This document shows positions 1-64,000 of a stretch of DNA of 64,000 nucleotides, in pieces. The notes beneath the pieces are model-generated. The model did no database searches, was not told where the DNA came from, and saw only the letters and a list, made by a program, of their open reading frames with translations. Made by a program: the position numbers and the translations under genes. The DNA lies in the IMG/VR virus record IMGVR_UViG_3300025770_000870, positions 1-64,000 of that record; one strand, 5' to 3'. Within the stretch, counting starts at the first letter, position 1, and each line of letters starts with the position of its first letter.

Positions 1-112
1 CACCACCTTTTGTCTCTGTTCTAATCCTTCTATCTATATAGAAAATTCCTTCGTTGGTTTCCACTTTTACAGTTCCACCATCTCTATATACGTCTATGTT
101 ATTTATTATCAT
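1..112 (-). CDS. Array micro-gene, truncated by window edge
   Basis: ATG from the repeat at 110-112; MIINNIDVYRDGGTVKVETNEG... stays open to position 1. Confidence 0.7.
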   Translation of the reverse strand, partial: MIINNIDVYRDGGTVKVETNEGIFYIDRRIRTETKGG

Positions 113-234
113 CTTTGTTTTGGTTTATTGAATTTAGCAAAGTATTCGAATCCCTCTTTTATAGTCTTAAAAAACATTGGTTTATTGAATGGTCCTTTTT
201 TAGGTTTCTCAAATAACTTTTTATTTGCCTTCAT
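109..234 (-). CDS. Array micro-gene, 41 aa, basic
   Basis: Manual translation MKANKK...FNKPKQR*; starts and stops in junction repeats. Confidence 0.65.
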   Translation of the reverse strand: MKANKKLFEKPKKGPFNKPMFFKTIKEGFEYFAKFNKPKQR

Positions 235-400
235 CTTTGTTTTGTTCGTATTCATAAAATTCTTTAATAAAAACTACTACTTCATTGGGTACAGGTATCA
301 TGTCACCATAACTTGTCTGATGCTCCATAAGACCTCTTTCTAGTAGAGAAGATATCCAACCTGAATATTCTTCTGGTATATTTAACGTTAATTTACTCAT
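221..400 (-). CDS. Array micro-gene, 59 aa
   Basis: Manual translation MSKLTLNIPEEYSGW...EQNKDEGK*. Confidence 0.65.
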   Translation of the reverse strand: MSKLTLNIPEEYSGWISSLLERGLMEHQTSYGDMIPVPNEVVVFIKEFYEYEQNKDEGK

Positions 401-642
401 CTTCGTTTTGGTTTAAATTCAATGTACTTATTAAATTGTCTTTTATATTCATCCCACTCTTCACTTGTTGGTGGTGTTTCTCTATCTAACCAACTCTTAA
501 TATCAATCTCTAACTTTAATCTAAGGTTGTTTGTTGCTTTGTCTATTCCTATGTCAATCATCTTTGTTTTGGTTAATTTATTGTATCTTTCGGCAATATC
601 AGACATTACTTCTCCTATATGTTTTGGTTCTCTTTTATTCAT
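397..642 (-). CDS. Array micro-gene; apparent read-through fusion of two units
   Basis: ORF track. Internal repeat at 559 lacks one A and reads LTKTKM. Ends KPKRR. Confidence 0.7.
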   Translation of the reverse strand: MNKREPKHIGEVMSDIAERYNKLTKTKMIDIGIDKATNNLRLKLEIDIKSWLDRETPPTSEEWDEYKRQFNKYIEFKPKRR

Positions 643-779
643 CTTTCGTTTGGTTTAATTTTCTTAAACTTTGCCTTACCATCTTTATCATAACCAATAA
701 ACTTCACATCTGGTATTGTGAAACAAAACTCTTTTATTGGTATGTGTGGTACATATTTGTAACCTTCTTTGCTCATCAT
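639..779 (-). CDS. Array micro-gene, 46 aa
   Basis: Manual translation MMSKEGYKYVPHIP...KIKPNER*. Confidence 0.65.
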   Translation of the reverse strand: MMSKEGYKYVPHIPIKEFCFTIPDVKFIGYDKDGKAKFKKIKPNER

Positions 780-1036
780 CTTTGTTTTGGTTTAATTATA
801 GGATTCGGTTCTTCAAATAAACAGAAACGTTTACATTTCCCACCTTCCACATCGACCATATCAAACCATTGGGATAATGGTCGAGTGTAATAACTACCGA
901 ATTCTTGCGATTGATAGACTACTGTTATTTCGTCATTTACTGTGTTTTTAGCTAAGTGTAAAACTTCATAAGTTCCACCTTTATAGTGTTGGTAGATTCT
1001 ATTAAATTGTGGATATGTTTCTCTTTTATTTTTCAT
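776..1036 (-). CDS. DUF1653-family protein (array unit)
   Basis: YQHYKGGTYEVLHLA...VVYQ...YYTRPLSQW matches the DUF1653 pattern; ends KPKQR. Confidence 0.75.
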   Translation of the reverse strand: MKNKRETYPQFNRIYQHYKGGTYEVLHLAKNTVNDEITVVYQSQEFGSYYTRPLSQWFDMVDVEGGKCKRFCLFEEPNPIIKPKQR

Positions 1037-1172
1037 CTTTGTTTTGGTTTAGTATGTGTCTAATAAAGAAATTAACTCTGTCTTCAATATCTTTATCATT
1101 ATCTCTTGGTTTGAATTTCATTCCATTATCTTCAACCCATTCTTTAATATCACAGGCACATCTTTTATTTCT

Positions 1173-1430
1173 CTACTCATCTTGTTTTGGTTTAAATGTT
1201 TTTATTATTTCACCTCTCTTATCTCCTATACCCATTTGATAGTATTCATAACTTCTCGGTGGTTTTGAAAATACGTGTTCTTCATTAGATTCACAATACT
1301 CCCATTGAGGTCCATCAAAAGTCATATCCATCCAATTTGATATAATATACAAATCAGAGTTGCATATCGGACATTTATCACTTGATAACGTTTTTTCCTC
1401 GTAATGACTTAAATTATCTAACTTACTCAT
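1173..1430 (-). CDS. Array micro-gene with CPIC...C-x4-H putative zinc ribbon
   Basis: ORF track; bounded by repeats. Confidence 0.65.
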   Translation of the reverse strand: MSKLDNLSHYEEKTLSSDKCPICNSDLYIISNWMDMTFDGPQWEYCESNEEHVFSKPPRSYEYYQMGIGDKRGEIIKTFKPKQDE

Positions 1431-1545
1431 CTTTGTTTTGGTTTTTATGTTTAACTTTAGTAGTTCTTTTTGCCAAATATCTATTTAACCATTTATCAGA
1501 CCACCATTTACCCTTAAACTTTTTTATAATGTCTTTTTTACTCAT
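1423..1545 (-). CDS. Array micro-gene, 40 aa, very basic
   Basis: Manual translation MSKKDIIKKFKGKWW...KNQNKDE*. Confidence 0.6.
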   Translation of the reverse strand: MSKKDIIKKFKGKWWSDKWLNRYLAKRTTKVKHKNQNKDE

Positions 1546-1625
1546 CTTCTTTGTTTTGGTTTAATAGCCACATTAAAACGTGGATTAACATTATTTAAAA
1601 ACCATTGAAACGGTTTTTATTTTTG

Positions 1626-1853
1626 TTACCTACAATTAAAAGTTTTTACAACTGTTTTTTTTGGTGGTCTACTATTTGTTTTATCAATTTCAATTAACTT
1701 TTCTGCTTCCTCAATAGTTCTGTATGTATTTATAGGGTATCTTTTTTCATTTTGTATTTGAAACCAAAATGGATAATACCATAGTCGTTTTTGCACTTCA
1801 AAACCACCAAATTTATCTGTTACTATCCTGTATTGTGTTTTACATATTCTCAT
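1626..1853 (-). CDS. Hypothetical phage protein (array)
   Basis: ORF track; YRIV...FEVQKR..FW pattern typical of small phage proteins. Confidence 0.7.
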   Translation of the reverse strand: MRICKTQYRIVTDKFGGFEVQKRLWYYPFWFQIQNEKRYPINTYRTIEEAEKLIEIDKTNSRPPKKTVVKTFNCR

Positions 1854-1899
1854 TATTTCTATATTTTCTTTTACTCATCTTTGTTTTGGTTTAAATATG

Positions 1900-1992
1900 T
1901 TATTTTTGTCTAAATCCAATAACCGTTACAAATATGGCTATGTATATTAATACACAGAATTGTAAATAATCTATTACTTCTTTCTCATTCAT
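1900..1992 (-). CDS. Array micro-gene, 30 aa, single TM
   Basis: MNEKEVIDYLQFCVLIYIAIFVTVIGFRQK*. Confidence 0.55.
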   Translation of the reverse strand: MNEKEVIDYLQFCVLIYIAIFVTVIGFRQK

Positions 1993-2158
1993 CTTCTTTG
2001 TTTTGGTTTAAGAGATCTATTAATTTCTTATCTTTTTTGTTTGGAATGAATTCGTTATTTCTGAATTTGCGTAATTCGTTTCTTCCATACATTTCTAAAA
2101 TATATCCTTCTACTCTTATAACATTAAATTCTTTGTTTGTCTTTATTACTTTACTCAT
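1985..2158 (-). CDS. Array micro-gene, 57 aa
   Basis: Manual translation MSKVIKTNKEF...LNQNKEDE*. Confidence 0.6.
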   Translation of the reverse strand: MSKVIKTNKEFNVIRVEGYILEMYGRNELRKFRNNEFIPNKKDKKLIDLLNQNKEDE

Positions 2159-2170
2159 CTTTGTTTTGGT

Positions 2171-2365
2171 TTAATATCTTAATTTTATTTGGTCATAGTC
2201 AGTATCGTAATACTCACCATTATCTTCTTTGTGTTTTCTTATTAGTTGGTCAAGTAAGATTTCACAAAGTCCCACTTCTGAACAATCACCTTTATCCCAA
2301 CCCATATAATTCTGTTTGGTTATGGTATCACCCATGTCTAATAGTTCTTCTATCTTATCTATCAT
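2171..2365 (-). CDS. Array micro-gene, paralog of 3378..3587
   Basis: Shares MIDKIEELLDMGDTIT...KGDCSEVGLCEILLDQLIRKHKE...IKLRY. Confidence 0.8.
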   Translation of the reverse strand: MIDKIEELLDMGDTITKQNYMGWDKGDCSEVGLCEILLDQLIRKHKEDNGEYYDTDYDQIKLRY

Positions 2366-2571
2366 CGTTCTTTAATTAAATAATCTTTTAACCCTTCTAT
2401 CCAAGTTGGAATCATACTATAATATTGGTGTGACGAAGAACTAAATCTCATATTCCTATTATCTTCATAGTATTGATATTTATCTTTTAGTTCTTGTATT
2501 TTACTTTCAACATCTTCTACGGTTGAAACTTTTATCATACTCACTATTTCTTCCTTAATTAATGTATTCAT
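2362..2571 (-). CDS. Array micro-gene, hypothetical
   Basis: ORF track; ATGA overlap with the next gene. Confidence 0.7.
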   Translation of the reverse strand: MNTLIKEEIVSMIKVSTVEDVESKIQELKDKYQYYEDNRNMRFSSSSHQYYSMIPTWIEGLKDYLIKER

Positions 2572-2827
2572 CTTTGTCTAAATTATCTTGAATATATTCT
2601 CTTATCATTTTAGGTGTTATATTACAACCACCATGTTCAATTTCATATTCACCGAATCCAAGTTCACTAAATTCTACTCTCTTTATAATTTGTTTAGTGC
2701 TGGGGTTATATATTCTCACCTCTGCTTTTTTATCTATATCATGTTCTATGATATATTTCCATTCCACACCTTTTACATTTATATTTCTGAGTTTAAGCAC
2801 TTTAATTCTAAAATTCTTCCGTTTCAT
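2555..2827 (-). CDS. Array micro-gene, hypothetical
   Basis: ORF track. Confidence 0.7.
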   Translation of the reverse strand: MKRKNFRIKVLKLRNINVKGVEWKYIIEHDIDKKAEVRIYNPSTKQIIKRVEFSELGFGEYEIEHGGCNITPKMIREYIQDNLDKDEYIN

Positions 2828-2901
2828 CTCTTTCTAATTTTTCTTCTTTCTTGGGAGTTTAGGTCTTGGTTCCCACTTTATATAGATTATTCCTTCTTTA
2901 C

Positions 2902-3186
2902 TCATCTTTGTTTTGGTTTAACTACCCATTGGTCTCTTGTTTCTTCGTACCTAACATACGTTCCTATATCTGTGTTAGTTATCCAAACCTTTTTTCTAGG
3001 TGTTTCTTTATTTGGCGAAAATAATACTTTATGGAATTGATATACCTTTCCATTAGTTAATGATTCATGGTTTCCTATATACTTTTTATAGATATATGTT
3101 GGATTAGGGTTATCGTCTGATGTTACATATCTAACATGAGGAAACACGAATACTTCTTCTATATTTATTTTATCTTCTTTACTCAT
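2902..3186 (-). CDS. Array micro-gene, hypothetical
   Basis: ORF track; MSKEDKI...KPKQR, repeat to repeat. Confidence 0.75.
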   Translation of the reverse strand: MSKEDKINIEEVFVFPHVRYVTSDDNPNPTYIYKKYIGNHESLTNGKVYQFHKVLFSPNKETPRKKVWITNTDIGTYVRYEETRDQWVVKPKQR

Positions 3187-3365
3187 CTTTGTTTTGGTTT
3201 AATCCATCCATTATTAGATATAGCTATTTTTGCTCCCATCATAAATGCATTCAATGTTGGTATAGTAGGTTCTGCACCAACCAAATCACACCATTGTTCT
3301 GCTATTTCTTTTAGTTCTTTATCTGAACATATAGGAATTAGTGGTAAATAATCAGTTTTCTTCAT
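3183..3365 (-). CDS. Array micro-gene, hypothetical
   Basis: ORF track; ends KPKQR. Confidence 0.75.
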   Translation of the reverse strand: MKKTDYLPLIPICSDKELKEIAEQWCDLVGAEPTIPTLNAFMMGAKIAISNNGWIKPKQR

Positions 3366-3377
3366 CTTTGTTTTGGT

Positions 3378-3587
3378 TTAGTATCTTAATTTAATTTCAT
3401 CATAATCCCTATCATACCACTCTCCATTCTCTTCCTTATGTTTTCTTATCAATTGGTCTAATAGTATTTCACATAAGCCTACTTCTGAACAATCACCCTT
3501 ATTCCAAATGGAAAATTTCCGTTCAGCAGAACAAAGATCAGTTATGGTGTCACCCATGTCTAATAGTTCTTCTATCTTATCTATCAT
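3378..3587 (-). CDS. Array micro-gene, paralog of 2171..2365
   Basis: Near-identical protein; repeat to repeat. Confidence 0.8.
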   Translation of the reverse strand: MIDKIEELLDMGDTITDLCSAERKFSIWNKGDCSEVGLCEILLDQLIRKHKEENGEWYDRDYDEIKLRY

Positions 3588-3599
3588 CTTTGTTTTGGT

Positions 3600-3815
3600 T
3601 TAATCCTTAAATACGGGTGTATAATTTCTATATTTTTTTCTTAGTACATCATAAGACATATCCCAGCCATCTTCTCTGATAACCTTACTGTGTAATATCG
3701 GAGGATGAGAAGAACCTATTTTATCTTCAACCCATTTTAATCTTTTCTTTAGTTCTTGATTTTCATACTCAAGTAACCTTACTCTTTCTTTTAATTCTTT
3801 ATTAAAAATCATCAT
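3600..3815 (-). CDS. Array micro-gene with N-terminal coiled coil
   Basis: ORF track; LKERVRLLEYENQELKKRL. Confidence 0.7.
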   Translation of the reverse strand: MMIFNKELKERVRLLEYENQELKKRLKWVEDKIGSSHPPILHSKVIREDGWDMSYDVLRKKYRNYTPVFKD

Positions 3816-3833
3816 CTTTGTTTTGGTTTATAA

Positions 3834-3929
3834 TTACAGTGAAACTCCTAATGCAAAACCTATTACAAAACCAATACTAATCCCTATTGATAAAGCTACG
3901 TCCATATGTTTACTAGTATATTTACTCAT
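3834..3929 (-). CDS. Array micro-gene, 31 aa, TM with GxxxG repeats
   Basis: MSKYTSKHMDVALSIGISIGFVIGFALGVSL*. Confidence 0.6.
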   Translation of the reverse strand: MSKYTSKHMDVALSIGISIGFVIGFALGVSL

Positions 3930-4147
3930 CTTTGTTTTGGTTTAACATATTTAATGTCTTCCTCATCTTTAATATCCAATACCCATTCCATTAAATCAAT
4001 CATACTGCATTGTTGGTTGAATTGTTCTCTTTTTTCAGATATACCCCACAAACCTTTATATGGTGGATTATTTAAAAAATGAGCTAATTCATCCTTATGT
4101 TTATTCATTTCTATTAACTTGTTATATATTTCTTCTCTACTTCTCAT
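3926..4147 (-). CDS. Array micro-gene, hypothetical
   Basis: ORF track; ends KPKQR. Confidence 0.75.
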   Translation of the reverse strand: MRSREEIYNKLIEMNKHKDELAHFLNNPPYKGLWGISEKREQFNQQCSMIDLMEWVLDIKDEEDIKYVKPKQR

Positions 4148-4418
4148 CTTTATTTTGGTTTATTTTAATAGAATAAATACATAATTCTTTATCCAAAAAT
4201 TCATTCAACTTTTTTTCTATCTTTTCTCTGTCTTTAATAGTATTGTCAACTCCGTTGTTAAAACTTTCCCACATTATCAGTAAGGATTTTATTTCTTCTT
4301 TATTCATATCTTATTTATTTCATTCCACCATATAATCTTTGGTCTAATATACTGTTGATGATGACTCCATTTGGCTTTTATCCTTATTATGTCACTTTCT
4401 GTTTTACTCATCTTTGTT

Positions 4419-4586
4419 TTATTTGTTAAATGAATCTAGATATCTGTTAACTTCTTCTTGGTGATTCGGTCCGAAGAAATCATCATATAGCTTTCTTATC
4501 TCATTAATCTCTTTTTGTAACTTTGCTGCCAATTTAAAGTCTTCGTTCTCTATTGATACTTTAAGTTTTTCTAATAAAATATTCAT
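4419..4586 (-). CDS. Array micro-gene, 55 aa, UVR (UvrB/UvrC) motif-like
   Basis: LKVSIENEDFKLAAKLQKEI resembles the UVR consensus A-x-x-x-EDFE-x-AA-x-LRD-x-I. Confidence 0.55.
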   Translation of the reverse strand: MNILLEKLKVSIENEDFKLAAKLQKEINEIRKLYDDFFGPNHQEEVNRYLDSFNK

Positions 4587-4599
4587 CTTTGTTTTAGTT

Positions 4600-4731
4600 T
4601 TAATAAGCTAATTCTAAAGTAAACTTTAGAAAGTGAAAGCTAAAACATTTATATTCTACGTGTAAATTAAATGTTGGTATCAAATACCAATCATCTTTTG
4701 CCCACCATTCTATATTAATTTCTTTAATCAT
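4600..4731 (-). CDS. Array micro-gene, 43 aa
   Basis: MIKEINIEWWAKDDWYLIPTFNLH...LAY*. Confidence 0.6.
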   Translation of the reverse strand: MIKEINIEWWAKDDWYLIPTFNLHVEYKCFSFHFLKFTLELAY

Positions 4732-5010
4732 CTTTGTTTTGGTTTAAATTTGAGCTCTTCTTCTATTATCTTCACCATTTCATCAAAAGTAACACCCTTT
4801 TCGTCTGCCTGTTGTTTATTAAATCTACTATCACCAAATATAAATTTCTGCTTTATTATGACCCGTTTTATCTGTACCCATTTTTGACATCAATATTAAC
4901 TTTCCACCACCATCAAATGTAATGGTAATTTTATTGTTTTTTGGGCTAGTCTTAATATCCTTTATCGTTTTACCTGAATATTCACCTTCTTTAATCATCT
5001 TTGTTTTGGT

Positions 5011-5229
5011 TTAATCTAAATCTAATTCATTTTTCATAAATGCTTCCCATATCAGTTCACGTAATGCTGTTTCTTGTAATGGTTTTGTACCAGGTTTTGT
5101 ATCAAATGTAGGAAGTACATCAATATCCAATATGGTCTTCAAGTCATCACTGATAGTTACGTGGTATTCTACTCCTTCGTGTACTACTTCTAATATGAAT
5201 CTTGTGTGTATTTTATTTACTTTACTCAT
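5011..5229 (-). CDS. Array micro-gene, hypothetical
   Basis: ORF track; stop is the TAA of the repeat. Confidence 0.75.
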   Translation of the reverse strand: MSKVNKIHTRFILEVVHEGVEYHVTISDDLKTILDIDVLPTFDTKPGTKPLQETALRELIWEAFMKNELDLD

Positions 5230-5401
5230 TGTTGTTTTGGTTTATTAATTCTTCTTTGAATTCTTTCCAATATGTTTGTGTTGAACTATATTGTTTCTCT
5301 AAAATGGTATCATTTACAATTTGTAATGCTTTTTTAAAACCTTCCCTTTGTAACATTATTGAGACTTGGTTTTCCATTGGTGATAATTTTCTTTTACTCA
5401 T
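5222..5401 (-). CDS. Array micro-gene, 59 aa
   Basis: MSKRKLSPMENQ...INQNNNE*. Confidence 0.65.
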   Translation of the reverse strand: MSKRKLSPMENQVSIMLQREGFKKALQIVNDTILEKQYSSTQTYWKEFKEELINQNNNE

Positions 5402-5525
5402 CTTTGTTTTGGTTTTTTCTCATTTGTATTTGAAATATATTACCTAAACAGAATCCTATCATCACACAAAATATCCCAATTGATATTAGTTGGGGGAATG
5501 TATATAAATCTATTTCACTCATCAT
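5394..5525 (-). CDS. Array micro-gene, 43 aa, single TM
   Basis: MMSEIDLYTFPQLISIGIFCVMIGFCLGNIFQIQMRKNQNKDE*. Confidence 0.6.
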   Translation of the reverse strand: MMSEIDLYTFPQLISIGIFCVMIGFCLGNIFQIQMRKNQNKDE

Positions 5526-5541
5526 CTTTGTTTTAGTTTAA

Positions 5542-5907
5542 TTAATCCCACCATCCTTGGATATTATGTTCAATATACTTCCATAGTAATTGGTGAGCTC
5601 TTTCTTGTTTTTCAATTGCTTCCTTTATGGTAAGTTTTCCTTTATAAAAATCTTCCATATACTCTTCATCATATACTTTATCCATCAATCTAATTGCAGT
5701 ACGAATCTTTTGAGCATGTATATTAGAATCAACAGTATATGATTTATCTGACTCTAATAAATCAGCAGTACGTTCTAATTGATATCTGAATAGTTCTATT
5801 GCATGAACATAATCAAAATCATATCCTTTCCAAATAATAGGTAGGAAATCCCATACACGTTTTAAGCGTCTAAAGAACCATGTTATGTTATTATAAATCT
5901 TCTTCAT
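5542..5907 (-). CDS. Hypothetical phage protein
   Basis: ORF track; WDFLPIIWK..DFDY...GWWD terminus typical of phage hypotheticals. Confidence 0.8.
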   Translation of the reverse strand: MKKIYNNITWFFRRLKRVWDFLPIIWKGYDFDYVHAIELFRYQLERTADLLESDKSYTVDSNIHAQKIRTAIRLMDKVYDEEYMEDFYKGKLTIKEAIEKQERAHQLLWKYIEHNIQGWWD

Positions 5908-6146
5908 CTTTTATACTTTCTTATCAGTTTGAAAATTTCTGTTATATCAGTAAACTGTATTTCTTGTCCTTGTTTAATCGGTGTAAATGCTACTGTGAAT
6001 CCATGATTAGCTTGAAATGTCTCAGTAACACTTTTACCATTTATGCGTTCTATGTAAATCCAAGGGTAGTTACCACTAAGCTTTACTTCTACACCTATCT
6101 TTTGTAGTCTTCCTATAAATACTGTTATTTTATCTTCTTTAATCAT
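5904..6146 (-). CDS. First gene of the array, hypothetical
   Basis: ORF track; GNYPWIY. Confidence 0.75.
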   Translation of the reverse strand: MIKEDKITVFIGRLQKIGVEVKLSGNYPWIYIERINGKSVTETFQANHGFTVAFTPIKQGQEIQFTDITEIFKLIRKYKR

Positions 6147-6195
6147 CTTTGTTTTAATTTCAGTAGTATTTCTTATTAAAATTCATCAATATCCA

Positions 6196-6228
6196 TAAAT
6201 ATACGGATATTATATTGGTTATACAAAA
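6196..6228 (-). promoter_or_regulatory. Putative early promoter driving the micro-gene array (Bacteroidota sigma70-like)
   Basis: Minus strand TTTGTATAACCAATATAATATCCGTATATTTA: TTTG (-33) and a TAnnTTTG-like (-7) box. The same 20-mer core recurs at 9938-9957. Confidence 0.6.
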
Positions 6229-6285
6229 ATATGTGATTAATTCTGTATAGTTTCTCCTCATTTCATATTTTATATATATGAAAAG

Positions 6286-7392
6286 ATGATTTTAGAAAAA
6301 GTAAGATTCACCAAAACAGGTGACAAGGAATTTTATAAAGTACTCAGAAAGCGTGTTAACGCTTACTTTAAAGAAAAAGGTATTTCAAAATTTGCAAACG
6401 TAAACATGGTATTGAAAACTATATTTATGTTGGCTTTATACTTAACACCTTTCATACTAATACTCACAACACTTTCTTCTTCTTTATTAATTATATTGAT
6501 GTGGATGTTGATGGGGTTTGGAATGGCAGGAATTGGCCTTTCAATAATGCACGATGCTAATCACAGCGCATACTCGAAGAATAAACACGTTAATTTATTT
6601 ATGGGAAAACTGATTTGGTTAGTTGGTGGTAGTGATGTAAACTGGAGGATTCAACATAATGTTTTACACCACACTTATACAAATGTACATGGAATGGATG
6701 AAGACATTGAAATTGATCCATTAATGCGTTTTTCACCAAATCAAAAATTGAGAAAGGGTCATAAGTTTCAGTTTATTTATGCATGGTTCCTTTATGGCAT
6801 GATGACTATGATGTGGGCAACAACTAAAGATTATTCTCAATGGAAAAGATATAAGAATAAAGATTTAATTAAAACACAGGGGTTATCAAGTAAGAGTTTT
6901 CTTTGGACTTTAATTTCAACAAAAACTATTTATTTAATACTTACTCTTGGTCTACCATTACTTATAGGGTCAATGCCTTGGCACCAAACAGTATTATGTT
7001 TCTTATTAATGCACTTTATTGCTGGTGTAACATTAGCATCAATTTTCCAACCAGCACACGTTGTTCCTTCATCAGATTATTCAAAGCCTGATGAAAACGG
7101 AAATGTAGAAGTATCTTGGGCAGAAAACCAATTAATGAACACAACGAACTTCGCACCAAAAGCACGTTTATTTTCTTGGTATGTAGGTGGGTTAAACTAT
7201 CAAATAGAACACCACTTATTTCCAAATATTTGTCATGTTCATTACCGTAAGATTTCAAAAATTGTAAGAGATACTGCATTTGAATACGAACTACCTTATC
7301 ATTCCTATAAAACATTTTATGAGGCTCTATCAAACCATACAAAGATGCTTTATACTTTAGGAAGAGTTGAAGACGCTCCAGTAATACATTAA
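6286..7392 (+). CDS. Membrane fatty acid (acyl-CoA) desaturase
   Basis: Three His boxes HDANH, HNVLHH, QIEHHLFP; TM segments. Confidence 0.93.
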   Translation: MILEKVRFTKTGDKEFYKVLRKRVNAYFKEKGISKFANVNMVLKTIFMLALYLTPFILILTTLSSSLLIILMWMLMGFGMAGIGLSIMHDANHSAYSKNKHVNLFMGKLIWLVGGSDVNWRIQHNVLHHTYTNVHGMDEDIEIDPLMRFSPNQKLRKGHKFQFIYAWFLYGMMTMMWATTKDYSQWKRYKNKDLIKTQGLSSKSFLWTLISTKTIYLILTLGLPLLIGSMPWHQTVLCFLLMHFIAGVTLASIFQPAHVVPSSDYSKPDENGNVEVSWAENQLMNTTNFAPKARLFSWYVGGLNYQIEHHLFPNICHVHYRKISKIVRDTAFEYELPYHSYKTFYEALSNHTKMLYTLGRVEDAPVIH

Positions 7393-7403
7393 ATAAACAG
7401 CAT

Positions 7404-7435
7404 AAAAAAGGTGTTATCATTATAATAACACCTTT
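7404..7435. terminator. Intrinsic terminator between convergent genes
   Basis: Inverted repeat AAAGGTGTTAT-N7-ATAACACCTTT with flanking A run. Confidence 0.7.
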
Positions 7436-7450
7436 CATTAATTCAATAAG

Positions 7451-8131
7451 TTATTTCAAAAATTGAACATGAATAACAGATTCTCCCGTTAAAGGTTTTG
7501 TTGGTGGACAAGCGGCTAAAGCTTCATCATATTCTATTTGTGCAGCGACTTCGTCTGATTTTGCATCACTAGCATTCCCACTTGTTATAGCTTTTGCTGC
7601 TCCAGCTCCAGTTGCAGCGGATGCTGCTAAAGCATTTGCCGCTGATGCTGCTGTTAAGGCTGTAGTACAAGTTGCTAGTGTAGCTGACGCGGTCACAAGT
7701 GCAGCAGATGTAATAGCTTCGGCCGCTACCGCAATTGCTTCTGTATCGGTCGCTCCTGCAAGCCATAATGCTGCGGCTGCCGTTGCCGCTTCAGATGGTC
7801 CAAAATCCCAAAATGGAATCCAATTTGATGCGGCTGCCGCGGTTACAGCTACTCCAGCTGCCGCAACATCTGCAGTTGCTGCTGTAAGTGTTGCTGTAGC
7901 TGCCGTCTCAGCTGTTACTGCTAATGCTTGTGCGGTAACAGCTGCTACTTGTGCACTGCTCGCAACTGCATTTGCGCTTGCTGCTAGTGTAGCAGCCGCA
8001 GAAGCTGCGATGAGTGTATCATTGGCAATACTATCAGCCTTTGATGCACTAACTAATTTTGACTTTGCTACTGCTAAAGCTTGTGTAGCATCAACCAAAC
8101 GTTCTTGTGGTGTTCTTTTATCTCCTGTCAT
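7451..8131 (-). CDS. Ala-rich heptad-repeat helical hairpin protein
   Basis: Ala at every 7th residue from 15 to 99; central WIPFWDFGP hinge. Confidence 0.8.
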   Translation of the reverse strand: MTGDKRTPQERLVDATQALAVAKSKLVSASKADSIANDTLIAASAAATLAASANAVASSAQVAAVTAQALAVTAETAATATLTAATADVAAAGVAVTAAAASNWIPFWDFGPSEAATAAAALWLAGATDTEAIAVAAEAITSAALVTASATLATCTTALTAASAANALAASAATGAGAAKAITSGNASDAKSDEVAAQIEYDEALAACPPTKPLTGESVIHVQFLK

Positions 8132-8237
8132 ATTTTTTTTTATTTTTATATATCTAATTATATTGTTTTTGTTCTTTCTTTATATTTGATTGTAAAATGA
8201 TTCTTATTTTGAATGGTAGATTATAATATATAATCTA

Positions 8238-8759
8238 ATGAAATATCTAATGAAATATTTAAAGACATACGAATCTATGGTTGATGCTCCTTCTGGGTAT
8301 AAACATAAACCTAAACTATCAAGTCTTACCAAACAAGAGATTAAAGATATCTTAGTTAATTTCTCTGATTGGGATAACTGTGATATTAAAATAGATGAAC
8401 TTCACAATAATAAATGGGGTGATTATGTTAGAAGTGGTTATGAATTTAGATTCGATATTAATATATCATCTGTTATCAGATACGGAGAAGATCTTGGCCA
8501 TACCAATCCAATAGAATTAAACAATGATTTACTTGATGATTTAGTTAGACTATATTCTATATTCAAGGAAGATAAGTGGGATTGTGATATAACACTAACA
8601 ATTAAAGGAAATAATAAGAATTATAAAGAAACAGTTTACACTGTACCAACAGCAGGATATTCGATAAGTGAAGATGGTATTTATTATCAATATGATAAGA
8701 TAGACTTGGATAAGATACCACCAATTATGAATATCGAATTACAATTAATATCATATTAA
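8238..8759 (+). CDS. MKYLK-leader family protein
   Basis: MKYLMKYLKTYES; EIKDILVNFSD motif; TAATATATA at 8224. Confidence 0.8.
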   Translation: MKYLMKYLKTYESMVDAPSGYKHKPKLSSLTKQEIKDILVNFSDWDNCDIKIDELHNNKWGDYVRSGYEFRFDINISSVIRYGEDLGHTNPIELNNDLLDDLVRLYSIFKEDKWDCDITLTIKGNNKNYKETVYTVPTAGYSISEDGIYYQYDKIDLDKIPPIMNIELQLISY

Positions 8760-8779
8760 TAAAATTAATATATAGTCTA

Positions 8780-9331
8780 ATGAAATATTTAAAGAAATTC
8801 AATGAGAGTTCTAATCTAGAACAAACCTCACTTAACTTAAAACAAACAATACAAGATATATTCTTAGACCTTACTGATGATGGGTATAAGATAAGTATTC
8901 AAACTCCAAAATCTCCGACACAGGTAGAGTCTAGTCGTGTAAATAAATTACATCCTAACTACGGAGATAAGATAACATTAATAATATCTTTAGAAAAGGT
9001 AGAATCTAATTATGAAAATATCCTTGGTAGAACTTTTAGTAATGTTCCATTTATATTTAGTGAGTGTATTGATAATTTTGATAGGGTATATGATTATGCT
9101 TCTTCTTATGGTGATGTAGTTACTAATCAAGTAGGTGCTTTATTAAACAATATTGTTGATGTCATCACCCCAATTAGCCATTCCGTTTTTTCTTATGGAC
9201 CAAATCATCCTTCACGTACAATCAAAGATAATAACTGGGGTTCATTTAAAGATAAGTTAATAAATGAATATGGTTTAGATACATTGGTTAGATTCCTTAC
9301 AATAAACCTTACTATTGTATTAGATACCTAG
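8780..9331 (+). CDS. MKYLK-leader family protein
   Basis: MKYLKKFNES; IQDIFLDLTDDGY; TAATATATA at 8766. Confidence 0.85.
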   Translation: MKYLKKFNESSNLEQTSLNLKQTIQDIFLDLTDDGYKISIQTPKSPTQVESSRVNKLHPNYGDKITLIISLEKVESNYENILGRTFSNVPFIFSECIDNFDRVYDYASSYGDVVTNQVGALLNNIVDVITPISHSVFSYGPNHPSRTIKDNNWGSFKDKLINEYGLDTLVRFLTINLTIVLDT

Positions 9332-9616
9332 ATTTTTTAATTTGAAATCTCTAATTTCTTGATTTGTTAAATCACAAGGCTTCCACGATGATTTATTTAA
9401 AAATATCACGTCCAAAAACCGTTTGCTTAGACTGGTTCTATTAATTTGTTTCTTATTACACCTTTTACATTTACGTATATCGTAAGTTTTGGTGCTTATA
9501 TTTTGATCCAATCTGTTCGAATTACCAACGATAGTGACCATACTTTTGTATACCACGGAATCTTTATAATATTCCCAGTTATGTTTTATCTTACACATCA
9601 TTTTCAACCTCATCAA
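9320..9616 (-). CDS. Hypothetical protein with C/H metal-binding residues
   Basis: CKIKH...CKRC; C-terminal IRDFKLKNLGI. Confidence 0.65.
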   Translation of the reverse strand: MMRLKMMCKIKHNWEYYKDSVVYKSMVTIVGNSNRLDQNISTKTYDIRKCKRCNKKQINRTSLSKRFLDVIFLNKSSWKPCDLTNQEIRDFKLKNLGI

Positions 9617-9917
9617 TAAACTTTAACATTCTATTTAAACAGTTATGTGGTGTGTTATCTGTGATTGATTTAGAATAAATCATAAAGTGTCTAAGTACAT
9701 AATCACCTTCACATTTATCATAAGATCTAGTACTAAATACTTCAACACCAGATTTGTACATTTCATTAATAAAATCTTCGAACCTGGTTCCATATTCTGT
9801 ATGTGTGTATGTGATAGTATCAAATTTATCTAATACAACGGCAGAATCTATCTTAAAGGTAATAACATAAGAGTTACCCTCTCTTCTAATAGTATGTATA
9901 ATCTTATCTGTTATCAT
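9591..9917 (-). CDS. Hypothetical protein
   Basis: ORF track; downstream of the ATCCGTATATTG promoter motif. Confidence 0.7.
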   Translation of the reverse strand: MITDKIIHTIRREGNSYVITFKIDSAVVLDKFDTITYTHTEYGTRFEDFINEMYKSGVEVFSTRSYDKCEGDYVLRHFMIYSKSITDNTPHNCLNRMLKFIDEVENDV

Positions 9918-10108
9918 TTAGTATAATTTACTTTCACAATATACGGATATTATATTGAAATAAAGACTTTCTGATGTTATATTATATAATATATACAAAA
10001 AAATTAAAAACAAAGGATAAAACAAACTGTTCTAGTGTAGGAATATGGTGTTGTTCTAGTCCTTTTGAAAAGTGGTAATATAAAATTGAGGTTTATATCA
10101 CTTACAAT

Positions 10109-10825
10109 CTATTGGGTGGTAAGTTTTAATTTAACCTTATATATTGATGGTTTTATTAAATCATTATTAACCTCACTCTTTAGTATTAAAACATATTCAA
10201 TAGAATATCTATCATATTCACTTATAAAAGTACCCAATCTACTATAATCACCCTTTCTCTTATAAAAGAAAGAATAATAATCTGTTGTATTATCTCTTTC
10301 TAGTAAAGTCATTTTTCTTGTACCACCACCCAATTCTCTGAATGATTGTTTAGTGTTTACTAAAATAGGTGTATTGGTTTTTTCGTTACGAATCATCTCC
10401 TTCTGTGTGATACTCCATCTAAATGATGGTAAACCCTTTGTCTTGATTAAGAATTCAGTTTGGTCAAGTGCATGTTCTGACATAAATGATTTCATATCTA
10501 TATCAGTAACCTTTCCTGTTAATACTGTTTTACCTGATGTTGGGTTAGTTAGAACACTTGACATCTTTTGTTGGTATTCAATTTCACCATCTAATACATA
10601 ATCACCAATAGATAATACTTGATCTATGATAGAGTTGATTTCATGTCTATCATCTTCATCAAAGATAGATTTAAGTACTGTCATACCAGAAGTTCTCTTC
10701 TTTGTAATACTAACCACATTATTTTTGACATCAAGTTTAAATTCATCATCATTTATACTACTAAATAATAATCTGATATCATCATCATTGGATTCGAATA
10801 GTTTATAACTGTTTAAAAACTTCAT
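10109..10825 (-). CDS. MKYLK-leader family protein
   Basis: MKFLNSYKLFES. Confidence 0.8.
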   Translation of the reverse strand: MKFLNSYKLFESNDDDIRLLFSSINDDEFKLDVKNNVVSITKKRTSGMTVLKSIFDEDDRHEINSIIDQVLSIGDYVLDGEIEYQQKMSSVLTNPTSGKTVLTGKVTDIDMKSFMSEHALDQTEFLIKTKGLPSFRWSITQKEMIRNEKTNTPILVNTKQSFRELGGGTRKMTLLERDNTTDYYSFFYKRKGDYSRLGTFISEYDRYSIEYVLILKSEVNNDLIKPSIYKVKLKLTTQ

Positions 10826-10943
10826 ATACTATATATAATAAACGTAATTCAATTTATGAATACACAAGAATTATTTAATTATGAAGTATTTAAAATTTGA
10901 GTTAAAAAGTTTAATATATATAAATAAGAAAAAAAAAGATAAT

Positions 10944-11480
10944 ATGAAACATTTAAAGAAGTATGAATCATTTCTAATATTAGAAGGTGATACTCACCAA
11001 ACAGTAAAAGAACTAAACGGTGAAAATAAATCAAAATTACTTAATGGTGTAGAGTTTTATGTTCATTCTATGAATGTATTAAAAGGTAGTGATGATACTA
11101 AATTAAGCGGATCTAAATTCAAAGTTAAGATTGTTGACGCTGGTCAATTTGATACTGGTGCTTCTGATACTATTACGTTAAAACCTAAATTAGAAGTTAG
11201 TGATATTCAATTGGGAGAAAACAACGAAGAAAATGAGCATCTACAAGGAAATTACGGAATGATTAAACAATTCAAAGATAGTAGTTTTATTATTTTTGCA
11301 AGAGATTCTAAAGGTGATGGAATTAATAATGAATTAAGATGTGATTATCCTTTGAATAGTCAATTTGTTATCGAAGCGGAAAGTAAATTAATACCGGCTC
11401 TGAATGAAGTTTTTGGAACTGAATTCAAATTCAGTCCTTTTGAGACAGATAAAAGATATGTCATCTTTAGTGCTAAATAA
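10944..11480 (+). CDS. MKYLK-leader family protein
   Basis: Preferred start MKHLKKYESFLILE, downstream of TAATATATA at 10912. Confidence 0.8.
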   Translation: MKHLKKYESFLILEGDTHQTVKELNGENKSKLLNGVEFYVHSMNVLKGSDDTKLSGSKFKVKIVDAGQFDTGASDTITLKPKLEVSDIQLGENNEENEHLQGNYGMIKQFKDSSFIIFARDSKGDGINNELRCDYPLNSQFVIEAESKLIPALNEVFGTEFKFSPFETDKRYVIFSAK

Positions 11481-11484
11481 ACAG

Positions 11485-11513
11485 AAACCTCTCAAAATTT
11501 GAGAGGTTTTTTT
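11485..11513 (+). terminator. Intrinsic terminator
   Basis: AAACCTCTCAAA-A-TTTGAGAGGTTT inverted repeat followed by a T run. Confidence 0.85.
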
Positions 11514-11863
11514 ATATCTATAAATTATTAATATAAGATTGATTAGTCAATGTATAAGAATAATAAATAATATTAAATAATGGGATAAAGCCATTGCTCT
11601 TTGTGAGAAACGAAGTGAACAACATGACCTTCTACAATTACGAGCTTAAATTCATTGATGAATCACAACCATTCAAATGGTCACAACAAAAAAAGTACAT
11701 ATATCTCAATAGTGAATCATTCACTAAACTAACACAACCAAGTAAAATAAATATCTCACCCAGATAGAATGGGAAAGATAATTTTATAAGACACATTTTC
11801 CTTTTCATTTGTTTATCTTTTTTTATGCAAAATTTAATATATAAACTAATAAAATAAAATTTT

Positions 11864-12745
11864 ATGAAATACTTAAAGTTATACGAACAATTTAGTCTTT
11901 TATTAGAGAAATTAGATACCAAAGGAAAACAACTATTTTTACTGTGTGGTCCAAGTGGTACAGGTAAAACTTACTTATCTGGTAAAATAGGAATCCGCCA
12001 TTGGACTGAATCATCAGATTTCGAAGGAGATTGTTTAATTACAACCGATGTCGTGGGAATTGAACAAGAAAAAATTACACAGTTATTAGAAGCTAAAGGT
12101 TGTCCTAAGTTAGCTGAGATATCAAAAACATTTAAAGAAGATGGAATATTTACTATAAAAGTATATTATCAAGATATTTATAAAAAGTGGGAAGATGAGT
12201 CTAGTGATGAGGAAAAAGAGATATTAAATCCGTTATGGGATATTTGTACAGAATCAAATAGTAAATGTCCTAATACAAATCAACAAGATACTAGAGTTTG
12301 GAAACTAGCTTTTGTTGGTTATTTATGGGGTACTGGTAGAATTGTTTTTGATGATGTTAGACCAACAATAAATAATTTTTATGATGGTATAAAAGAATAT
12401 ATAATTTATACTCCACTTATAACATACCTTAGTGATAATTTGATTAATAGACTTAAAAAGGATCCTAATATGAGTGTAGAAGATAAAATTAAAAAGTTTT
12501 TTGAGTGGTTTCAATTATCGGAAACAGTTGATAATTCATTTCCAGATGATATAAAATATACTATTCAAGAGATTGAAGAATCTATGAAAGGGTTAAATAT
12601 TAAAATAGAAGACTTTATAAACATTTCTAAAATTACAGATGAAATGAAAAATGATGGTTTCTACTTTATAAAAGGTGGGATTCAAGGAGATAAAGATAAT
12701 AGTCCGGTATTTAATTCAAGAAGTGGTCAGAAATTAAGCTTATGA
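11864..12745 (+). CDS. P-loop NTPase/kinase with MKYLK leader
   Basis: Walker A GPSGTGKT, RIVFDD Walker B-like; leader MKYLKLYEQFSLLLE. Confidence 0.8.
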   Translation: MKYLKLYEQFSLLLEKLDTKGKQLFLLCGPSGTGKTYLSGKIGIRHWTESSDFEGDCLITTDVVGIEQEKITQLLEAKGCPKLAEISKTFKEDGIFTIKVYYQDIYKKWEDESSDEEKEILNPLWDICTESNSKCPNTNQQDTRVWKLAFVGYLWGTGRIVFDDVRPTINNFYDGIKEYIIYTPLITYLSDNLINRLKKDPNMSVEDKIKKFFEWFQLSETVDNSFPDDIKYTIQEIEESMKGLNIKIEDFINISKITDEMKNDGFYFIKGGIQGDKDNSPVFNSRSGQKLSL

Positions 12746-13359
12746 AATATCTAAAGAAATTTGAAGAATTAAAGTTAAGAGATTATACCAATACTTTTAG
12801 TGAGAATTTTGTGCGTGATGTTAGAGATATAGTACAAGACTTAGAAGAAGACTCACCTTATACAATAGAATTAGATTTAACGTTCAATGGGTTAGAAGGT
12901 CGTAAAGGTAACCATTCACGTTTGGAAGGAGAAGATAAAAGACTATGGGATAGTGACTTACCAGCTATTACTGTATTCGTTAAAGATCCTGTTGAAAGAC
13001 CTGACTTATGGCAAGATGATAAGAAACGCTTTGTTACTAAGAGATGGGTTAATACAGATGGTTCATTAAGAGGTAAGGCTAGAAAGATTAAGATGTGGAA
13101 TCAAGAATGTATTAACGTAGCTAAACGATTAAAAGAATACTTAGGTGATAACTATTTATTATTCACTATAATTGATAGGGGTGATGAAAGGTCATTTGAT
13201 TTAGATACTATTAATAAACCAAGTGATATAGGTCAACCAAGTGGTGATGGATGGTGTTCTTTCCCTAGACTTAGTGTACGTAACTATCAACAAGGAGACA
13301 TAACAAGTTTTAGAATACTATACAAACCAGATGAATATATTGAATCAGAGATAGTATAG
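12742..13359 (+). CDS. MKYLK-leader family protein
   Basis: MKYLKKFEE; DVRDIVQDLEED. Confidence 0.8.
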   Translation: MKYLKKFEELKLRDYTNTFSENFVRDVRDIVQDLEEDSPYTIELDLTFNGLEGRKGNHSRLEGEDKRLWDSDLPAITVFVKDPVERPDLWQDDKKRFVTKRWVNTDGSLRGKARKIKMWNQECINVAKRLKEYLGDNYLLFTIIDRGDERSFDLDTINKPSDIGQPSGDGWCSFPRLSVRNYQQGDITSFRILYKPDEYIESEIV

Positions 13360-13363
13360 ATTG

Positions 13364-13696
13364 TTATTTCATCCCACCAGGCTTACAACATACTGGTAGT
13401 TTATCTACTGATGAAGATATCGCTTTCACGTTATCAGCGTCATATCCTGTTTCAGAAATAACTTTTTTAATTTGATCCAAAGAAATTTTCTTCGTGGAAT
13501 ACTTAACCGTTACTTTTTTATCTTTCAAATTTAATTCTGAAAATTTGATTCCTTTTGTATAATTCAATTTATCTTCAATTCTAATTTTACAAGAACCACA
13601 TTCTGCTGATGTTTGAATCACAGATGTTTTTGTTTGTGCATTAATAAATGTAGTGAAAAAGAGTGCTATCGATAATAATAATATTTTATATTTCAT
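13364..13696 (-). CDS. Secreted heavy-metal-associated (HMA) domain protein
   Basis: Signal peptide; CGSC metal motif; GYDAD; C-terminal LPVCCK. Confidence 0.85.
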   Translation of the reverse strand: MKYKILLLSIALFFTTFINAQTKTSVIQTSAECGSCKIRIEDKLNYTKGIKFSELNLKDKKVTVKYSTKKISLDQIKKVISETGYDADNVKAISSSVDKLPVCCKPGGMK

Positions 13697-13751
13697 TTTT
13701 TATATATTAGTTCTAACCAAAATATACAACTATTGTACCAAAATCAACTTT

Positions 13752-14096
13752 CTATTTCCAAAATATTTGTATGCAAATTAAACTACATGCTAAAGATAAT
13801 GATACAATAGTTTTTAAAGTAATACCTTCGCCTAGAAAGAACCAAGTTAAAAATGTGAATGATATTATACCTGAACCAAATGCAATAAACCTACCAGGCC
13901 ACAATAGACCATCATAATACTCTACTATAAATTTAGTACCATAAATTAATATGTAACTAATAGCAGTGCCAAAGATTATTGAAACTGCTAGTGGGTTTCT
14001 TTTAAACCAAGGCCATACAAATTGTCCATTGGTTTGAAACCATATTGCTGCTTGTCCAGTAAAGAATAGTAAAAACCCTAATAATAATTTATTCAT
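13752..14096 (-). CDS. Small 4-TM membrane protein (DMT/SMR-like)
   Basis: Four hydrophobic segments; FLGEGIT near the end. Confidence 0.6.
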   Translation of the reverse strand: MNKLLLGFLLFFTGQAAIWFQTNGQFVWPWFKRNPLAVSIIFGTAISYILIYGTKFIVEYYDGLLWPGRFIAFGSGIISFTFLTWFFLGEGITLKTIVSLSLACSLICIQIFWK

Positions 14097-14109
14097 CTAT
14101 TTTATTTAG

Positions 14110-14183
14110 TGAGCCCGAAAGGATTCGAACCTTTGACCGCCTCCTTAGAAGGGAGGTGCTCTATCCAGCTGAGCTACGGGCCC
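14110..14183 (-). tRNA. trnR: tRNA-Arg (anticodon TCT)
   Basis: GGGCCCGTAGCTCAGCTGGATAGAGCA-CCTCC CT TCT AA GGAGG-CGGTCAAAGGTTCGAATCCTTTCGGGCTCA forms a full cloverleaf; CCA not encoded. Confidence 0.96.
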
Positions 14184-14315
14184 TTTTTAATTGTTATACT
14201 TTATTATAAATCTAAATGTTTTGGTATATCATCTACCATATGTCGCTTCCACCAGGATTTAATTGATTTGATAATTTTTTTAATCATATTTATTCTTATT
14301 TATTTGTTTTAATTC

Positions 14316-15083
14316 TTATATCTCTTTTTTTACTTCATCTGAAAGAAAATAAGAGAAACCTCCAACAACAATTGGCCAATCATTTAAATGTATTAATGAA
14401 TCATGGAAATCCTCACTTGACATAGATAAGAACTTTTCATAAGATAAATTATGATTAATATCATCCGATATATTGGTTCTCATTATGGTCTCTAGTAATT
14501 TATGTCTATGTGGAGTAGCTCTTCTGTCTATCTTGTATAAATAACCATTTGTTGTTAATTTTGTAAATTTACCGAAATTGCTTTCGTTATATTTTTCCGA
14601 GGGTTGTGAAAAATCATATTCCATTGTATCGAATTGAACTTTTCCATCAATTATTTTTTTATATGAAGGTATTTTAATAAAAATCTGGTTGTCTTCTGTG
14701 ATTCTAGGAAATAACCAATCTTCAAAGGGTTTATCTTTATTGTATTCTATTAATTCACGTTTTGAAAATAAACTAAGTGGTTTACTTGTTACTGAAATAT
14801 CTAATAATAAACTATATCGATTTAAAGCAATATTATTAAGTGTATTCATATCCTCTTCTACTTGACTCCAATCTGTATTTTCATCATAATCATGTAAAAG
14901 ATATAAATCTAAATCCCATGTCGTTTTTTTATATAAGAATCCTCCAACAATTAATATTTTATATTTAATTGCTAATGGTGAGATTTCGTTATCCTGAAAA
15001 AACGCTCTTACAACTTCATATGATGGTTGAAACCATACGTTGTCTGTTGTTATACTACCAATTTGGTAAAAAAATGATTTCAT
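14316..15083 (-). CDS. Putative Pol-beta-superfamily nucleotidyltransferase
   Basis: VGGFL-x5-WDLDL resembles the hG[GS]...DxD motif. Confidence 0.5.
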   Translation of the reverse strand: MKSFFYQIGSITTDNVWFQPSYEVVRAFFQDNEISPLAIKYKILIVGGFLYKKTTWDLDLYLLHDYDENTDWSQVEEDMNTLNNIALNRYSLLLDISVTSKPLSLFSKRELIEYNKDKPFEDWLFPRITEDNQIFIKIPSYKKIIDGKVQFDTMEYDFSQPSEKYNESNFGKFTKLTTNGYLYKIDRRATPHRHKLLETIMRTNISDDINHNLSYEKFLSMSSEDFHDSLIHLNDWPIVVGGFSYFLSDEVKKEI

Positions 15084-15097
15084 CTTATTTACTTGTT

Positions 15098-15358
15098 TTA
15101 ATCTTTTAATTCAATCATTTCACATATCATATCAAACTGTTTTATACTATTGCACTTACCATTGTATTTAACTGAGTAATTTGGCCCATCTTGATTAAAT
15201 CCTTCATCTGTTGATGTTATAATAATCCTACCATTTGTAACACTAAGAAATGCTCCTTGTCCATTATCTTTCCATATATCACCCTTCTGAAATTTTTGTT
15301 CATTATGTATATCGTATTTGAATTCCCAACCTCTTTCTTCTATTTCTTCTTTACTCAT
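15098..15358 (-). CDS. Hypothetical, preceded by a variant junction repeat
   Basis: ORF track; TAAACCAAATGAAAGATG start context. Confidence 0.75.
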   Translation of the reverse strand: MSKEEIEERGWEFKYDIHNEQKFQKGDIWKDNGQGAFLSVTNGRIIITSTDEGFNQDGPNYSVKYNGKCNSIKQFDMICEMIELKD

Positions 15359-15370
15359 CTTTCATTTGGT

Positions 15371-15808
15371 TTAATATCCTATTCTACTTCCACGAACAAT
15401 ATATGTAATTTCATTCATTACTCTACCTGCTATGATTGCATCATGTCTCTGTTCTATAACCTGATAAACGTGTGTGAAATTGTCATTGATATGTTGTTCT
15501 AATTGTTTCTTTATCTCGTTGTTATCAGATACGCTTGAGAAGTTTTTTCTTAATTCACCTATTCTCTGTAATGGTGCCTTTCTCATATAAACTTCATGTG
15601 AACTACCTTTATACTTAAAGTTTGGACTATGAACAATCTTATCATTCAAATCCAATTCATTCATTGGTATGTCATATCGCCAAGGTTTGTTAGTATCATC
15701 AATCTCTGATGTTTGTTCTTCTTTGAACTTATCCCATGCTCCTGACCATTTTGGATCTGACCACATAGATTGGTTTCCAAACTTATCTTTAATTATTTCA
15801 CTGTTCAT
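15371..15808 (-). CDS. Hypothetical, preceded by an exact junction repeat
   Basis: Exact 18-mer at 15806-15823. Confidence 0.75.
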   Translation of the reverse strand: MNSEIIKDKFGNQSMWSDPKWSGAWDKFKEEQTSEIDDTNKPWRYDIPMNELDLNDKIVHSPNFKYKGSSHEVYMRKAPLQRIGELRKNFSSVSDNNEIKKQLEQHINDNFTHVYQVIEQRHDAIIAGRVMNEITYIVRGSRIGY

Positions 15809-15835
15809 CTTTGTTTTGGTTTATAATATTATAGA

Positions 15836-16078
15836 TTAATAATCTTTCCATTGTATTTCACCTTTGTCGGCTTTAACAGTGTAAAACATATGATCTGGAT
15901 CTCCGTATTCATCTAACAAATCTGCATCCATAAACTCATCTTCTACCTCATCAATATTCTCATCAATATATTCTTTAACAAATGCTTCGACATCTTCTGT
16001 TCCATCAGGAATCTCCAGTTCAATCGTTCTATTGTCTGTGTACATAATTTGAGTACTTCTTGTTACTTTTATTTTCAT
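15836..16078 (-). CDS. Small acidic hypothetical protein
   Basis: ORF track. Confidence 0.75.
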   Translation of the reverse strand: MKIKVTRSTQIMYTDNRTIELEIPDGTEDVEAFVKEYIDENIDEVEDEFMDADLLDEYGDPDHMFYTVKADKGEIQWKDY

Positions 16079-16197
16079 AATACTTTATTATATTAGTTCT
16101 ATATAATATTCCATTAATAGTTGTGGATATCTAAATGTGATAAGAAATTATACCTAAAGAATTCTATGATGCTAAAGTACAAATAGTTGGTAAAAGA

Positions 16198-17721
16198 TTA
16201 GTAAAATCTTATTAATTTTTTAATACTTCCATCTGAATATTGCTCAATAATAATACCTATATAATCATCATTAACTTCTTGTCCTAATAGATTAATAGAT
16301 CTAATCAATTCATTATCAATGTTAGTAGCATTGTATTGGATATCTGTAATTGTGTTTTTTAGTATAATATTAAACCTATGGTTATACCCTATGATATTAT
16401 TAATGAATGTATATGTTGGGTTTATTCCTGAATCATAAACAATACCAGTTAATATATCTTGGTAAAATACAGATTGTCCATTGAAATTAAGTTGACCAGA
16501 ACCTTTAACATACAAAGATGTTGTGTCTTTATCCTTTATAGTGTTTATGGAATATATATTAGTATCTATTTTTGTGTAAAGTTTTGATGATTGTGTGATA
16601 AATTTATGTGCGTCATAAGTATAATCATAAAAATTAGTAGAACCTGTATCTACAACAAATGCTATTTCATCTGAATTTAATGTTATTTTAGTAACTTTTG
16701 ATGTACCTAACCTTTTTAATTGGCTATTATCATTTACTATAACTTTTGATTTTGATTTCAGAGATGGGTTACTGATAATTGATTTAACCCAAAATGCTTG
16801 ACCAGATGATATAAACTCACTACCACCATTAACACCTACCCCGTTAATATAACTGGTGTAGTTTTTTGTACAAACGTCAAGTACCCAAATAGCATCTTCT
16901 ATATTTCTTTTCTTCCAGCCCTTTGCGTCCCAATTAATTGTACCTAACCAAGGATTTGAAACCATGTTCCAACCATTATTAACACTACTATCTAAACCAG
17001 AATATGTTATATTGTAATTAAAGTTTTCGGTTAAATCTGTTATACCAATAAGTTCAATAACTCTTGCGTCATTAGTTACTGATGAAGAAGAATCAAATAA
17101 AAAGAATCCTTGTCCCCTGTTGAGTATATCATTCACATTATTAGGAACAACCCACCCAATGTTTAAATCAACATCAGGTATTGTTTCGTCATAGAAATAG
17201 GTATTTACCCAAAATGTTGGCCAAGAAGTACCAGGAAAACCAGTGTGTATGAATCCTAAATCAACTAATGGGTTGTTAAATGGACTCCCATACATACCCC
17301 ATCCATCACATCGACTTATCCATTTCTGCCAAATTATATCACCGGTTATTGTTTTATTTTTTTTACACTTACCAATCCTTCCATTATTAATGGAATCATT
17401 TACTAACGTAAGTGGGGTATTTAAGATTAAATGATTTCCTATCTCAAGAACTCCGGTTACGTATAATGAATCATTACAAGTTGTTATCCCTTTTATGGTG
17501 ATATCATTTATAGTATCAATAATATCGAGTGTTACAAAATGTAGTATGATTACATTATCTCCTGTCGATGGTACACCTATATCCCAAGTAGTTGGGTCCG
17601 ACCAGACACCATTATTAATGGATGTTACTGTATTTTGTGATTTTAAAACTGGTGTTGATAATAATATTAATAATGTTGTTATCCAAAACAAGTGTTTGTT
17701 CAAAAATAAAAAATATTTCAT
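16198..17721 (-). CDS. Secreted Bacteroidota-type surface protein with T9SS-like C-terminus
   Basis: Signal peptide; GVWSDPTTW, GWNMVSNPW, GQAFWV; terminal INLLGQEV...YSDGSIKK. Confidence 0.7.
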   Translation of the reverse strand: MKYFLFLNKHLFWITTLLILLSTPVLKSQNTVTSINNGVWSDPTTWDIGVPSTGDNVIILHFVTLDIIDTINDITIKGITTCNDSLYVTGVLEIGNHLILNTPLTLVNDSINNGRIGKCKKNKTITGDIIWQKWISRCDGWGMYGSPFNNPLVDLGFIHTGFPGTSWPTFWVNTYFYDETIPDVDLNIGWVVPNNVNDILNRGQGFFLFDSSSSVTNDARVIELIGITDLTENFNYNITYSGLDSSVNNGWNMVSNPWLGTINWDAKGWKKRNIEDAIWVLDVCTKNYTSYINGVGVNGGSEFISSGQAFWVKSIISNPSLKSKSKVIVNDNSQLKRLGTSKVTKITLNSDEIAFVVDTGSTNFYDYTYDAHKFITQSSKLYTKIDTNIYSINTIKDKDTTSLYVKGSGQLNFNGQSVFYQDILTGIVYDSGINPTYTFINNIIGYNHRFNIILKNTITDIQYNATNIDNELIRSINLLGQEVNDDYIGIIIEQYSDGSIKKLIRFY

Positions 17722-17825
17722 ATTTTATATATAGATTAAATAATATACTTTTTTATTCAAAAATTTATATAAAGTTGTTTGTTTTATTTAATATTTAATA
17801 TATACACTATAAAGTAAATAATATT

Positions 17826-19070
17826 ATGGCAAGAAAGATAATATACAGAGAAAATGGATTAACTGGATCCAATAATACCCCAGGTGGTTATAAATATCTT
17901 GGTTATGATGGGTTAGTTTTATCAGAGAAAACAGGAGCAACTATAAGTGCAATTGGTGGAGGTGATTACTTACCTCTTAGTGGCGGAACGATGTCTGGGA
18001 ATATCGTCTTCGGATCGGCTGAAACTCAAATATCTAACGCCGGAGGTTACCTTACGTTAGAAGGATCTGCAGGAGGTAGAGGTACTATAATAACATTACC
18101 AAATGATTCAGGTATAGTAATGAGTGATTCTGCTGTTAGATTCACTGCTGGTCTTGCTGCTGCAAATCTTCAATTTAACATATTAACAAATACAGGTGGA
18201 TCAGCTAATGAGAAATTAAAAATAGAAGCAAAAGCAGCAACTAACTTTTTTGGTTATCTCAACTTTCCTGAAGTAACTGCGGAAAGAAATTGGTATTTAC
18301 CAAATGCTACTGGAACGATTGCTTTAACTAATCAACTACCAAATATATCTGGAACTGATAAGCATTTCCTACAATATAACACATCAGTCTTACCGACTGG
18401 ACTAATAGATTCTCCTCTGTCAATAGAACCAGGAGCTGGCTTTCCTCCAGACTACCATATTTTAAGTTGGAAACCTGGAGATGGGTCGATTGGAGAAGAT
18501 GCACCAATTTTTAAAGTTGAAAATTTTGCAGGTACTTCAAGATGGTTAACGATTGCTAGTAGTGGTCAAGGATCTCTTGAATGGAATAATGCAAGTTTCT
18601 ATGGTGGTATTTATATCAATTCAAATATCACATTAACAGGAAATAGAATTTGGGATATGCCCGATGCAAGTGGAACTGTTGCTTTAACACAGAACCAAGG
18701 GTATGATAATTTTATAGAAGTTTCAATATCTTCGGCTGAAATATTATCTCTTTCTACTACACCAAAGGATGTACTTCCAGTACTAACCGGATCTGATTAT
18801 TACGATTATAAAGTAATTTTCGAATACACTTATGGTACAACTCCATATAATAATGGAGGAGGAGGAAGCTTCTTAATAGTAGATAATCTCGGTAGAGGAT
18901 TAACAACCATGGAAAATTTAAATGCTGTTACTTACAGTTTCGCTAGTAATTACACATATGGGTCTAGGGTAAGACCAGCAACTGGGTTATCTTGTTCTAT
19001 TGTGTCTCCCACAACTTTAGGAGACGGTACTGTTAATTTGAAAGTATATTATACAACTCATACTCTTTAA
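17826..19070 (+). CDS. Putative tail-fibre/virion structural protein
   Basis: YLPLSGGTMSG and two R-x-W-x-(L/M)P(N/D)A(T/S)GT(I/V)ALT repeats typical of fibre proteins; TAATATATA at 17796. Confidence 0.55.
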   Translation: MARKIIYRENGLTGSNNTPGGYKYLGYDGLVLSEKTGATISAIGGGDYLPLSGGTMSGNIVFGSAETQISNAGGYLTLEGSAGGRGTIITLPNDSGIVMSDSAVRFTAGLAAANLQFNILTNTGGSANEKLKIEAKAATNFFGYLNFPEVTAERNWYLPNATGTIALTNQLPNISGTDKHFLQYNTSVLPTGLIDSPLSIEPGAGFPPDYHILSWKPGDGSIGEDAPIFKVENFAGTSRWLTIASSGQGSLEWNNASFYGGIYINSNITLTGNRIWDMPDASGTVALTQNQGYDNFIEVSISSAEILSLSTTPKDVLPVLTGSDYYDYKVIFEYTYGTTPYNNGGGGSFLIVDNLGRGLTTMENLNAVTYSFASNYTYGSRVRPATGLSCSIVSPTTLGDGTVNLKVYYTTHTL

Positions 19071-19074
19071 TCTA

Positions 19075-19575
19075 ATGAAATTAGAAAAGGTAGGTCATTT
19101 ATATGAACCACAGGAAACCGAAAATTACTTATTACGCCAACGTAATGGAAATGGTGTTATCATAGATAAGAGAACAAGTGAAAAAATAACATATGAGAAT
19201 AATAGGGTGATAGCGTTATATGAAAATTCAATATCTAACCTAAACATTAAAGGTGACATTCTTATTGTTGGTTTGGGTATCGGTCTATTACCACATAACT
19301 TTAAGAAGTTATCCGAAGTTAATAGTATAAGCGTCCTTGAAAAGAATATAGATGTGATTAACTTTGTGAAACCTATTATGCCTTGGATAGAATTTATACA
19401 TACAGATGCTTTTGAATATGATAGTGGAAGAAAGTGGGACACCATATTTTTAGATATCTACCATAACTTAACACCTGAATATAAAGTTGATCAATTAGTG
19501 TTAATTGAAAAATATTCGAAAATGGTTAAGGATAATAACATATCATATTTGAAAATACATAACATAATATTATGA
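19075..19575 (+). CDS. Class I SAM-dependent methyltransferase (spermidine-synthase-like)
   Basis: ILIVGLGIG, VLEKN, DAF, WDTIFLDI. Confidence 0.75.
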   Translation: MKLEKVGHLYEPQETENYLLRQRNGNGVIIDKRTSEKITYENNRVIALYENSISNLNIKGDILIVGLGIGLLPHNFKKLSEVNSISVLEKNIDVINFVKPIMPWIEFIHTDAFEYDSGRKWDTIFLDIYHNLTPEYKVDQLVLIEKYSKMVKDNNISYLKIHNIIL

Positions 19576-19637
19576 TAAACAAAAAAAACCCTTAGCTACA
19601 AATGTAGAATGGAATATTATATAGGTGGTGTGTCATA

Positions 19638-20324
19638 TTAGTTACCAGTTAATAAATTTGCACCACCAAATTTTAAAATTTCTCGTTTATATTGATCCCA
19701 TAGATATACCATCTCTTCCTCTTTTACACCATATTTAGATCTACAATATCTAATGAAAGGTGGAACCGGATACTCATTCTTTCTTCTTGGTGAATCGGAG
19801 AGGCAAATATAATGGTAAGGTGTTAAATGCGTAAAGGGATATGTCAATGGAAGATCATAACTACCCATAAAAGGAAAAGTAATTTCTTCTTTATCATAAT
19901 CTATTACAGTATCATTTACTAAATCTGATATTACGTTCTCTCTATCATTTTGTTTAGGTACATAAAACAAAGGTACAGAATTATATGTATTTTCTGATTT
20001 CTTTACGTTATCTATCCATTTATTAAAGTCATAGTTTCTATCACTTACTGTTGGATCTGAGTTTAGAACCCATCCCTGGTCTTCTAAGAAGTCATTAAGA
20101 TGGTTTAGTTCATCTAGGAATGGTGTTAATTTAAACCCATCTGAATTTCCATTTTTTAGAATGTATATCTCAATACCTGTCATTACACCACGTTTCTCTT
20201 TAGGTTGAGTATCTACTACTATACCATCATCAGATAACGGAGATAGTATATCATCTATATAATCTCTGATAGCATCGTTAGGATGTATTGATTCGAATAG
20301 TTTATATTTCTTTATATACTTCAT
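19638..20324 (-). CDS. MKYLK-leader family protein, paralog of 20321..20743
   Basis: MKYIKKYKLFES; DILSPLSDDGIVV; VPLFY. Confidence 0.8.
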   Translation of the reverse strand: MKYIKKYKLFESIHPNDAIRDYIDDILSPLSDDGIVVDTQPKEKRGVMTGIEIYILKNGNSDGFKLTPFLDELNHLNDFLEDQGWVLNSDPTVSDRNYDFNKWIDNVKKSENTYNSVPLFYVPKQNDRENVISDLVNDTVIDYDKEEITFPFMGSYDLPLTYPFTHLTPYHYICLSDSPRRKNEYPVPPFIRYCRSKYGVKEEEMVYLWDQYKREILKFGGANLLTGN

Positions 20325-20743
20325 ATTCCGAAAAATCTCCGTCTCTTATTATCTTTAGGTGTATAAAACAAAGGTACACGTACATATTTAGGATCCGGAC
20401 TTAATGCTGATATCCATTGATTGAATGGTGTCATTATGCTCCTTATTTCCGCCCAACCAAAAACCCTCATATCCTCACTAATAACCCATCCCTCTCCTTC
20501 CATGAAGTCGTTGAGGTGCTTTAGTTCATCTTTATAAGGTGTTAATGTAAACCCCTTTGAATTTACTGGTTTATTCATGTATATCTCAATGCCATAATAT
20601 TTTTCTGTTAAGGTTTTATCAGATGAAAGTACCTCTACTACTATACCATTATCAGATAAAGGAGATAGTATATCTTGTATAGTATCTTTGATAGCAGCAT
20701 GGTTAGTATGTTCAAATACTTTATATTTCTTTATGTGTTTCAT
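20321..20743 (-). CDS. MKYLK-leader family protein
   Basis: MKHIKKYKVFEH; DILSPLSDNGIVV. Confidence 0.8.
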   Translation of the reverse strand: MKHIKKYKVFEHTNHAAIKDTIQDILSPLSDNGIVVEVLSSDKTLTEKYYGIEIYMNKPVNSKGFTLTPYKDELKHLNDFMEGEGWVISEDMRVFGWAEIRSIMTPFNQWISALSPDPKYVRVPLFYTPKDNKRRRFFGI

Positions 20744-21180
20744 AAACCATATACTATTGTTATTTGTAATATATCTAAATTAAAATCATCTGATAATAAC
20801 TTATTAGATCCATCACTCTTAAATCTTGTTAATTGTTTTGGGTCATATAACATCTCAGTTCTATTCATAGAATCCACCTCATCTATTAATACATCAGCAT
20901 AAATGTATTTAACATCTCTACCCATCTCAATGAATCTTAACACATCATCTCTTACCTCATCAAGACTAAACACTTGTAAATCTTTTAAGTATTGAGTTTT
21001 CTTAGATCCACCTTTAGGTTTATATATTTTTATGTTAGATTGTATACCTGATGTTCTTCCTTTATTACCATCCTTTATATCAATGAAGAATCCTTCATCT
21101 TCTAATGAATAAAAGAATTGACCATTATCTACTTCTTGATCCAAACTCTCGAATATATTATATTTCTTTATATACTTCAT
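20740..21180 (-). CDS. MKYLK-leader family protein, paralog of 21664..22107
   Basis: Long identical peptide blocks shared with 21664..22107. Confidence 0.85.
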   Translation of the reverse strand: MKYIKKYNIFESLDQEVDNGQFFYSLEDEGFFIDIKDGNKGRTSGIQSNIKIYKPKGGSKKTQYLKDLQVFSLDEVRDDVLRFIEMGRDVKYIYADVLIDEVDSMNRTEMLYDPKQLTRFKSDGSNKLLSDDFNLDILQITIVYGL

Positions 21181-21662
21181 TTGTTATGTTTATATATTAA
21201 CAATATTAAATAATCGATGGGTGCTCTACCGATAAATTCAAATAAATCATTGATACTCGATATGTTATCACCAAGGTCACGATGATAATACTCTTGATGA
21301 GCAATAACATCAGTCTTACTTATAGCTTCCACTACTAACTTATAACCACTCTTTGATAGATAAGAACTAAGATGTTGTACAGTATCTAATATTGTATCGT
21401 TTACTAGATAAGGTTTTGAACGCTTATAATCATTCTCATCACCAACCATCTTTTCTATATGTATCGTAATACCTTCCATTTCCTTCATACGTTTTGTATC
21501 ATTATCAACGAAAAATATTGACTCTTTCTTACCGACTAAGAAATCCTCATCTTCTATACCGGATAGTATATCACTAACATCATCAAATATATCAGATGTA
21601 GATTCGAATCTCTTATATCCTTTTAAGTGTTCAAATACCATATATTTCTTTATGTACTTCAT
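21177..21662 (-). CDS. MKYLK-leader family protein (doubled leader)
   Basis: MKYIKKYMVFE-HLKGYKRFES. Confidence 0.8.
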   Translation of the reverse strand: MKYIKKYMVFEHLKGYKRFESTSDIFDDVSDILSGIEDEDFLVGKKESIFFVDNDTKRMKEMEGITIHIEKMVGDENDYKRSKPYLVNDTILDTVQHLSSYLSKSGYKLVVEAISKTDVIAHQEYYHRDLGDNISSINDLFEFIGRAPIDYLILLIYKHNK

Positions 21663-21663
21663 A

Positions 21664-22107
21664 TTATAAACCATACACTATTGTTATCTGTAATATATCT
21701 ATATTAAAGTTATCATCTAGTAACTTATTAGATCCATCCGTCTTATATCTTGTTAATTGTTTTGGGTCATATAACATCTCAACCTCATCTATCGTATATC
21801 TGCTTCCATCTGACACATCAGCATAAATGTATTTAATGTCACGACACATCTCAATGAATCTTAATACATCATCTCTTATCTCATCAATACTAAATCTCAC
21901 CCTTGTATAGCGCTCGTATGTGGTTTTCTTAGGTCCATCTTTAGGCTTATAGATTTTTATGTTAGATTGTATACCTGATGTTCTTCCTTTATTACTATCA
22001 AATACTTCAATGAAGAATCCTTCATCTTCTAATGAATAAAAGAATTGACCATCATCTACTAATTGGTCTAAACCCTCGAATAACTTATATTTCTTTAGAT
22101 ACTTCAT
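21664..22107 (-). CDS. MKYLK-leader family protein
   Basis: MKYLKKYKLFEG. Confidence 0.85.
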   Translation of the reverse strand: MKYLKKYKLFEGLDQLVDDGQFFYSLEDEGFFIEVFDSNKGRTSGIQSNIKIYKPKDGPKKTTYERYTRVRFSIDEIRDDVLRFIEMCRDIKYIYADVSDGSRYTIDEVEMLYDPKQLTRYKTDGSNKLLDDNFNIDILQITIVYGL

Positions 22108-22113
22108 TGGTTT

Positions 22114-22137
22114 TATATATTAATAATATAATATATA
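22114..22137. promoter_or_regulatory. Back-to-back TAATATATA putative late promoters
   Basis: TATATATTA (22114-22122) and TAATATATA (22129-22137) between divergent leader-family operons. Confidence 0.6.
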
Positions 22138-22141
22138 AACT

Positions 22142-22870
22142 ATGAAGTATTTAAGAACCTTTGAGGGGCATGACTTACCAAAACATTTCTGGGATGATTT
22201 AGGGATAGGTGGTCGTGGATATAGTACTAAGCCAAGTAGAGAAGAACAGAAAGAGATTAAAAAAAGAAAGATGATTTATGGTGTTAATAACCTAAGTGAT
22301 TGTAAAGAGTGTGGTGCTAGAAGTATATACCCAAAGAAACATAATTGTGATGGGGAGGATGAAGGAACTGGATACTTGGGATATTCATCTGATAAGGATG
22401 CGATAGTCCTTGGGGAGGATGAAGATTTACCATTAGAGTCAATGAAGTATTTAAGAACGTTTAATGAATCTATGGCAAGAGAAGATGTTATTGATTTAAT
22501 GTATGAGATATCTGATTTAGGATATAAATGTTCTGTGGATACTAAATGGAGTGGTGATGGTGAATCAACTGATCCTGGTCAAGACCAATGGGTATCTAAT
22601 CAAAACTATATACAATTACTATTAGTTGGTAGACCAATGGGTGATGAGGGTTATGATAAAGTAAAGTATTCTGAAATACTTCCTACTATAAATAGAATCG
22701 AATCTTTCTTAAAGGCAGAAGGCTATGAAATGGATGATATAACTGTTAGTAGTATAAATGGTACAGGTTGGGATAATATAACATTAAAGGAACTTAATGA
22801 TTATGTAGAAGATGGTACACTTGATATAGGATGGTATCAACATCGCTTTTTATTCAATAAAGTTAAATAA
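22142..22870 (+). CDS. MKYLK-leader protein with a second internal leader
   Basis: MKYLRTFEG at the start; in-frame MKYLRTFNES at 22442; CKECG. Confidence 0.8.
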   Translation: MKYLRTFEGHDLPKHFWDDLGIGGRGYSTKPSREEQKEIKKRKMIYGVNNLSDCKECGARSIYPKKHNCDGEDEGTGYLGYSSDKDAIVLGEDEDLPLESMKYLRTFNESMAREDVIDLMYEISDLGYKCSVDTKWSGDGESTDPGQDQWVSNQNYIQLLLVGRPMGDEGYDKVKYSEILPTINRIESFLKAEGYEMDDITVSSINGTGWDNITLKELNDYVEDGTLDIGWYQHRFLFNKVK

Positions 22871-22871
22871 T

Positions 22872-23309
22872 ATGAAATACTTAAAGACATTCGAATCTAT
22901 CTCTTACGTAAATACTGATTTAGAATATGATATTAAAGATATCTTCTTATCTGAGGTAGATGAAGATAGATTTGATTTAACACTTGTATCACCATATGGA
23001 AAGGATTATTTAATTTGTGGTGTATCATTAGGTGAAGTCTCGTTTGAAGATGATGAACATGAAGGATTTAGGTTAGGTGAGATAAAAGATTTTTTATTAA
23101 GGTTAAAAGATTATCTTGATAGTAATAACTTTACTTATACTCAACTTAGTATAATTATACATGATGGTATGGATACGGCGACTGTCCATAATTTAAGTGA
23201 GAAAAATATTGATGAGATTAATAATTGGTATAATAGAATAGATGCTCCTGGGTTATTAAAGGTGAAAACGAATATCTACTCACCAACACGACAATCGGTA
23301 ACAGACTGA
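22872..23309 (+). CDS. MKYLK-leader family protein
   Basis: MKYLKTFES; DIKDIF. Confidence 0.8.
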   Translation: MKYLKTFESISYVNTDLEYDIKDIFLSEVDEDRFDLTLVSPYGKDYLICGVSLGEVSFEDDEHEGFRLGEIKDFLLRLKDYLDSNNFTYTQLSIIIHDGMDTATVHNLSEKNIDEINNWYNRIDAPGLLKVKTNIYSPTRQSVTD

Positions 23310-23352
23310 TTATCTATTCTCCTTTATTAAAATAATATTTAATATATACATT

Positions 23353-23607
23353 ATGAAAAACTTAAAAACATTTGAAGATTATTCTGATCTCGATAAACAA
23401 GATGAAGAAAGATCTAAAAGAAATCAAATTTCTAACTTCCCACACATTGCTAAAGAAGATTCTAAGAATAAAGAGGAAAGGGAAAAGAAAGATCTTGAAG
23501 AAGATCCTGATGGAATGTATCCAAAAGATGATAAACGTTATGATGATGAAGATAACAATCAAGGGGGTTGGCAAGATGGTATGGGAAAACCACCTTGGTT
23601 AGGATAA
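23353..23607 (+). CDS. MKYLK-leader protein, charged/disordered
   Basis: MKNLKTFED; TAATATATA at 23340. Confidence 0.75.
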   Translation: MKNLKTFEDYSDLDKQDEERSKRNQISNFPHIAKEDSKNKEEREKKDLEEDPDGMYPKDDKRYDDEDNNQGGWQDGMGKPPWLG

Positions 23608-23608
23608 T

Positions 23609-23887
23609 TTACACTTTTTTCTTATCCTTAACAAATTCATTGATGATAGTCATAATGATTAAAGCTAACCACCATAAACCATCATATAAGATTGCTTGTC
23701 TTAAAAGGAATATAATAAGTGTTAGTTTGAGGAATGAACCGAACATACCTATCAATTTGTCTTTAGTAAAGAATTTGATTGTTTTTTTTCCTTTGAAATA
23801 ACTCACTGTGTTTGATATAGAGGTTATTATTAGTGTGATTGTTATTATCACAACAAAAATTATAAAGAAATCTATTAAGTGTATCAT
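23609..23887 (-). CDS. Small membrane protein
   Basis: Three hydrophobic segments. Confidence 0.6.
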   Translation of the reverse strand: MIHLIDFFIIFVVIITITLIITSISNTVSYFKGKKTIKFFTKDKLIGMFGSFLKLTLIIFLLRQAILYDGLWWLALIIMTIINEFVKDKKKV

Positions 23888-23894
23888 GTTAATT

Positions 23895-24107
23895 TTAGTT
23901 TAGTGTGTCTCCAATATCATACTTATCAATATCTGAAAACAATTTTTCGTGTCCATTCTTATCAGCATAAGTGTACTCTACCCACTCACTATTATATCTT
24001 GATTTATCCACTATGATAAATGGTTTCTCATAAACGGTTGGTTCACAACTGGTCAGTAATAAAATGGCTAATAAGGATAATATTAATAATATAATTGTTC
24101 TTTTCAT
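23895..24107 (-). CDS. Small lipoprotein
   Basis: Signal peptide with lipobox LTSC. Confidence 0.7.
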   Translation of the reverse strand: MKRTIILLILSLLAILLLTSCEPTVYEKPFIIVDKSRYNSEWVEYTYADKNGHEKLFSDIDKYDIGDTLN

Positions 24108-24275
24108 GATTTCATGATTTTGATTTATGTTATAAATATATGGAATTTATATTGATTATACAAATAATCGTGGTTAATTTATACCAATTTTGATGAATTT
24201 GGTGATATATCGATATATTTTCGACCAAATACACCATTTATTTACATTCATATGATATATTTTATATATAGTCTA

Positions 24276-24641
24276 ATGAAACATCTTAGGTTATTTGAAC
24301 GGAGTCATAACTATGGCGATAATGAGTTACAAAAAATAGAAACAACTTTATTAGAAGATGTTAGATCTATCTTCGCTGACTTTAATGATACTGATAGTAT
24401 ATCTATATCTAATTATTATATTGCTAGAGGTTTTATAGAAGTCAGTATAGGATATGAAGAAGATGACAGCTCTTCCGTCTCGGGATTAGATGATCATATT
24501 GATTGGAAAAGAAGAAACATAGAAGTTTTGGAAGAGATATCAGTTGGTGTTAAAAGACTAAAGGATATGTATAGTGACCTAGTAATACAAGCAGATAATT
24601 GGAATTCAATCCATTGTGTTAAAATAAGAATATCTTTATAA
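24276..24641 (+). CDS. MKYLK-leader family protein
   Basis: Preferred start MKHLRLFER; DVRSIFADFND. Confidence 0.75.
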   Translation: MKHLRLFERSHNYGDNELQKIETTLLEDVRSIFADFNDTDSISISNYYIARGFIEVSIGYEEDDSSSVSGLDDHIDWKRRNIEVLEEISVGVKRLKDMYSDLVIQADNWNSIHCVKIRISL

Positions 24642-25156
24642 TGAAACATCTAAAGAAATTTAATGAGGACTCAGGGAATATAGGAGCAATAGGTAATGAT
24701 GTGGTAGAAGATATAAAAGATATCTTTGTGGAATTAAAGGATGACGGATATGATATAAGACATCGTTATTTTAGTGACCGAAATACGAATGGTTTACCAC
24801 CCTATGATGTTTATCAATACAAGATAATAGTTAATATATTTAAAGATCATAATGCTGCCGCTAAAGGATCAAGTTTACGAATCGATGATATATATGATTA
24901 TATAGAAAGAACATATGAATATTTAGGTAAAGATTATATTATGTATGTTCATATGTCAAGCACTATTAAAGATTTTAGAATTGGTGATAGATGGAATTTC
25001 AATCATAACTGGGAATGGCCTAAGTTAAAAGAAATATATCTTAAAGGTGGTGATACTTCAGCGTCAACATTTACACCTGCGCTAGGTAAACATCTACAAG
25101 GTGATTTTAGTTCAGTCACAATTAATATAATACAAAGACAAAAATATCATATATAA
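24641..25156 (+). CDS. MKYLK-leader family protein
   Basis: MKHLKKFNED; DIKDIFVELKDDGY. Confidence 0.8.
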   Translation: MKHLKKFNEDSGNIGAIGNDVVEDIKDIFVELKDDGYDIRHRYFSDRNTNGLPPYDVYQYKIIVNIFKDHNAAAKGSSLRIDDIYDYIERTYEYLGKDYIMYVHMSSTIKDFRIGDRWNFNHNWEWPKLKEIYLKGGDTSASTFTPALGKHLQGDFSSVTINIIQRQKYHI

Positions 25157-25193
25157 TTATATTTATATATAAACTATAAAAAAATTATATCAT

Positions 25194-25466
25194 ATGAATC
25201 ATATTAAATTATTTGAAAATTTTCAAGCTCCTATACACAATGTTACAGATAAAAATCAAGTCATTGTTGGTACACACCAATATGGAGTAGGGTTTGTTCC
25301 AAATGAATCAGGTGAAAAATTAGGACTTAAATCTCACCCAACATCAATACCAGATGGTGGATATAACATTGATAATGGTGATGAGGGTGTACAAGATGAA
25401 CACCAGATGGATATGGAAGATGGTGCAAAAGTTAACGGTAAATGGGTAAACGGATACGGAAGTTAG
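25194..25466 (+). CDS. MKYLK-leader family protein
   Basis: MNHIKLFENF. Confidence 0.75.
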   Translation: MNHIKLFENFQAPIHNVTDKNQVIVGTHQYGVGFVPNESGEKLGLKSHPTSIPDGGYNIDNGDEGVQDEHQMDMEDGAKVNGKWVNGYGS

Positions 25467-25468
25467 TT

Positions 25469-25948
25469 ATGAATCATTTAAAGAATATACAAGATTGGGA
25501 TAATGATTTATCTGATATGATAGAAGATATAAAGGATATCTTTGTAGAATTGAAGGATGAAGGTTACTACAATATATATTTCCAGGATCAACCTATATCT
25601 AATGCTGCAGGAGTTCCTATAAACCCACCCAATTCGATATCTAAGATATTAATTAATATCCGAAATCCGGAGACAGACGAATATGATATTCCACTTGCGG
25701 TTGCGTCAAGTTTCCCAATCAATGATATATATGAATATATAGAAAGAACATCCGAATATTTAAGTAAAGATTATATTTTGTATGTTAGAGCTTTTCCATG
25801 TCCAGAAACGGGACCTTTATTCTCTACTTCTGGTTTCAATGATAGTTTTCATGATGAATGGTCTAAAATAAAAGATAAGATTCTTAAAGAAGATAGATTG
25901 AACGCCTTAATAAATAAAATCACAATTAATATAATACGAGTTAAATAG
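25469..25948 (+). CDS. Leader-family protein, paralog of 24641..25156
   Basis: DIKDIFVELKDEGY; DIYEYIERT.EYL.KDYI. Confidence 0.8.
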   Translation: MNHLKNIQDWDNDLSDMIEDIKDIFVELKDEGYYNIYFQDQPISNAAGVPINPPNSISKILINIRNPETDEYDIPLAVASSFPINDIYEYIERTSEYLSKDYILYVRAFPCPETGPLFSTSGFNDSFHDEWSKIKDKILKEDRLNALINKITINIIRVK

Positions 25949-26255
25949 GTGATTCAGTACCTAGTATTTGTTCGTGAAAGTTATCCATTAAATTTAAATT
26001 GGTGACGATACATTCTTTAACGTTATCTAACGTAATAATAGGTGAGTTACCATCACTAACAACAACTTCTAATTCCCACCAGTAACCCTCAGTATCAATT
26101 TCCCAATGGGCTGAAATGATATTGATAACATCTCTATTACCAACTTCTAAATCAATAAAAATCTTATCTACTCCACAGATATTACAAACAACATCTTTAC
26201 CTACAATAGTTTCTTGTACTACTTTGGGTTTATATTTACCTTCGTTAAAATTCAT
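25941..26255 (-). CDS. Hypothetical protein
   Basis: ORF track; CNICG. Confidence 0.65.
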   Translation of the reverse strand: MNFNEGKYKPKVVQETIVGKDVVCNICGVDKIFIDLEVGNRDVINIISAHWEIDTEGYWWELEVVVSDGNSPIITLDNVKECIVTNLNLMDNFHEQILGTESPI

Positions 26256-26265
26256 TTACACTTGT

Positions 26266-27924
26266 TTACACTTTTGTTGGAGCGTATTTAATTAAAAGTT
26301 CTTGTTTCTTTTCCAGAATAAAATCACTAGCTGGGTAGTTATGATTAGATGATGTTTTAAGGGTTAGAGGCATCTTTTTCATTTGATCCTTTATTCTGTT
26401 CTTAATAACGATGAAATCATCGTCCTGTCCTTCTCCAAATGGTTTATAAATATTCTCACCATTGAAATAGTTAATCATCATATCAACACCATCTTCGGTA
26501 TTAAATACAATTGTTTGTTTGTTGTGCAAAGCTTCTTTTGTTCTTAGTAATTTGAATGGTCCTGGTAATGTACCTTTACCTAAACTCTCACTAAACTTAA
26601 CAACTGGTTTGTCTTCGTGACCAACAGAAGACAATGCGTATTTAGCAGATAAGTTATCACGTTTCAAATCGTTACGTAATCCCCCACCTTGTCCGAACAA
26701 TCCCCAAGTGTAGAAAGCGTATCCATTATCAATTAAGAAATCCATTTCATCTAAAATGTCTTCGAAATTTTTACCATCACCATCTAAGAAGTGTAGTAAA
26801 GTACCACATTTCCAATTTCCTGTTTTGGTTTTCATTTCTGTATATAATCCAGATTCAACACCGATTTCACAAATTTCTAAAATTTGGTCTTTTGTTGTAT
26901 ATCCCTCTTTAGAAGAATCGGGTCTGGCGACAATTACTTTATTAGTACCTTCTGATTTACTTTTAAGTGCTAATGGTAATAGGTAGTTTCTAACTGCGAA
27001 TTTCGCGTCATAACAATCATCAACCATTGAGATAATCTCACCATCACCACAACTATCATAAATTGCTTTATAACAATCAAATTCTTTTTCGAATGATTGA
27101 ACATTTCGGTGTGCTAATGCGTTTACTGATGAAAATATTCCCTCTATTTCTCCAGAGTTTTTCCAAGCTTGATATGCTCCTGAGAACGTGTCAGTACCAG
27201 GGAATGTATATAAATGAACCATTCCTAATTCTTCTGATTCATTAGATGTCATACCAGCTCTGTCTCCAAAGTCAGTAATCATAATAGATGCGTAGAAGTT
27301 AAGATCAGCCTCAGACATATCTGGATCAACTCTTAAAATTCTTTCTTTGATTCTATTTAGAAAGTGTTCATCTTGTGTAACTCTTTCACTCTTTGACCAA
27401 ACTTGTAAAATTTTAGATTCAAACCAAGCTCCCAATACACCCATACCATCAACGGTTGATGTGATTTCGATTGCTGGTTCATTTGGATATAGAACAGAAC
27501 CTTCTTTGACTGCTCTAATCTGAATTGGTGGTCTACCGTTAAATTCATCAACGACTCTTCTCCAAATTTCTTCTGGAAATTCATATTCTCTAAATCCAGT
27601 GGTTGTTACTTTAGCGTGTGTTAAAAAACGTTTAGTTTCATCAATCTCATCATGTGTGATTGGTTCGTAGAACAACTCTTCTAGTATTCTTTGTAACCCA
27701 ATAAAGACAATTCTATTGTCTCCTTCTGAGAAGATAACTGGGTTAATTTTATTCAACTCTCTTCTGAAAGTTACGTAATAAACTGATTTTTCCTTTGCTT
27801 CAGGACTTTCAAATTTATTAGACCCTATTGTGTAGGCATCACCCAAGAGTAATCTTGGTGTTTTGTGTATTTTACGACCAGGTAAAACAACTTTTCTTTC
27901 TTTTACTTCTTCTTGTAAGTACAT
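26266..27924 (-). CDS. nadV: Nicotinamide phosphoribosyltransferase (NAMPT)
   Basis: LLGDAY, FIGLQ, DFGDRA, FPGTDT, ARPDS, GQGGGL, KYA motifs of the NAMPT family. Confidence 0.9.
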   Translation of the reverse strand: MYLQEEVKERKVVLPGRKIHKTPRLLLGDAYTIGSNKFESPEAKEKSVYYVTFRRELNKINPVIFSEGDNRIVFIGLQRILEELFYEPITHDEIDETKRFLTHAKVTTTGFREYEFPEEIWRRVVDEFNGRPPIQIRAVKEGSVLYPNEPAIEITSTVDGMGVLGAWFESKILQVWSKSERVTQDEHFLNRIKERILRVDPDMSEADLNFYASIMITDFGDRAGMTSNESEELGMVHLYTFPGTDTFSGAYQAWKNSGEIEGIFSSVNALAHRNVQSFEKEFDCYKAIYDSCGDGEIISMVDDCYDAKFAVRNYLLPLALKSKSEGTNKVIVARPDSSKEGYTTKDQILEICEIGVESGLYTEMKTKTGNWKCGTLLHFLDGDGKNFEDILDEMDFLIDNGYAFYTWGLFGQGGGLRNDLKRDNLSAKYALSSVGHEDKPVVKFSESLGKGTLPGPFKLLRTKEALHNKQTIVFNTEDGVDMMINYFNGENIYKPFGEGQDDDFIVIKNRIKDQMKKMPLTLKTSSNHNYPASDFILEKKQELLIKYAPTKV

Positions 27925-27938
27925 AGTATATGTTTTAG

Positions 27939-28943
27939 TTAGTTTCTATAGGAAAAGACTGTTTCAACCATTTCCCTTTCAAAATAATTTACCAAATTAG
28001 AGAAAAATTCTATATGTTCTTCTATAATAATTTTGGAGTATTGTTTTTTTGTTAATAGGTCATTAATAGGAACCCATTTAATTTCTTCTACATCATCCGA
28101 TGCTTTAGCGTGACCCCATTGTTTCTTATATAAGAATAGTGTACTAAATATTTCACTATCTTCGTTTTTATGTCTCCAATCTTTAATTTTACCGCTACAA
28201 ATATAAACACCATCAGTAGATATACCTACTTGTAAGTTTCCTCCGGTTTCCTCCCTTAGTTCCCTAAGACCAGCAGATTCATAATCTTTATCAGTAACAT
28301 CAACGTGTCCACCAATAAATCTGAATTTATCTTCTAAAGGTTTCCTCCCTAATAATATTGTATTATTTGTTTTATCCCAAACGACAACATCTACACAAGG
28401 CATTATTACAGGGTATCTTCCGAAGTTAGCGTAAACAACACCTTTTCTAAAATCTTCTGTGTGTCCTACTTCTCTAGCTACTTCTTCTCTTATCGAACTA
28501 CCAGAAATTTTATCTTGGTCATTATTGCCAATAAGTTCTACTGTTTTATATTTACCCTTATAAAATGGGATAAATGAATCTCTAGCACCATATAATAGTG
28601 TAGTTCTGTTTCCGAAAGGTTCTTGTATTTTACCATCTAAGATGGTTGACCAAGTCTCGTTGTTACGTTGGTCTCTGATTGGAAGTATTGTTACGTCAGG
28701 ATATTCTTGTTGTATCATTGATTTCCTTGTTGCGAAATCCAATGGGTTTCTTTTAGTTTGCTCCACAACTGGAACTCCTAAAAATATAATAACTTTTTTA
28801 TGATTTGCACAAACCGTATCAATTAAATGTTTATGAACATCGTGTAGCTTTGGTAATTGCATTCTAGCCACCAATACACCAACTTCAAAATCAGAAACAT
28901 TAATAACACTCGGTATGTTTAATTCTATCTTTTCTACCATCAT
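27939..28943 (-). CDS. nadM: Bifunctional NMN adenylyltransferase / Nudix ADP-ribose pyrophosphatase (NadM-Nudix, NatV-like)
   Basis: ARMQ...HDVH, RNPLDF..R, SGSSIRE; Nudix box GGHVD...RELREETG. Confidence 0.88.
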   Translation of the reverse strand: MMVEKIELNIPSVINVSDFEVGVLVARMQLPKLHDVHKHLIDTVCANHKKVIIFLGVPVVEQTKRNPLDFATRKSMIQQEYPDVTILPIRDQRNNETWSTILDGKIQEPFGNRTTLLYGARDSFIPFYKGKYKTVELIGNNDQDKISGSSIREEVAREVGHTEDFRKGVVYANFGRYPVIMPCVDVVVWDKTNNTILLGRKPLEDKFRFIGGHVDVTDKDYESAGLRELREETGGNLQVGISTDGVYICSGKIKDWRHKNEDSEIFSTLFLYKKQWGHAKASDDVEEIKWVPINDLLTKKQYSKIIIEEHIEFFSNLVNYFEREMVETVFSYRN

Positions 28944-28960
28944 TTAAATTTAATTTATAA

Positions 28961-28992
28961 TACAAATATAGTTATTTTTTAACTAATTAACC
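28961..28992 (-). promoter_or_regulatory. Bacteroidota sigma70-type promoter of the NAD operon
   Basis: Minus strand TATATTTG -7 box about 20 nt upstream of the start. Confidence 0.55.
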
Positions 28993-29020
28993 GCCTTTAA
29001 TATAAAATAACTTAATCAAG

Positions 29021-29057
29021 TTGATATATTATGTTTGATATATTATGTTTGATATAT
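29021..29057. repeat. 14-bp tandem repeat TTGATATATTATGT x2.6
   Basis: Read directly from the sequence. Confidence 0.8.
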
Positions 29058-29313
29058 CTCCTAAAAGCGATACTTTCAGACATTATACTTACCTTATATA
29101 TTAGTGATATTTATATTCTAATTTTTATTTTTGTTTTATTTTCTAATTTTATAATTAGCAATTATTATAAACAATAAACCCATTATTGTGGCATAATACC
29201 AAGGTATATCTTTAACAAGTCCCTGTTGGGACCAAGCTAATATCAATGATCCAATTACACACAGAATCAAAAACACTATTAACTTTATTAAATATTCTTT
29301 ATTCATTTATTTT

Positions 29314-29760
29314 TTAATATTTATTATTATTCTTTAATGGAAATTCTATTTGACAATGCCATTTACAAAATGGTTTAAATGTGTGGTGAGTAATTTGTAT
29401 TTCATTTAAAACACTTATTGCATCATCACCTTTAATATAACCAATATGAATACTTTTGGTGTTTCTTTTCATGGAGTATAACGCACCCATTATTAACAAT
29501 GGTATTTGTTGGTAATGTAATGGTGATTCACTAGACTCATTAGGTTTCAAATAATGAATTTCTAATTGAGTACATTGGTTCGGGTATTTTTCCATAAAGT
29601 CTATAACAATGTTATTAGCCATAACCAATTCATCTTCAGCATTTGGTTGATTCATTTGAATATGTACCGGTAAGATAGTGTTGCCATCATTTATATTCCA
29701 TTCCATTAATTTACGAGAATCAATACCTCCACTCAATAACACTATATTATGATTCTTCAC
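29314..29760 (-). CDS. Short QueC-like PP-loop protein (lacks C-terminal Cys cluster)
   Basis: LLSGGIDS PP-loop; only 148 aa. Confidence 0.65.
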   Translation of the reverse strand: MKNHNIVLLSGGIDSRKLMEWNINDGNTILPVHIQMNQPNAEDELVMANNIVIDFMEKYPNQCTQLEIHYLKPNESSESPLHYQQIPLLIMGALYSMKRNTKSIHIGYIKGDDAISVLNEIQITHHTFKPFCKWHCQIEFPLKNNNKY

Positions 29761-30181
29761 CTTTATCGTTTTTTATTTTATTAACATTTAATTCATTTTG
29801 TTTAGACTCATCACCAATAAAATGTTTATCCATTAACTCTTTCAAAACCACACATTTTTCATAATCTTCGTTTTTCTGGAAGTGTTCTAACATCCATTGT
29901 AATTCTAATCTTTTCCAAACTCCATCAGAATCTAAGCAAAATTTACATATCTCAACATTATTAGTTTCTGTAATAAGTTTATAGTAATCATCAAAAGATA
30001 AATATGTTTTCGATATTTCACCAAGGTGATGAAATTCCTTTAAAACACCCACTAGTTTATTGATGTTAGGTACTTTAATATCAAGTTTTAGACTTGTAGT
30101 TATTTTATTATTACAAAGTAAACATCTACCAGTACCATTGTATTTATCTTTAGGGTATCTACATTTACATATATCACTCAT
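29747..30181 (-). CDS. Hypothetical protein
   Basis: ORF track; EDYEKC UVR-like C-terminal segment. Confidence 0.65.
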   Translation of the reverse strand: MSDICKCRYPKDKYNGTGRCLLCNNKITTSLKLDIKVPNINKLVGVLKEFHHLGEISKTYLSFDDYYKLITETNNVEICKFCLDSDGVWKRLELQWMLEHFQKNEDYEKCVVLKELMDKHFIGDESKQNELNVNKIKNDKGEES

Positions 30182-30194
30182 ATTTTCATCATTT

Positions 30195-31016
30195 TTAAAT
30201 TCTTTTTAAGATATCACTTATTCTAGAATACATTTCAACACCAACCGGTATTGATAGTAAAGAAATTAAGAATTGATTAACATATGAGTATGTTGTAATC
30301 ATGCCTCCAAAGGTTAATGTTTCAGAACTTGCTGCTAATAACAGTATAGACATTATCAAGAATATATGTTTTATTGTGCCTATAAGAAGCCAATTTTTGC
30401 CTTGTAAAGTCGATTCATATATAGATAATTTGCGATTTCTTTCAAAAAACGAAACTGATTCGGTATATCCTTTTTGTAAATCGGTAAGCTTATTTTCTAA
30501 ATGATTATGTTTAACATTTATAGATTGTTTAATTTTTTTATATAAAATCATTACCGCACTTAATATGAAAATGAAAGCTACACTTACTACAATTCCAACT
30601 CGGTAGTTTTCTAAATAAATGAATGAAATGGATCCTATCACAGTTACGATAGTTGCTATATAATAATGAACATATCCTGCAAGAACTTCAACAACTTGAT
30701 CTGCCATATCCGTTCTAGCAATCTTTGAAGATATATCAGCATCTGAATTTTTGAGAAATTTTAGTACAATATCGTTATAGATTTTTGTATATACTTTAGT
30801 GTCGTATACCATTCTTTTATAATTGAAAAAGCTTGATACTAAATACGATACACCTAACAATAACAACCAAAAATAACTATTATCGATTAAACCGTCAATA
30901 CTTTTACCTAACAAAAATGGTTGAGATAGTATAGACAATTCAGCCAATAACATAAACAAGTAAATGAGCAACAGTTTATACTTATATTGTTTGAACACTT
31001 GGTATAATTTATTCAT
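30195..31016 (-). CDS. ABC transporter six-TM-domain protein (no ATPase)
   Basis: PFLLGKSIDGL, RMVYDTKVYTKIY; TM segments. Confidence 0.75.
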   Translation of the reverse strand: MNKLYQVFKQYKYKLLLIYLFMLLAELSILSQPFLLGKSIDGLIDNSYFWLLLLGVSYLVSSFFNYKRMVYDTKVYTKIYNDIVLKFLKNSDADISSKIARTDMADQVVEVLAGYVHYYIATIVTVIGSISFIYLENYRVGIVVSVAFIFILSAVMILYKKIKQSINVKHNHLENKLTDLQKGYTESVSFFERNRKLSIYESTLQGKNWLLIGTIKHIFLIMSILLLAASSETLTFGGMITTYSYVNQFLISLLSIPVGVEMYSRISDILKRI

Positions 31017-31037
31017 TTATTTGTAGTTTATTTTATG

Positions 31038-31358
31038 TTATTTACCTTTTTTACCTTTTTTCGATGTAACCTCCACATATTCATGTATGATAGTTTCTTT
31101 TATAGGTCCTATCTCATTTTTGATATCTTGTCTTATTCTTCTATGTGCTCCATTGATGTCTAGATACTTTTCTTTCACCCAAGTCTGCTGGCAATTATAA
31201 GGAAATTCCATTGTCGCCAATATCGGATCCGGTAACTCAAAACTTCCAAAATACTGATAATCATATGATCCTGGTGTGCCATCATCTTCTATATACTGTG
31301 GGTAGAAATGACTAACATCCTCATATTTCTCTTCCACCACTCGATATTTTCTGGACAT
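31038..31358 (-). CDS. Hypothetical phage protein
   Basis: KYRVVE...FYPQ motif, also seen in 59877..60194. Confidence 0.7.
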   Translation of the reverse strand: MSRKYRVVEEKYEDVSHFYPQYIEDDGTPGSYDYQYFGSFELPDPILATMEFPYNCQQTWVKEKYLDINGAHRRIRQDIKNEIGPIKETIIHEYVEVTSKKGKKGK

Positions 31359-31718
31359 TTTTATTATTATTTATTACACTTATATAAAATACTGTATGAT
31401 ATGTTGTGAGAAAATTTATGAGTTCATATCATCATCTGATTTGAACCAACCAGTTAGATATCCTATACACATTATAAAATTAAATATAAGCCACTCTTTT
31501 TTAATCCAAGCAAAGTATATTATATAACATATAATGGCTACTATTAAGTATTCTTCTTTAATCATCTTAGCTTTATTTTTTTATTGATTTTTCTAATTTT
31601 ATTATCTCTTCTTTTAACTGATCAATTAAGTCTTGAACTTCATCAGGTTCCATTGTTATTGCACAGCAAGTTCCTATGTGTTCTGATATTTCATCTAATA
31701 ACTTTAAGGCTTTTTGCA

Positions 31719-31958
31719 TTATTCTTCTGTGATAAATCCACCGATTGCCATCTTACCGTTTTGATTCTTTCCTGTATAATTCATACGCCCTTCGTATATA
31801 GTTAATGTTTTACACTTGGATTGCTCAAATAAAGTTTCTACGTCTGATACCATTTGAGCAGAATAAATCTTCCCATCTATTCTCATAGTATTACTACTAG
31901 TGTATAATACTTGTTTAACTCCGTGCTTTTCAGCTAATGCTATATGTTTACTATTCAT
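31719..31958 (-). CDS. Hypothetical protein
   Basis: ORF track. Confidence 0.65.
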   Translation of the reverse strand: MNSKHIALAEKHGVKQVLYTSSNTMRIDGKIYSAQMVSDVETLFEQSKCKTLTIYEGRMNYTGKNQNGKMAIGGFITEE

Positions 31959-32190
31959 TATCTTGTTGTTTTATAACTGGTTTTAAATGTGTAAAACCTA
32001 ATTCTTTGTTAAGGTCAATATTATATCCTTTCATTTTCCTAAACATCATTTCTGAAAGTGTTTCTTCGTTCAAATCAAGCATATCTTCCTCTCCTTCTTT
32101 ACAGTTATCTTGTAATTTGAGGTAATCTAATATAGACAACATACAAGCTGCCATATTATGTTTCTCTTCTAATATTTTTTCTTTACTCAT
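31951..32190 (-). CDS. Hypothetical protein
   Basis: ORF track. Confidence 0.65.
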   Translation of the reverse strand: MSKEKILEEKHNMAACMLSILDYLKLQDNCKEGEEDMLDLNEETLSEMMFRKMKGYNIDLNKELGFTHLKPVIKQQDNE

Positions 32191-32351
32191 TGTTGTTTAA
32201 GTTAAGTTTTGATTTTTATTATAACTGATTAGCTAGTATTAATCTTGCTAATCTAAAGTCTTTAACTTGATTTAATTTAAGTCCAAATCTTTGAGCAATT
32301 GGATTTAAGTGCTTATAAGCCTCTGTTATCGTCATCTTCCCTATACACATC

Positions 32352-32624
32352 TTATTTATTTTGCTTTAATTCCATTTCTCCTAAGAACGAAGAAAGTATT
32401 TGATTATCATCGTTCAAGAATTCTATTACGGTATCTTGCATTTGGATTTCATATTCCAAATCCTCGATAACATTCGATTGTTCGTAATATTTCTCACAAT
32501 ATTCTACCTTTTCTTTTTCAGATTTTTGGTAAGCTATCCTTAGATTGTTGTATTTACTTCCTATAAAAAGAAATAGAATTGATACTATCACTATATTAAT
32601 TATGGCTGATCCGTTATTTTTCAT
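32352..32624 (-). CDS. Membrane-anchored coiled-coil protein
   Basis: N-terminal TM followed by heptads. Confidence 0.6.
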   Translation of the reverse strand: MKNNGSAIINIVIVSILFLFIGSKYNNLRIAYQKSEKEKVEYCEKYYEQSNVIEDLEYEIQMQDTVIEFLNDDNQILSSFLGEMELKQNK

Positions 32625-32706
32625 GTTTAGTTTTTATAATTTAATCTTTTACTTTTTTTATAATGTTTATCTGATAGAAAGTTGAGTATATTGGATGTAT
32701 TTAACT

Positions 32707-32997
32707 TTACCTTTCTATTTGTTTACAAGCTTGTGATTTTGCATATGATTTACAAGCTGATTCGTCTTGTCCCCAGCCATCCTTTGAACTCTCCATACAA
32801 CCAACGAATACATATCTGTATATGATTGAATCACATGTATAATATTTTAACTCAGCATCAGATGAACTTAAATATTTGGGGTTGTTAGTATTAGATTTTA
32901 AATCTATTTTAACTTCTTCTTTGATTGTTTCTGTTGTCTTACATGAAGTGAGACACAATACCAACAATGGTATTAAATATATTATTTTTTTCATCAT
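32707..32997 (-). CDS. Lipoprotein
   Basis: Lipobox LTSC. Confidence 0.7.
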   Translation of the reverse strand: MMKKIIYLIPLLVLCLTSCKTTETIKEEVKIDLKSNTNNPKYLSSSDAELKYYTCDSIIYRYVFVGCMESSKDGWGQDESACKSYAKSQACKQIER

Positions 32998-33023
32998 CTT
33001 TAATTTACTTGTTTATAATAAGA

Positions 33024-34025
33024 TTAAATACCGTATGGTGTTGAGGAGAAGGTAATTTCTTCAACACATTGACATTTCGAATTAATGACATTTCGAATAT
33101 GTTCTTCCATATCACTACTATTCAAATATGTTTTCTCTTTTCCATCTATAATAGATTTAAAAACTCCCACCTCTTCCAAGACATCAATCTTATTAATGAT
33201 TAGTTTATTCACACCATTAATATTGATAGCCTTAATTAAATCATTAATGTTAACCCAATCAATTTGTCGGGATCTACCAGTTGTTGCTCCGAACTCACCA
33301 CCTACTTCTCTAATCTTACTAAAGTGTTCTGAACTACCTTCAAACTTTTTGGAACCAACATAGGTTCTATAAGCCTTAGCGATACCTAAAACGTTTCTAA
33401 TCTTTTGTGGTGGAACACCATTTAAGATTGCGGAACCAACCGTACAATGTGAAGATGTAACATATGGGTAATCACCCCAATCAATATCCAATTCAAAACC
33501 CTGTGCTCCTTCAAATAATATAGATACCTTATTATCTGAATAAAACTCTTCATATACATCAATCAATAAGTTTTCTGGTAAGTAATCTTCAGCACGAACA
33601 CCACTACGATTATATTTGTTACGATATACAGGACCATTACCTGTTTTAGTAGTTCCAATTGTGGTATCAAGAGAATCCTCCTCGATATGTATCGGTAGTA
33701 TCATATGAACTCTCTTATCAATGAATAAGTAACTTCTTACATCTACCCCACCACTTTCCAATTCTTTGATTTCACTTTCCAGCTTTAGTATATCAACTAC
33801 ACAACCCGGGCCGATTATGGACTTAATACCATACATCACACCAACTGGTATAAAGTGAGTTACAAACTTATTTCCGTTGTGGTAAATGGTATGTCCTGCA
33901 TTACCACCCCCATTATATCTAACCACATGAGTGTATTCACCACTCTTAGCTAATGCATGTGCAACCTTTCCTTTACCAGTATCTCCTGCTTGGAGATCAA
34001 CAATAACGTCTGCTAAATCAATCAT
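33024..34025 (-). CDS. purA: Adenylosuccinate synthetase (short form)
   Basis: GDTGKGK, GGGNAGHT, EGAQG..LDIDWGDYPYVTSS, EFGATTGR. Confidence 0.93.
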   Translation of the reverse strand: MIDLADVIVDLQAGDTGKGKVAHALAKSGEYTHVVRYNGGGNAGHTIYHNGNKFVTHFIPVGVMYGIKSIIGPGCVVDILKLESEIKELESGGVDVRSYLFIDKRVHMILPIHIEEDSLDTTIGTTKTGNGPVYRNKYNRSGVRAEDYLPENLLIDVYEEFYSDNKVSILFEGAQGFELDIDWGDYPYVTSSHCTVGSAILNGVPPQKIRNVLGIAKAYRTYVGSKKFEGSSEHFSKIREVGGEFGATTGRSRQIDWVNINDLIKAININGVNKLIINKIDVLEEVGVFKSIIDGKEKTYLNSSDMEEHIRNVINSKCQCVEEITFSSTPYGI

Positions 34026-34042
34026 TATTTTAAATTATTATT

Positions 34043-34354
34043 TTATTTGTTTTTAGTTTCATATGCCATAGGTGAAGGTAAATCACTGTAATGGCAGTAG
34101 GTATCATCACTTTTTGGTTTAATTAATATCCCCATATTATCACCTATAATATCAAATGACTTTTTAAATAACTCTACACCTCTAACTTCGTATAATTGAT
34201 TATCTACTTGATTATCTCGTTCCCTTATTAGTTGTGTGATTGAATCACCTTTTTTAATCTCTCTACAATTATTATCTTTCCACCGAACAGTAATCGTATC
34301 ACCTCTTCCGGTGATATTAAATCTATCTTCATATCTTAATTTAAATTCACTCAT
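34043..34354 (-). CDS. Hypothetical, preceded by a variant junction repeat
   Basis: ORF track; TAAACCAAAACGAAGATAATG start context. Confidence 0.7.
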   Translation of the reverse strand: MSEFKLRYEDRFNITGRGDTITVRWKDNNCREIKKGDSITQLIRERDNQVDNQLYEVRGVELFKKSFDIIGDNMGILIKPKSDDTYCHYSDLPSPMAYETKNK

Positions 34355-34514
34355 TATCTTCGTTTTGGTTTAGTAGTTTATAAACTTGACAATACTCTCC
34401 ATGTTCTAGTTTCTCTGTGTGATTTTTCCATTTAAGAATTTATACACATTTTTGGTGTATTTGTTTACTCTCTAATCAATATTTTGAATGGTGATGAGTA
34501 AAGGTTACCAACAC

Positions 34515-35447
34515 CTAAATATTATTAACACCATATAATCTTTTAATTAAGTCTTTATCCATTTGGTTATAATCTAATGAACCATCAGTTTTAATTTCGG
34601 TTGGTGATGATGCAGACCCATCTAATCGAACTTGCCATCTCCAATTGGTCATTGGTTTATAATTTTCAATCTCTAGTAAAGTAACTGTCTTATCTCTACA
34701 AAGAAGTCTAAATAATAGATTACTATCTTCTGTATAAAATTTTAATAAAAACGTTTCCAACCATCTCTTAATAATATTATCTCCAGTCGTATATATGTGC
34801 CAACACATTAAATGTTGGGCATATCCCGGCCACATTAAAGAATACATAAATTTTTGAACTTTATTCCATCCCTTCTTCTTATCTTGGTATAAATAAGGTT
34901 GGTAATCTCTTTGATCAATTGATTTGTTGAATCCAAGCATAGGTTCAAATATCTTATTTAATGATACTGATACAAGAACTTCTAACAAAGCAAGTATTGA
35001 ACAAAAATAATCAGCCCATCTATTTCCTCTCAATGAATATGTCCATACCCACATTGTCGGTGTCATTATAAACCTTCTAGATATTCTATATGGAAAATGA
35101 TTTAATATTTCGTTTAATTCTTCTTGGTCACCATTCACTTTCAAGGCTGAGAAAGCTAAAAGTGTTTGATCCCTTGAAACATCATCTTCTTTATATCTAC
35201 CGGTATATCTTGATGCTTGATACCAATATTTATCCAGACCAATCATATCGAATTTTCTAAAACATCCTAAGATACCCTCTTTCATATCAGGTAATTTCCA
35301 AGTCATATAAGCTAAAGATGTTCTCCAAAGAGCATCACCTTTACCATCACCACCATCTATCTTCCAAGGTGGATCTTTACTTAACATCATTTTATCTTTT
35401 TCTACAAAATAGTTGTGATACTTATTACCTTTCTTGAATGTGCTCAT
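34515..35447 (-). CDS. Hypothetical protein
   Basis: 310-aa ORF; GDALWRT, SRDQ. Confidence 0.75.
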   Translation of the reverse strand: MSTFKKGNKYHNYFVEKDKMMLSKDPPWKIDGGDGKGDALWRTSLAYMTWKLPDMKEGILGCFRKFDMIGLDKYWYQASRYTGRYKEDDVSRDQTLLAFSALKVNGDQEELNEILNHFPYRISRRFIMTPTMWVWTYSLRGNRWADYFCSILALLEVLVSVSLNKIFEPMLGFNKSIDQRDYQPYLYQDKKKGWNKVQKFMYSLMWPGYAQHLMCWHIYTTGDNIIKRWLETFLLKFYTEDSNLLFRLLCRDKTVTLLEIENYKPMTNWRWQVRLDGSASSPTEIKTDGSLDYNQMDKDLIKRLYGVNNI

Positions 35448-35561
35448 AATATTAAAGTCTTTTGATTTTAATTGTATATATTTTTAAAAATAAAGTCTAT
35501 TATACTTAATAATTAAATGATAGAAAAATAAACTTTTGATAAACTTTCAATTATAATTAAT

Positions 35562-36353
35562 ATGAATGGAATAGTTTACCCATATGGATCATCTAACTTA
35601 ATAGAAACTGGTAATCATTATCGCACGTTACAGAACGGAACTACCATGTCAACACCTGGTAATAATGAAATACAAGCAACTACTTTAATACAATTTAGTG
35701 GTGGTGTTGACTCAACATATGTTTTATGGAAATGGTTAGTTGATAATCCAGATGAATATTGTTTAGTTCATCATATAAAATTAATAAATTATCAACAAAG
35801 ACATGATTTTGAATTAGAAGCTGTTGATAAAATATTAAGATGGTTAGATAATAAAGGTCTTAAAAATTATTTTTATGTACAAAATACATTTGATTATGGT
35901 AATTTTTCATCGGTTATACCAGATTCAGAGATATGTGGATTTCATGCAGGTATTCTTTTAAGACTTCCAAGATGGAAAAGTATAAATAAAGTTATTTTAC
36001 CAATTTATGATAATGCACCTTTATCACTTCTGTGGCACAATAATAGATTGAAAATAATGGAAATTGCATCCAAAAGATCCGTACCATTGTTTAGTCCTGA
36101 AAAAGGATGCTACTCAGTCCAAAACAGATATGAAGTTATTCATCCATTAGTAGGTCTGTGTAAAACAGATGTAATAAGGGCAATTCCTAGAGAACTATTA
36201 AACTTATGTTGGTATTGTAGAACACCATTAAATAATAAAATATGTGGTACATGTCATGCTTGTAGCGAAGTTGAAAAATCACTTGAAAAGGTAGATAATG
36301 ATCTTTTATTAAATTTTATTACACAATCAGAATTAAAAAATAAAAAAGATTAA
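35562..36353 (+). CDS. QueC-like PP-loop ATP pyrophosphatase
   Basis: SGGVDS; YQQRHDFELEA; CWYCR...CGTCHAC. Confidence 0.8.
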   Translation: MNGIVYPYGSSNLIETGNHYRTLQNGTTMSTPGNNEIQATTLIQFSGGVDSTYVLWKWLVDNPDEYCLVHHIKLINYQQRHDFELEAVDKILRWLDNKGLKNYFYVQNTFDYGNFSSVIPDSEICGFHAGILLRLPRWKSINKVILPIYDNAPLSLLWHNNRLKIMEIASKRSVPLFSPEKGCYSVQNRYEVIHPLVGLCKTDVIRAIPRELLNLCWYCRTPLNNKICGTCHACSEVEKSLEKVDNDLLLNFITQSELKNKKD

Positions 36354-36370
36354 CTATTTAGACAAATAAT

Positions 36371-37093
36371 GTGAACAAGATTTTATATGGATCATCCAAT
36401 TTAATAGAAACTGGTAAGGATAATGAAATACAAGCAACTACTTTAATACAATTGAGTGGTGGTATTGATTCAGTATATGTCTTATGGAAATGGTTAGTTG
36501 ATAATCCAGATGAATATTGTTTAGTTCATCACATCAAGTTAATAGATTTTGAACAAAATTATAATTTTGAATTAGAAGCTGTTGATAAAATATTAAGATG
36601 GTTAGATAATAAAGGTCTTAAAAATTATTTTTATGTACAAAATACATTTGATTATGGTAATTTTTCATCGTGTATACCAGATTCGGAGATATGTGGATTT
36701 CATGCGGGTATTCTTTTAAGACTTCCAAGGTGGTATAGTATAAATAAAGTTCTTTTACCAATTTATAACATTCGATCAGATGCGGAGAAGCTGCAAAAAG
36801 GAGGAAGAGAATATAATAGATTAGAATTAATGAAAACTATTTCTATGCGAGATGATTATGAATCTATTTACACATTTGGTATATATCCCGACCATATGGA
36901 TAAAACAGATGTAATAAAGGCAATTCCTAAAGAACTATTAAACTTATGTTGGTATTGTAGAACACCATTAAATAATAAAAGATGTGGTATTTGTTTTACT
37001 TGTGAATCAGTAGATAAATCACTTGAAAAGGTAGATAATGATCTTTTATTAAATTTTATTACACAATCAGAATTAAAAAATAAAAAAGATTAA
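36371..37093 (+). CDS. QueC-like protein, tandem paralog
   Basis: SGGIDS; CWYCR...CGICFTC; long identity with the upstream gene. Confidence 0.8.
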   Translation: MNKILYGSSNLIETGKDNEIQATTLIQLSGGIDSVYVLWKWLVDNPDEYCLVHHIKLIDFEQNYNFELEAVDKILRWLDNKGLKNYFYVQNTFDYGNFSSCIPDSEICGFHAGILLRLPRWYSINKVLLPIYNIRSDAEKLQKGGREYNRLELMKTISMRDDYESIYTFGIYPDHMDKTDVIKAIPKELLNLCWYCRTPLNNKRCGICFTCESVDKSLEKVDNDLLLNFITQSELKNKKD

Positions 37094-37294
37094 CTCCTAT
37101 AATTATAATACAAGGTAAGATATAAACACTCCAAACTAAATAAGGTTCTCCAGAGATATACTCATTGTAAAACTACCATACTTATTCAAAAATTTTGATA
37201 TCATAATATTAAAATTATTTTTATTTATTACCAATCGGAATCATCTTGATCTTAATCCATTGAAGAATATTCTATTTAACTATAAACAAGTTTA

Positions 37295-38056
37295 TCACAC
37301 ACCTAACATTTCTTTTAATTTACCCAACATTTCTTGGATTTCTGGAACATCAGCCATATCAATGAATAAACGTTTACTTTTGATATAATCAAATGCACTC
37401 ATCTTATCAACATAACTAAAATCATCAAATTTCTTACCAACATGACCTTCTATATCAGCAATGAATTCTTCATTACTTTGCCACAAATCATCTAATGGGT
37501 CATAATTATCTTGATCCGGATCAGTTGAAGGATCATAATCCATATCATCATCTACCCAACTAGCCATAGAATCGGCTACTGTTTGTTTATATACCCACGA
37601 ATCATCCATTCTATAATCATTAATATCCTTTTTAAAATATTCCAATGTTCTTATAGCACTCCGAGAACCATCAAAATCTCTTCTAACAATAGCGCGGAAT
37701 GAACTAACAATGTCATCCAATATACCAAACATAGATTCATCCATATATTCACCGGATTCATCATCAGGTATACCAAATTCATTCTTTTGATATAATTCCT
37801 TTTCATATTTTCTAATAATACTTAAATAATCTTCTGCCATTACATTTTCTTTATTTAACATTTTCTTAGAAAATTCTTTAATACCCTTAATAAATTCTGG
37901 ATTAGTAGATATCTTAACATCTTTATAATAATGTTGTTCATGTATCTCAACCATTCTCAATATATATTTTTCATACTGAGGTATCATTGCTAAGAATTCA
38001 AACTTAGCATCATCGCTCTCTTTTATAAATTCAATATGTTCTTTTAAATATTTCAT
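37295..38056 (-). CDS. MKYLK-leader family protein, acidic
   Basis: MKYLKEHIEFIKES. Confidence 0.8.
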   Translation of the reverse strand: MKYLKEHIEFIKESDDAKFEFLAMIPQYEKYILRMVEIHEQHYYKDVKISTNPEFIKGIKEFSKKMLNKENVMAEDYLSIIRKYEKELYQKNEFGIPDDESGEYMDESMFGILDDIVSSFRAIVRRDFDGSRSAIRTLEYFKKDINDYRMDDSWVYKQTVADSMASWVDDDMDYDPSTDPDQDNYDPLDDLWQSNEEFIADIEGHVGKKFDDFSYVDKMSAFDYIKSKRLFIDMADVPEIQEMLGKLKEMLGV

Positions 38057-38318
38057 AGTTCTTTTTTGTTTAATACTTAAACAATCATAACATATATATT
38101 TAATTGAAATGTTCTTTATCTAACTCTTTAGTGAGTGCGAACTTTATAGGCATATAATAACCATTTTTAATTTTATTGATAGCATTACTATGTCAACGGT
38201 ATCGATAGGAGTGGCGTTGAAGGTACCCTTCAATCTTATCGGAATAAATAGACACATTTATTCATTTAAAGTGTAAATACGCGTGTAATTCTGTTTAATA
38301 TATGTTATATATACATAT

Positions 38319-38747
38319 ATGGAATACTTAAAGACATTTGAATCTAATTATAATGATATTGATTATGTAGATTCAACTTTATATAATAAAAATGTAAATC
38401 AAACTCCTGAAGGTACAGAATTTATAAATGTGTATAGAGCAGAAGGAGATACTGTATCCAGAGAAAAACTACCTCTTTCTTCAAGAGGAAATGCTGGATC
38501 TTGGTTTACACCTTTCAAATCAGAAGCTGAAAGATATGCTGGGATGGGAAATAGAAAAATATATAAAATTGCTATTCCTAAAGCACTTTATGACAACATA
38601 CTAAAGAGTAGAGAAGGTGGGGTGTCGATGTCTAAAGGAGAAATTCAATTACCAGAAAACATAACTTCTTTAAAGACCGAAGTATCTACTCAGATAGATA
38701 TGAAATATTTAAAAACATCCGAAAATATTAATCTTCATCCTCGATAG
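38319..38747 (+). CDS. Leader-family protein, putative ADP-ribosyltransferase-like fold
   Basis: VYRAE...GSWFT...AERYA...GEI (R-S-E-like order). Confidence 0.5.
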   Translation: MEYLKTFESNYNDIDYVDSTLYNKNVNQTPEGTEFINVYRAEGDTVSREKLPLSSRGNAGSWFTPFKSEAERYAGMGNRKIYKIAIPKALYDNILKSREGGVSMSKGEIQLPENITSLKTEVSTQIDMKYLKTSENINLHPR

Positions 38748-39681
38748 GTTTTAATTTATTTGCTAACCAAGCATGATAATCAAAGTCTATGATAACTCCT
38801 TGTAATCCTAAGTATCTATCAGTGAAATATTCTAATCCTTTTTTATCATAACCTTTATTAATTTTCATTAATCTTTCTAAATCATCTTTAGTTATCTCTC
38901 TTAACTCACATGAATGTAATTCACTTAGATAATGGTGTGTTGAATTCACCATATATTCTATACGTGAAATATTCTTATTAAGAACTTGCTTTCTAATACC
39001 CTCTGTATTGATTGGTATAATAAGAAACCCTTGTTCTTCTCTACCTAGATATCCCCAAACACCTTCACCTAATTTATTCTTAAATGCTGTTTTGTCGAAA
39101 GCTGGTGTACCGCCATGTATTCGGTCCCTATATCTTCTTAGAGAATTATCTATACTATCAATAGAATCTTCTCTCCTTTTTTTATTATAAGCTTCTAAAC
39201 GAGTATCATCACCAACAACTGATGATATAATAAATCTAACAACCCAAACACCACTAGTGAGTGTAAGGTTATATTTACAATCTTCGAAGTGTTCGCTAAA
39301 AGAAGCTATAGATTCCATAATGGTTTCAACAGTATTATCATACTTTATAAAGTATAAAACTTTAGTATCTCTACCATATGATTCTTTTTTAACATGTCTG
39401 TATTCAGTATCTTCTTTATTAATACTCATTGATAATGAAAATTCTACAATAGCTTTTTTTGCATCAGTTAATTTCACATATTGATGTGGACTGTTTTGGT
39501 AACCATTCTCATCTTCAAAGTATTGTTTCTTATCATCGTTATAAATAAACCCCTCATCTGTAAGATAATAAAGTCTATCCTTTATAAAGTTATTAGAATA
39601 CTTAAATCCTTTACTAACTAATTCATCATAATCTTCATCATCAGATGATTCAAATAACTTATATGTGTTTATGTGTTTCAT
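38728..39681 (-). CDS. MKYLK-leader family protein
   Basis: MKHINTYKLFES; IKDRLYYLTDEGF. Confidence 0.8.
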   Translation of the reverse strand: MKHINTYKLFESSDDEDYDELVSKGFKYSNNFIKDRLYYLTDEGFIYNDDKKQYFEDENGYQNSPHQYVKLTDAKKAIVEFSLSMSINKEDTEYRHVKKESYGRDTKVLYFIKYDNTVETIMESIASFSEHFEDCKYNLTLTSGVWVVRFIISSVVGDDTRLEAYNKKRREDSIDSIDNSLRRYRDRIHGGTPAFDKTAFKNKLGEGVWGYLGREEQGFLIIPINTEGIRKQVLNKNISRIEYMVNSTHHYLSELHSCELREITKDDLERLMKINKGYDKKGLEYFTDRYLGLQGVIIDFDYHAWLANKLKPIEDED

Positions 39682-39776
39682 TATTAATTATTAATTATAT
39701 ATTAATATATATAATCTAAAATTTAAATATATTATGTATATTTGTATAAATAATAAACTAAATAATAAACTAAATT

Positions 39777-39974
39777 ATGGATTATAAAATAGGAGAAGAA
39801 TATGAATTTGGGAAATACCTTGGTATTTTAACTGTATTTCCTTATAATAAAGATTATGTAAATAAAGTACATAAGTTTGCTAAGCCTAGTGGTAATAGTA
39901 GAAAGTGTGCAACTATCACTGAGATATTCATAGAAAAGATATCAAGAAAGGAATATGGCGTCAAAGAAGCATAG
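39777..39974 (+). CDS. Hypothetical protein
   Basis: ORF track; TATATTTG promoter box upstream. Confidence 0.6.
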   Translation: MDYKIGEEYEFGKYLGILTVFPYNKDYVNKVHKFAKPSGNSRKCATITEIFIEKISRKEYGVKEA

Positions 39975-40122
39975 AAAACGTTGTAAACAAAATAGGAATC
40001 AAATTTTAGTTTTGAGTATAAATTCTGGAATACCACCCATCTTCAAATAACTTATATGTGTTTATGTTCATTTATATAGTATATATAAACCCAACAAAAC
40101 ATTATAACATTATATAACCATT

Positions 40123-40392
40123 ATGGATATTATTATAAATATAATAGGACTTGCTTGTGTCGGTGTCTTGTGGATTGTAAGTGAACCAACAATCAGATTA
40201 AGAAACTGGATATTTAAAGGTAAAAATAATATGATTAGTCGTTTATTGGGGTGTGCTATGTGTTCAACATTTCATATCTATCTATGGACACAACTTATAG
40301 TCACTCATGAGTTTGATATATTGGGAGCGGCTATAGCTTCTGTATTAGCGGAGTTTATATCCAGAAAATTAAATAGTGGTAGTGTATTATGA
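40123..40392 (+). CDS. Small membrane protein with CxxC (DUF1360-like)
   Basis: LLGCAMCSTFH between TM segments. Confidence 0.55.
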   Translation: MDIIINIIGLACVGVLWIVSEPTIRLRNWIFKGKNNMISRLLGCAMCSTFHIYLWTQLIVTHEFDILGAAIASVLAEFISRKLNSGSVL

Positions 40393-40688
40393 ATATAGAG
40401 AAGAAAGTAATAGAGGATAATCAATACAAAGACTATCTATTCAAACGTGTAGATACGGTAATGCAATCAATAATATGTAATGAAGGAGGTAATCATCACC
40501 CTCATATAATAGAAGAATTGTTTAATACATATAATGAAATATTCGAGGTTAAAGAATATGCAAGAGCTTGTGGAGATTGTCGTAAGAGAGTGTTTAGTGG
40601 TCTTAAAGAGTGGTGGGATAATAATGGTGGTAAGAATAATTTTCCGCCGCCTAAACAGACTGTAAAAGTACGTAAAATAAGAAAGTGA
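40389..40688 (+). CDS. Hypothetical protein with CGDC
   Basis: ORF track; ATGA overlap. Confidence 0.7.
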   Translation: MNIEKKVIEDNQYKDYLFKRVDTVMQSIICNEGGNHHPHIIEELFNTYNEIFEVKEYARACGDCRKRVFSGLKEWWDNNGGKNNFPPPKQTVKVRKIRK

Positions 40689-40696
40689 TATTTATT

Positions 40697-41299
40697 TTAG
40701 TATGGACCTTTCTTTATAGAACTTCCATAATATGGTTTGATATTGTATCCATATTTTGAATAATTAAAATTATTTTTAATAGTAATTATTATATTTTTTA
40801 TTTCAGCATTTTTGAGATCATACTCTTCAAGTCCTTCGGTTAAATTCTGATCCTCACCTATTTCATAACCATACAAAAGCACGTTTTTTATTTTAGACCA
40901 TTCCCAATCAACTTCTTTAGTTAATAACTTATTAAGTGAAATTGCTATAAAGGGTGAGTTATAAATAACGTGTACATACATTTCTTTATAACCATTTTCT
41001 TTTAAAAATTTCTCTGAATCTAAATAGTTATCTGTTCTATCGATGCAATCATAAACATCAGACATAATAAAGTTTTGATCGTTACCTTTGTTTATATTGA
41101 TAGTGACTTTACCAGGTACTCGGGAATCACCAAATACAGAATTCTGTACACGAACATCATAATTATCATCCTGTAATTCTACAAAGATATCTTTAATATT
41201 ATTGATAACGGTGTTTGGTATTTTATAAGGCACTCCAGCCTCAGACAGAGACATATTGCTATATTCATTTTCTTCGTTAAATTTTCTTAAATACTTCAT
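40697..41299 (-). CDS. MKYLK-leader family protein
   Basis: MKYLRKFNEE; IKDIFVELQDDNY. Confidence 0.8.
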   Translation of the reverse strand: MKYLRKFNEENEYSNMSLSEAGVPYKIPNTVINNIKDIFVELQDDNYDVRVQNSVFGDSRVPGKVTININKGNDQNFIMSDVYDCIDRTDNYLDSEKFLKENGYKEMYVHVIYNSPFIAISLNKLLTKEVDWEWSKIKNVLLYGYEIGEDQNLTEGLEEYDLKNAEIKNIIITIKNNFNYSKYGYNIKPYYGSSIKKGPY

Positions 41300-41333
41300 A
41301 TATTATATATTAAAAATAGTTAATATATAATAT

Positions 41334-42173
41334 ATGAAAATACACTGGGTTATAATATTACTATCTCTACTTAATTCTTGTAAATTAACCGATGTTGTTG
41401 AACATAATCAAGATACTGACATAGTTATTGAAGTTGTTGATACTACTCACGTAGAATTTCCTCCTTCGCCAATAATTACACTTGATACTATTAATGTATC
41501 AAATATTGAAGAATATATAGATTCTAAAGAAATTGAGGAGTATGTTTATGTCGAATATATCAAGTCTGTTATATTAGATATAGAAGACCAAACATCTGAT
41601 ACACCAAAGAATACTGAGGGTATGGTAGCATATTCTGTACCAAATGAGATGCAAGTGGGTAACCCATATACTATTAAGCTAAGAATAACTAAAATAAAGG
41701 ACAATTCATCTAAAATAGACCTTATACTTGGTGAAAGAAGTAATAATACGATATATGAAGGTGATGTTGATACAAAAGTCATTATAGAGAACATAAGAGT
41801 TGAATCTTTAATGTCAGCATCTTTAATAGGTGATGAAGAGAAGTTTTATATCAATGAGATGAGCACTAAGACACAGGTGTTAGAAGATTCATCATATACT
41901 GAATGGAGTTGGGTTGTTAATCCATTAAAGGGTGGAAACAATCATTTGAAGATGATTATAACGGTTGTTATCAACGATGATGGTTATTCTAAAGATATAG
42001 TTGTGTTTGATAAATCAATAGAGGTGAGGTCTAATATAAAGTTCTCTGTCAATACATGGTTCTCAAGTTATTGGCAATGGTTGATGACAACTATAATAAT
42101 ACCAATTACTATATGGATTTACAGAAAACGGAAAAAGAAAAGGGAAAGTAAAAACTTCACTATTGAATTATAA
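41334..42173 (+). CDS. Putative lipoprotein with C-terminal TM anchor
   Basis: LNSC lipobox; EWSWVVNP; C-terminal TM plus basic tail. Confidence 0.7.
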   Translation: MKIHWVIILLSLLNSCKLTDVVEHNQDTDIVIEVVDTTHVEFPPSPIITLDTINVSNIEEYIDSKEIEEYVYVEYIKSVILDIEDQTSDTPKNTEGMVAYSVPNEMQVGNPYTIKLRITKIKDNSSKIDLILGERSNNTIYEGDVDTKVIIENIRVESLMSASLIGDEEKFYINEMSTKTQVLEDSSYTEWSWVVNPLKGGNNHLKMIITVVINDDGYSKDIVVFDKSIEVRSNIKFSVNTWFSSYWQWLMTTIIIPITIWIYRKRKKKRESKNFTIEL

Positions 42174-42200
42174 TGTGTACATCTTTAGATTTTATATATC

Positions 42201-42908
42201 TCATACCAATTCTACTGCAATTTCAACATAAGAATATCCTGATCCATTTGGTTTCCCATTTTTTTCTTTTTGATAAGAATCAACTTCTTTTTGGTATCCA
42301 AGTTCCCCCTTTAATAAAATTAAATCAGAGTAGTTATCATGATTGTGTTCATGATAAGAATATGGATTACCAGGTATAGATGTTGAGCTATCCACTAAGT
42401 ACTTAGCCTTTAGTCTATATTCTAAACCTAAAACTTCTTTTATCCTTTCTAGTGTTGATTCTAACTCATCAATAAAATCATCAAGTTCATCTCTCTCTTC
42501 ATATAAACGATAACCACTATCATCAGCACTGAACTTACATCTTAAATCATATTTTATTAAAAATAAACTTTGAACATCAATTCTTTTACTAAGGCCTGAT
42601 GTTCTTCTATTATGATACCATTGAGTTATATCACTTTGACCATCCCAATCAGAATGTTTTATTAAGTAAAAAACAGGTTCATCATTAATTTGTATACCAT
42701 TGGTCCAATTTATTGCCTCTGCTCTGTTCATAGGGTTTACGATTTTATCAATCGCGTTAGGATTATTATATGAATCAGTTAAACTAAACATATACTCATC
42801 AACAGTTTCCTTTGTCTTATTAATAAGGTCTATACTTTTTTGCTTAACCTCTTTCATCTCTTTATCGAAGTCTTGTCTCAATGATTCATATGTCTTTAAA
42901 TATTTCAT
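42201..42908 (-). CDS. MKYLK-leader family protein
   Basis: Preferred start MKYLKTYES. Confidence 0.8.
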   Translation of the reverse strand: MKYLKTYESLRQDFDKEMKEVKQKSIDLINKTKETVDEYMFSLTDSYNNPNAIDKIVNPMNRAEAINWTNGIQINDEPVFYLIKHSDWDGQSDITQWYHNRRTSGLSKRIDVQSLFLIKYDLRCKFSADDSGYRLYEERDELDDFIDELESTLERIKEVLGLEYRLKAKYLVDSSTSIPGNPYSYHEHNHDNYSDLILLKGELGYQKEVDSYQKEKNGKPNGSGYSYVEIAVELV

Positions 42909-42909
42909 A

Positions 42910-43353
42910 TTACCAGTCTCCTTTTGCCATTCCCTTATCATATTCCCTTCTACATCTATCAGAACAAAATATATCATATCTTGATTTTTTCATAAATGTA
43001 TTATTACATCCACCATTATTACAGTATTTCATACTTGGTTTAAATGATATATCATTGTATATTCTTCCTAATTCACCCATAATATGTTCTCTATACTCAC
43101 CATCCTGTAAATACATAGGAAACCATTCTTCCTCGGCGGTTGGTGGGGAATCATAATATGATTCTAATCGTTTTCTTATAGTAGTTTCCTTTGTGTTCCA
43201 TTCTTCTGCAACATCTGATATAGAAATATAATAATCTATAAATGAAAACATCTCATCAAAGTTATTAAAGATATACTCACTAGCCAATTGCTTATAGGCT
43301 TCATCTTTCCATGAATCTTTATTGAAATTTTCAAATAATTTTACATATCTCAT
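42910..43353 (-). CDS. Leader-family protein with C-terminal zinc finger
   Basis: MRYVKLFENF; CNNGGC...FCSDRC. Confidence 0.75.
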   Translation of the reverse strand: MRYVKLFENFNKDSWKDEAYKQLASEYIFNNFDEMFSFIDYYISISDVAEEWNTKETTIRKRLESYYDSPPTAEEEWFPMYLQDGEYREHIMGELGRIYNDISFKPSMKYCNNGGCNNTFMKKSRYDIFCSDRCRREYDKGMAKGDW

Positions 43354-43435
43354 AATCATATATATTAAAAACCTTGTATGATTAAAATATTAATATATTA
43401 TAAAATATCACTTGGAGTTTTGATGATTTTTAGAA

Positions 43436-44020
43436 TCAAACAGAGATCATTTTTTTCTCTAAATAACTATAAAATGATTTACCAGACGTATCCCCATCAG
43501 CATATATCTCTTCGTCATTATAATGTATGGTTGTAATTAAAGAATTCTCATAATCATTAAATAATATATCTTTAATCCCCACTCTCAAATTAGACATATC
43601 AAACTCTTCCCCATCTTTTAAATTTATCGTACCAGACATAATCCACCCTTTTTCATTAGATATTGTAGTGATTATGTTTTCAGTACCATCATAATGACAT
43701 ATCTCTTCACTATCTATTTTAGCGTTATATGGTTCATCCTCTAGTTCCCAAATATTATCTATTTTAATCTCTTTATCACCATCGATAATATATAAAGTGG
43801 TACCATCTACATTAGCACCGTAAACATGTAGGCAATCATCACGATCATACCAATCATAACTATCTGGTAGTAATTCTTCTATATCCCAAATGACATTACC
43901 CAGAGTTTCGTCATCTTTCGTCATCTTATTTTCTAATATTTCCACTTCCTCATCGGTGAATTTTCCCTGGACTAACTCCATACCATAACCTACTACTCTA
44001 ATTTCTACTGTTTTACTCAT
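43436..44020 (-). CDS. Acidic hypothetical protein
   Basis: ORF track. Confidence 0.75.
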   Translation of the reverse strand: MSKTVEIRVVGYGMELVQGKFTDEEVEILENKMTKDDETLGNVIWDIEELLPDSYDWYDRDDCLHVYGANVDGTTLYIIDGDKEIKIDNIWELEDEPYNAKIDSEEICHYDGTENIITTISNEKGWIMSGTINLKDGEEFDMSNLRVGIKDILFNDYENSLITTIHYNDEEIYADGDTSGKSFYSYLEKKMISV

Positions 44021-44030
44021 CTTATTGTTT

Positions 44031-44303
44031 TTAATTCACATCAATTATTGAGGTAATTGGCATGTAAAGGTTTTCTTTTAATAAAACATATTCATCACCA
44101 ACCATCCATATAGTTGTATCAATTTTCATTTGGCCATTATTAGTAGCAAATGTTATTTTGTATTTACTTCTTTCATTATTTCCGTTTTTACTTGCTCGTT
44201 TTAATTTATCAACGATAGCAATCATGTCATTATTCCCGGATTCACTAAATGTAACTTCTGTTAAATCCCTCATCGGTATTATTGGTATGTATTTATTCAT
44301 CAT
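44031..44303 (-). CDS. Hypothetical protein
   Basis: ORF track; LKRASKNGN..R.K..I.F...IDTTIW. Confidence 0.7.
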   Translation of the reverse strand: MMNKYIPIIPMRDLTEVTFSESGNNDMIAIVDKLKRASKNGNNERSKYKITFATNNGQMKIDTTIWMVGDEYVLLKENLYMPITSIIDVN

Positions 44304-44344
44304 CTTTGTTTTTTTTTAATTTTATATCCATAAATATAACTTTT

Positions 44345-45085
44345 TTATCTTCTTGATAACATAAATTTTCTACTTCTTCCACATGCTGAGTTAGCCATTG
44401 TAAATCCTAAGTCATAATTGAATTCCAATACGAACATAATTGTTACATCAGTAGTTTCGATTGGTCTATCATCCATTGCGTAAATATTACTTCCACTTAC
44501 TTTCGGTGAATTAGTTAAATCAGCAAAGTTGTATCTTAATCGAAATCCAGTTGATATACCCCAATTACCTACACCAAAAGCATAACCTCCTACTCCAAGC
44601 AAAAATCCCCGCCTCTTTGTATTGTATAGACTGGTATAATCAGTACTAACACCATTCAGTGTTTCTGTAACTGATTTCGTATTACCAAAGACAATTCCGG
44701 TTTCGATGTACGTGTCATTTTCTTTATTGAATCGTAACATCAATGGTATTTCACTTCCTATTGATTGTATTTCCAAACTATTACTATCAACTCTGTATAT
44801 CTGATTGTTTTTTGAATATAAATACTCAACTACGACTGCAAAGTTATCGTTGAAATTGAACGCAAACTTACCACCGGCATTTAATCTCATTGAATTAAGT
44901 TTATGTAAATAGGGTGTGCTTTCTGTATCGTTAAAAGGGGTTGATACCTCATTATTAAACCAACTCGGTCCAACTGATAATTTAGGCCCAAAGTCAATAA
45001 AGAATTTACTGTCTTTAAATAGTCCTTGTGTGAACCCTGTAATTGTTATTATTACAGCGATTAGAATTAATCCAATTTTCTTCAT
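44345..45085 (-). CDS. Outer-membrane beta-barrel protein (Bacteroidota porin/PorT-like)
   Basis: Signal peptide; alternating beta strands; EIPLMLRF. Confidence 0.7.
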   Translation of the reverse strand: MKKIGLILIAVIITITGFTQGLFKDSKFFIDFGPKLSVGPSWFNNEVSTPFNDTESTPYLHKLNSMRLNAGGKFAFNFNDNFAVVVEYLYSKNNQIYRVDSNSLEIQSIGSEIPLMLRFNKENDTYIETGIVFGNTKSVTETLNGVSTDYTSLYNTKRRGFLLGVGGYAFGVGNWGISTGFRLRYNFADLTNSPKVSGSNIYAMDDRPIETTDVTIMFVLEFNYDLGFTMANSACGRSRKFMLSRR

Positions 45086-45333
45086 ATTTCTTCTTTTTTT
45101 TATTTGTTTACTTTATAGATGATGTATAATTTTATTACACATTTTTTAACATAATGGAGTCATTAAGTTTGATTTGCTGAAGAGTCGTGAATGATTTACT
45201 CTTCATTTCCAATTATATGGATATATAATATAATGTTTTAATATAGAGGTTACTTTTTTTTCATTGGGTTGTATTTCTTTCAAGTAAGATAAGTGAGTCA
45301 AAGTTTCGGGATTAGTTTTTAATATATAAGTTT

Positions 45334-46752
45334 ATGTCATTAATCAATAAATATAACGAATTTATTTTAGAAAGAAAATTAGAATTGTTATTCGAATCTA
45401 GAATACACATATCGGATGATTTATCAAATATGTTAGGATCAAAATATATGTTTAATAATGTTATCTCTAGAATAATAACAAGTGCATCAGCTCATATTGA
45501 TACTGATACTAAGGTAAATTTTATTGATGTTAGTGATACTAATGATAGACTATCGTTTATTAATGATGATAAAGGTATGGATATTTATAACGATGATGGA
45601 GATGTTTATAAATCAACTAGCAGAAATGAGGTGAAAGTTGGTAAGATAATAAGAAAGTTATTATCTTCATTAGAAAAATCTGATATTTCTAAATCATCCA
45701 AAGATGTTATTAAGTTATTAACTGATAAAGATATAGAAGATTTTGTTAACTTATATAAATCAACACATGATATACAAAAAGGTAAAATGGATAGATTCGA
45801 ATTAGTCGAAGGAGATGATGTTAAGAAGTATTACTTAGAAATGAATTACCTCAGTGAGGGTGGTATATTGGGAAGTTCTTGTATGAGATATAATTCTTGT
45901 CAAGAGTATATTGAATTTTATACAAAGAATAATGTTAAATTATTAATATTGTTTGCTGATGATAATGAAAAAATGATAATTGGTAGAGCCATTATCTGGG
46001 AGGATATTGAAATTTCTGGTATTGGGAATGGTACATTCATGGATAGAATATACACCACTAATGATAGTGATACTAGTTTATTTAAGAAATATGCTAAAGA
46101 TAATAAGTGGTGGTATAAATCAACCCAAGATTCATCTGAAGGTACTGATTTATATGGTCCTGTTGATGACTATGAAAGTGATGAATATTACGATTTAAAA
46201 TTTTATGTTAAGAAGCTATCTAAGCACTACTCCAACAAATATCCTTATATGGATACATTAAAATTCTATTATTATAGAGATGGATACATATCGAATAATG
46301 AAGATTCTTCATCTAATTTAATAGAGTTAGTATCTGTTGATGGGAGATATGAATGTGATTGTGATGGTCGAGGAGAAAGAGACTGTTATGATTGTGATGG
46401 TCGAGGAGAAATAGAATGTAGAGATTGTGATGGATATGGTAAAAATGATTGTGGTGAATGTAATGATGGTTCTTTAACTTGTGGTGAATGTGATGGAGAA
46501 TCTTATATCACTTGTCCAGAATGTGATGGTGATAATGATGATTGTGATCATTGTGGTGGTGAGAAAGTAGTATCTTGTGAAAAATGCTCAGATGGTGAAG
46601 TTAGATGTGATGATTGTGATGGAGAAGGTATAATAGAATGTAGTGAATGTGAGTCTTACGGAGAAGTTAGATGTGAAGAGTGTAGTTCTAATGGAGAAAT
46701 TGAATGTGTTGATTGTGAAGACTACCAATCATGGAACAAAGTCCGGTTCTAG
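45334..46752 (+). CDS. Phage protein with SCMRY/GRAIIW/MDRIY/YPYMDT domain plus a long CxxCxGxG array
   Basis: Motifs read from the translation; about 11 CxxC units at the C-terminus; leader-like MSLINKYNEFILE. Confidence 0.8.
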   Translation: MSLINKYNEFILERKLELLFESRIHISDDLSNMLGSKYMFNNVISRIITSASAHIDTDTKVNFIDVSDTNDRLSFINDDKGMDIYNDDGDVYKSTSRNEVKVGKIIRKLLSSLEKSDISKSSKDVIKLLTDKDIEDFVNLYKSTHDIQKGKMDRFELVEGDDVKKYYLEMNYLSEGGILGSSCMRYNSCQEYIEFYTKNNVKLLILFADDNEKMIIGRAIIWEDIEISGIGNGTFMDRIYTTNDSDTSLFKKYAKDNKWWYKSTQDSSEGTDLYGPVDDYESDEYYDLKFYVKKLSKHYSNKYPYMDTLKFYYYRDGYISNNEDSSSNLIELVSVDGRYECDCDGRGERDCYDCDGRGEIECRDCDGYGKNDCGECNDGSLTCGECDGESYITCPECDGDNDDCDHCGGEKVVSCEKCSDGEVRCDDCDGEGIIECSECESYGEVRCEECSSNGEIECVDCEDYQSWNKVRF

Positions 46753-46771
46753 CTCAGTTGGTAGAGCAGTA
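46743..46771 (+). pseudogene. tRNA 5'-half-like remnant
   Basis: CCGGTTCTAGCTCAGTTGGTAGAGCA is an acceptor 5' strand plus D arm; no T arm follows. Confidence 0.5.
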
Positions 46772-46824
46772 GCCAAAATCGTTTGCAGTACTATGCTTAT
46801 AAGCATTTAGATAAATATAATATT

Positions 46825-46850
46825 AAAAAACCTCAGATATGAGGTTTTTT
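46825..46850. terminator. Bidirectional terminator
   Basis: AAAAAACCTCA-GATA-TGAGGTTTTTT between convergent genes. Confidence 0.85.
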
Positions 46851-46853
46851 AAT

Positions 46854-47213
46854 TTACACTTTTTCGGATTTAATTTCATTAAGAACATCAATAGTATAAT
46901 CAAATTCATCATAAACATCTTTCGAATCTTTGAAAAGAACTTTAGTATAGAAAAACTTATACAATAAGAAGTGAGTTACAATTAATATTAAACTAGTTGA
47001 TACGATAACACCAGAATCAACACTTGAGAATTGCGAAAATACATACATTAACATAATGAAGAAAGGTATAAAAGAAGCAAAAAATATAGTTGATTCGCTA
47101 TATAAAAATCTCATAACTTTTGAAAGATTAATAGCAATATTTATATTTTTAATAGTTTCGTTATCGAAGTCTTTTTGAATTTCTGTTCTAAGTGTTAATT
47201 TATCTTTTTTCAT
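46854..47213 (-). CDS. Two-TM membrane protein
   Basis: ORF track. Confidence 0.7.
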   Translation of the reverse strand: MKKDKLTLRTEIQKDFDNETIKNINIAINLSKVMRFLYSESTIFFASFIPFFIMLMYVFSQFSSVDSGVIVSTSLILIVTHFLLYKFFYTKVLFKDSKDVYDEFDYTIDVLNEIKSEKV

Positions 47214-47568
47214 AGTGGTTGTGTTTTAATGATTTATATATACTATAATATACGGATAATATACCAATTAACCTAATTTTATTAGTTTTAATTTAACTTT
47301 ATTTTCTTGTTATCTTTATAATCTAACATTATATAAATATAATAAAAAATACATTGAATTCCTAAATAATTTTTTATATAAAACTATAATATTGGTTTTA
47401 TCACGTTGTGAAAGAGAATGTCTGTGTTGGGAAAACCCACTAGGTAAAAGAATCTAAGTGTTTTCTACATGATTGGTGAAAACACGTATTTATTTTTTTA
47501 CGTGTTAAAAAACAGCACTTTTTGTGGTTATGTTAATATATAACATAACTAAAAACAACAAAAATATT

Positions 47569-48099
47569 ATGAAAACATTTATCAACAAATACACAATTAC
47601 TGCACTTTTAATTATCATAGGGTTTATAAACTTAAATTATGTGTCTTATCAATCAAATGCATTTGACTTATTAATGGATATAAACGAAAACAATGCCAAT
47701 TTATTAAACGATGGAGACCCAATACCTGGACTTGATTTTAGTGCAAGTTACAGAGTTACTGCCGTTAATAAAATTGATAATGATATTTGTAGTGTATCAA
47801 ATACCGTCAAAGTAAATCCAGGATTATATATGTACGTTCCAAACGCATTTACACCGAACGAAGACGGATTAAATGATTCATTTGGAGCACTTGGTTATGG
47901 TGTGAAAGAATATCACTTAATAATATATAACAGATGGGGACAATTAATATTTGAATCCGACAGACAAGATAATCAATGGGACGGTACGTATCACGGACAA
48001 AAAGCTCCGGTTGGAAGTTATGTGTACACTATTGATTCAACAGGGTATTATAATCAAGATTTCCATAAAGAAGGTATGGTGAGCATTATTAAAGTATAA
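47569..48099 (+). CDS. Protein with gliding-motility-associated C-terminal (CHU_C, T9SS type B) domain
   Basis: YVPNAFTPNEDGLNDSF, IYNRWGQLIFE, WDGTYHG...GSYVY. Confidence 0.9.
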   Translation: MKTFINKYTITALLIIIGFINLNYVSYQSNAFDLLMDINENNANLLNDGDPIPGLDFSASYRVTAVNKIDNDICSVSNTVKVNPGLYMYVPNAFTPNEDGLNDSFGALGYGVKEYHLIIYNRWGQLIFESDRQDNQWDGTYHGQKAPVGSYVYTIDSTGYYNQDFHKEGMVSIIKV

Positions 48100-48211
48100 T
48101 AAAAACAAATAAAAAATATAGCATATTTACAGTATATGGCGGGTTAATGAATTATCCGAGGATTTAGAAACTACATTAAAAACTGAGTAATAAACAGTCT
48201 ATTCTCGAACC

Positions 48212-48430
48212 TCACTCCGAAAATAATATTGTTACATCTTGGTTAAACATTTGTTCTAGTCCTTTTTTAGTAATTCTATATGGTCCATCAGTTTGTCGCT
48301 TAGGGTTCTCATTGATTAAAATATACTGAGTTCCGATTTCAACATCATCTTTACATGTTTGTAAAACTGTCCAATGATTGTTATCATCGAATATATTTAC
48401 TACTTTTATATTTCTAGTTTTAATCATCAT
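48212..48430 (-). CDS. Hypothetical protein
   Basis: ORF track. Confidence 0.6.
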   Translation of the reverse strand: MMIKTRNIKVVNIFDDNNHWTVLQTCKDDVEIGTQYILINENPKRQTDGPYRITKKGLEQMFNQDVTILFSE

Positions 48431-48720
48431 ATAACAAATTCTTTTCGTAATCTATCAATTCTCCATTTACCAATTAAAAGCTCTTTGTTATTTCGTGATA
48501 ATTGTTTAATACGATATTCTTCTTTTGAAGCGCTTGTCATATCAGGAAATTCTAAAGATTCTTCTAATACAACTGGTAATCTCCCCTTTGTGTATTTTGC
48601 ACCTTTACCAGTATTATGTTCGTTAAGTCTTCTATCAATATCAGTTGTTATGCCAGTATAGTAACTGTTATCTGAACATTGTATTATATAAACGAACCAA
48701 CTTTGTTTTTTATTTGTCAT
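48427..48720 (-). CDS. GIY-YIG nuclease (UPF0213-like)
   Basis: FVYIIQCSDNSYYTGITTDIDRRLNEHNTGKGAKYT. Confidence 0.92.
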   Translation of the reverse strand: MTNKKQSWFVYIIQCSDNSYYTGITTDIDRRLNEHNTGKGAKYTKGRLPVVLEESLEFPDMTSASKEEYRIKQLSRNNKELLIGKWRIDRLRKEFVI

Positions 48721-48869
48721 GTGTGTGTTTTATTTATATATTGTTATATATAATAAAAGTTTTATTTTAATAACACTTATGAGTTCTATTTTTATCGGAT
48801 TACCACAACTATAAATTCCTGTGTTATGGATTGGGAAGTGTAAATTGTTTAAGTATTTTATAATAAAAA

Positions 48870-49670
48870 TCATTCTTTATTATCCTTTGGTGCTTTATTT
48901 TCTAAACTTCTTCTATAACTATCATTTAAGTCCTTACTAGCAAACTTAGCACCTACTAATCCGAAGAAAATCATCATAATCATTATTGGTGTTGATGATA
49001 CATCAGAAATTTCTCCCGCGGATCCACAAAAACATACATATGCGTTATTGGCAACTAAAAGGTTATAATTCCATAAGCCGTGATATCCAATTGCGGCTAA
49101 CCACCCAATCAAAACATGTATCCATCTTTTGATTGGTAAGTTCTTAGACATCAGTACACCGAAGACCGAACGATTACCTCGCCCATTCTGTATATTGCCT
49201 TTAGCAATCCAATACCCCATGAACACACCAAATAACATATGTGCGATGGTGGCAGTTACTACACGTATTGGTAATACTTGTTCACCGTAAATACTAACAT
49301 ACTGTGCGTTCTCAATTAAAGCGAAACCCAAACCGACCATACTCATATAGAACATAGTGGCTACAGGGTGTTCTTTGGACCTATTAGACACAGTACCCAA
49401 TATAATAAACATAATCAACTTAACCAGTTCCTCCCTAGGTGCTATGAAGAAGAATGTATTAAAGAACTCTATCGGGTTTGAGTCCCAATTAGGTATCAGA
49501 ATAGATATAAACCCCAATAATATAACAGAAGTAACACCAGCCATTATATGGTTTAGTCCACGTTTGATTTTTATGGTTCCAAATGGTGATGTTAGGTATA
49601 CAATTAGCGCGTAAAGTAGAGGTGGTAATATCAACCCTAATAATAAACCTATGTTTATTCCTAGTATCAT
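48870..49670 (-). CDS. prsW: PrsW-family glutamic intramembrane protease
   Basis: PREELVK, GLGFALIEN, AHMLF, YHGLWN. Confidence 0.88.
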   Translation of the reverse strand: MILGINIGLLLGLILPPLLYALIVYLTSPFGTIKIKRGLNHIMAGVTSVILLGFISILIPNWDSNPIEFFNTFFFIAPREELVKLIMFIILGTVSNRSKEHPVATMFYMSMVGLGFALIENAQYVSIYGEQVLPIRVVTATIAHMLFGVFMGYWIAKGNIQNGRGNRSVFGVLMSKNLPIKRWIHVLIGWLAAIGYHGLWNYNLLVANNAYVCFCGSAGEISDVSSTPIMIMMIFFGLVGAKFASKDLNDSYRRSLENKAPKDNKE

Positions 49671-49690
49671 AATTTTCCCATTAACTTATT

Positions 49691-50248
49691 TTAATTTTCC
49701 AAGAAATCCAAACATTTTTGATATAAGGTCTTGTTTCCTCTATTCATATATCTTAAAATATTTTCTTTTTCTTTTAGATAAACCTTTGCGAACTTTGGGT
49801 CATTTACAAGAACGTCTTTTCCGTTATCCAAAAGGTCAGCGTATTTAATTGTTTGAGCTTTAGGTGAGATTCTACCCATTCTAATGGCTTCCATTTCTTT
49901 TCTCCCAGATCTATTCATATCAGGATAACTTTCATGTGTAAAAATATCGGTAAGTTCCTTAACTAATCTAACAACAGCCATAGCAACACCTGGTTCAACA
50001 ATCACTAACATTTCGTTCAGTAATTCAGATTCAGTTGTTGGTGTATCTTCCAAAACATCATGTAGAATTGCCGCATAAACCATAGATTCATCACCTCCAT
50101 TTTCTTTTACGGTATCTGAAACTCTAAATGTGTGTGAAACATAAGGATCACCAGAATATTTTCTTTTTTGGTCACCGTGAAGCCTTGTTGCCAATTCTTT
50201 CACCTTTTCTATTATATCAAAGGACTTATGTGTTTTAACATATCTCAT
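49691..50248 (-). CDS. Stand-alone HD-domain (p)ppGpp hydrolase (Mesh1/SAH-like)
   Basis: HGDQKRKYSGDPYVSH, AAILHDVLEDT, IKYADLLDN. Confidence 0.88.
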   Translation of the reverse strand: MRYVKTHKSFDIIEKVKELATRLHGDQKRKYSGDPYVSHTFRVSDTVKENGGDESMVYAAILHDVLEDTPTTESELLNEMLVIVEPGVAMAVVRLVKELTDIFTHESYPDMNRSGRKEMEAIRMGRISPKAQTIKYADLLDNGKDVLVNDPKFAKVYLKEKENILRYMNRGNKTLYQKCLDFLEN

Positions 50249-50390
50249 TTTCTAAAATTTATTCTTATATTTTACCAAATCTATACAATGTATATATTAA
50301 ATATAAACTTTATTTATATAGTTAAATATTTAAAAGTATGAAATTTTTTGACAGTTTGTTATTTTATATATAAAAATAAAAAATATATCG

Positions 50391-50762
50391 GTGAAGAAAA
50401 TATTGATAATAGAAGATGATGTAGATATAAGAGATACTATTGCCTCCATTCTTACAGTTAGTTCTTTCGATGTTTATACTGCTGCTAATGGTAAATCTGG
50501 TGTTGAAATGGTGATGAGTAAAAAACCAAACCTTATAATTTGTGATGTTAACATGCCAATTATGAGTGGGTTTGGGGTATTATCAAAATTAAAAAAAGAA
50601 TTATCTGAAAATGATATGCCAATATTTTTATTTCTAACCGCTAGTATTGGTCAAGAAAATATTGATAAGGGTATGTGCCTCGGCGCTGATGGTTATATTT
50701 CGAAACCATTTAAGGTTTCTGAGTTATTGAACTCTATAAACAATAATTTTGAAAAAATATAA
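50391..50762 (+). CDS. Single-domain response regulator (receiver)
   Basis: ILIIEDD, ICDVNMP, FLTA, GADGYISKPF. Confidence 0.93.
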   Translation: MKKILIIEDDVDIRDTIASILTVSSFDVYTAANGKSGVEMVMSKKPNLIICDVNMPIMSGFGVLSKLKKELSENDMPIFLFLTASIGQENIDKGMCLGADGYISKPFKVSELLNSINNNFEKI

Positions 50763-50766
50763 ATAT

Positions 50767-51366
50767 TTAACAAAAAAGATTTTTATCTATTTTTTTATTT
50801 AATCTTCTCATAGCCCGTTTAATTCTTTGGTTACAAGTCCTAGGTGTTATGTCGTGTTTTTCCTCTATTTCTTTTTCGGTATACCCATAAACATATTTGT
50901 CTATAACCATCCTAACTTCTAGTGGATCTAACTCTTTATATAATAACCTAACTAATGTTATGAAAGGAACCTTATCGGTTTGATCATATGTTTTATCCTC
51001 AATGTCCCATTTACGTTGTGTTGAAATATCATCTATGCTTGTGGTGATAACCCTTTTCTTACGTCTATTTATTGATAAAATGTGGTTATTAAAACAATAT
51101 GTTAACCAAGAACCAAAAGAAGATTTCAATTTATCAAATTTCGATAAGTCCTTAGTTAAAATCCTAGTCAAAAATATCAACACTTCATCTTCCATCTCTT
51201 CCTTAGATAGATTAACTAGAGTTGTGTTTTTAATTTTGTTGTATAATATAGGTTTAAACTTATTGAATAACCTAGTGATAGATTTTTGGTCACCTTTTTT
51301 AGATTTTTCAACAAATAGATTTGTTTCATCAATAGTAAAATAAAAAAATTTATTTAAAATAATCAT
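50767..51366 (-). CDS. Sigma-70/ECF-like RNA polymerase sigma factor
   Basis: KGDQKSITRLF, FDKLKSSFGSWL (region 2), GYTEKEIEE...RIKRA (region 4 HTH). Confidence 0.75.
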   Translation of the reverse strand: MIILNKFFYFTIDETNLFVEKSKKGDQKSITRLFNKFKPILYNKIKNTTLVNLSKEEMEDEVLIFLTRILTKDLSKFDKLKSSFGSWLTYCFNNHILSINRRKKRVITTSIDDISTQRKWDIEDKTYDQTDKVPFITLVRLLYKELDPLEVRMVIDKYVYGYTEKEIEEKHDITPRTCNQRIKRAMRRLNKKIDKNLFC

Positions 51367-51371
51367 ACTAA

Positions 51372-51614
51372 TTATTTGAACATTGATTCGGGAATAATCA
51401 CTATATGTGATTGTCGTATTTTATATCTAGTATAAGTATCAGATTGATCATAGAAATTTTCTGGTTCTTCTCCAGGTAATAACGGACGCTCACTAAATTG
51501 ATTTTTGCAATATTTAACTAATGAACTATGAGAAGTAGAAACAGCTTTAACTTTTTCAAAAACTTCATCCATAACATCATCATAGGTAATTTCAACTAAT
51601 TCTAAATTTATCAT
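51372..51614 (-). CDS. Hypothetical protein
   Basis: ORF track. Confidence 0.6.
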   Translation of the reverse strand: MINLELVEITYDDVMDEVFEKVKAVSTSHSSLVKYCKNQFSERPLLPGEEPENFYDQSDTYTRYKIRQSHIVIIPESMFK

Positions 51615-51618
51615 ATTT

Positions 51619-51858
51619 TTATCTCTTTTTTATCAAAATAGTTATTCCGGCGGCCCCACAAGATAAACTATATGTATTAGATTTATTCTCGTTTATAAAA
51701 CCATAATCTTTGAACCTAAATATTATAATATCATTACCCTCAAACCAACCATGAATAGCGTTAGTAGCATAATCAATTGATGGTGATTTTATTAATCCTG
51801 ATTTCCAATTATCACGGAACTCTTCCTCAAACTCTTCTATACTAATATATATTAACAC
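51619..51858 (-). CDS. Hypothetical protein
   Basis: ORF track. Confidence 0.6.
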   Translation of the reverse strand: MLIYISIEEFEEEFRDNWKSGLIKSPSIDYATNAIHGWFEGNDIIIFRFKDYGFINENKSNTYSLSCGAAGITILIKKR

Positions 51859-51978
51859 TTAAATAACTTTTTAAATCTAAAACTTGCTTTGTCCATATTA
51901 TTAAAAATTATATAGATAAATGGATGAATGTTTAATAAAATTTTAAATAATTCATATAATTCACATAATATATACTTA

Positions 51979-52419
51979 ATGAGGTATCTAAGAACTAAAT
52001 GGAGTAAATATCTTCCCAGAAAAGTGTTTACCCCACTCGATAAACCAGAAACGTATGGGTCATTTGGGGATGTATTGTTTGTGATAAATAATAACTATAA
52101 TAATCAACATACATCTAGAAACTTACCTTACAATGGAATACACGCCTGGTGTGTGTGGGAAAAAGACTTAGATAGGTTTTGGGAGTTATCAGAATCAGAA
52201 GGCCTCAATAAGGATGATTTTTACTTCATGGAGGGGGGGGATATAATAAACATTAAAGCTCTAAGATGGGAATCCGTAGAATTCTACGTGAAAGGAAAAA
52301 ATTATGATATTCCTAAATTAGAAGACTTTGATATTGATAAACACACACTAAAATGGTTAGAAGAATCTGATAATTATGGATTAACACATCAACTATTAAT
52401 AGAAGTGGATAAAAATTAG
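51979..52419 (+). CDS. Hypothetical protein (leader-like start)
   Basis: Preferred start MRYLRTKW after TAATATATA at 51966. Confidence 0.7.
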   Translation: MRYLRTKWSKYLPRKVFTPLDKPETYGSFGDVLFVINNNYNNQHTSRNLPYNGIHAWCVWEKDLDRFWELSESEGLNKDDFYFMEGGDIINIKALRWESVEFYVKGKNYDIPKLEDFDIDKHTLKWLEESDNYGLTHQLLIEVDKN

Positions 52420-52424
52420 TGATA

Positions 52425-52754
52425 TTATTGTCCTATTGTTATTGTAATTCCTACTATTAATAGACTTGATCCTGTTATCACAGCTAATAAATGCGCTGGT
52501 TGTTTGTATATTGGTCTTTGTTGATATTTTCCATTTACAAATTCACCTTCATTGGGTGTTGCCAACCCTAGTAATGTAAACATCCCACCAGCAACCATTA
52601 AAGCATATCCAGAATGGACATCCATTTGTCTGTGAGTTGTTTTTTGTTGAAGGTGTAAATTTACGTTATAAAGATTGTCCGGAAGTTCCTCTTTAGACAT
52701 TTGAGCCATTGTGAGTAATGGTAAGAACATTAATATACATAATATTTTTTTCAT
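52425..52754 (-). CDS. Membrane protein with signal peptide
   Basis: Signal peptide plus two TM segments. Confidence 0.7.
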   Translation of the reverse strand: MKKILCILMFLPLLTMAQMSKEELPDNLYNVNLHLQQKTTHRQMDVHSGYALMVAGGMFTLLGLATPNEGEFVNGKYQQRPIYKQPAHLLAVITGSSLLIVGITITIGQ

Positions 52755-53734
52755 TTGAGTTGTTTTTTAAATTGACGACCACCTATTTGACCAAGTGGAT
52801 TAAAATATACATAGTTTGGTTCATGTAGTCCTTTGGTAGGAACCGTAACTTCGATAATATCAAACTCTTCTTCATTTCCATCATAATCAATTTGTCGGAG
52901 CATATAGTAATTAGTTTGTGATTCGGGTCGATGACTTGATTGATATTTAATGGTAGTGTTACTGTTTCCAGCACCATTCTTTCTTTCTATTATTTCCCAT
53001 ATTCTACCATCTTCTGAATGTAGAATTTCAAACTTATCGTTATTAATTTCACTAGCGGTTATCCAAGTTAATACAACTATATTGTTATCTTCATTATAAG
53101 CACCATACCAATTAGTTAATGCTATTGGTAATGTACCATTCGGAGCGTCAAATGAAAAAGAAGTAATATCATAATAATAAACTAGAACTTGTCTAGGGTT
53201 TCCTCCAACATAAGAGTTAGAAATGTCAACAGGAGTCTGAAATGGCCCTCCTTGATTATAACTCCAAGAACTAAGATTAGAACGATACCAAATAACAAAT
53301 GTAGGGTCCGTTATTAATTGAAATCTAACTTGAGTTGTTGTATTGGGTACCCTTGTGTCAACTACACCAGAGAATCCTGCTGTATATGTAGCGTCATTAA
53401 CCCAAGCTCCTTGGTCAAAATAATCAAATGTCATGAAATCCCAACCATTTTCAATATATCCTGATAAAGGATATGATACATCTACATTACCTATAACATT
53501 GGAAAAGTCTAGTATTGGACTCATTATGGTAATCGTATCGTTATTTAGGTAAGGTGTACTTCCCAAATTAAAACTTGCGTAATTTTCAGTTCCACCATAA
53601 TTCTGTGTTCCGGATCCATTATCAGCGGTCCATTCACCAACCCCATTAAAGGAATCAAACTCTTCAATTAAGGGGTATTGAGCAAACACAATGTTTACCC
53701 ATAATATTAGTAATATGTTAATAATGTGTTTCAT
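52751..53734 (-). CDS. Secreted Bacteroidota-type protein (LPI-x-L / W.TASE.NND module)
   Basis: Signal peptide; LPIALTNW, WITASEINNDKFEI, YYMLRQIDYDG. Confidence 0.8.
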   Translation of the reverse strand: MKHIINILLILWVNIVFAQYPLIEEFDSFNGVGEWTADNGSGTQNYGGTENYASFNLGSTPYLNNDTITIMSPILDFSNVIGNVDVSYPLSGYIENGWDFMTFDYFDQGAWVNDATYTAGFSGVVDTRVPNTTTQVRFQLITDPTFVIWYRSNLSSWSYNQGGPFQTPVDISNSYVGGNPRQVLVYYYDITSFSFDAPNGTLPIALTNWYGAYNEDNNIVVLTWITASEINNDKFEILHSEDGRIWEIIERKNGAGNSNTTIKYQSSHRPESQTNYYMLRQIDYDGNEEEFDIIEVTVPTKGLHEPNYVYFNPLGQIGGRQFKKQLK

Positions 53735-53905
53735 CTCTACATGTTTATCGATTTATTCGTCCTTGATTTGATCCTTTGGATCAGTAATTATAGCCTTTTT
53801 AATCACCATCCATACACATATTATGAACGCAAATATCCAACTAAATATTACTATTTCTACCATTTCTTATATTATATATTAAATTCTATTAAGTCTTATT
53901 TTCTA

Positions 53906-54145
53906 TTATAAATTATCTGGATTAGATTTATTCAATTTAACACCTCTTAATATACCAAGCTCAATTCTTAACTTATCAACCTCATCACGCAAACATTGGT
54001 CACCATCTTGGTTATTGGGTTGATATTTCCCGCCTCTGTTTGATATAATTTTGGATGTTAAGTAATTTTCAATATCTATAATTCTACTCAATTTATCTTC
54101 TTTTGTTTTAGCGTCACAGTTATCCATTGGTCTTTTTCCAATCAT
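53906..54145 (-). CDS. Hypothetical protein
   Basis: ORF track. Confidence 0.55.
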   Translation of the reverse strand: MIGKRPMDNCDAKTKEDKLSRIIDIENYLTSKIISNRGGKYQPNNQDGDQCLRDEVDKLRIELGILRGVKLNKSNPDNL

Positions 54146-54609
54146 CTTTCTTTAGTTTAATTTTATCTTCTTCCTCTTGAATTCCTCGGACTTGTTGTTG
54201 ATTGTCCATATGTGAATCGTTTACTTTTATTCCTTTTCTTACGGGTTGGGTGAGTCCATAGAAATGAAACTTTCTTTTTACTTCGCCATTTCCTCGACCT
54301 TTCTGCATTCTTGAAGGTTTTCATTTCCCATTTGTACATTTGTCCATGTACTTGTAATGAAATTATTATTAATATAAGTATAAGTATAATTCGAAACAAT
54401 TTAATATCTTTTAATTTATTATAAATAATATCATTACCAATAGTATGATAGAAAATATTAAAATTAACACACCATGTTGGATTTTAATATCTCTTAACAT
54501 TCCATCTATGAGTATTTTATCTTCTTCTTTGTATTTTTTATCTTGTTCTTTCTCTCTTCCGTTTTTAAAATACAATTCATTATCTTTTTTTGGTATCATT
54601 TTATTATTT

Positions 54610-55131
54610 TTAATTCAAGATATCATCTATTATAGAATCTCTTATATGTGATTTGGTTAAGTATTTAGATAATATCTTAGTTAGATTTAAGCTTTCAAAT
54701 ACTTCATAATCTAATCTATGCTCTGTATAACTTTGTTCAGGCTCATTAACATGATATGAATACATATCAAATCTAGTTGATTTAATACCAGCATCTGAAT
54801 AAATTAAATCAGATTTCCATAGATTAGATGCTCCTGTGTTGTAAATTATAACAACTGAATAAGAATAACCCAGCCGATTAATTCTACCAAACCCACCAGA
54901 CATATTAAAAGCATTTAACTTTGATTTATCATTTTCATTACGTATGAATTCACCTTTAGTAATAACTGAGAAGGTGTTTAATATAGTCACAGGTACTTTT
55001 TCACTATAATAACCTTCTTCACCATCATAATCATCATAGTGTCGTATGTTAATACACCCATCTTTGATCTGATAATCTCTGATTATTTTAAGTGTGTCTT
55101 CACACTCAACGATATGTATCTTGGTTTTCAT
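54610..55131 (-). CDS. Hypothetical protein
   Basis: ORF track; C-terminal IRDSIIDDILN. Confidence 0.7.
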   Translation of the reverse strand: MKTKIHIVECEDTLKIIRDYQIKDGCINIRHYDDYDGEEGYYSEKVPVTILNTFSVITKGEFIRNENDKSKLNAFNMSGGFGRINRLGYSYSVVIIYNTGASNLWKSDLIYSDAGIKSTRFDMYSYHVNEPEQSYTEHRLDYEVFESLNLTKILSKYLTKSHIRDSIIDDILN

Positions 55132-55168
55132 CTCCTAAAATATAATAAATTTTAAACTTTTCATTATT

Positions 55169-55426
55169 TTATTTTTCACCTTTGTTACATTTCTTGTGAT
55201 GTCTATAATCCTTAATTCCTATTATTAAGGTGAGTATTCCAACGAAAGCCCAGATTATTGCAAAAACAGGACTGTGCATAACCTTATCAAACCAACTATC
55301 ATGATTGTGTGTATTCTCAACAGAATACGCGACAAGTATCATCGATTGTATAAATTGAATTATGTGGAACATTCCATGTAGAAAATTCAACACACCTACG
55401 GATATCAGAATCAAAGACCTTTTCAT
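55169..55426 (-). CDS. Small His-rich membrane protein
   Basis: Two TM segments. Confidence 0.65.
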   Translation of the reverse strand: MKRSLILISVGVLNFLHGMFHIIQFIQSMILVAYSVENTHNHDSWFDKVMHSPVFAIIWAFVGILTLIIGIKDYRHHKKCNKGEK

Positions 55427-55495
55427 AATTTATTTTTAATTTGTCACAAAATACACATAATATAATTATTATACAAATAAATACTGAACTATATA

Positions 55496-55801
55496 TCAAA
55501 GTCGTGTTTCAAAACCAGATAATATATCGGCACATCTATCATTAACCTGTTTTTCGGTGAATTTTGGAAATTTAACATGTAAAAGTTCGTGTAAAATATA
55601 TTCATCTGTTAATTTTCTATCATGGTATATTGTGGCAATTTTATTTTCAATATCTATATATACACCCACGAAATATCTATCTTCTTTAGGTATAGATTTA
55701 TCATATAAAACTTGTTCCTTATCTATGCTTTCAGATGATATAAACCACTCTGTTAGACACAATTGTTTTTTCCAAAACAAGATATTATCATTATTCCTCA
55801 T
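55496..55801 (-). CDS. Small HExxH metallopeptidase-like protein
   Basis: ILHELLH motif with downstream E. Confidence 0.55.
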   Translation of the reverse strand: MRNNDNILFWKKQLCLTEWFISSESIDKEQVLYDKSIPKEDRYFVGVYIDIENKIATIYHDRKLTDEYILHELLHVKFPKFTEKQVNDRCADILSGFETRL

Positions 55802-56118
55802 CGTTATATTGTTCTGAATCGGTTAATTCTATTTCATCTTCCTTTTTTAATTGACAAGTAGCACAACAATTCTCTGTACCATGATTAACTTCCATAGGAG
55901 CGTACATTGTCATTAAAGCTGTTATTAACAAGGCTATTGTGTGTATTATTTTTTTTATTATTTTCATTCTTATTATTTTCAATAAATATAGGTATTTTTC
56001 CGGATAAAAACAAAAAAATCCTTGTAAACATTACAATATTTATCATAATATATTAATACATGTTTGGTGTGGTACCAAATGGGATAGAAATGGTAAGAGG
56101 TTGTATGTAGAATTAGTC

Positions 56119-56469
56119 TTAGTTAAGATTGTCAAGAAATCCTTTCTCAACCTTACTCAAAGATTCAACACCATACTTAGAAATTTTCTCTAGTATCGAA
56201 TCTATATCAAGGTTCTTTGATTTCTTAGTTGGTGAAAAAGAATCCATTTCTTTTAACTTATCAGAAAAAGAATTAAGAAAAATAATATTGTCTTTATCTT
56301 TCTTAGCTGTGAATGCTATTAATCTACTACCATCTAGGAAAAGTTTAGCGAATCCTTTCCCCTTATTTCCTAAAAGGATATCCATATCAAGGTTAAGTTG
56401 TTTAGCAACCTCGATGAGTTTCTCGTTATTGAATTTAGTAAGGTCGATACAGATTATATTAGTTTTCAT
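56119..56469 (-). CDS. Hypothetical protein
   Basis: ORF track; LDIDSILEKISKYGVESLS (DUF6576-like tail). Confidence 0.7.
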   Translation of the reverse strand: MKTNIICIDLTKFNNEKLIEVAKQLNLDMDILLGNKGKGFAKLFLDGSRLIAFTAKKDKDNIIFLNSFSDKLKEMDSFSPTKKSKNLDIDSILEKISKYGVESLSKVEKGFLDNLN

Positions 56470-56532
56470 GAGTGATTTGTTTAATTATAATACAATATAC
56501 GGATAATATACGGATAAACAAGCATTATTACC

Positions 56533-56554
56533 AAAAAACCCAAGTTGGGTTTTT
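56533..56554. terminator. Intrinsic terminator
   Basis: AAAAAACCCAA-G-TTGGGTTTTT inverted repeat. Confidence 0.7.
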
Positions 56555-56561
56555 ATGTTTA

Positions 56562-57191
56562 TTATTTTCTTGTAGTTGTTACGAATCTGTAATGAGATAC
56601 CATCTGAACTCCATTAACCCATATCGCTCTTGCGTGGAATGTAGTATCTTCTACTTTGATTAGAACTTCGAATTCATTCCAAGAGTTAGATAGCTCTTCA
56701 ATATCAATTCTAAAGTGGTTCCCTTTAGGTGTAATACTCTTACACATCTTATCAATCATCTTGTTAAAACGGTTGTCGAAACCCTCTTTAACCTCACCTA
56801 ACCAGTTTAGTCTATGAATGTCTAATAAGCTCATAACACTTCTTGAACGTGCAATATCTCTCATAACACCAGAGATACTTGGTTTAGTTACTAATTTAGT
56901 ATTAGCAGCCATCTGAGCCACTATTAAATCTTGTGATGTCTTATACTTATACTTATTAATTCTATTAACCAACCCTAAGTCATTATAAGATTTATCTTTA
57001 ACCGCTTCGTAAGCATCAACAACGTTATCAAACTTACCCCACATAGAATCTAAGTTCTTTTGGTGAGGTGCTATCTGAGAGTTAACATACGATGTGTAGT
57101 TATGGTTTCTGAATGGATTAAATAAAACGTTTAATCTATTAGTTAATGATGATCTGAATTGTGAATTTCTTTTTTCTTGTGCTTTTGACAT
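56562..57191 (-). CDS. Hypothetical protein
   Basis: Preferred start MSKAQ after a TTG...TATATTTG promoter. Confidence 0.75.
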   Translation of the reverse strand: MSKAQEKRNSQFRSSLTNRLNVLFNPFRNHNYTSYVNSQIAPHQKNLDSMWGKFDNVVDAYEAVKDKSYNDLGLVNRINKYKYKTSQDLIVAQMAANTKLVTKPSISGVMRDIARSRSVMSLLDIHRLNWLGEVKEGFDNRFNKMIDKMCKSITPKGNHFRIDIEELSNSWNEFEVLIKVEDTTFHARAIWVNGVQMVSHYRFVTTTRK

Positions 57192-57669
57192 AGTTCTTTC
57201 GTTTTTGTAGTGTGATACAAATATAAGGAATTTATTAAACACATACAAGGTTATTACACATTATATTTAATATAATAAATAAGATTATATCATCTTAAAC
57301 AAAATAAATATAGCTACAAGAACTAAAGCTATTTTGAATACTCCTTTGAATAAGTTAACTATAATCAAAACAATACCAACGGTAATTAAAAACTTGATTA
57401 GTTTAGGGATTAAGTAGAATGTGATTGCTATCAGAATAAGTGGAAGTAAGAGTGTCATGTCGTAGTGGTTTAATGATTTATATATACTACAATATACGGA
57501 TAATATACTGATTATACAAGTTTATTTGGATAATTATCAATTATTTCTTAAAATAAATGATATTTATGAATAAAATCGTATAAAACCAACAGTATAATTG
57601 TGTTATTTTACTTAATATATATCTCTGAAAGCCTTATTACATAAGGTTATATAAAAAAAAATTTATAAT

Positions 57670-57894
57670 ATGGAAATTTTAAACACAATTAAAGGATGGG
57701 TTACTGGTATCACTGCGGTACTAGGATCACTATTCGGACTTGCGATCTTCGCAGAATTACTTTTTGGCCAATTCCTAGGTGATGTTAGTGTTATTGCTAA
57801 CGTTCTCGTTTTGATGGAAACTCTTGGTGATAAGGGATTTGTTGGGTTATTAGCAATGATTGTTGTCCTTTCAGTAATGAAAAAAGATAACTAA
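57670..57894 (+). CDS. Small membrane protein
   Basis: Hydrophobic; followed by a strong terminator. Confidence 0.75.
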   Translation: MEILNTIKGWVTGITAVLGSLFGLAIFAELLFGQFLGDVSVIANVLVLMETLGDKGFVGLLAMIVVLSVMKKDN

Positions 57895-57915
57895 AATATT
57901 AATCAGTCGATTAAT

Positions 57916-57948
57916 AAAAAGGGGGAGACTAAGGTCTCCCCTTTTTTT
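57916..57948 (+). terminator. Intrinsic terminator
   Basis: GGGGAGAC-TAAG-GTCTCCCC plus T7. Confidence 0.9.
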
Positions 57949-57994
57949 ATTCACAAACTTAATATATAAATATGAAAAAATTAAAACAACTCAT

Positions 57995-58177
57995 ATGAGT
58001 CATAAAGTATTTATAAGACATACATATATTTATAAGTGTTCTTCTTGTTCTGGGGAATGGAAAATAAACGAAGCATCGGATATTGAAAAATTGAGTTGTC
58101 CTCACTGTGGTAAAAATGATGTTGTGGATTACGTTAGTAAAGATCAAAGAATGAAATACATTTCTAAATGGGGATAA
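57995..58177 (+). CDS. Zinc-ribbon protein
   Basis: CSSC...CPHC. Confidence 0.7.
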   Translation: MSHKVFIRHTYIYKCSSCSGEWKINEASDIEKLSCPHCGKNDVVDYVSKDQRMKYISKWG

Positions 58178-58222
58178 GACATTTTATTATTTTAATATAT
58201 AGAATATAAAAAAACAATTAAT

Positions 58223-58444
58223 ATGGGATTTTTAAAAGGATTAGCAGAAGTAGTAAATTCAACAATGTCTATACCAGGTGCAGTTATTCATGACGTAGTA
58301 CATGCTCCAACAAATATATTTGTTACAAAATCAGACAAGTCAATAATTAAAAGCGTTGCACCTAAGACAACAGGAGCAATAATCGATGCGGTGGATTCAG
58401 GAAAATCTGCGGTTACTGATTTATTATCAGGTAAACTTTATTAG
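58223..58444 (+). CDS. Hypothetical protein
   Basis: ORF track; TAATATATA at 58193. Confidence 0.7.
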   Translation: MGFLKGLAEVVNSTMSIPGAVIHDVVHAPTNIFVTKSDKSIIKSVAPKTTGAIIDAVDSGKSAVTDLLSGKLY

Positions 58445-58913
58445 AATATTTTCGGTTTCAATGGTTACTTTTACTTGAACTGGTAATGTTATAAGGTATA
58501 GTTGAGGTGTTTTATTAAAACCTCATTAGTGATTAAACTATTTTGAATAATTATTCAGTTCAATTTCCGGTAAATTCCACAACTTTAAGGTATCACCTTC
58601 TTTTAAATCTTTATCAGATTTAATTAATCGGAATTCTTTTGTTTTTGCATTTTCAAGATGGTAAATATTAATTTTAAGTTTTTGTACAACCACATATTTA
58701 GATACGCATCCAAATAAAGAACATATAAAAAATGATATTATGGTGACTTTCATTATAATTACATTCATTATGTATATATTATACACACCAATCCGAAAAT
58801 ATTTTAATTAATTTATAACTTGTATCTTTTTAGTTTCGGTAATATCACCTTGTGATATAATAAATATCAGTACAAAATTCTTGAACTTATTTTATTATTC
58901 TTATATAAAAACT

Positions 58914-59276
58914 ATGAAAAAATCGGAAATAGCAAAAAAATTAATTCAGATAGTTAATAATTCAGATAATAACTATGATGCTTATGACGATGTTCTAGAA
59001 CACTTAGAACAATCATTACCGAAAGAAAAGGTAACCAAAACAAAATCTAATAAAGTTTATATCGCAATGTCAGGATCAATGGAGTGTAGAATTGATGGTG
59101 TTTATGATAGCAAAGAGGATATGATAAATCGTTATAGAAAAGATTGGGGTGTAGAAGGAACTGATGATGAAGTATTGGAATATCTAGAAGAAGGTGAATG
59201 GAAATACGAAACAGGAACACACTATAAATCGATACAAGTATCGGAAGATAATAAATTAAATGTGATAGTTGGATAA
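58914..59276 (+). CDS. Hypothetical protein
   Basis: Preferred start MKKSE. Confidence 0.7.
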   Translation: MKKSEIAKKLIQIVNNSDNNYDAYDDVLEHLEQSLPKEKVTKTKSNKVYIAMSGSMECRIDGVYDSKEDMINRYRKDWGVEGTDDEVLEYLEEGEWKYETGTHYKSIQVSEDNKLNVIVG

Positions 59277-59277
59277 G

Positions 59278-59661
59278 ATGGAAGGAATCGTAAATATAGA
59301 TTACAATGCTGTTAAGGTAACTATTAACACATTACCTGGAATAGGTGGGTTATTAATTACAACAAACCATGGTGATGATAGTCAAGTTCAAAATACTTTT
59401 GAATTAAATGCAGAAGGTATTCTGATTAAATCAGAAGGTTCTAGTATAGCTATGAATGATGATTTCATAGAAATTAAGAGTTATGATAATATCGTAACGA
59501 TGTCAGACGATTCGATAGTGTTAGAAAACGGATATAACTCAATAACTGTAAGTGATGATGTTATGATATTAGATAATGATAATAGTAACAACACAATTGA
59601 GATAAGTGATAGTGGTATATTGATATGTGGTGATGTGACAATTAATGACAAAAAATATTAA
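59278..59661 (+). CDS. Acidic protein with short beta-strand repeats (spike/beta-helix-like)
   Basis: Repeated I-x-(M/V/I)-S/N-DD-x-I units; terminal GDVTIN. Confidence 0.55.
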   Translation: MEGIVNIDYNAVKVTINTLPGIGGLLITTNHGDDSQVQNTFELNAEGILIKSEGSSIAMNDDFIEIKSYDNIVTMSDDSIVLENGYNSITVSDDVMILDNDNSNNTIEISDSGILICGDVTINDKKY

Positions 59662-59670
59662 ATTAAAAGT

Positions 59671-59871
59671 ATGATAATAGATAAAATTAAAACAAGAAAA
59701 ACCAAAGAATTTACCTTAGTATGTGGATACTGTCGTGAAAAAATAATGAGACATAGTTTAGTAGAATTGGGAGAATCGGTTATACATAACCGAAAGCTTA
59801 ATTGTAGAATATGTAAAGACTGTAACAGAGAAATGACAATCAATAACGTATTAGATAAAAATAAATATTAA
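59671..59871 (+). CDS. Small Cys-rich protein
   Basis: CGYC...CKDC. Confidence 0.6.
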   Translation: MIIDKIKTRKTKEFTLVCGYCREKIMRHSLVELGESVIHNRKLNCRICKDCNREMTINNVLDKNKY

Positions 59872-59876
59872 AATAG

Positions 59877-60194
59877 ATGGAATATAGAATAAAAGAAGAA
59901 TTTAACAAATTTTACCCACAGGTAAAGATTATTAAAAATAGAAGTTTTTTCACCAGAACTTATTTGTTTCTGAAAAACATTGGGAAACGATCCCTGAGTA
60001 CACCCAAGACTAAAGAATGGGTTCATATGAATGTTAGTACAAATAAAAGATCACTCATTCGGAACCGGTATGTAGTTTTTAGTACTTTAAGAGAATCTAA
60101 ATTATACATACTATCTTTAGATAAAGGTGTAGTGTATCATAAGTGGTATGAAAAAAAAAGATTAAGTAATCATGAATATAGAGGTATTAAATAA
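59877..60194 (+). CDS. Hypothetical phage protein
   Basis: YRIKEE..KFYPQ. Confidence 0.65.
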   Translation: MEYRIKEEFNKFYPQVKIIKNRSFFTRTYLFLKNIGKRSLSTPKTKEWVHMNVSTNKRSLIRNRYVVFSTLRESKLYILSLDKGVVYHKWYEKKRLSNHEYRGIK

Positions 60195-61380
60195 CGTATC
60201 AGATAGACTAAATAGGCTATCTGAGTCAGCAACTATTGCGATGGCTAGAAAGGCTACAGAGCTAAAGTCACAAGGAGTAGATGTGATTAGTTTGAGTTTA
60301 GGAGAACCTGATTTTTTCACTCCTGATTTTATCAAAAAAGCTGCTTTCGAAGGTATAGAACAAAATTATTCTAAATATACTCCTGTGAATGGTTATTTAG
60401 ATTTACGAGAGGCGATAAGTAATAAATTTAAAAGAGATAACAATTTAAATTACCAACCAAGTCAGATTGTAGTTTCTAACGGGGCTAAGCAATCCATATC
60501 AAATGTTGTGATGAGTATTGTTAATCCGGGAGATGAGGTAATAATCCCAGCGCCATATTGGGTTACTTATGTAGAAATTGTGAAAATGGCAGAAGGAATA
60601 CCTGTTATCATTGAAACTTCTATTGATAATGATTTTAAGATAACTCCTCAGGAATTATCCGATGCTATTACCGATAAAACAAGGATGATGATTTATAGCT
60701 CGCCTTGTAATCCAACAGGAACAGTATATAATAGACAAGAGTTAGAATCTATTTCCGAAGTTATTGCAAATCATCCACAAGTGATAGTGATAAGTGATGA
60801 AATTTACGAACATATTAATTTTGTTGGACACCACACTTCTTTAGGTGAATTTCAAAATGTTTATGATCAAGTTGTAACTGTTAATGGTGTATCAAAAGCT
60901 TTTGCGATGACGGGGTGGAGATTGGGTTATATAGGAGCACCTGAATGGATAGCTAATGCTTGTACTAAAATACAAGGTCAGTTTACCTCTGGTCCATCTA
61001 GTATATCACAGCGTGCTGCTATTGCAGCTGTGAATGCAGATCCAAGCGTAACTCATAATATGCGTGAATCATTTAGATCAAGAAGAGAGTTAGTTTTAAC
61101 AGAGTTAAATAAAATACCCGGTATAAAATCCAATATACCCGAAGGTGCTTTTTATGTTTTCCCGGATATTAGCTTTTTCTTTGGTAAATCAGATGGTGAA
61201 TTTATGGTTAATAATGCGGATGATTTAAGTTTATACATTTTAAATAAAGTAAATGTTGCGTTGGTTACTGGATCAGCATTTGGTGATCCAAAATGTTTGC
61301 GTATATCATATGCGGCAAGTGAGAATGAATTAAGAAAAGCTTTAAAAAGAATTGAAGAGGCATTATTATTACTTAGATAA
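60172..61380 (+). CDS. aspC: Aspartate aminotransferase (PLP class I/II)
   Basis: GEPDF, NGAKQ, SPCNPTG, SDEIY, SKAFAMTGWRLGY. Confidence 0.93.
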   Translation: MNIEVLNNVSDRLNRLSESATIAMARKATELKSQGVDVISLSLGEPDFFTPDFIKKAAFEGIEQNYSKYTPVNGYLDLREAISNKFKRDNNLNYQPSQIVVSNGAKQSISNVVMSIVNPGDEVIIPAPYWVTYVEIVKMAEGIPVIIETSIDNDFKITPQELSDAITDKTRMMIYSSPCNPTGTVYNRQELESISEVIANHPQVIVISDEIYEHINFVGHHTSLGEFQNVYDQVVTVNGVSKAFAMTGWRLGYIGAPEWIANACTKIQGQFTSGPSSISQRAAIAAVNADPSVTHNMRESFRSRRELVLTELNKIPGIKSNIPEGAFYVFPDISFFFGKSDGEFMVNNADDLSLYILNKVNVALVTGSAFGDPKCLRISYAASENELRKALKRIEEALLLLR

Positions 61381-61574
61381 TAATAAAAATAATTTTATTT
61401 TTTATCATATAGTACTTAATAAGACTATGTATAAAGGGAAATAATGAAAACAAAGAATCAATTTATAATATATAATATATGAAGCGCCCCGTATTTGATC
61501 CAAATATTTAATGTAATATTGGATCTTATATATCTACACAATAACTATTATTGTGGAAAATAACAAATAATACC

Positions 61575-63146
61575 ATGGAAAATAAAAAAAGATTTAGTTT
61601 TAAAACTTTATTACTGATAATGATGACCTTCGTATTTAGTGGTCACGTTTACGCACAACCAACAACATTAATGCCAGTAGATGGGTTATGGTATACCTGG
61701 ACTACTGATGATGGAATATTATATGATGACGGAGACTTCGGTGGTGATTATACAAATGATGGATTAGGGACTTTAACAATATACCCTACCGACCAAGCTA
61801 ATGACAAAATATATTTACAATTCGTTGAGTTTAGAATAGAAAATCAAGCAACGTGTAGTTATGACTATTTAGAAATTTATGATGGAGATGATTTATCTAA
61901 TCTAATTGGAAAGTATTGTGGTACAACATCACCAAACTCTGTACAATCAACTCATTCAACTGGAGCTGTAACATTGGTTTGGTCATCTGATATTTCGGTA
62001 GTTGATGCCGGATTTGAAATTGATGTAAGTGTAGTGTCACCAGCAACAACAGTGCAGTTAGGTGATCCAAACTCAACTACCACTGATGGAAGAGTCCCAG
62101 CATATGGGTATTATGACTATTCATGGTCAGCATTAATATATGGAGCAGCTGAGGTAGGTGTACCGATTATCATAGATGAAATACAATTTGATGTTGATAA
62201 CAATATCAATACAACTATGAATAATCAAAAGATTTTCATGGCCCATACAACCATGAATACGTTTCCTAATGGAAGCGAACCGGTAGATGGAGATATTGAA
62301 ATATCTGATTGGACATTAGTTTATACTGGAGATATAACTTGGACCCATGGATGGAATTCAATACCGTTAGACGCTACATTTATGTATAATGGACTCGGAA
62401 ACTTACTTATTAAAACAATTAATGAACATGGGTCATGGACTTTTGATTATCCTGAATTTAGGTACACTGCAAAAGCTAACACAGTAGTATATAATTATGC
62501 TGACGGTGGAATGCCTGGCCCATTAGGTTGGAGAAATAACCTCAGACCTAATATGAGGCTTGGGTTTGGTGGCGGTGGTGGTTCACTACCAATTGAATTA
62601 TTATCCTTTGGTGTTGAGTCTAACGATGCAAATGATGTGGTGGTTGAATGGACTACAGCATCACAGAGCAACAATGACTACTTTACAGTTCAACGAAGTG
62701 TTGATGGATATGAGTGGGAGGAAGTAACTAAAATCACTGGTTGTGGTAACTGTAATAGTCAGATAGATTACACATATTTAGACAGGAATCCATATACTGG
62801 CGTTTCATATTATAGATTGATGCAAACAGATTATGATGGAGTATTTGAAATATTTGCACCACAGTCCGTTACTATCGCAAACAATCAAACAATAGGATTA
62901 CATATTATACCTAATCCTGCAATAGATAACATCCAATTAGAGTTAGTATATCCAGATCCATTACATCGAGACTATAATCATGATGTACGAATATACAATT
63001 CTGATGGAGTAGAAGTTTATAAGAAGTTTTATATGGGTGAGTTAGAGGATTTTAACATTGATATTAAGAAACTTAAAACTGGATATTATATCATAAACAC
63101 TAAAGGCGATCGAGTTAAAGGTACTGGAAAGTTTATAAAAGAATAG
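61575..63146 (+). CDS. Secreted CUB-domain protein with T9SS type A sorting domain
   Basis: Signal peptide; CSYDYLEIYDG...GKYCG (CUB); LPIELLSF; IPNPA...GYYII C-terminal domain. Confidence 0.85.
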   Translation: MENKKRFSFKTLLLIMMTFVFSGHVYAQPTTLMPVDGLWYTWTTDDGILYDDGDFGGDYTNDGLGTLTIYPTDQANDKIYLQFVEFRIENQATCSYDYLEIYDGDDLSNLIGKYCGTTSPNSVQSTHSTGAVTLVWSSDISVVDAGFEIDVSVVSPATTVQLGDPNSTTTDGRVPAYGYYDYSWSALIYGAAEVGVPIIIDEIQFDVDNNINTTMNNQKIFMAHTTMNTFPNGSEPVDGDIEISDWTLVYTGDITWTHGWNSIPLDATFMYNGLGNLLIKTINEHGSWTFDYPEFRYTAKANTVVYNYADGGMPGPLGWRNNLRPNMRLGFGGGGGSLPIELLSFGVESNDANDVVVEWTTASQSNNDYFTVQRSVDGYEWEEVTKITGCGNCNSQIDYTYLDRNPYTGVSYYRLMQTDYDGVFEIFAPQSVTIANNQTIGLHIIPNPAIDNIQLELVYPDPLHRDYNHDVRIYNSDGVEVYKKFYMGELEDFNIDIKKLKTGYYIINTKGDRVKGTGKFIKE

Positions 63147-63163
63147 GACGGTATATAATAACT

Positions 63164-63454
63164 TTATAAAGTTTTGATTATATTTGATTGTTTTAAAATT
63201 TCACTTATATCTTTTTGATTATACCAAATATATTCACTATTGGGATAACTAACACCGAAAAAGGGACCAGTACCTTCCTTATCCGTTCTTTTATATAATG
63301 GTAGGTTTTTCCCACTTTGTAATATCACTCCTTCTTTATCTTTGTGAATAAATCTAATACCTATCCTCGGTCTCAATACTTCTATATTCATCATTATATT
63401 TCTTTTACTATATGAAAAGCCAACCCACAATATCCAGATTAGTATCATTATCAA
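63164..63454 (-). CDS. Hypothetical protein (start uncertain)
   Basis: ORF track. Confidence 0.5.
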   Translation of the reverse strand: MIMILIWILWVGFSYSKRNIMMNIEVLRPRIGIRFIHKDKEGVILQSGKNLPLYKRTDKEGTGPFFGVSYPNSEYIWYNQKDISEILKQSNIIKTL

Positions 63455-63602
63455 TTTTTTCTTCTTTAAACTTCAAGAAGCTTTCTTTGTTTGCAAATTG
63501 AGCAACTGATTGGTTACCATTAGTTTTATTTTTAAAGTGAATATAACCCACCATGCTATTCTTTTTAAGTTCTTCTACGTTTGGTATTTTTACTATCATC
63601 AT
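63408..63602 (-). CDS. Hypothetical protein
   Basis: ORF track. Confidence 0.6.
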   Translation of the reverse strand: MMIVKIPNVEELKKNSMVGYIHFKNKTNGNQSVAQFANKESFLKFKEEKIDNDTNLDIVGWLFI

Positions 63603-64000
63603 ATATTATTTTTATTTCGGAGAATTAATAGATTTTCCATTCTCATTCGAAGTTCTATAATCTTATACTCATCTGTCTCAGATTCTATCATTTCTTCTAC
63701 TATATCGATAGAAGAATCTATCATCATTGATGATAATGCTTCATCTACTTCTTCATCTGTTAGTTGTTTCATATTATTATATATTACTTAGTTCTGAAAG
63801 ATGTTAAATTACATTTCTCCTTTAAGTGTTTCTAATTGGTTACTGACCTCAGTAAGTCTTAGATTTGAATCTTCGAATATACCATCAAAGTGTTCTTCTG
63901 ATACTAAGGTTTGGTTCTTATCAACTCCAGTAGTGATAGTTTCGATGTTATATTCTATTTCAGATAAGTTAGTCCATATCTTGTTTAGTGACTCTCCTAA

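What the first reader, a model, noticed from the sequence alone, without database searches (positions are those of the whole stretch)
8238..52419. About 27 unrelated proteins share an N-terminal leader resembling a capsid-targeting sequence
Seen: MK(Y/H)(L/I)(K/R)x(F/Y)(E/N)(E/S)-type starts, often followed by an L/I/F-x-E site (e.g. MKHLKKYESFLILE, MKYLKLYEQFSLLLE, MKYIKKYKLFES), on proteins with different bodies: a P-loop NTPase, an ART-like protein, Zn-finger proteins, an HD hydrolase and many unknowns. Established: T4 internal proteins carry an approximately 10-aa N-terminal capsid-targeting sequence (MKTYQEFIAE-type) removed by the prohead protease after Glu. Inference: a very large head-packaged cargo set injected with the DNA, addressed by a portable tag.
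Basis: partly seen in the sequence, partly recalled or inferred. Interest (0 to 1): 0.8.

Follow-up and report, generated by a model that had tools for sequence, protein, structure and literature searches.

The report
Shared N-terminal tag in a megaphage
About a sixth of the genes in this fragment of a marine giant phage start with the same short peptide, a portable add-on that most likely sends the proteins into the assembling T4-type head, though no virion data exist to prove it.

Summary
The leader is real. In the window, 25 ORFs between 8250 and 50248 start with M-K/R-Y/H-L/I-K/R-x-F/Y followed by a Glu. Across the 242-kb record, 62 of about 351 genes do. The motif is almost never internal: 4 of 1196 internal Met positions (p about 4e-37).

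Conservation is at the protein level. Synonymous codon use inside the leader equals the genome's, and relatives with higher GC keep the leader.

"Unrelated" is only half right. Thirteen of the 25 window proteins (19 of 62 overall) belong to one paralogue family. The rest share nothing detectable.

The tag is portable. About 115 of the 120 listed homologues of the ppGpp-hydrolase-like protein lack it.

The record is a fragment of a marine megaphage of at least 551 kb, related to LR745206. It has a T4-type portal, a gp23-like capsid protein and a gp21-like protease fused to a repeat scaffold with I-A-E sites.

Leader genes preferentially carry the TAATATATA motif that also precedes virion genes.

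Capsid targeting is the best explanation (about 0.5). It remains untested, the cleavage rule fits only partly, and the cargo is acidic, unlike the T4 internal proteins.

The parts
8250..8759 (+). Leader ORF (MKYLKTYES). The reading frame opens at 8238 with a duplicated MKYL. Borderline member of paralogue family A.
   Evidence: family-A HMM E 0.014; TAATATATA-type motif 17 nt upstream
8780..9331 (+). Leader ORF (MKYLKKFNES), family A
   Evidence: motif ends 5 nt before the ATG
10109..10825 (-). Leader ORF (MKFLNSYKLFES), family A with a C-terminal extension
10944..11480 (+). Leader ORF (MKHLKKYESFLILE), orphan body. The upstream in-frame start at 10881 is probably not used, because the promoter-like motif lies between the two starts.
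11864..12745 (+). Leader ORF (MKYLKLYEQFSLLLE) followed by a Walker-A P-loop (GPSGTGKT)
   Evidence: weak PhoH hit E 0.002
12742..13359 (+). Leader ORF (MKYLKKFEE), family A. It lies inside an operon and has no promoter-like motif of its own.
19638..22107 (-). Tandem array of five family-A leader genes: 19638-20324, 20321-20743, 20740-21180, 21177-21662 and 21664-22107. Their leaders have the form MK(Y/H)(I/L)KKYx(L/I/V)FE.
   Evidence: Contigs of related strains delete exactly one unit, from leader to leader (20738 joined to 21176). A 184-nt metatranscriptome contig covers 21784-21967.
22142..22870 (+). Family-A gene with two in-frame leader copies: MKYLRTFEG at 22142 and MKYLRTFNES at 22442
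   Evidence: a weak strain joint links 22139 to 22476
22872..23309 (+). Leader ORF (MKYLKTFES), family A
23353..23607 (+). Leader ORF (MKNLKTFED), 84 aa, highly acidic orphan
24276..24641 (+). Leader ORF (MKHLRLFE), borderline family A
24641..25156 (+). Leader ORF (MKHLKKFNED), the family-A reference member. In the model the leader is disordered and sits outside an alpha/beta domain.
   Evidence: AlphaFold pTM 0.71, residues 1-13 pLDDT below 50; no match in the PDB; homologues found only on metagenome contigs, and all 15 fetched start with the leader
25194..25466 (+). Leader ORF (MNHIKLFEN), orphan
25469..25948 (+). Leader ORF (MNHLKNIQD), family A
37295..38056 (-). Leader ORF (MKYLKEHIEFIKE). 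It combines the common prefix with a T4-CTS-like H-I-E-F-I-K-E. Orphan acidic body.
38319..38747 (+). Leader ORF (MEYLKTFES) with a probable minimal ADP-ribosyltransferase-fold body
   Evidence: Invariant Y-R, G-x-W and E columns. The named atlas neighbours are ART families. VIA hits are nearly all ART folds, but Z is at most 4.8. Foldseek finds nothing significant. Leader residues 1-12 have pLDDT below 50.
38728..39681 (-). Leader ORF (MKHINTYKLFES), 317-aa orphan
40697..41299 (-). Leader ORF (MKYLRKFNEE), family A
42201..42908 (-). Leader ORF (MKYLKTYES), orphan. The longest frame starts upstream at 42977.
42910..43353 (-). Leader ORF (MRYVKLFEN) with a Cys-rich C-terminus
45334..46752 (+). 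ORF with a second kind of leader, close to the T4 CTS (MSLINKYNEFILE). Its C-terminus holds DnaJ-like CxxCxGxG repeats.
   Evidence: its paralogue at 90395-91861 starts MKSYTEFLLE and hits BSD2_CRD
49691..50248 (-). Leader ORF (MRYVKTHKSF) fused in front of a small (p)ppGpp-hydrolase-like HD domain
   Evidence: PF13328 2e-11; phrog_990; about 115 of the 120 listed homologues lack the leader
51928..52419 (+). It has MRYLRTKW at residue 18 only. I do not accept it as a member.
   Evidence: PSSM score 10.5 against 13-27 for true members; no Glu boundary

Best explanation
The leader is a short, portable N-terminal recognition peptide. It forms a basic-then-acidic amphipathic stretch: M-K-aromatic-aliphatic-K-x-aromatic, ending in Glu followed by Ser, Asn or Gly.

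[quoted passage not shown] On this reading, proteins made late in infection dock through the leader onto the protease-scaffold core of the assembling prohead. They are enclosed by the gp23-like shell. The gp21-like serine protease then probably trims them after the leader's Glu. They remain in the head and enter the next cell with the DNA.

The cargo would be a fast-evolving set of small, mostly acidic proteins:
- one large paralogue family;
- many orphans;
- a few enzymes, namely a ppGpp-hydrolase-like protein, a NUDIX protein, a lysozyme with a hydrophobic segment, a P-loop protein and a probable ADP-ribosyltransferase.
Such a set fits a role in host takeover or counter-defence.

Shown here:
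- The leader exists, is restricted to N-termini and is conserved at the protein level.
- It lies outside the folds and is portable.
- The phage has T4-type head genes.
- Leader genes share a promoter-like motif with virion genes.

Inferred only: docking to the core, cleavage, presence in virions and injection.
For: (1) The tag is real and selected as protein.

(2) It is an add-on.
- It is disordered and outside the domain in two models.
- It is absent from about 115 of the 120 listed homologues of the HD enzyme. A few other homologues carry independent leader-like extensions such as MVRLLKFESFLNES.
- The ART-like domain occurs both with and without it.

(3) The T4-type head machinery is present.
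- Portal, gp23-like capsid protein and protease are all found.
- The protease residues His72 and Ser127 align with T4 gp21 His85 and Ser140.
- The protease is fused to about 13 tandem 14-residue repeats, Y-S-E-Y-I-A-E-N-L-D-K-N-I-A. Each repeat holds an I-A-E site of the T4 gp21 type. Each also resembles the T4 leader Y-Q-E-F-I-A-E, which was read from T4 ipII and ipIII.
- The capsid protein keeps [I/M/L]-x-E-N in its propeptide down to 36% identity.

(4) A second set of N-termini in the same genome is close to the T4 leader: 16 observed against 2.8 expected. Examples are MKSYTEFLLE and KKYTEFVNE. Orthologue series run continuously between the two kinds, for example MKNIKNYKKFLE to MKIKRYDRYIAEE. 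They always keep a Glu-Ser or Glu-Gly boundary even though leader length varies by 0-5 residues.

(5) Co-regulation with virion genes.
- The (T)TAATATATA motif precedes the portal, protease-scaffold, large terminase and a virion protein gene.
- It precedes 41 of 62 leader genes but only 94 of 289 others.
- It is missing before the DNA polymerase, DnaB and thymidylate synthase genes. Isolated leader genes among those replication genes have their own copy.
- A gp55-like late sigma factor candidate exists (phrog_234, 2e-7).

(6) Leader genes sit in a fast-changing region with whole-gene gain and loss. By the T4 literature, the T-even internal proteins are likewise a highly diverse set that share only the CTS (PMC3012670).

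(7) Giant phages with more than 50 head proteins, including a head paralogue family of 20 members, are documented (PMC5694885).
Against: - There are no virion, proteome or cleavage data for this phage or any relative, and none is cultured.
- The common leader is not a sequence homologue of MKTYQEFIAE.
- At the first Glu, P3 is L, I or V in only 23 of 62 leaders, Phe in 12 and Thr, Lys or Arg in 22. The T4-type cleavage rule therefore fits only partly.
- [LIV]-x-E within 15 residues occurs in 44% of leader proteins against 24% of controls, a modest enrichment.
- Bodies are acidic (median pI 4.8; 82% below pI 6), whereas the T4 internal proteins are basic DNA binders (from memory).
- The set is very large, 18% of genes, and includes metabolic-looking enzymes.
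- Relatives with the same scaffold repeats (LR756501) have almost no strict leaders. Scaffold and leader therefore do not strictly co-occur.
- The timing of the TAATATATA class is inferred from gene content, not measured.
Confidence: 0.5

Rival explanations
1. The leader is a docking or recognition tag for some other machinery than the prohead. Candidates are a phage chaperone, an N-terminal degradation signal read by a host or phage AAA+ protease (timed turnover), or an address for an unknown intracellular assembly.
For: The tag is protein-level, portable and disordered, and all of that fits any recognition peptide. The start Met-basic-hydrophobic-hydrophobic resembles one class of ClpX N-terminal signals (from memory; not tested). 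The acidic cargo and the metabolic enzymes are not typical head proteins. LR756501 keeps the scaffold repeats with almost no strict leaders.
Against: No candidate receptor was identified. The link to the virion-gene promoter class, the T4-like variants of the leader and the conserved Glu boundary are all more specific to head assembly.
Confidence: 0.2
2. The leader is not a portable tag. It is the best-conserved remnant of one ancient, explosively duplicated gene family whose bodies have diverged beyond recognition.
For: 19 of 62 proteins (13 of 25 in the window) are demonstrably one family, and 4 more are borderline. The genes lie in tandem arrays with unit-wise gain and loss. Most of the others are orphans that cannot be placed.
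Against: Bodies with independent ancestry carry the leader: an HD domain whose homologues lack it, NUDIX, a phage lysozyme, an ART-like domain that also sits inside giant proteins, and a pterin dehydratase fusion. The leader lies outside the fold. Even if the set descended from one family, its strict conservation would still need a function.
Confidence: 0.12
3. The leader is an N-terminal amphipathic helix that binds the cell membrane, like the membrane-targeting helices of MinD or FtsA, and gathers these proteins at the inner membrane.
For: Lys and aromatic or aliphatic residues alternate at positions 3, 4, 7 and 10, giving one hydrophobic face. One member also has a hydrophobic segment and a lysozyme domain.
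Against: The peptide is very short, has only 3-4 hydrophobic residues, and is followed at once by Glu and an acidic stretch (acidic fraction 0.21 in residues 9-30). AlphaFold does not predict a helix with any confidence.
Confidence: 0.07
4. The motif reflects needs of gene expression, such as translation initiation on leaderless or very short 5' UTR mRNAs or early elongation, rather than any function of the mature protein.
For: 25 of the 41 leader genes with the promoter-like motif have it ending only 4-6 nt before the ATG. Those mRNAs would be leaderless or nearly so.
Against: Synonymous codon choice is unconstrained. 29 other genes with the motif 3-5 nt from the ATG start with unrelated peptides. 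Leader genes inside operons that lack the motif keep the leader. The leader persists in relatives with higher GC.
Confidence: 0.05

Closest known systems
Capsid targeting sequence (CTS) of the phage T4 internal proteins IPI-III and Alt (Mullaney and Black 1996, as cited in PMC5694885 and PMC3012670)
   Same: Both are peptides of about 10 residues at the extreme N-terminus. Both are shared by otherwise diverse proteins in a phage with a gp20 portal, a gp21 protease, a scaffold core and a gp23 shell, and both end at a Glu. A subset of N-termini here, and the scaffold repeat itself, match the T4 string Y-Q-E-F-I-A-E closely. The genes lie in fast-changing regions. One tagged protein is probably an ADP-ribosyltransferase, as T4 Alt is.
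   Different: The common consensus MKYLKxFES is a different sequence. The L/I-x-E rule is met in only about a third to a half of leaders. The number of tagged genes is far larger: 62 in 242 kb and probably about 100 in the whole genome, against a handful in T4. The cargo is acidic rather than basic. Nothing has been tested experimentally.
Propeptides and head paralogue families of giant phages phiKZ and SPN3US (PMC5694885, PMC10052503)
   Same: Both are giant phages with a T4-related prohead protease, more than 50 head proteins, large paralogue families in the head (20 members in SPN3US) and N-terminal propeptides proposed to act like a CTS.
   Different: There most propeptides are over 100 residues long, are not one shared sequence, and are cut at A/S/G-x-E. 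Here the leader is a uniform peptide of 9-12 residues. The phage also belongs to a different clade (Mahaphage and marine megaphage relatives) and has a protease-scaffold fusion.
Prohead scaffold-protease fusion of Tenacibaculum phage PTm1 (annotated in NC_049340)
   Same: Both have one gene upstream of the capsid gene that encodes the protease plus a scaffold.
   Different: PTm1 and pT24 contain no copy of the leader pattern, and their scaffold repeats differ.

Membership tests
T4-type capsid targeting sequence | Short peptide (10-20 aa) at the extreme N-terminus | tested here: met
   The leader occupies residues 1 to 8-12. 62 N-terminal matches against 4 at 1196 internal Met positions.
T4-type capsid targeting sequence | Shared by proteins with different bodies, and portable | tested here: met
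   At least 40 bodies show no detectable relation to each other. HD-enzyme homologues lack the leader. The leader is outside the fold in two models. Caveat: 19 of the 62 are one family.
T4-type capsid targeting sequence | The phage builds its head on a gp22-like core with a gp21-type protease and a gp23-type shell | tested here: met
   PF07230, PF07068 and phrog_207 hits. The catalytic His and Ser align with those of T4 gp21. A scaffold-like repeat domain is fused to the protease.
T4-type capsid targeting sequence | The leader ends in the protease site L/I-x-E and is removed | tested here: inconclusive
   A Glu-Ser/Asn/Gly boundary is conserved, including across orthologues whose leaders differ in length. 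P3 is L, I or V in 23 of 62 and Phe in 12. The phage's own likely sites are I-A-E-N (scaffold) and I-N-E-N (capsid propeptide). Cleavage itself cannot be tested here.
T4-type capsid targeting sequence | Sequence similarity to MKTYQEFIAE | tested here: inconclusive
   The common form is not similar. A second form is similar: 16 N-termini against 2.8 expected. Orthologue series connect the two forms.
T4-type capsid targeting sequence | Tagged proteins are made when proheads assemble (late) | tested here: inconclusive
   A promoter-like motif is shared with virion genes and is absent from replication genes. A gp55-like protein is present. There is no expression time course. One 184-nt RNA contig says nothing about timing.
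T4-type capsid targeting sequence | Tagged proteins are present in virions and are injected | not testable with these tools
   No cultured relative carries the leader (PTm1, pT24 and T4 have none). No proteome exists.
Sec, Tat or lipoprotein signal peptide | Hydrophobic core of 10 or more residues after a basic N-region | tested here: not met
   Leaders have 3-4 hydrophobic residues followed by Glu and an acidic stretch. True signal peptides in the same genome look different, and the four that the loose regex had picked up were removed from the leader set.
phiKZ/SPN3US-type head propeptide | Long propeptide (often over 100 aa) cut at A/S/G-x-E | tested here: not met
   The leader is 9-12 aa. 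At the first Glu, P3 is Thr, Phe, Leu, Ile, Lys, Val or Arg in 57 of 62, and never Ser or Gly.

The most novel reading that the evidence does not exclude
A marine megaphage of at least 551 kb addresses on the order of 100 different proteins, 15-20% of its genes, into its capsid. It would do this with a new class of N-terminal capsid-targeting peptide. Each virion would then deliver a large, rapidly diversifying, pre-made protein arsenal together with the DNA. That arsenal would include paralogue families, a ppGpp hydrolase, a NUDIX enzyme, a lysozyme and a probable ADP-ribosyltransferase. The peptide would also be a ready-made handle for loading foreign proteins into such capsids.
Probability: 0.35. 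Interest if true: 0.85.

Novelty: new variant of a known kind. Interest (0 to 1): 0.7.

Why it matters
Megaphages of this clade are abundant in sea water and lakes, yet none is cultured, and most of their genes are orphans.

A single peptide that marks about a sixth of the genes sorts those orphans into one functional class. It also gives a concrete, testable handle:
- a search term for metaproteomes (semi-specific N-termini after the leader's Glu);
- a fusion tag for heterologous procapsid and protease assays.

If the capsid-cargo reading holds, it would be by far the largest tagged cargo set known for any phage. It would mean that very large capsids are used to carry a starter proteome, not only a long genome. 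It would also link the T4 leader, the scaffold repeat and the capsid propeptide as variants of one docking motif.

If the reading fails, a protein-level tag of this scale still needs another explanation.

Tried and rejected
- Nucleotide bias or a translation signal is rejected.
- A conserved DNA cassette of promoter plus leader acting as a recombination module is rejected as the cause of the motif. There is no conservation upstream of the ATG apart from the separate TAATATATA motif at variable distance, and wobble positions are free. Strain contigs do, however, show unit deletions from leader to leader.
- A signal peptide is rejected.
- Function of family A: Pfam and PHROGs find nothing. Foldseek against the PDB finds no match with E below 0.05. 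tblastn against GenBank phages finds nothing.
- phmmer of the capsid protein and the protease against PDB sequences found nothing useful.
- Synteny of the window with LR745206 is largely absent. Only 11 of the 40 leader proteins encoded in the first 100 kb find a match in that phage's first 100 kb, and three of those come from the window.
- RNA evidence is uninformative. One metatranscriptome holds a 184-nt contig, and no transcript ends could be read.
- The ART assignment is not settled. Foldseek is not significant and VIA gives Z of at most 4.8.
- Thymidylate synthase (231623) matched the second-form regex by chance and was dropped.
- Literature searches found no description of this leader.

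Full report
**What the sequence is**

The window is the first 64 kb of a 241,918-bp IMG/VR virus record with 30% GC. That record is only a fragment.
- A 483-kb contig of the same species overlaps it from position 62.4 kb onward.
- Its proteins occur on a 551-kb contig.

The capsid protein is 78% identical to that of the 635-kb uncultured phage LR745206. It is 73% identical to LR756502, 52-53% to the 636- and 735-kb phages, 30% to the Lak phages and 28% to Tenacibaculum phage PTm1. These are the 'Mahaphage' megaphages, which are predicted to infect Bacteroidetes (PMC7162821). A marine member, Mar_Mega_1, has been described. The window's own DNA is found in many seawater metagenomes from 2012 to 2020.

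**The observation**

A six-frame scan shows the leader at the start of 25 ORFs between 8250 and 50248. It shows 62 leader ORFs among about 351 heuristically called genes in the whole record. Four signal peptides caught by the loose pattern were removed.

The consensus is M, K/R, Y/H, L/I, K/R, T/K, F/Y. The first Glu then falls at position 8, 9 or 11, is usually followed by Ser, Asn or Gly, and a second aromatic residue often sits at position 10.

The pattern is almost confined to N-termini: 62 of 351 starts against 4 of 1196 internal Met positions, p about 4e-37.

- Conservation starts at the ATG.
- The aliphatic position uses seven different codons.
- Synonymous codon frequencies inside the leaders are the same as in the rest of the genome.
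- Relatives with 42-48% GC have the same peptide.

**How unrelated the bodies are**

With the first 12 residues removed, BLAST sees only five small clusters. An iterated profile, however, gathers 19 proteins, 13 of them in the window, into one family of about 130 residues. Four more are borderline.
- Every one of the 15 homologues of this family that I fetched from public metagenomes also begins with the leader.
- Some are tandem duplications of the domain or fusions to a pterin dehydratase.
- The family has no Pfam, PHROG or PDB relative.

The remaining 40 or so leader proteins share nothing detectable. They include:
- a ppGpp-hydrolase-like HD protein;
- a Walker-A protein;
- a NUDIX protein and a lysozyme with a hydrophobic segment;
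- a small protein whose conserved Y-R, G-x-W and E positions, atlas neighbours and structural neighbours all point, weakly but coherently, to the ADP-ribosyltransferase fold.

**The leader is an add-on**

- In both AlphaFold models the first 12-13 residues are of low confidence and outside the domain.
- About 115 of the 120 listed homologues of the HD enzyme start directly at the first helix. The window's copy has eight extra residues in front. A few other homologues have their own leader-like extensions.
- The ART-like domain exists with a leader, without one, and embedded at 67-78% identity in proteins of 898 to 3059 residues.

**Head machinery**

The record encodes a T4-type portal, a gp23-like capsid protein and, between them, a 713-residue protein.
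- The N-terminal domain of this protein aligns with T4 gp21. Its His72 and Ser127 align opposite gp21 His85 and Ser140. That these two are the catalytic residues is from memory.
- Next come about 13 tandem copies of a 14-residue unit, Y-S-E-Y-I-A-E-N-L-D-K-N-I-A, then an acidic stretch and a C-terminal domain.
- PTm1 has the same kind of gene, annotated as scaffold plus protease.
- The repeats are conserved in LR745206, LR756504 and LR756501.

Each repeat contains I-A-E, the T4 gp21 site type. Each repeat is also strikingly like the T4 leader M-K-T-Y-Q-E-F-I-A-E, which I read from T4 ipII and ipIII. T4 gp22, Inh, Alt and gp67 also start with a hydrophobic-x-E string.

The capsid protein's N-terminal region keeps W-M-S-E-Y-A-E-F-H-S-I-N-E-N. 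The [I/M/L]-x-E-N motif survives down to 36% identity. The protease of this clade therefore probably cuts after Glu in hydrophobic-x-E, before Asn or Ser. This is an inference.

**Link between the leader and that machinery**

- A second kind of N-terminus, aromatic-x-E/Q-aromatic-I/L/V-x-E, occurs 16 times within the first 26 residues against 2.8 expected. One of the 16 is a chance match inside thymidylate synthase.
- Orthologues of two leader genes next to the capsid gene, followed through some 30 relatives, change leader residues freely and vary in length by up to five residues. They keep the pattern and the terminal Glu-Ser or Glu-Gly, and they pass from the common form to forms ending Y-I-A-E-E.
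- At the first Glu of the common form, P3 is L, I or V in 23, Phe in 12 and Thr, Lys or Arg in 22 of 62. Cleavage by the same rule is therefore plausible for some leaders and uncertain for the others.

**Regulation**

The most enriched upstream word is ATATATA, within (T)TAATATATA. It occurs in 137 of 351 upstream regions against 17 expected.
- It lies 19-27 nt before the portal, protease-scaffold, large terminase and a virion protein gene.
- It ends 4-6 nt before the ATG of many leader genes, which would give leaderless or nearly leaderless mRNAs.
- It precedes 41 of 62 leader genes against 94 of 289 others.
- It is absent before the DNA polymerase pieces, DnaB and thymidylate synthase. The two leader genes scattered among those replication genes each have their own copy.
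- A gp55-like late sigma candidate is present.

This suggests, but does not prove, co-expression with virion genes.

**Distribution and turnover**

A strict DNA pattern for the leader gave the following counts.

| Record | Size | Matches |
|---|---|---|
| Own record | 242 kb | 39 |
| Same-species contig | 483 kb | 45 |
| LR745206 | 635 kb | 71 (reversed-pattern control 0) |
| LR756504 | 636 kb | 34 |
| LR756500 | 462 kb | 15, largely of a variant |
| LR756501 | 735 kb | 1 |
| Lak-B5 | 544 kb | 1 |
| PTm1 | 225 kb | 0 |
| pT24 | 235 kb | 0 |
| T4 | 169 kb | 1 |

- The strict pattern catches 39 sites where 62 leader ORFs are recognised. The complete genome therefore probably has about 100 such genes.
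- The window's leader region has little synteny with LR745206.
- Contigs of related strains delete single paralogue units from leader to leader.

**Weighing**

Everything tested fits a portable recognition peptide tied to head assembly, and the closest working model is the T4 capsid targeting sequence.

Against it:
- no virion or cleavage data exist;
- the common leader is not homologous in sequence to the T4 one;
- the cleavage rule fits only partly;
- the proteins are acidic, with median pI 4.8;
- the set is very large;
- LR756501 has the scaffold repeats but hardly any strict leaders.

I put capsid targeting at about 0.5. The rest is divided among another recognition function, a single diverged superfamily, membrane binding and expression effects.

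The held literature on megaphages and on T4 and giant-phage head assembly does not describe this leader.

Noticed in passing
window 200-6150, minus strand: About 20 small ORFs (40-120 aa) are each directly preceded by the conserved string TTAAACCAAAACAAAG abutting the ATG. None has the leader. This looks like a separate gene class with its own translation-start or regulatory element.
   Followed up: partly
genome-wide, e.g. window 8765-8779, 22128-22141, 23339-23352: The (T)TAATATATA motif ends only 4-6 nt before the ATG of about 50 genes. That implies leaderless or nearly leaderless mRNAs. The same motif lies 19-27 nt before the portal, protease and terminase genes.
   Followed up: partly
whole record (G000) versus L067/G001: The 242-kb record, rated 89% complete, is a fragment. 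A 483-kb contig of the same species overlaps it from 62.4 kb onward, and its proteins lie on a 551-kb contig. The phage is a marine megaphage related to LR745206.
   Followed up: yes
G000 198213-200354 (L010:14213-16354): A gp21-like protease is fused to about 13 tandem 14-residue repeats (Y-S-E-Y-I-A-E-N-L-D-K-N-I-A), an acidic stretch and a C-terminal domain. The repeat resembles the T4 capsid targeting sequence.
   Followed up: partly
G000 202245-204027 (L010:18245-18634, L013:6672-8027): Directly after the capsid gene lie an NFACT-R RNA-binding-domain protein, which carries a canonical leader in relatives, and an M20/M28/M42-like aminopeptidase.
   Followed up: partly
window 20738-21176, 21070-21997, 22139-22476: Contigs from related strains skip whole paralogue units. 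Two of the three joints have their breakpoints at the leader-coding 5' ends, which suggests unequal recombination between leaders.
   Followed up: no
G002 (record of L037), 61-68 kb and 183-192 kb: A relative with 74% capsid-protein identity carries two tandem arrays, together about 30 genes at roughly 700-bp spacing, all starting MKHIKPY.
   Followed up: no
G000 138448-139773 (-) and 234401-235939 (+): Family B DNA polymerase matches are split between two loci about 95 kb apart. The tool reports an in-frame TGA inside one of the matches.
   Followed up: no
window 38319-38747: The ART-like domain of this 142-aa protein recurs at 67-78% identity inside metagenomic proteins of 898-3059 aa.
   Followed up: partly
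window 13364-13696, 16198-17721, 23895-24107, 32707-32997, 41334-42173, 44345-45085, 52425-53734: Several ORFs start with Bacteroidota-style signal peptides or lipoprotein signals. This fits the host phylum predicted for this clade.
   Followed up: no
window 2171-2365 and 3378-3587, minus strand: Two small ORFs share an identical 16-residue N-terminus (MIDKIEELLDMGDTIT) and then diverge.
   Followed up: no

What the first reader, a model, noticed from the sequence alone, without database searches (positions are those of the whole stretch)
16198..63146. Phage-borne clients of the host type IX secretion system and envelope proteins
Seen: signal-peptide proteins with T9SS type A-like (61575, weaker at 16198), type B CHU_C (47569) or associated modules (52751), plus a beta-barrel OMP (44345), lipoproteins and a secreted HMA protein. 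Several sit behind TAATATATA. Inference: the infected cell surface is remodelled through the host T9SS (adhesion, receptor masking, grazing defence).
Basis: partly seen in the sequence, partly recalled or inferred. Interest (0 to 1): 0.6.

Follow-up and report, generated by a model that had tools for sequence, protein, structure and literature searches.

The report
Megaphage genes for host-secreted surface proteins
A fragment of a very large marine phage of Bacteroidota carries two genuine substrates of the host type IX secretion system, plus several other exported envelope proteins. This is a further example, with some new twists, of a phage trick first reported in 2020, and no function has been shown.

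Summary

**Viral context.** The contig is viral. It has a tail sheath, a head protease and a major head protein. The capsid is 78% identical to that of the 635-kb uncultured phage LR745206, and 160 kb is collinear with that phage.

**T9SS sorting domains.** Two genes pass the curated HMM cut-offs:
- 61575-63146: signal peptide + CUB + type A CTD.
- 47569-48099: signal peptide + short linker + type B CTD.

Two other genes are related to T9SS cargo but keep only a remnant of the type A CTD. They hit no CTD model:
- 16198-17721 keeps about 33 aa.
- 52751-53734 keeps about 10 aa.

**Other claims.**
- The "OMP" at 44345 is only weakly supported.
- The secreted HMA protein is supported by its Pfam match and signal peptide.
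- The lipoproteins rest on lipobox-like N-termini only.
- TAATATATA is a general phage promoter-like motif in front of about 70 genes. It is not specific to secreted proteins.

**Evidence for function in phages.**
- The CUB-CTD gene belongs to a large family (≥20 clusters at 57-82% identity). The two contexts checked are phage-like.
- In that family the signal peptide and CTD are conserved, and the CTD has even been swapped.
- Exported proteins follow the Bacteroidetes Q-rule.
- No phage PorP/SprF shuttle exists, so host machinery would have to be used.

**Limits.** Surface remodelling is plausible but untested. The source is marine, so the host is probably not Flavobacterium itself. Phage-encoded T9SS cargo was already reported by Bellas et al. 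2020.

The parts
61575..63146 (+). Secreted modular protein (523 aa). It has a signal peptide (cleavage ...VYA|Q), a CUB domain (~61797-62021), an unassigned middle domain, an Fn3/Ig-like 'LPIEL...YYRL.Q.D.DG' module (~62583-62894) and a type A T9SS CTD (62904-63137).
   Evidence: PF00431 scores 54.5 bits. PF18962 scores 31.4 bits (cut-off 27) and TIGR04183 scores 26.3 bits (cut-off 23). Homologues begin at the ATG at 61575. At least 20 clusters at 57-82% identity keep the signal peptide, CUB and CTD.
47569..48099 (+). Small protein (176 aa). It has an N-terminal signal peptide or anchor, a ~60-aa linker and a type B T9SS CTD (47836-48078). It carries almost no cargo.
   Evidence: PF13585 scores 70.8 bits (cut-off 27) and TIGR04131 scores 58.4 bits (cut-off 35). 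TAATATATA at 47534-47542 lies 26 nt upstream of this ATG and inside the longer ORF, which favours 47569 as the start. It aligns with the CTD-only proteins of relatives W01 and W02.
16198..17721 (-). Exported adhesin-like protein (507 aa). It has a signal peptide (...LKS|Q), a beta-solenoid N-terminal domain, beta-rich domains and a 33-aa truncated remnant of a type A CTD (16201-16299).
   Evidence: It hits no CTD HMM. Its passenger is 27-28% identical (pairwise E 3e-19 and 3e-15) to bacterial Por_Secre_tail proteins P0036 and P0037. Alignment A1 shows the first CTD strands and one internal segment deleted. The AF2 model has pLDDT 76.7, and residues 28-134 match beta-helix adhesins at Z 6-7. 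About 32 homologue clusters exist; the one context checked is phage-like.
52751..53734 (-). Exported two-domain binding protein (327 aa). It has a signal peptide (...VFA|Q), a jelly-roll (CBM/MAM/cleaved-adhesin-like) domain, an Fn3/Ig-like module (~52844-53131) and a ~10-aa CTD stub (YFNPLGQ).
   Evidence: It has no Pfam or NCBIfam hit. The AF2 model has pLDDT 81.8. Foldseek matches the sugar-binding plus Ig domains of glycoside hydrolases and the Kgp K1 cleaved-adhesin domain. Only the module is shared with bacterial PF18962 proteins. The context of homologue P0060 is phage-like.
52425..52754 (-). Small exported or membrane protein (109 aa; ...TMA|Q). Its start overlaps the stop of the 52751 gene by 4 nt.
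   Evidence: ORF layout and N-terminal and C-terminal hydrophobic segments. No family was found.
44345..45085 (-). Putative outer-membrane beta-barrel protein (246 aa; ...GFT|Q).
   Evidence: OMP_b-brl scores only 16.9 bits against a 28.7-bit cut-off. There is no NCBIfam hit. ESM Atlas feature score is 0.97 to Bacteroidota OMP_b-brl_2 clusters. It was not folded.
13364..13696 (-). Exported heavy-metal-associated (CopZ/MerP-like) protein (110 aa; ...INA|Q).
   Evidence: PF00403 scores 44.3 bits. CopZ and MerP models match below their family cut-offs. TAATATATA lies 4 nt upstream.
41334..42173 (+). Putative lipoprotein (279 aa; LLNSC). Further lipobox-like ORFs are at 23895-24107(-) and 32707-32997(-). 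The one at 58538-58768(-) was judged by eye only.
   Evidence: Signal peptide plus lipobox pattern. There is no family hit, except N-terminal similarity to lipoprotein signal peptides. The 23895 protein is 71% identical to a W01 ORF.
47534..47542 (+). One example of the TAATATATA promoter-like motif. There are 33 in the window and 103 in the record.
   Evidence: Enriched 33 against 9.0 +/- 2.8 expected. Seventy of the 103 lie 0-40 nt upstream of an ORF start, with modes at 4-7 nt and 19-29 nt. There is no enrichment at secreted-protein genes.

Best explanation
The window is the variable accessory arm of a fragment (about one third) of a ~630-kb marine megaphage that infects a T9SS-bearing member of the Bacteroidota. 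In this arm the phage carries a set of Sec-exported envelope proteins.

Two of them are true T9SS substrates. The first is a CUB-domain binding protein with a type A CTD. By analogy with bacterial type A cargo, the PorV shuttle would carry it to the SprA translocon. It would then be released or linked to the surface. The second is a nearly cargo-less protein with a type B CTD. It must dock on a host PorP/SprF-like shuttle or anchor, because the phage encodes none.

Two further families (16198 and 52751) descend from T9SS cargo architectures but have lost most of the CTD. They probably stop in the periplasm or outer membrane, or use another route.

All four passengers are non-enzymatic binding modules (CUB, jelly-roll, beta-solenoid, Fn3-like). 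The most likely role is therefore to change what the infected cell's surface binds or displays. That could mean adhesion, or occupancy or masking of surface sites, including exclusion of further phage.

Shown: domain identities, viral context, conservation, and absence of phage shuttles. Inferred: actual secretion, localisation and benefit.
For: - Viral context and megaphage kinship.
- CTD HMM matches above the curated cut-offs.
- Signal peptides that follow the Bacteroidetes Q-rule: 15 of 31 hydrophobic N-termini against a 9% background (rule from PMC5837995).
- The CUB-CTD family is widespread and both contexts checked are phage-like. Mean column conservation is 0.73 in the CTD and 0.82-0.83 in the CUB and middle domains. 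Two members carry a different, swapped CTD, so a CTD is retained by selection.
- GTDB bacterial genomes share only the CUB domain at 34-44% identity, so this is not a recent host pick-up.
- All five related megaphages have type A hits (four above the cut-off). The two closest have four type B CTDs each.
- PorP/SprF is absent from six phage records but is found 6-17 times in each of five Bacteroidota genomes.
- Fold evidence for binding modules.
- Type B CTD proteins need PorP/SprF-like partners (PMC9143113, PMC12618676).
Against: - There is no expression or secretion evidence. No RNA run holds the region.
- The host is unknown.
- The type A CTD scores are only just above the cut-offs.
- CTDs can be species-specific (PMC11285876), so function cannot be assumed.
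- Two of the four proposed clients have no valid CTD.
- Signal peptides were judged by a hydrophobicity and Q-rule heuristic, not by a trained predictor.
- The genes are scattered among unrelated genes and share no specific regulation.
Confidence: 0.55

Rival explanations
1. T9SS interference. The small, nearly cargo-less CTD proteins act as decoys. These are 47569 here and the 107-136-aa signal peptide + CTD proteins of related megaphages. They would occupy host PorP/SprF or PorV shuttles, so host adhesins such as SprB-like phage receptors would no longer be displayed. That would give superinfection exclusion or arrest of gliding.
For: - The 47569 protein is a signal peptide, ~60 aa and a type B CTD.
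- W02 and W01 encode proteins of 116 and ~107 aa in which the type B CTD follows the signal peptide directly.
- Type B ORFs of <= 200 aa make up 3/9 in the phages against 6/120 in five Bacteroidota genomes, p = 0.016.
- The phages have no shuttle of their own.
- Loss of gliding or T9SS genes gives phage resistance in Flavobacterium (PMC9804748).
Against: - Small type B CTD proteins also exist in bacteria, so they need not be inhibitors.
- The numbers are small.
- No binding or competition was tested.
- The larger CUB-CTD protein does not fit a decoy role.
Confidence: 0.15
2. Virion decoration. The Ig-like, CUB and jelly-roll proteins are parts of the phage particle, such as adhesins on the capsid or fibres. 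The 'CTD' would then be just another Ig-like fold, not a secretion signal.
For: - Ig-like and CBM-like modules are common on virions (general knowledge).
- The 16198 gene sits next to 17826-19070. The first 46 residues of that protein are 70% identical to a W01 ORF, and by eye its sequence looks like a tail fibre.
- The beta-solenoid of 16198 also resembles tail-fibre tips at Z ~6.
Against: - All candidates have N-terminal signal peptides with Q-rule cleavage sites, conserved across homologues. That is unexpected for proteins assembled in the cytoplasm.
- None matches a PHROG structural family.
- They lie in the variable arm, not in the collinear structural region.
Confidence: 0.1
3. Neutral baggage. 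These are decaying fragments of host surface-protein genes picked up in a recombination-prone arm, with no role in infection.
For: - The window is the flexible arm. Only 21/123 of its ORFs have a W01 counterpart, against 189/234 elsewhere.
- Two families show truncated CTDs.
Against: - There are intact ORFs, with dozens of homologue clusters at 40-94% identity, in the phage-like contexts checked.
- The signal peptide and CTD motifs are conserved.
- The same short C-terminal element is conserved in two unrelated passenger families.
- No close bacterial full-length homologue exists.
- The region is identical in contigs from four independent runs.
Confidence: 0.1
4. The contig is cellular (a bacterial or plasmid fragment), so these are ordinary host T9SS cargo.
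For: Many host-like genes are present. They include a TonB-dependent receptor, an aminotransferase, PurA and a fatty-acid desaturase.
Against: - Tail sheath, head protease and major head protein are present.
- The capsid is 78% identical to that of a 635-kb phage genome, and 160 kb is collinear with it.
- IMG/VR lists it as a virus record.
Confidence: 0.02

Closest known systems
'Cryophage' T9SS cargo genes (Bellas et al. 2020, Nat Commun 11:4403; PMC7468147)
   Same: It is an uncultured phage of Bacteroidota whose variable genes encode proteins with T9SS type A sorting domains. The authors interpreted this as hijacking of the host T9SS to alter the infected cell surface or secretome. As here, the genes sit in the flexible part of the genome.
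   Different: - The Cryophage cargo are enzymes or PA14 proteins (an endoglucanase, a GH39 and a PA14 protein), all type A. Here the passengers are non-enzymatic binding modules.
- One CTD here is type B, with no cognate shuttle.
- Two families here have truncated CTDs.
- The carrier here is a marine megaphage of the LR745206 / Lak-related capsid lineage.
Bacterial T9SS type A cargo (Por_Secre_tail, PF18962/TIGR04183), such as RgpB, ChiA and the Sediminibacterium protein P0037
   Same: They share a Sec signal peptide with a Q-rule cleavage site, a modular passenger, an Fn3/Ig-like module and a C-terminal ~80-aa CTD with the PNPa, G.Y and K-rich terminal motifs.
   Different: - These are encoded by a virus.
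- GTDB representative genomes hold no full-length bacterial homologue; only the CUB domain matches.
- The 16198 and 52751 relatives keep only 10-33 aa of the 7-stranded sandwich, which is considered essential (PMC11285876).
Bacterial T9SS type B cargo with PorP/SprF shuttles (SprB/SprF, PG1035/PorP; PMC9143113, PMC12618676)
   Same: The C-terminal CHU_C / TIGR04131 domain has the PNAFTPNGDG.ND, YNRWG and WDG motifs.
   Different: - No adjacent PorP/SprF gene exists, nor any other in the phage record.
- The protein is tiny (176 aa), whereas most type B ORFs in the five bacterial genomes sampled are far longer.
Q-rule signal-peptide proteins of Porphyromonas gingivalis phages (Matrishin et al. 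2023; PMC10367356)
   Same: They are phage-encoded exported proteins whose predicted signal-peptide cleavage exposes an N-terminal glutamine. The authors took this as adaptation to Bacteroidota secretion and as potential to modify the outer membrane.
   Different: No T9SS sorting domains were reported there (the paper has no mention of T9SS). Those are temperate phages of an oral pathogen, not marine megaphages.

Membership tests
T9SS type A cargo (Por_Secre_tail) | C-terminal ~70-100-aa CTD that matches PF18962/TIGR04183 above the curated cut-off and ends at the protein's C-terminus | tested here: met
   For 61575-63146: PF18962 scores 31.4 bits (cut-off 27), residues 452-529 of the 531-aa reading from 61551 (444-521 of the 523-aa protein). 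TIGR04183 scores 26.3 bits (cut-off 23).
T9SS type A cargo (Por_Secre_tail) | The same CTD criterion, applied to 16198-17721 and 52751-53734 | tested here: not met
   There is no hit, even at E <= 1. Alignments show only a 33-aa remnant (16198) and a ~10-aa remnant (52751) of the CTD.
T9SS type A cargo (Por_Secre_tail) | N-terminal Sec signal peptide | tested here: met
   There is a hydrophobic N-terminus with a K/R n-region and an ...A|Q cleavage motif, conserved in 19 homologues. This is a heuristic test, not a trained predictor.
T9SS type A cargo (Por_Secre_tail) | Secretion depends on the T9SS (SprA/PorV), and the CTD is removed by PorU | not testable with these tools
   This needs a host or a surrogate flavobacterium and T9SS mutants.
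T9SS type B cargo (CHU_C / Bac_Flav_CTERM) | C-terminal domain that matches PF13585/TIGR04131 above the cut-off | tested here: met
   For 47569-48099: 70.8 bits (cut-off 27) and 58.4 bits (cut-off 35).
T9SS type B cargo (CHU_C / Bac_Flav_CTERM) | A cognate PorP/SprF-like shuttle, usually encoded next to the cargo gene | tested here: not met
   PF11751 gives no match in G000 at E <= 10, nor in five related megaphages at E <= 0.1. The same search finds 6-17 copies in each of five Bacteroidota genomes. The protein is therefore an 'orphan' that would need a host shuttle, like the three orphan substrates of F. johnsoniae (PMC12618676).
T9SS type B cargo (CHU_C / Bac_Flav_CTERM) | The five conserved motifs A-E required for secretion (PMC12618676) | tested here: inconclusive
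   PNAFTPN.DG.ND, YNRWG and WDGTY are present and shared with the phage CTD-only proteins. The published motif definitions are in a figure that was not available, so the mapping is incomplete.
Outer-membrane beta-barrel (OMP_b-brl / OMP_b-brl_2, PorT-like) | Pfam match above the gathering score; barrel fold | tested here: inconclusive
   For 44345-45085: PF13505 scores 16.9 bits against a 28.7-bit cut-off. There is no NCBIfam hit. The ESM Atlas feature score is 0.97 to OMP_b-brl_2 clusters.
Heavy-metal-associated domain proteins (HMA; CopZ/MerP-like) | PF00403 above the cut-off, with a metal-binding CxxC | tested here: met
   For 13364-13696: PF00403 scores 44.3 bits (cut-off 24.8). A GSC..C motif is visible in the N-terminal sequence. 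No equivalog cut-off (CopZ, MerP) is reached.
Megaphages of the LR745206 / Lak-related capsid lineage | Related major capsid protein, and genome collinearity with a complete member | tested here: met
   The capsid protein is 78%, 73%, 53% and 52% identical to those of uncultured phages of 635, 642, 636 and 735 kb, and 30% identical to Prevotella Lak phages. G000 80-242 kb is collinear with LR745206 28-238 kb at a mean 71% aa identity.

The most novel reading that the evidence does not exclude
Megaphages of marine Bacteroidota keep a flexible arsenal aimed at the host T9SS itself.
- Signal peptide + CTD-only mini-proteins (type A and type B) would jam or retarget the PorV and PorP/SprF shuttles.
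- A conserved ~33-aa 'mini-CTD' ([YI]N.LGQ.V...Y.G..I..Y.DGS..KK) is shared by two unrelated phage passenger families. It would act as a new minimal sorting or anchoring tag.

If so, the phage reprogrammes which proteins reach the cell surface, rather than merely adding a few.
Probability: 0.12. Interest if true: 0.8.

Novelty: new variant of a known kind. Interest (0 to 1): 0.5.

Why it matters
The T9SS builds the surface coat, the adhesins and the gliding machinery of Bacteroidota, and that surface is what phages and grazers meet.

If very large marine phages routinely send their own binding proteins through the T9SS, infected cells ("virocells") would differ from uninfected ones in adhesion, particle attachment and phage susceptibility. 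The same would follow if the phages block the T9SS with decoys.

The conserved phage CTDs would also be natural probes of what a minimal T9SS signal is. They would help test how orphan type B substrates choose a shuttle, which is a question now under study in F. johnsoniae.

As it stands, the result extends a 2020 observation to another phage lineage and to type B signals. It does not establish function.

Tried and rejected
- **PHROGs scan** of ten window proteins, including all T9SS candidates: no family for any of them.
- **Foldseek against the PDB** with the full 507-aa 16198 model: nothing below E 1e-3. VIA-align gave only Z 6-7 beta-helix matches for residues 28-134.
- **Mini-CTD HMM** against all six-frame ORFs: one copy in G000, which is a seed member, and one in W01. 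It is therefore not a widespread tag within one genome.
- **Phage-encoded PorP/SprF shuttle:** absent.
- **Neighbours of the 16198 homologue P0012:** not homologous to the tail-fibre-like 17826 protein, so there is no conserved pair.
- **Host identification** with the genome-contig scan: only CUB-domain matches, spread over many Bacteroidota orders. No host was assigned.
- **RNA evidence:** no RNA run holds the region. The contigs laid from four DNA runs show presence only.
- **Literature searches** for 'T9SS + huge phages', 'Por_Secre_tail + phage', 'CHU_C + phage' and a broad T9SS/phage query gave no further prior report. The library is incomplete.

Full report
**Context**

The window is the first 64 kb of a 241,918-bp IMG/VR virus record. 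The record is linear, and CheckV estimates 89% completeness. GC content is about 29%.

PHROGs identifies three structural genes outside the window:
- a tail sheath at 167973-171905(-);
- a head maturation protease at 198213-200354(+);
- a major head protein at 200440-202170(+).

The head protein is 78% and 73% identical to those of uncultured phages LR745206 (635 kb) and LR756502 (642 kb). It is 53% and 52% identical to those of 636-kb and 735-kb phages, and 30% identical to those of Prevotella Lak phages.

I fetched LR745206 (W01) in full. G000 80-242 kb is collinear with W01 28-238 kb at a mean 71% amino-acid identity. The record is therefore about one third of a ~630-kb megaphage, not a nearly complete genome.

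The window itself is the non-collinear, variable arm. Only 21 of its 123 ORFs have a W01 counterpart, against 189 of 234 ORFs elsewhere.

Twenty public runs from 15 studies hold the 44-54 kb stretch at near identity. All are seawater or marine metagenomes, and none is RNA. Contigs from four of these runs match exactly.

**The claimed T9SS clients**

*61575-63146(+).* This gene passes both curated type A models: PF18962 at 31.4 bits (cut-off 27) and TIGR04183 at 26.3 bits (cut-off 23). The match lies at the extreme C-terminus. The protein also has a CUB domain at 54.5 bits.

*47569-48099(+).* This gene passes both type B models comfortably: PF13585 at 70.8 bits and TIGR04131 at 58.4 bits. Six-frame scans find no other CTD in the 242 kb.

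*16198-17721(-).* This gene matches no CTD model, even at E <= 1.
- It has about 32 full-length homologue clusters at 45-54% identity. The one context checked is phage-like.
- Two distant bacterial homologues are Por_Secre_tail proteins, one of them from Sediminibacterium. They align over the passenger at 27-28% identity (pairwise E 3e-19 and 3e-15).
- In the joint alignment the phage family lacks the first CTD strands and one internal segment. About 33 residues remain (...INLLGQEVNDDYIGIIIEQYSDGSIKKLIRFY), and many members are shorter still.

*52751-53734(-).* This gene has no family hit.
- Its ~95-aa module (LPIEL...W.TASEINND.F.I..S.DG..W...GAGNS...NYYRL.Q.D.DG) is shared with the 61575 protein and with many bacterial PF18962 proteins.
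- After that module only 'YFNPLGQ...' remains.
- Some members of the 52751 family end in the same short element as the 16198 family, for example ...IINILGQEVDDSYVGVKIYYFTDGSFIKKM. A conserved 'mini-CTD' is thus attached to two unrelated passengers.

The canonical type A CTD is a 7-stranded 3+4 sandwich whose architecture is considered essential (PMC11285876). I therefore do not count these two proteins as T9SS substrates.

**What the passengers are**

- The AF2 model of the 52751 protein has pLDDT 81.8. It is a jelly-roll plus an Ig/Fn3-like sandwich. It matches the sugar-binding and Ig domains of GH2 and GH85 enzymes, and the Kgp K1 cleaved-adhesin domain.
- ESM Atlas look-alikes of the 52751 protein are viral clusters, some with MAM domains, and bacterial Por_Secre_tail and choice-of-anchor J proteins.
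- The AF2 model of the 16198 protein has pLDDT 76.7. It begins with a small beta-solenoid like those of autotransporter, adhesin and tail-fibre tips, but only at Z 6-7.
- None of the four proteins has a catalytic domain. They look like binding modules.

**Evidence that secretion matters to the phage**

The CUB-CTD protein has 1,483 relatives at E <= 1e-3.
- At least 20 clusters at 57-82% identity keep the signal peptide, CUB and PF18962.
- Other clusters carry MAM in place of CUB, or lack a recognised CTD.
- Two contexts that I inspected are phage-like, one of them on a 268-kb contig.

Within the family, mean column conservation is 0.73 in the CTD and 0.82-0.83 in the CUB and middle domains. 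The signal peptide always ends ...A|Q. Two members carry a different CTD on the same passenger, so the CTD was replaced rather than lost.

In GTDB representative genomes only the CUB domain finds matches. These are 34-44% identical and almost all in Bacteroidota. The architecture is therefore a phage family, not a recent host capture.

Across the record, 15 of 31 proteins with a hydrophobic N-terminus have [ASGTY]Q directly after the h-region, against a 9% background. This is the Bacteroidetes Q-rule for signal peptidase I substrates (PMC5837995). It ties the exported proteins to a Bacteroidota host.

All five related megaphages have type A hits, four of them above the cut-off. The two closest relatives have four type B CTDs each.

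**Type B specifics**

Type B cargo bind PorP/SprF-like outer-membrane proteins, and they need a specific shuttle for secretion (PMC9143113, PMC12618676).
- PF11751 finds nothing in G000 or in the five relatives.
- The same search finds 6-17 copies in each of five Bacteroidota genomes.
- The phage protein is therefore an orphan that must use a host shuttle.

It is also almost cargo-less, with a signal peptide, ~60 aa and then the CTD.
- W02 and W01 encode proteins of 116 and ~107 aa in which the type B CTD follows the signal peptide directly. W04 and W01 encode similar small type A proteins.
- Type B ORFs of <= 200 aa make up 3 of 9 in the phages, against 6 of 120 in five bacterial genomes (p = 0.016).
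- This motivates the decoy hypothesis, but small type B proteins are not unique to phages.

**Other envelope proteins**

- The HMA protein is confirmed.
- The 44345 'OMP' is only weakly supported.
- Three ORFs have a lipobox-like N-terminus by the script. A fourth, 58538-58768(-), has one by eye only.
- Signal-peptide-like N-termini are enriched in the window, at 20/123 against 11/235 (p = 5e-4).
- Outside the window the record encodes four more relevant proteins: a TonB-dependent receptor (Plug plus barrel), a DUF2490/KdgM-like barrel, a secreted endonuclease/exonuclease/phosphatase-family protein and an M50 protease.

**The motif**

TAATATATA occurs 33 times in the window, against 9.0 +/- 2.8 expected, and 103 times in the record. 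Seventy copies lie 0-40 nt upstream of an ORF start, with modes at 4-7 nt and 19-29 nt. They stand in front of genes of all kinds, including large genes in the structural region. Genes for secreted proteins are not enriched: 4/16 against 67/342, p = 0.53. It is a general promoter-like element of this phage.

**Comparison with what is known**

- Bellas et al. 2020 (PMC7468147) described three variable genes with type A sorting domains in 'Cryophage'. [quoted passage not shown]
- Matrishin et al. 2023 (PMC10367356) noted Q-rule signal-peptide proteins in Porphyromonas phages.

Four things are new here:
- the carrier, a marine megaphage lineage;
- a type B CTD without a shuttle;
- small CTD-only proteins;
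- the truncated mini-CTD shared by two families.

I found no report of type B CTDs in phages. The library is incomplete, so this is not proof of absence.

**Verdict**

I rate it a new variant of a known kind, of moderate interest.

Confidence is about 0.55 that the two CTD proteins are exported through the host Sec and T9SS pathways to act at the surface of the infected cell. Confidence in any specific benefit is much lower.

All reading frames were read with table 11.

Noticed in passing
whole record G000 (window = 1-64000): CheckV's 89% completeness is misleading. G000 80-242 kb is collinear with LR745206 28-238 kb (635 kb in total) at a mean 71% aa identity, and the contig ends in mid-synteny. 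The record is therefore about one third of a ~630-kb megaphage. The first ~80 kb is a variable arm with few shared genes.
   Followed up: yes
window, 33 sites (e.g. 8224, 13701, 22114/22129, 41304/41321, 45320, 47534); 103 in G000: TAATATATA sits at two preferred distances from start codons, 4-7 nt and 19-29 nt. It often occurs back to back between divergent genes. The 4-7 nt class would give leaderless or nearly leaderless mRNAs if the motif is a -10-like element. The temporal class is unknown.
   Followed up: partly
G000:143631-145613(-), 100333-100950(+), 89601-90332(-), 88012-88626(-): The phage encodes a full TonB-dependent receptor (Plug plus barrel, 660 aa, Q-rule signal peptide). It also encodes a DUF2490/KdgM-like small barrel, a secreted endonuclease/exonuclease/phosphatase-family protein and an M50 membrane protease. 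These add further envelope functions outside the window.
   Followed up: partly
window 48870-51366(-): Three genes lie together between the type B CTD gene and the 52751 gene. They are a PrsW-family intramembrane protease (73.9 bits), an HD_4 (RelA/SpoT-type HD) protein and a protein with sigma-70 region 4_2. PrsW is the site-1 protease of an anti-sigma factor in Bacillus, so this could be a phage envelope-stress or sigma module.
   Followed up: no
window 6286-7392(+), 26266-28943(-), 33024-34025(-), 35562-36353(+), 60172-61380(+): These are auxiliary metabolic genes: a fatty-acid desaturase (membrane lipid remodelling), NAMPT plus a NUDIX protein (NAD salvage), adenylosuccinate synthetase, a QueC-like protein and a class I/II aminotransferase. 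The aminotransferase lies directly upstream of the CUB-CTD gene.
   Followed up: no
window 45334-46752(+): This 472-aa protein has a C-terminal third made of CxxCxGxG-like repeats (CDCDGRGE..., DnaJ-type zinc-finger-like). It gives a weak hit to crAss tail ring protein 2 (19.8 bits, below the cut-off). A 37%-identical homologue exists in LR745206.
   Followed up: no
L023:11536-11919 and L024:11566-11946 (homologue contigs): In two other phage contigs the CUB-CTD gene is followed directly, with overlap, by a 126-127-aa SiaC-family (PF09345) gene. The ORFs downstream of 63146 in the window were not tested for this.
   Followed up: no
P0110, P0112 (homologues of the 61575 protein): Two family members keep the passenger but carry a clearly different type A CTD (…MNIYPNPVNKG…SGTYLVVATSENLL.SKKI.IK). 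This is a CTD swap, perhaps adaptation to another host's T9SS.
   Followed up: partly
L015:9460-10731 (neighbour of the 16198 homologue P0012): The gene next to the 16198-family gene in a related phage contig also encodes a protein with the 'EINNDYF...NYYRLKQTDYNG' module. Secreted-protein genes may therefore cluster in relatives.
   Followed up: no
window 17826-19070(+): This 414-aa protein is divergently transcribed from the 16198 gene. Its N-terminus looks like a tail fibre (…YLPLSGGTMSGNI…). Only its first 46 residues (70% identical) match LR745206, which suggests a conserved attachment stub with a variable distal part.
   Followed up: partly
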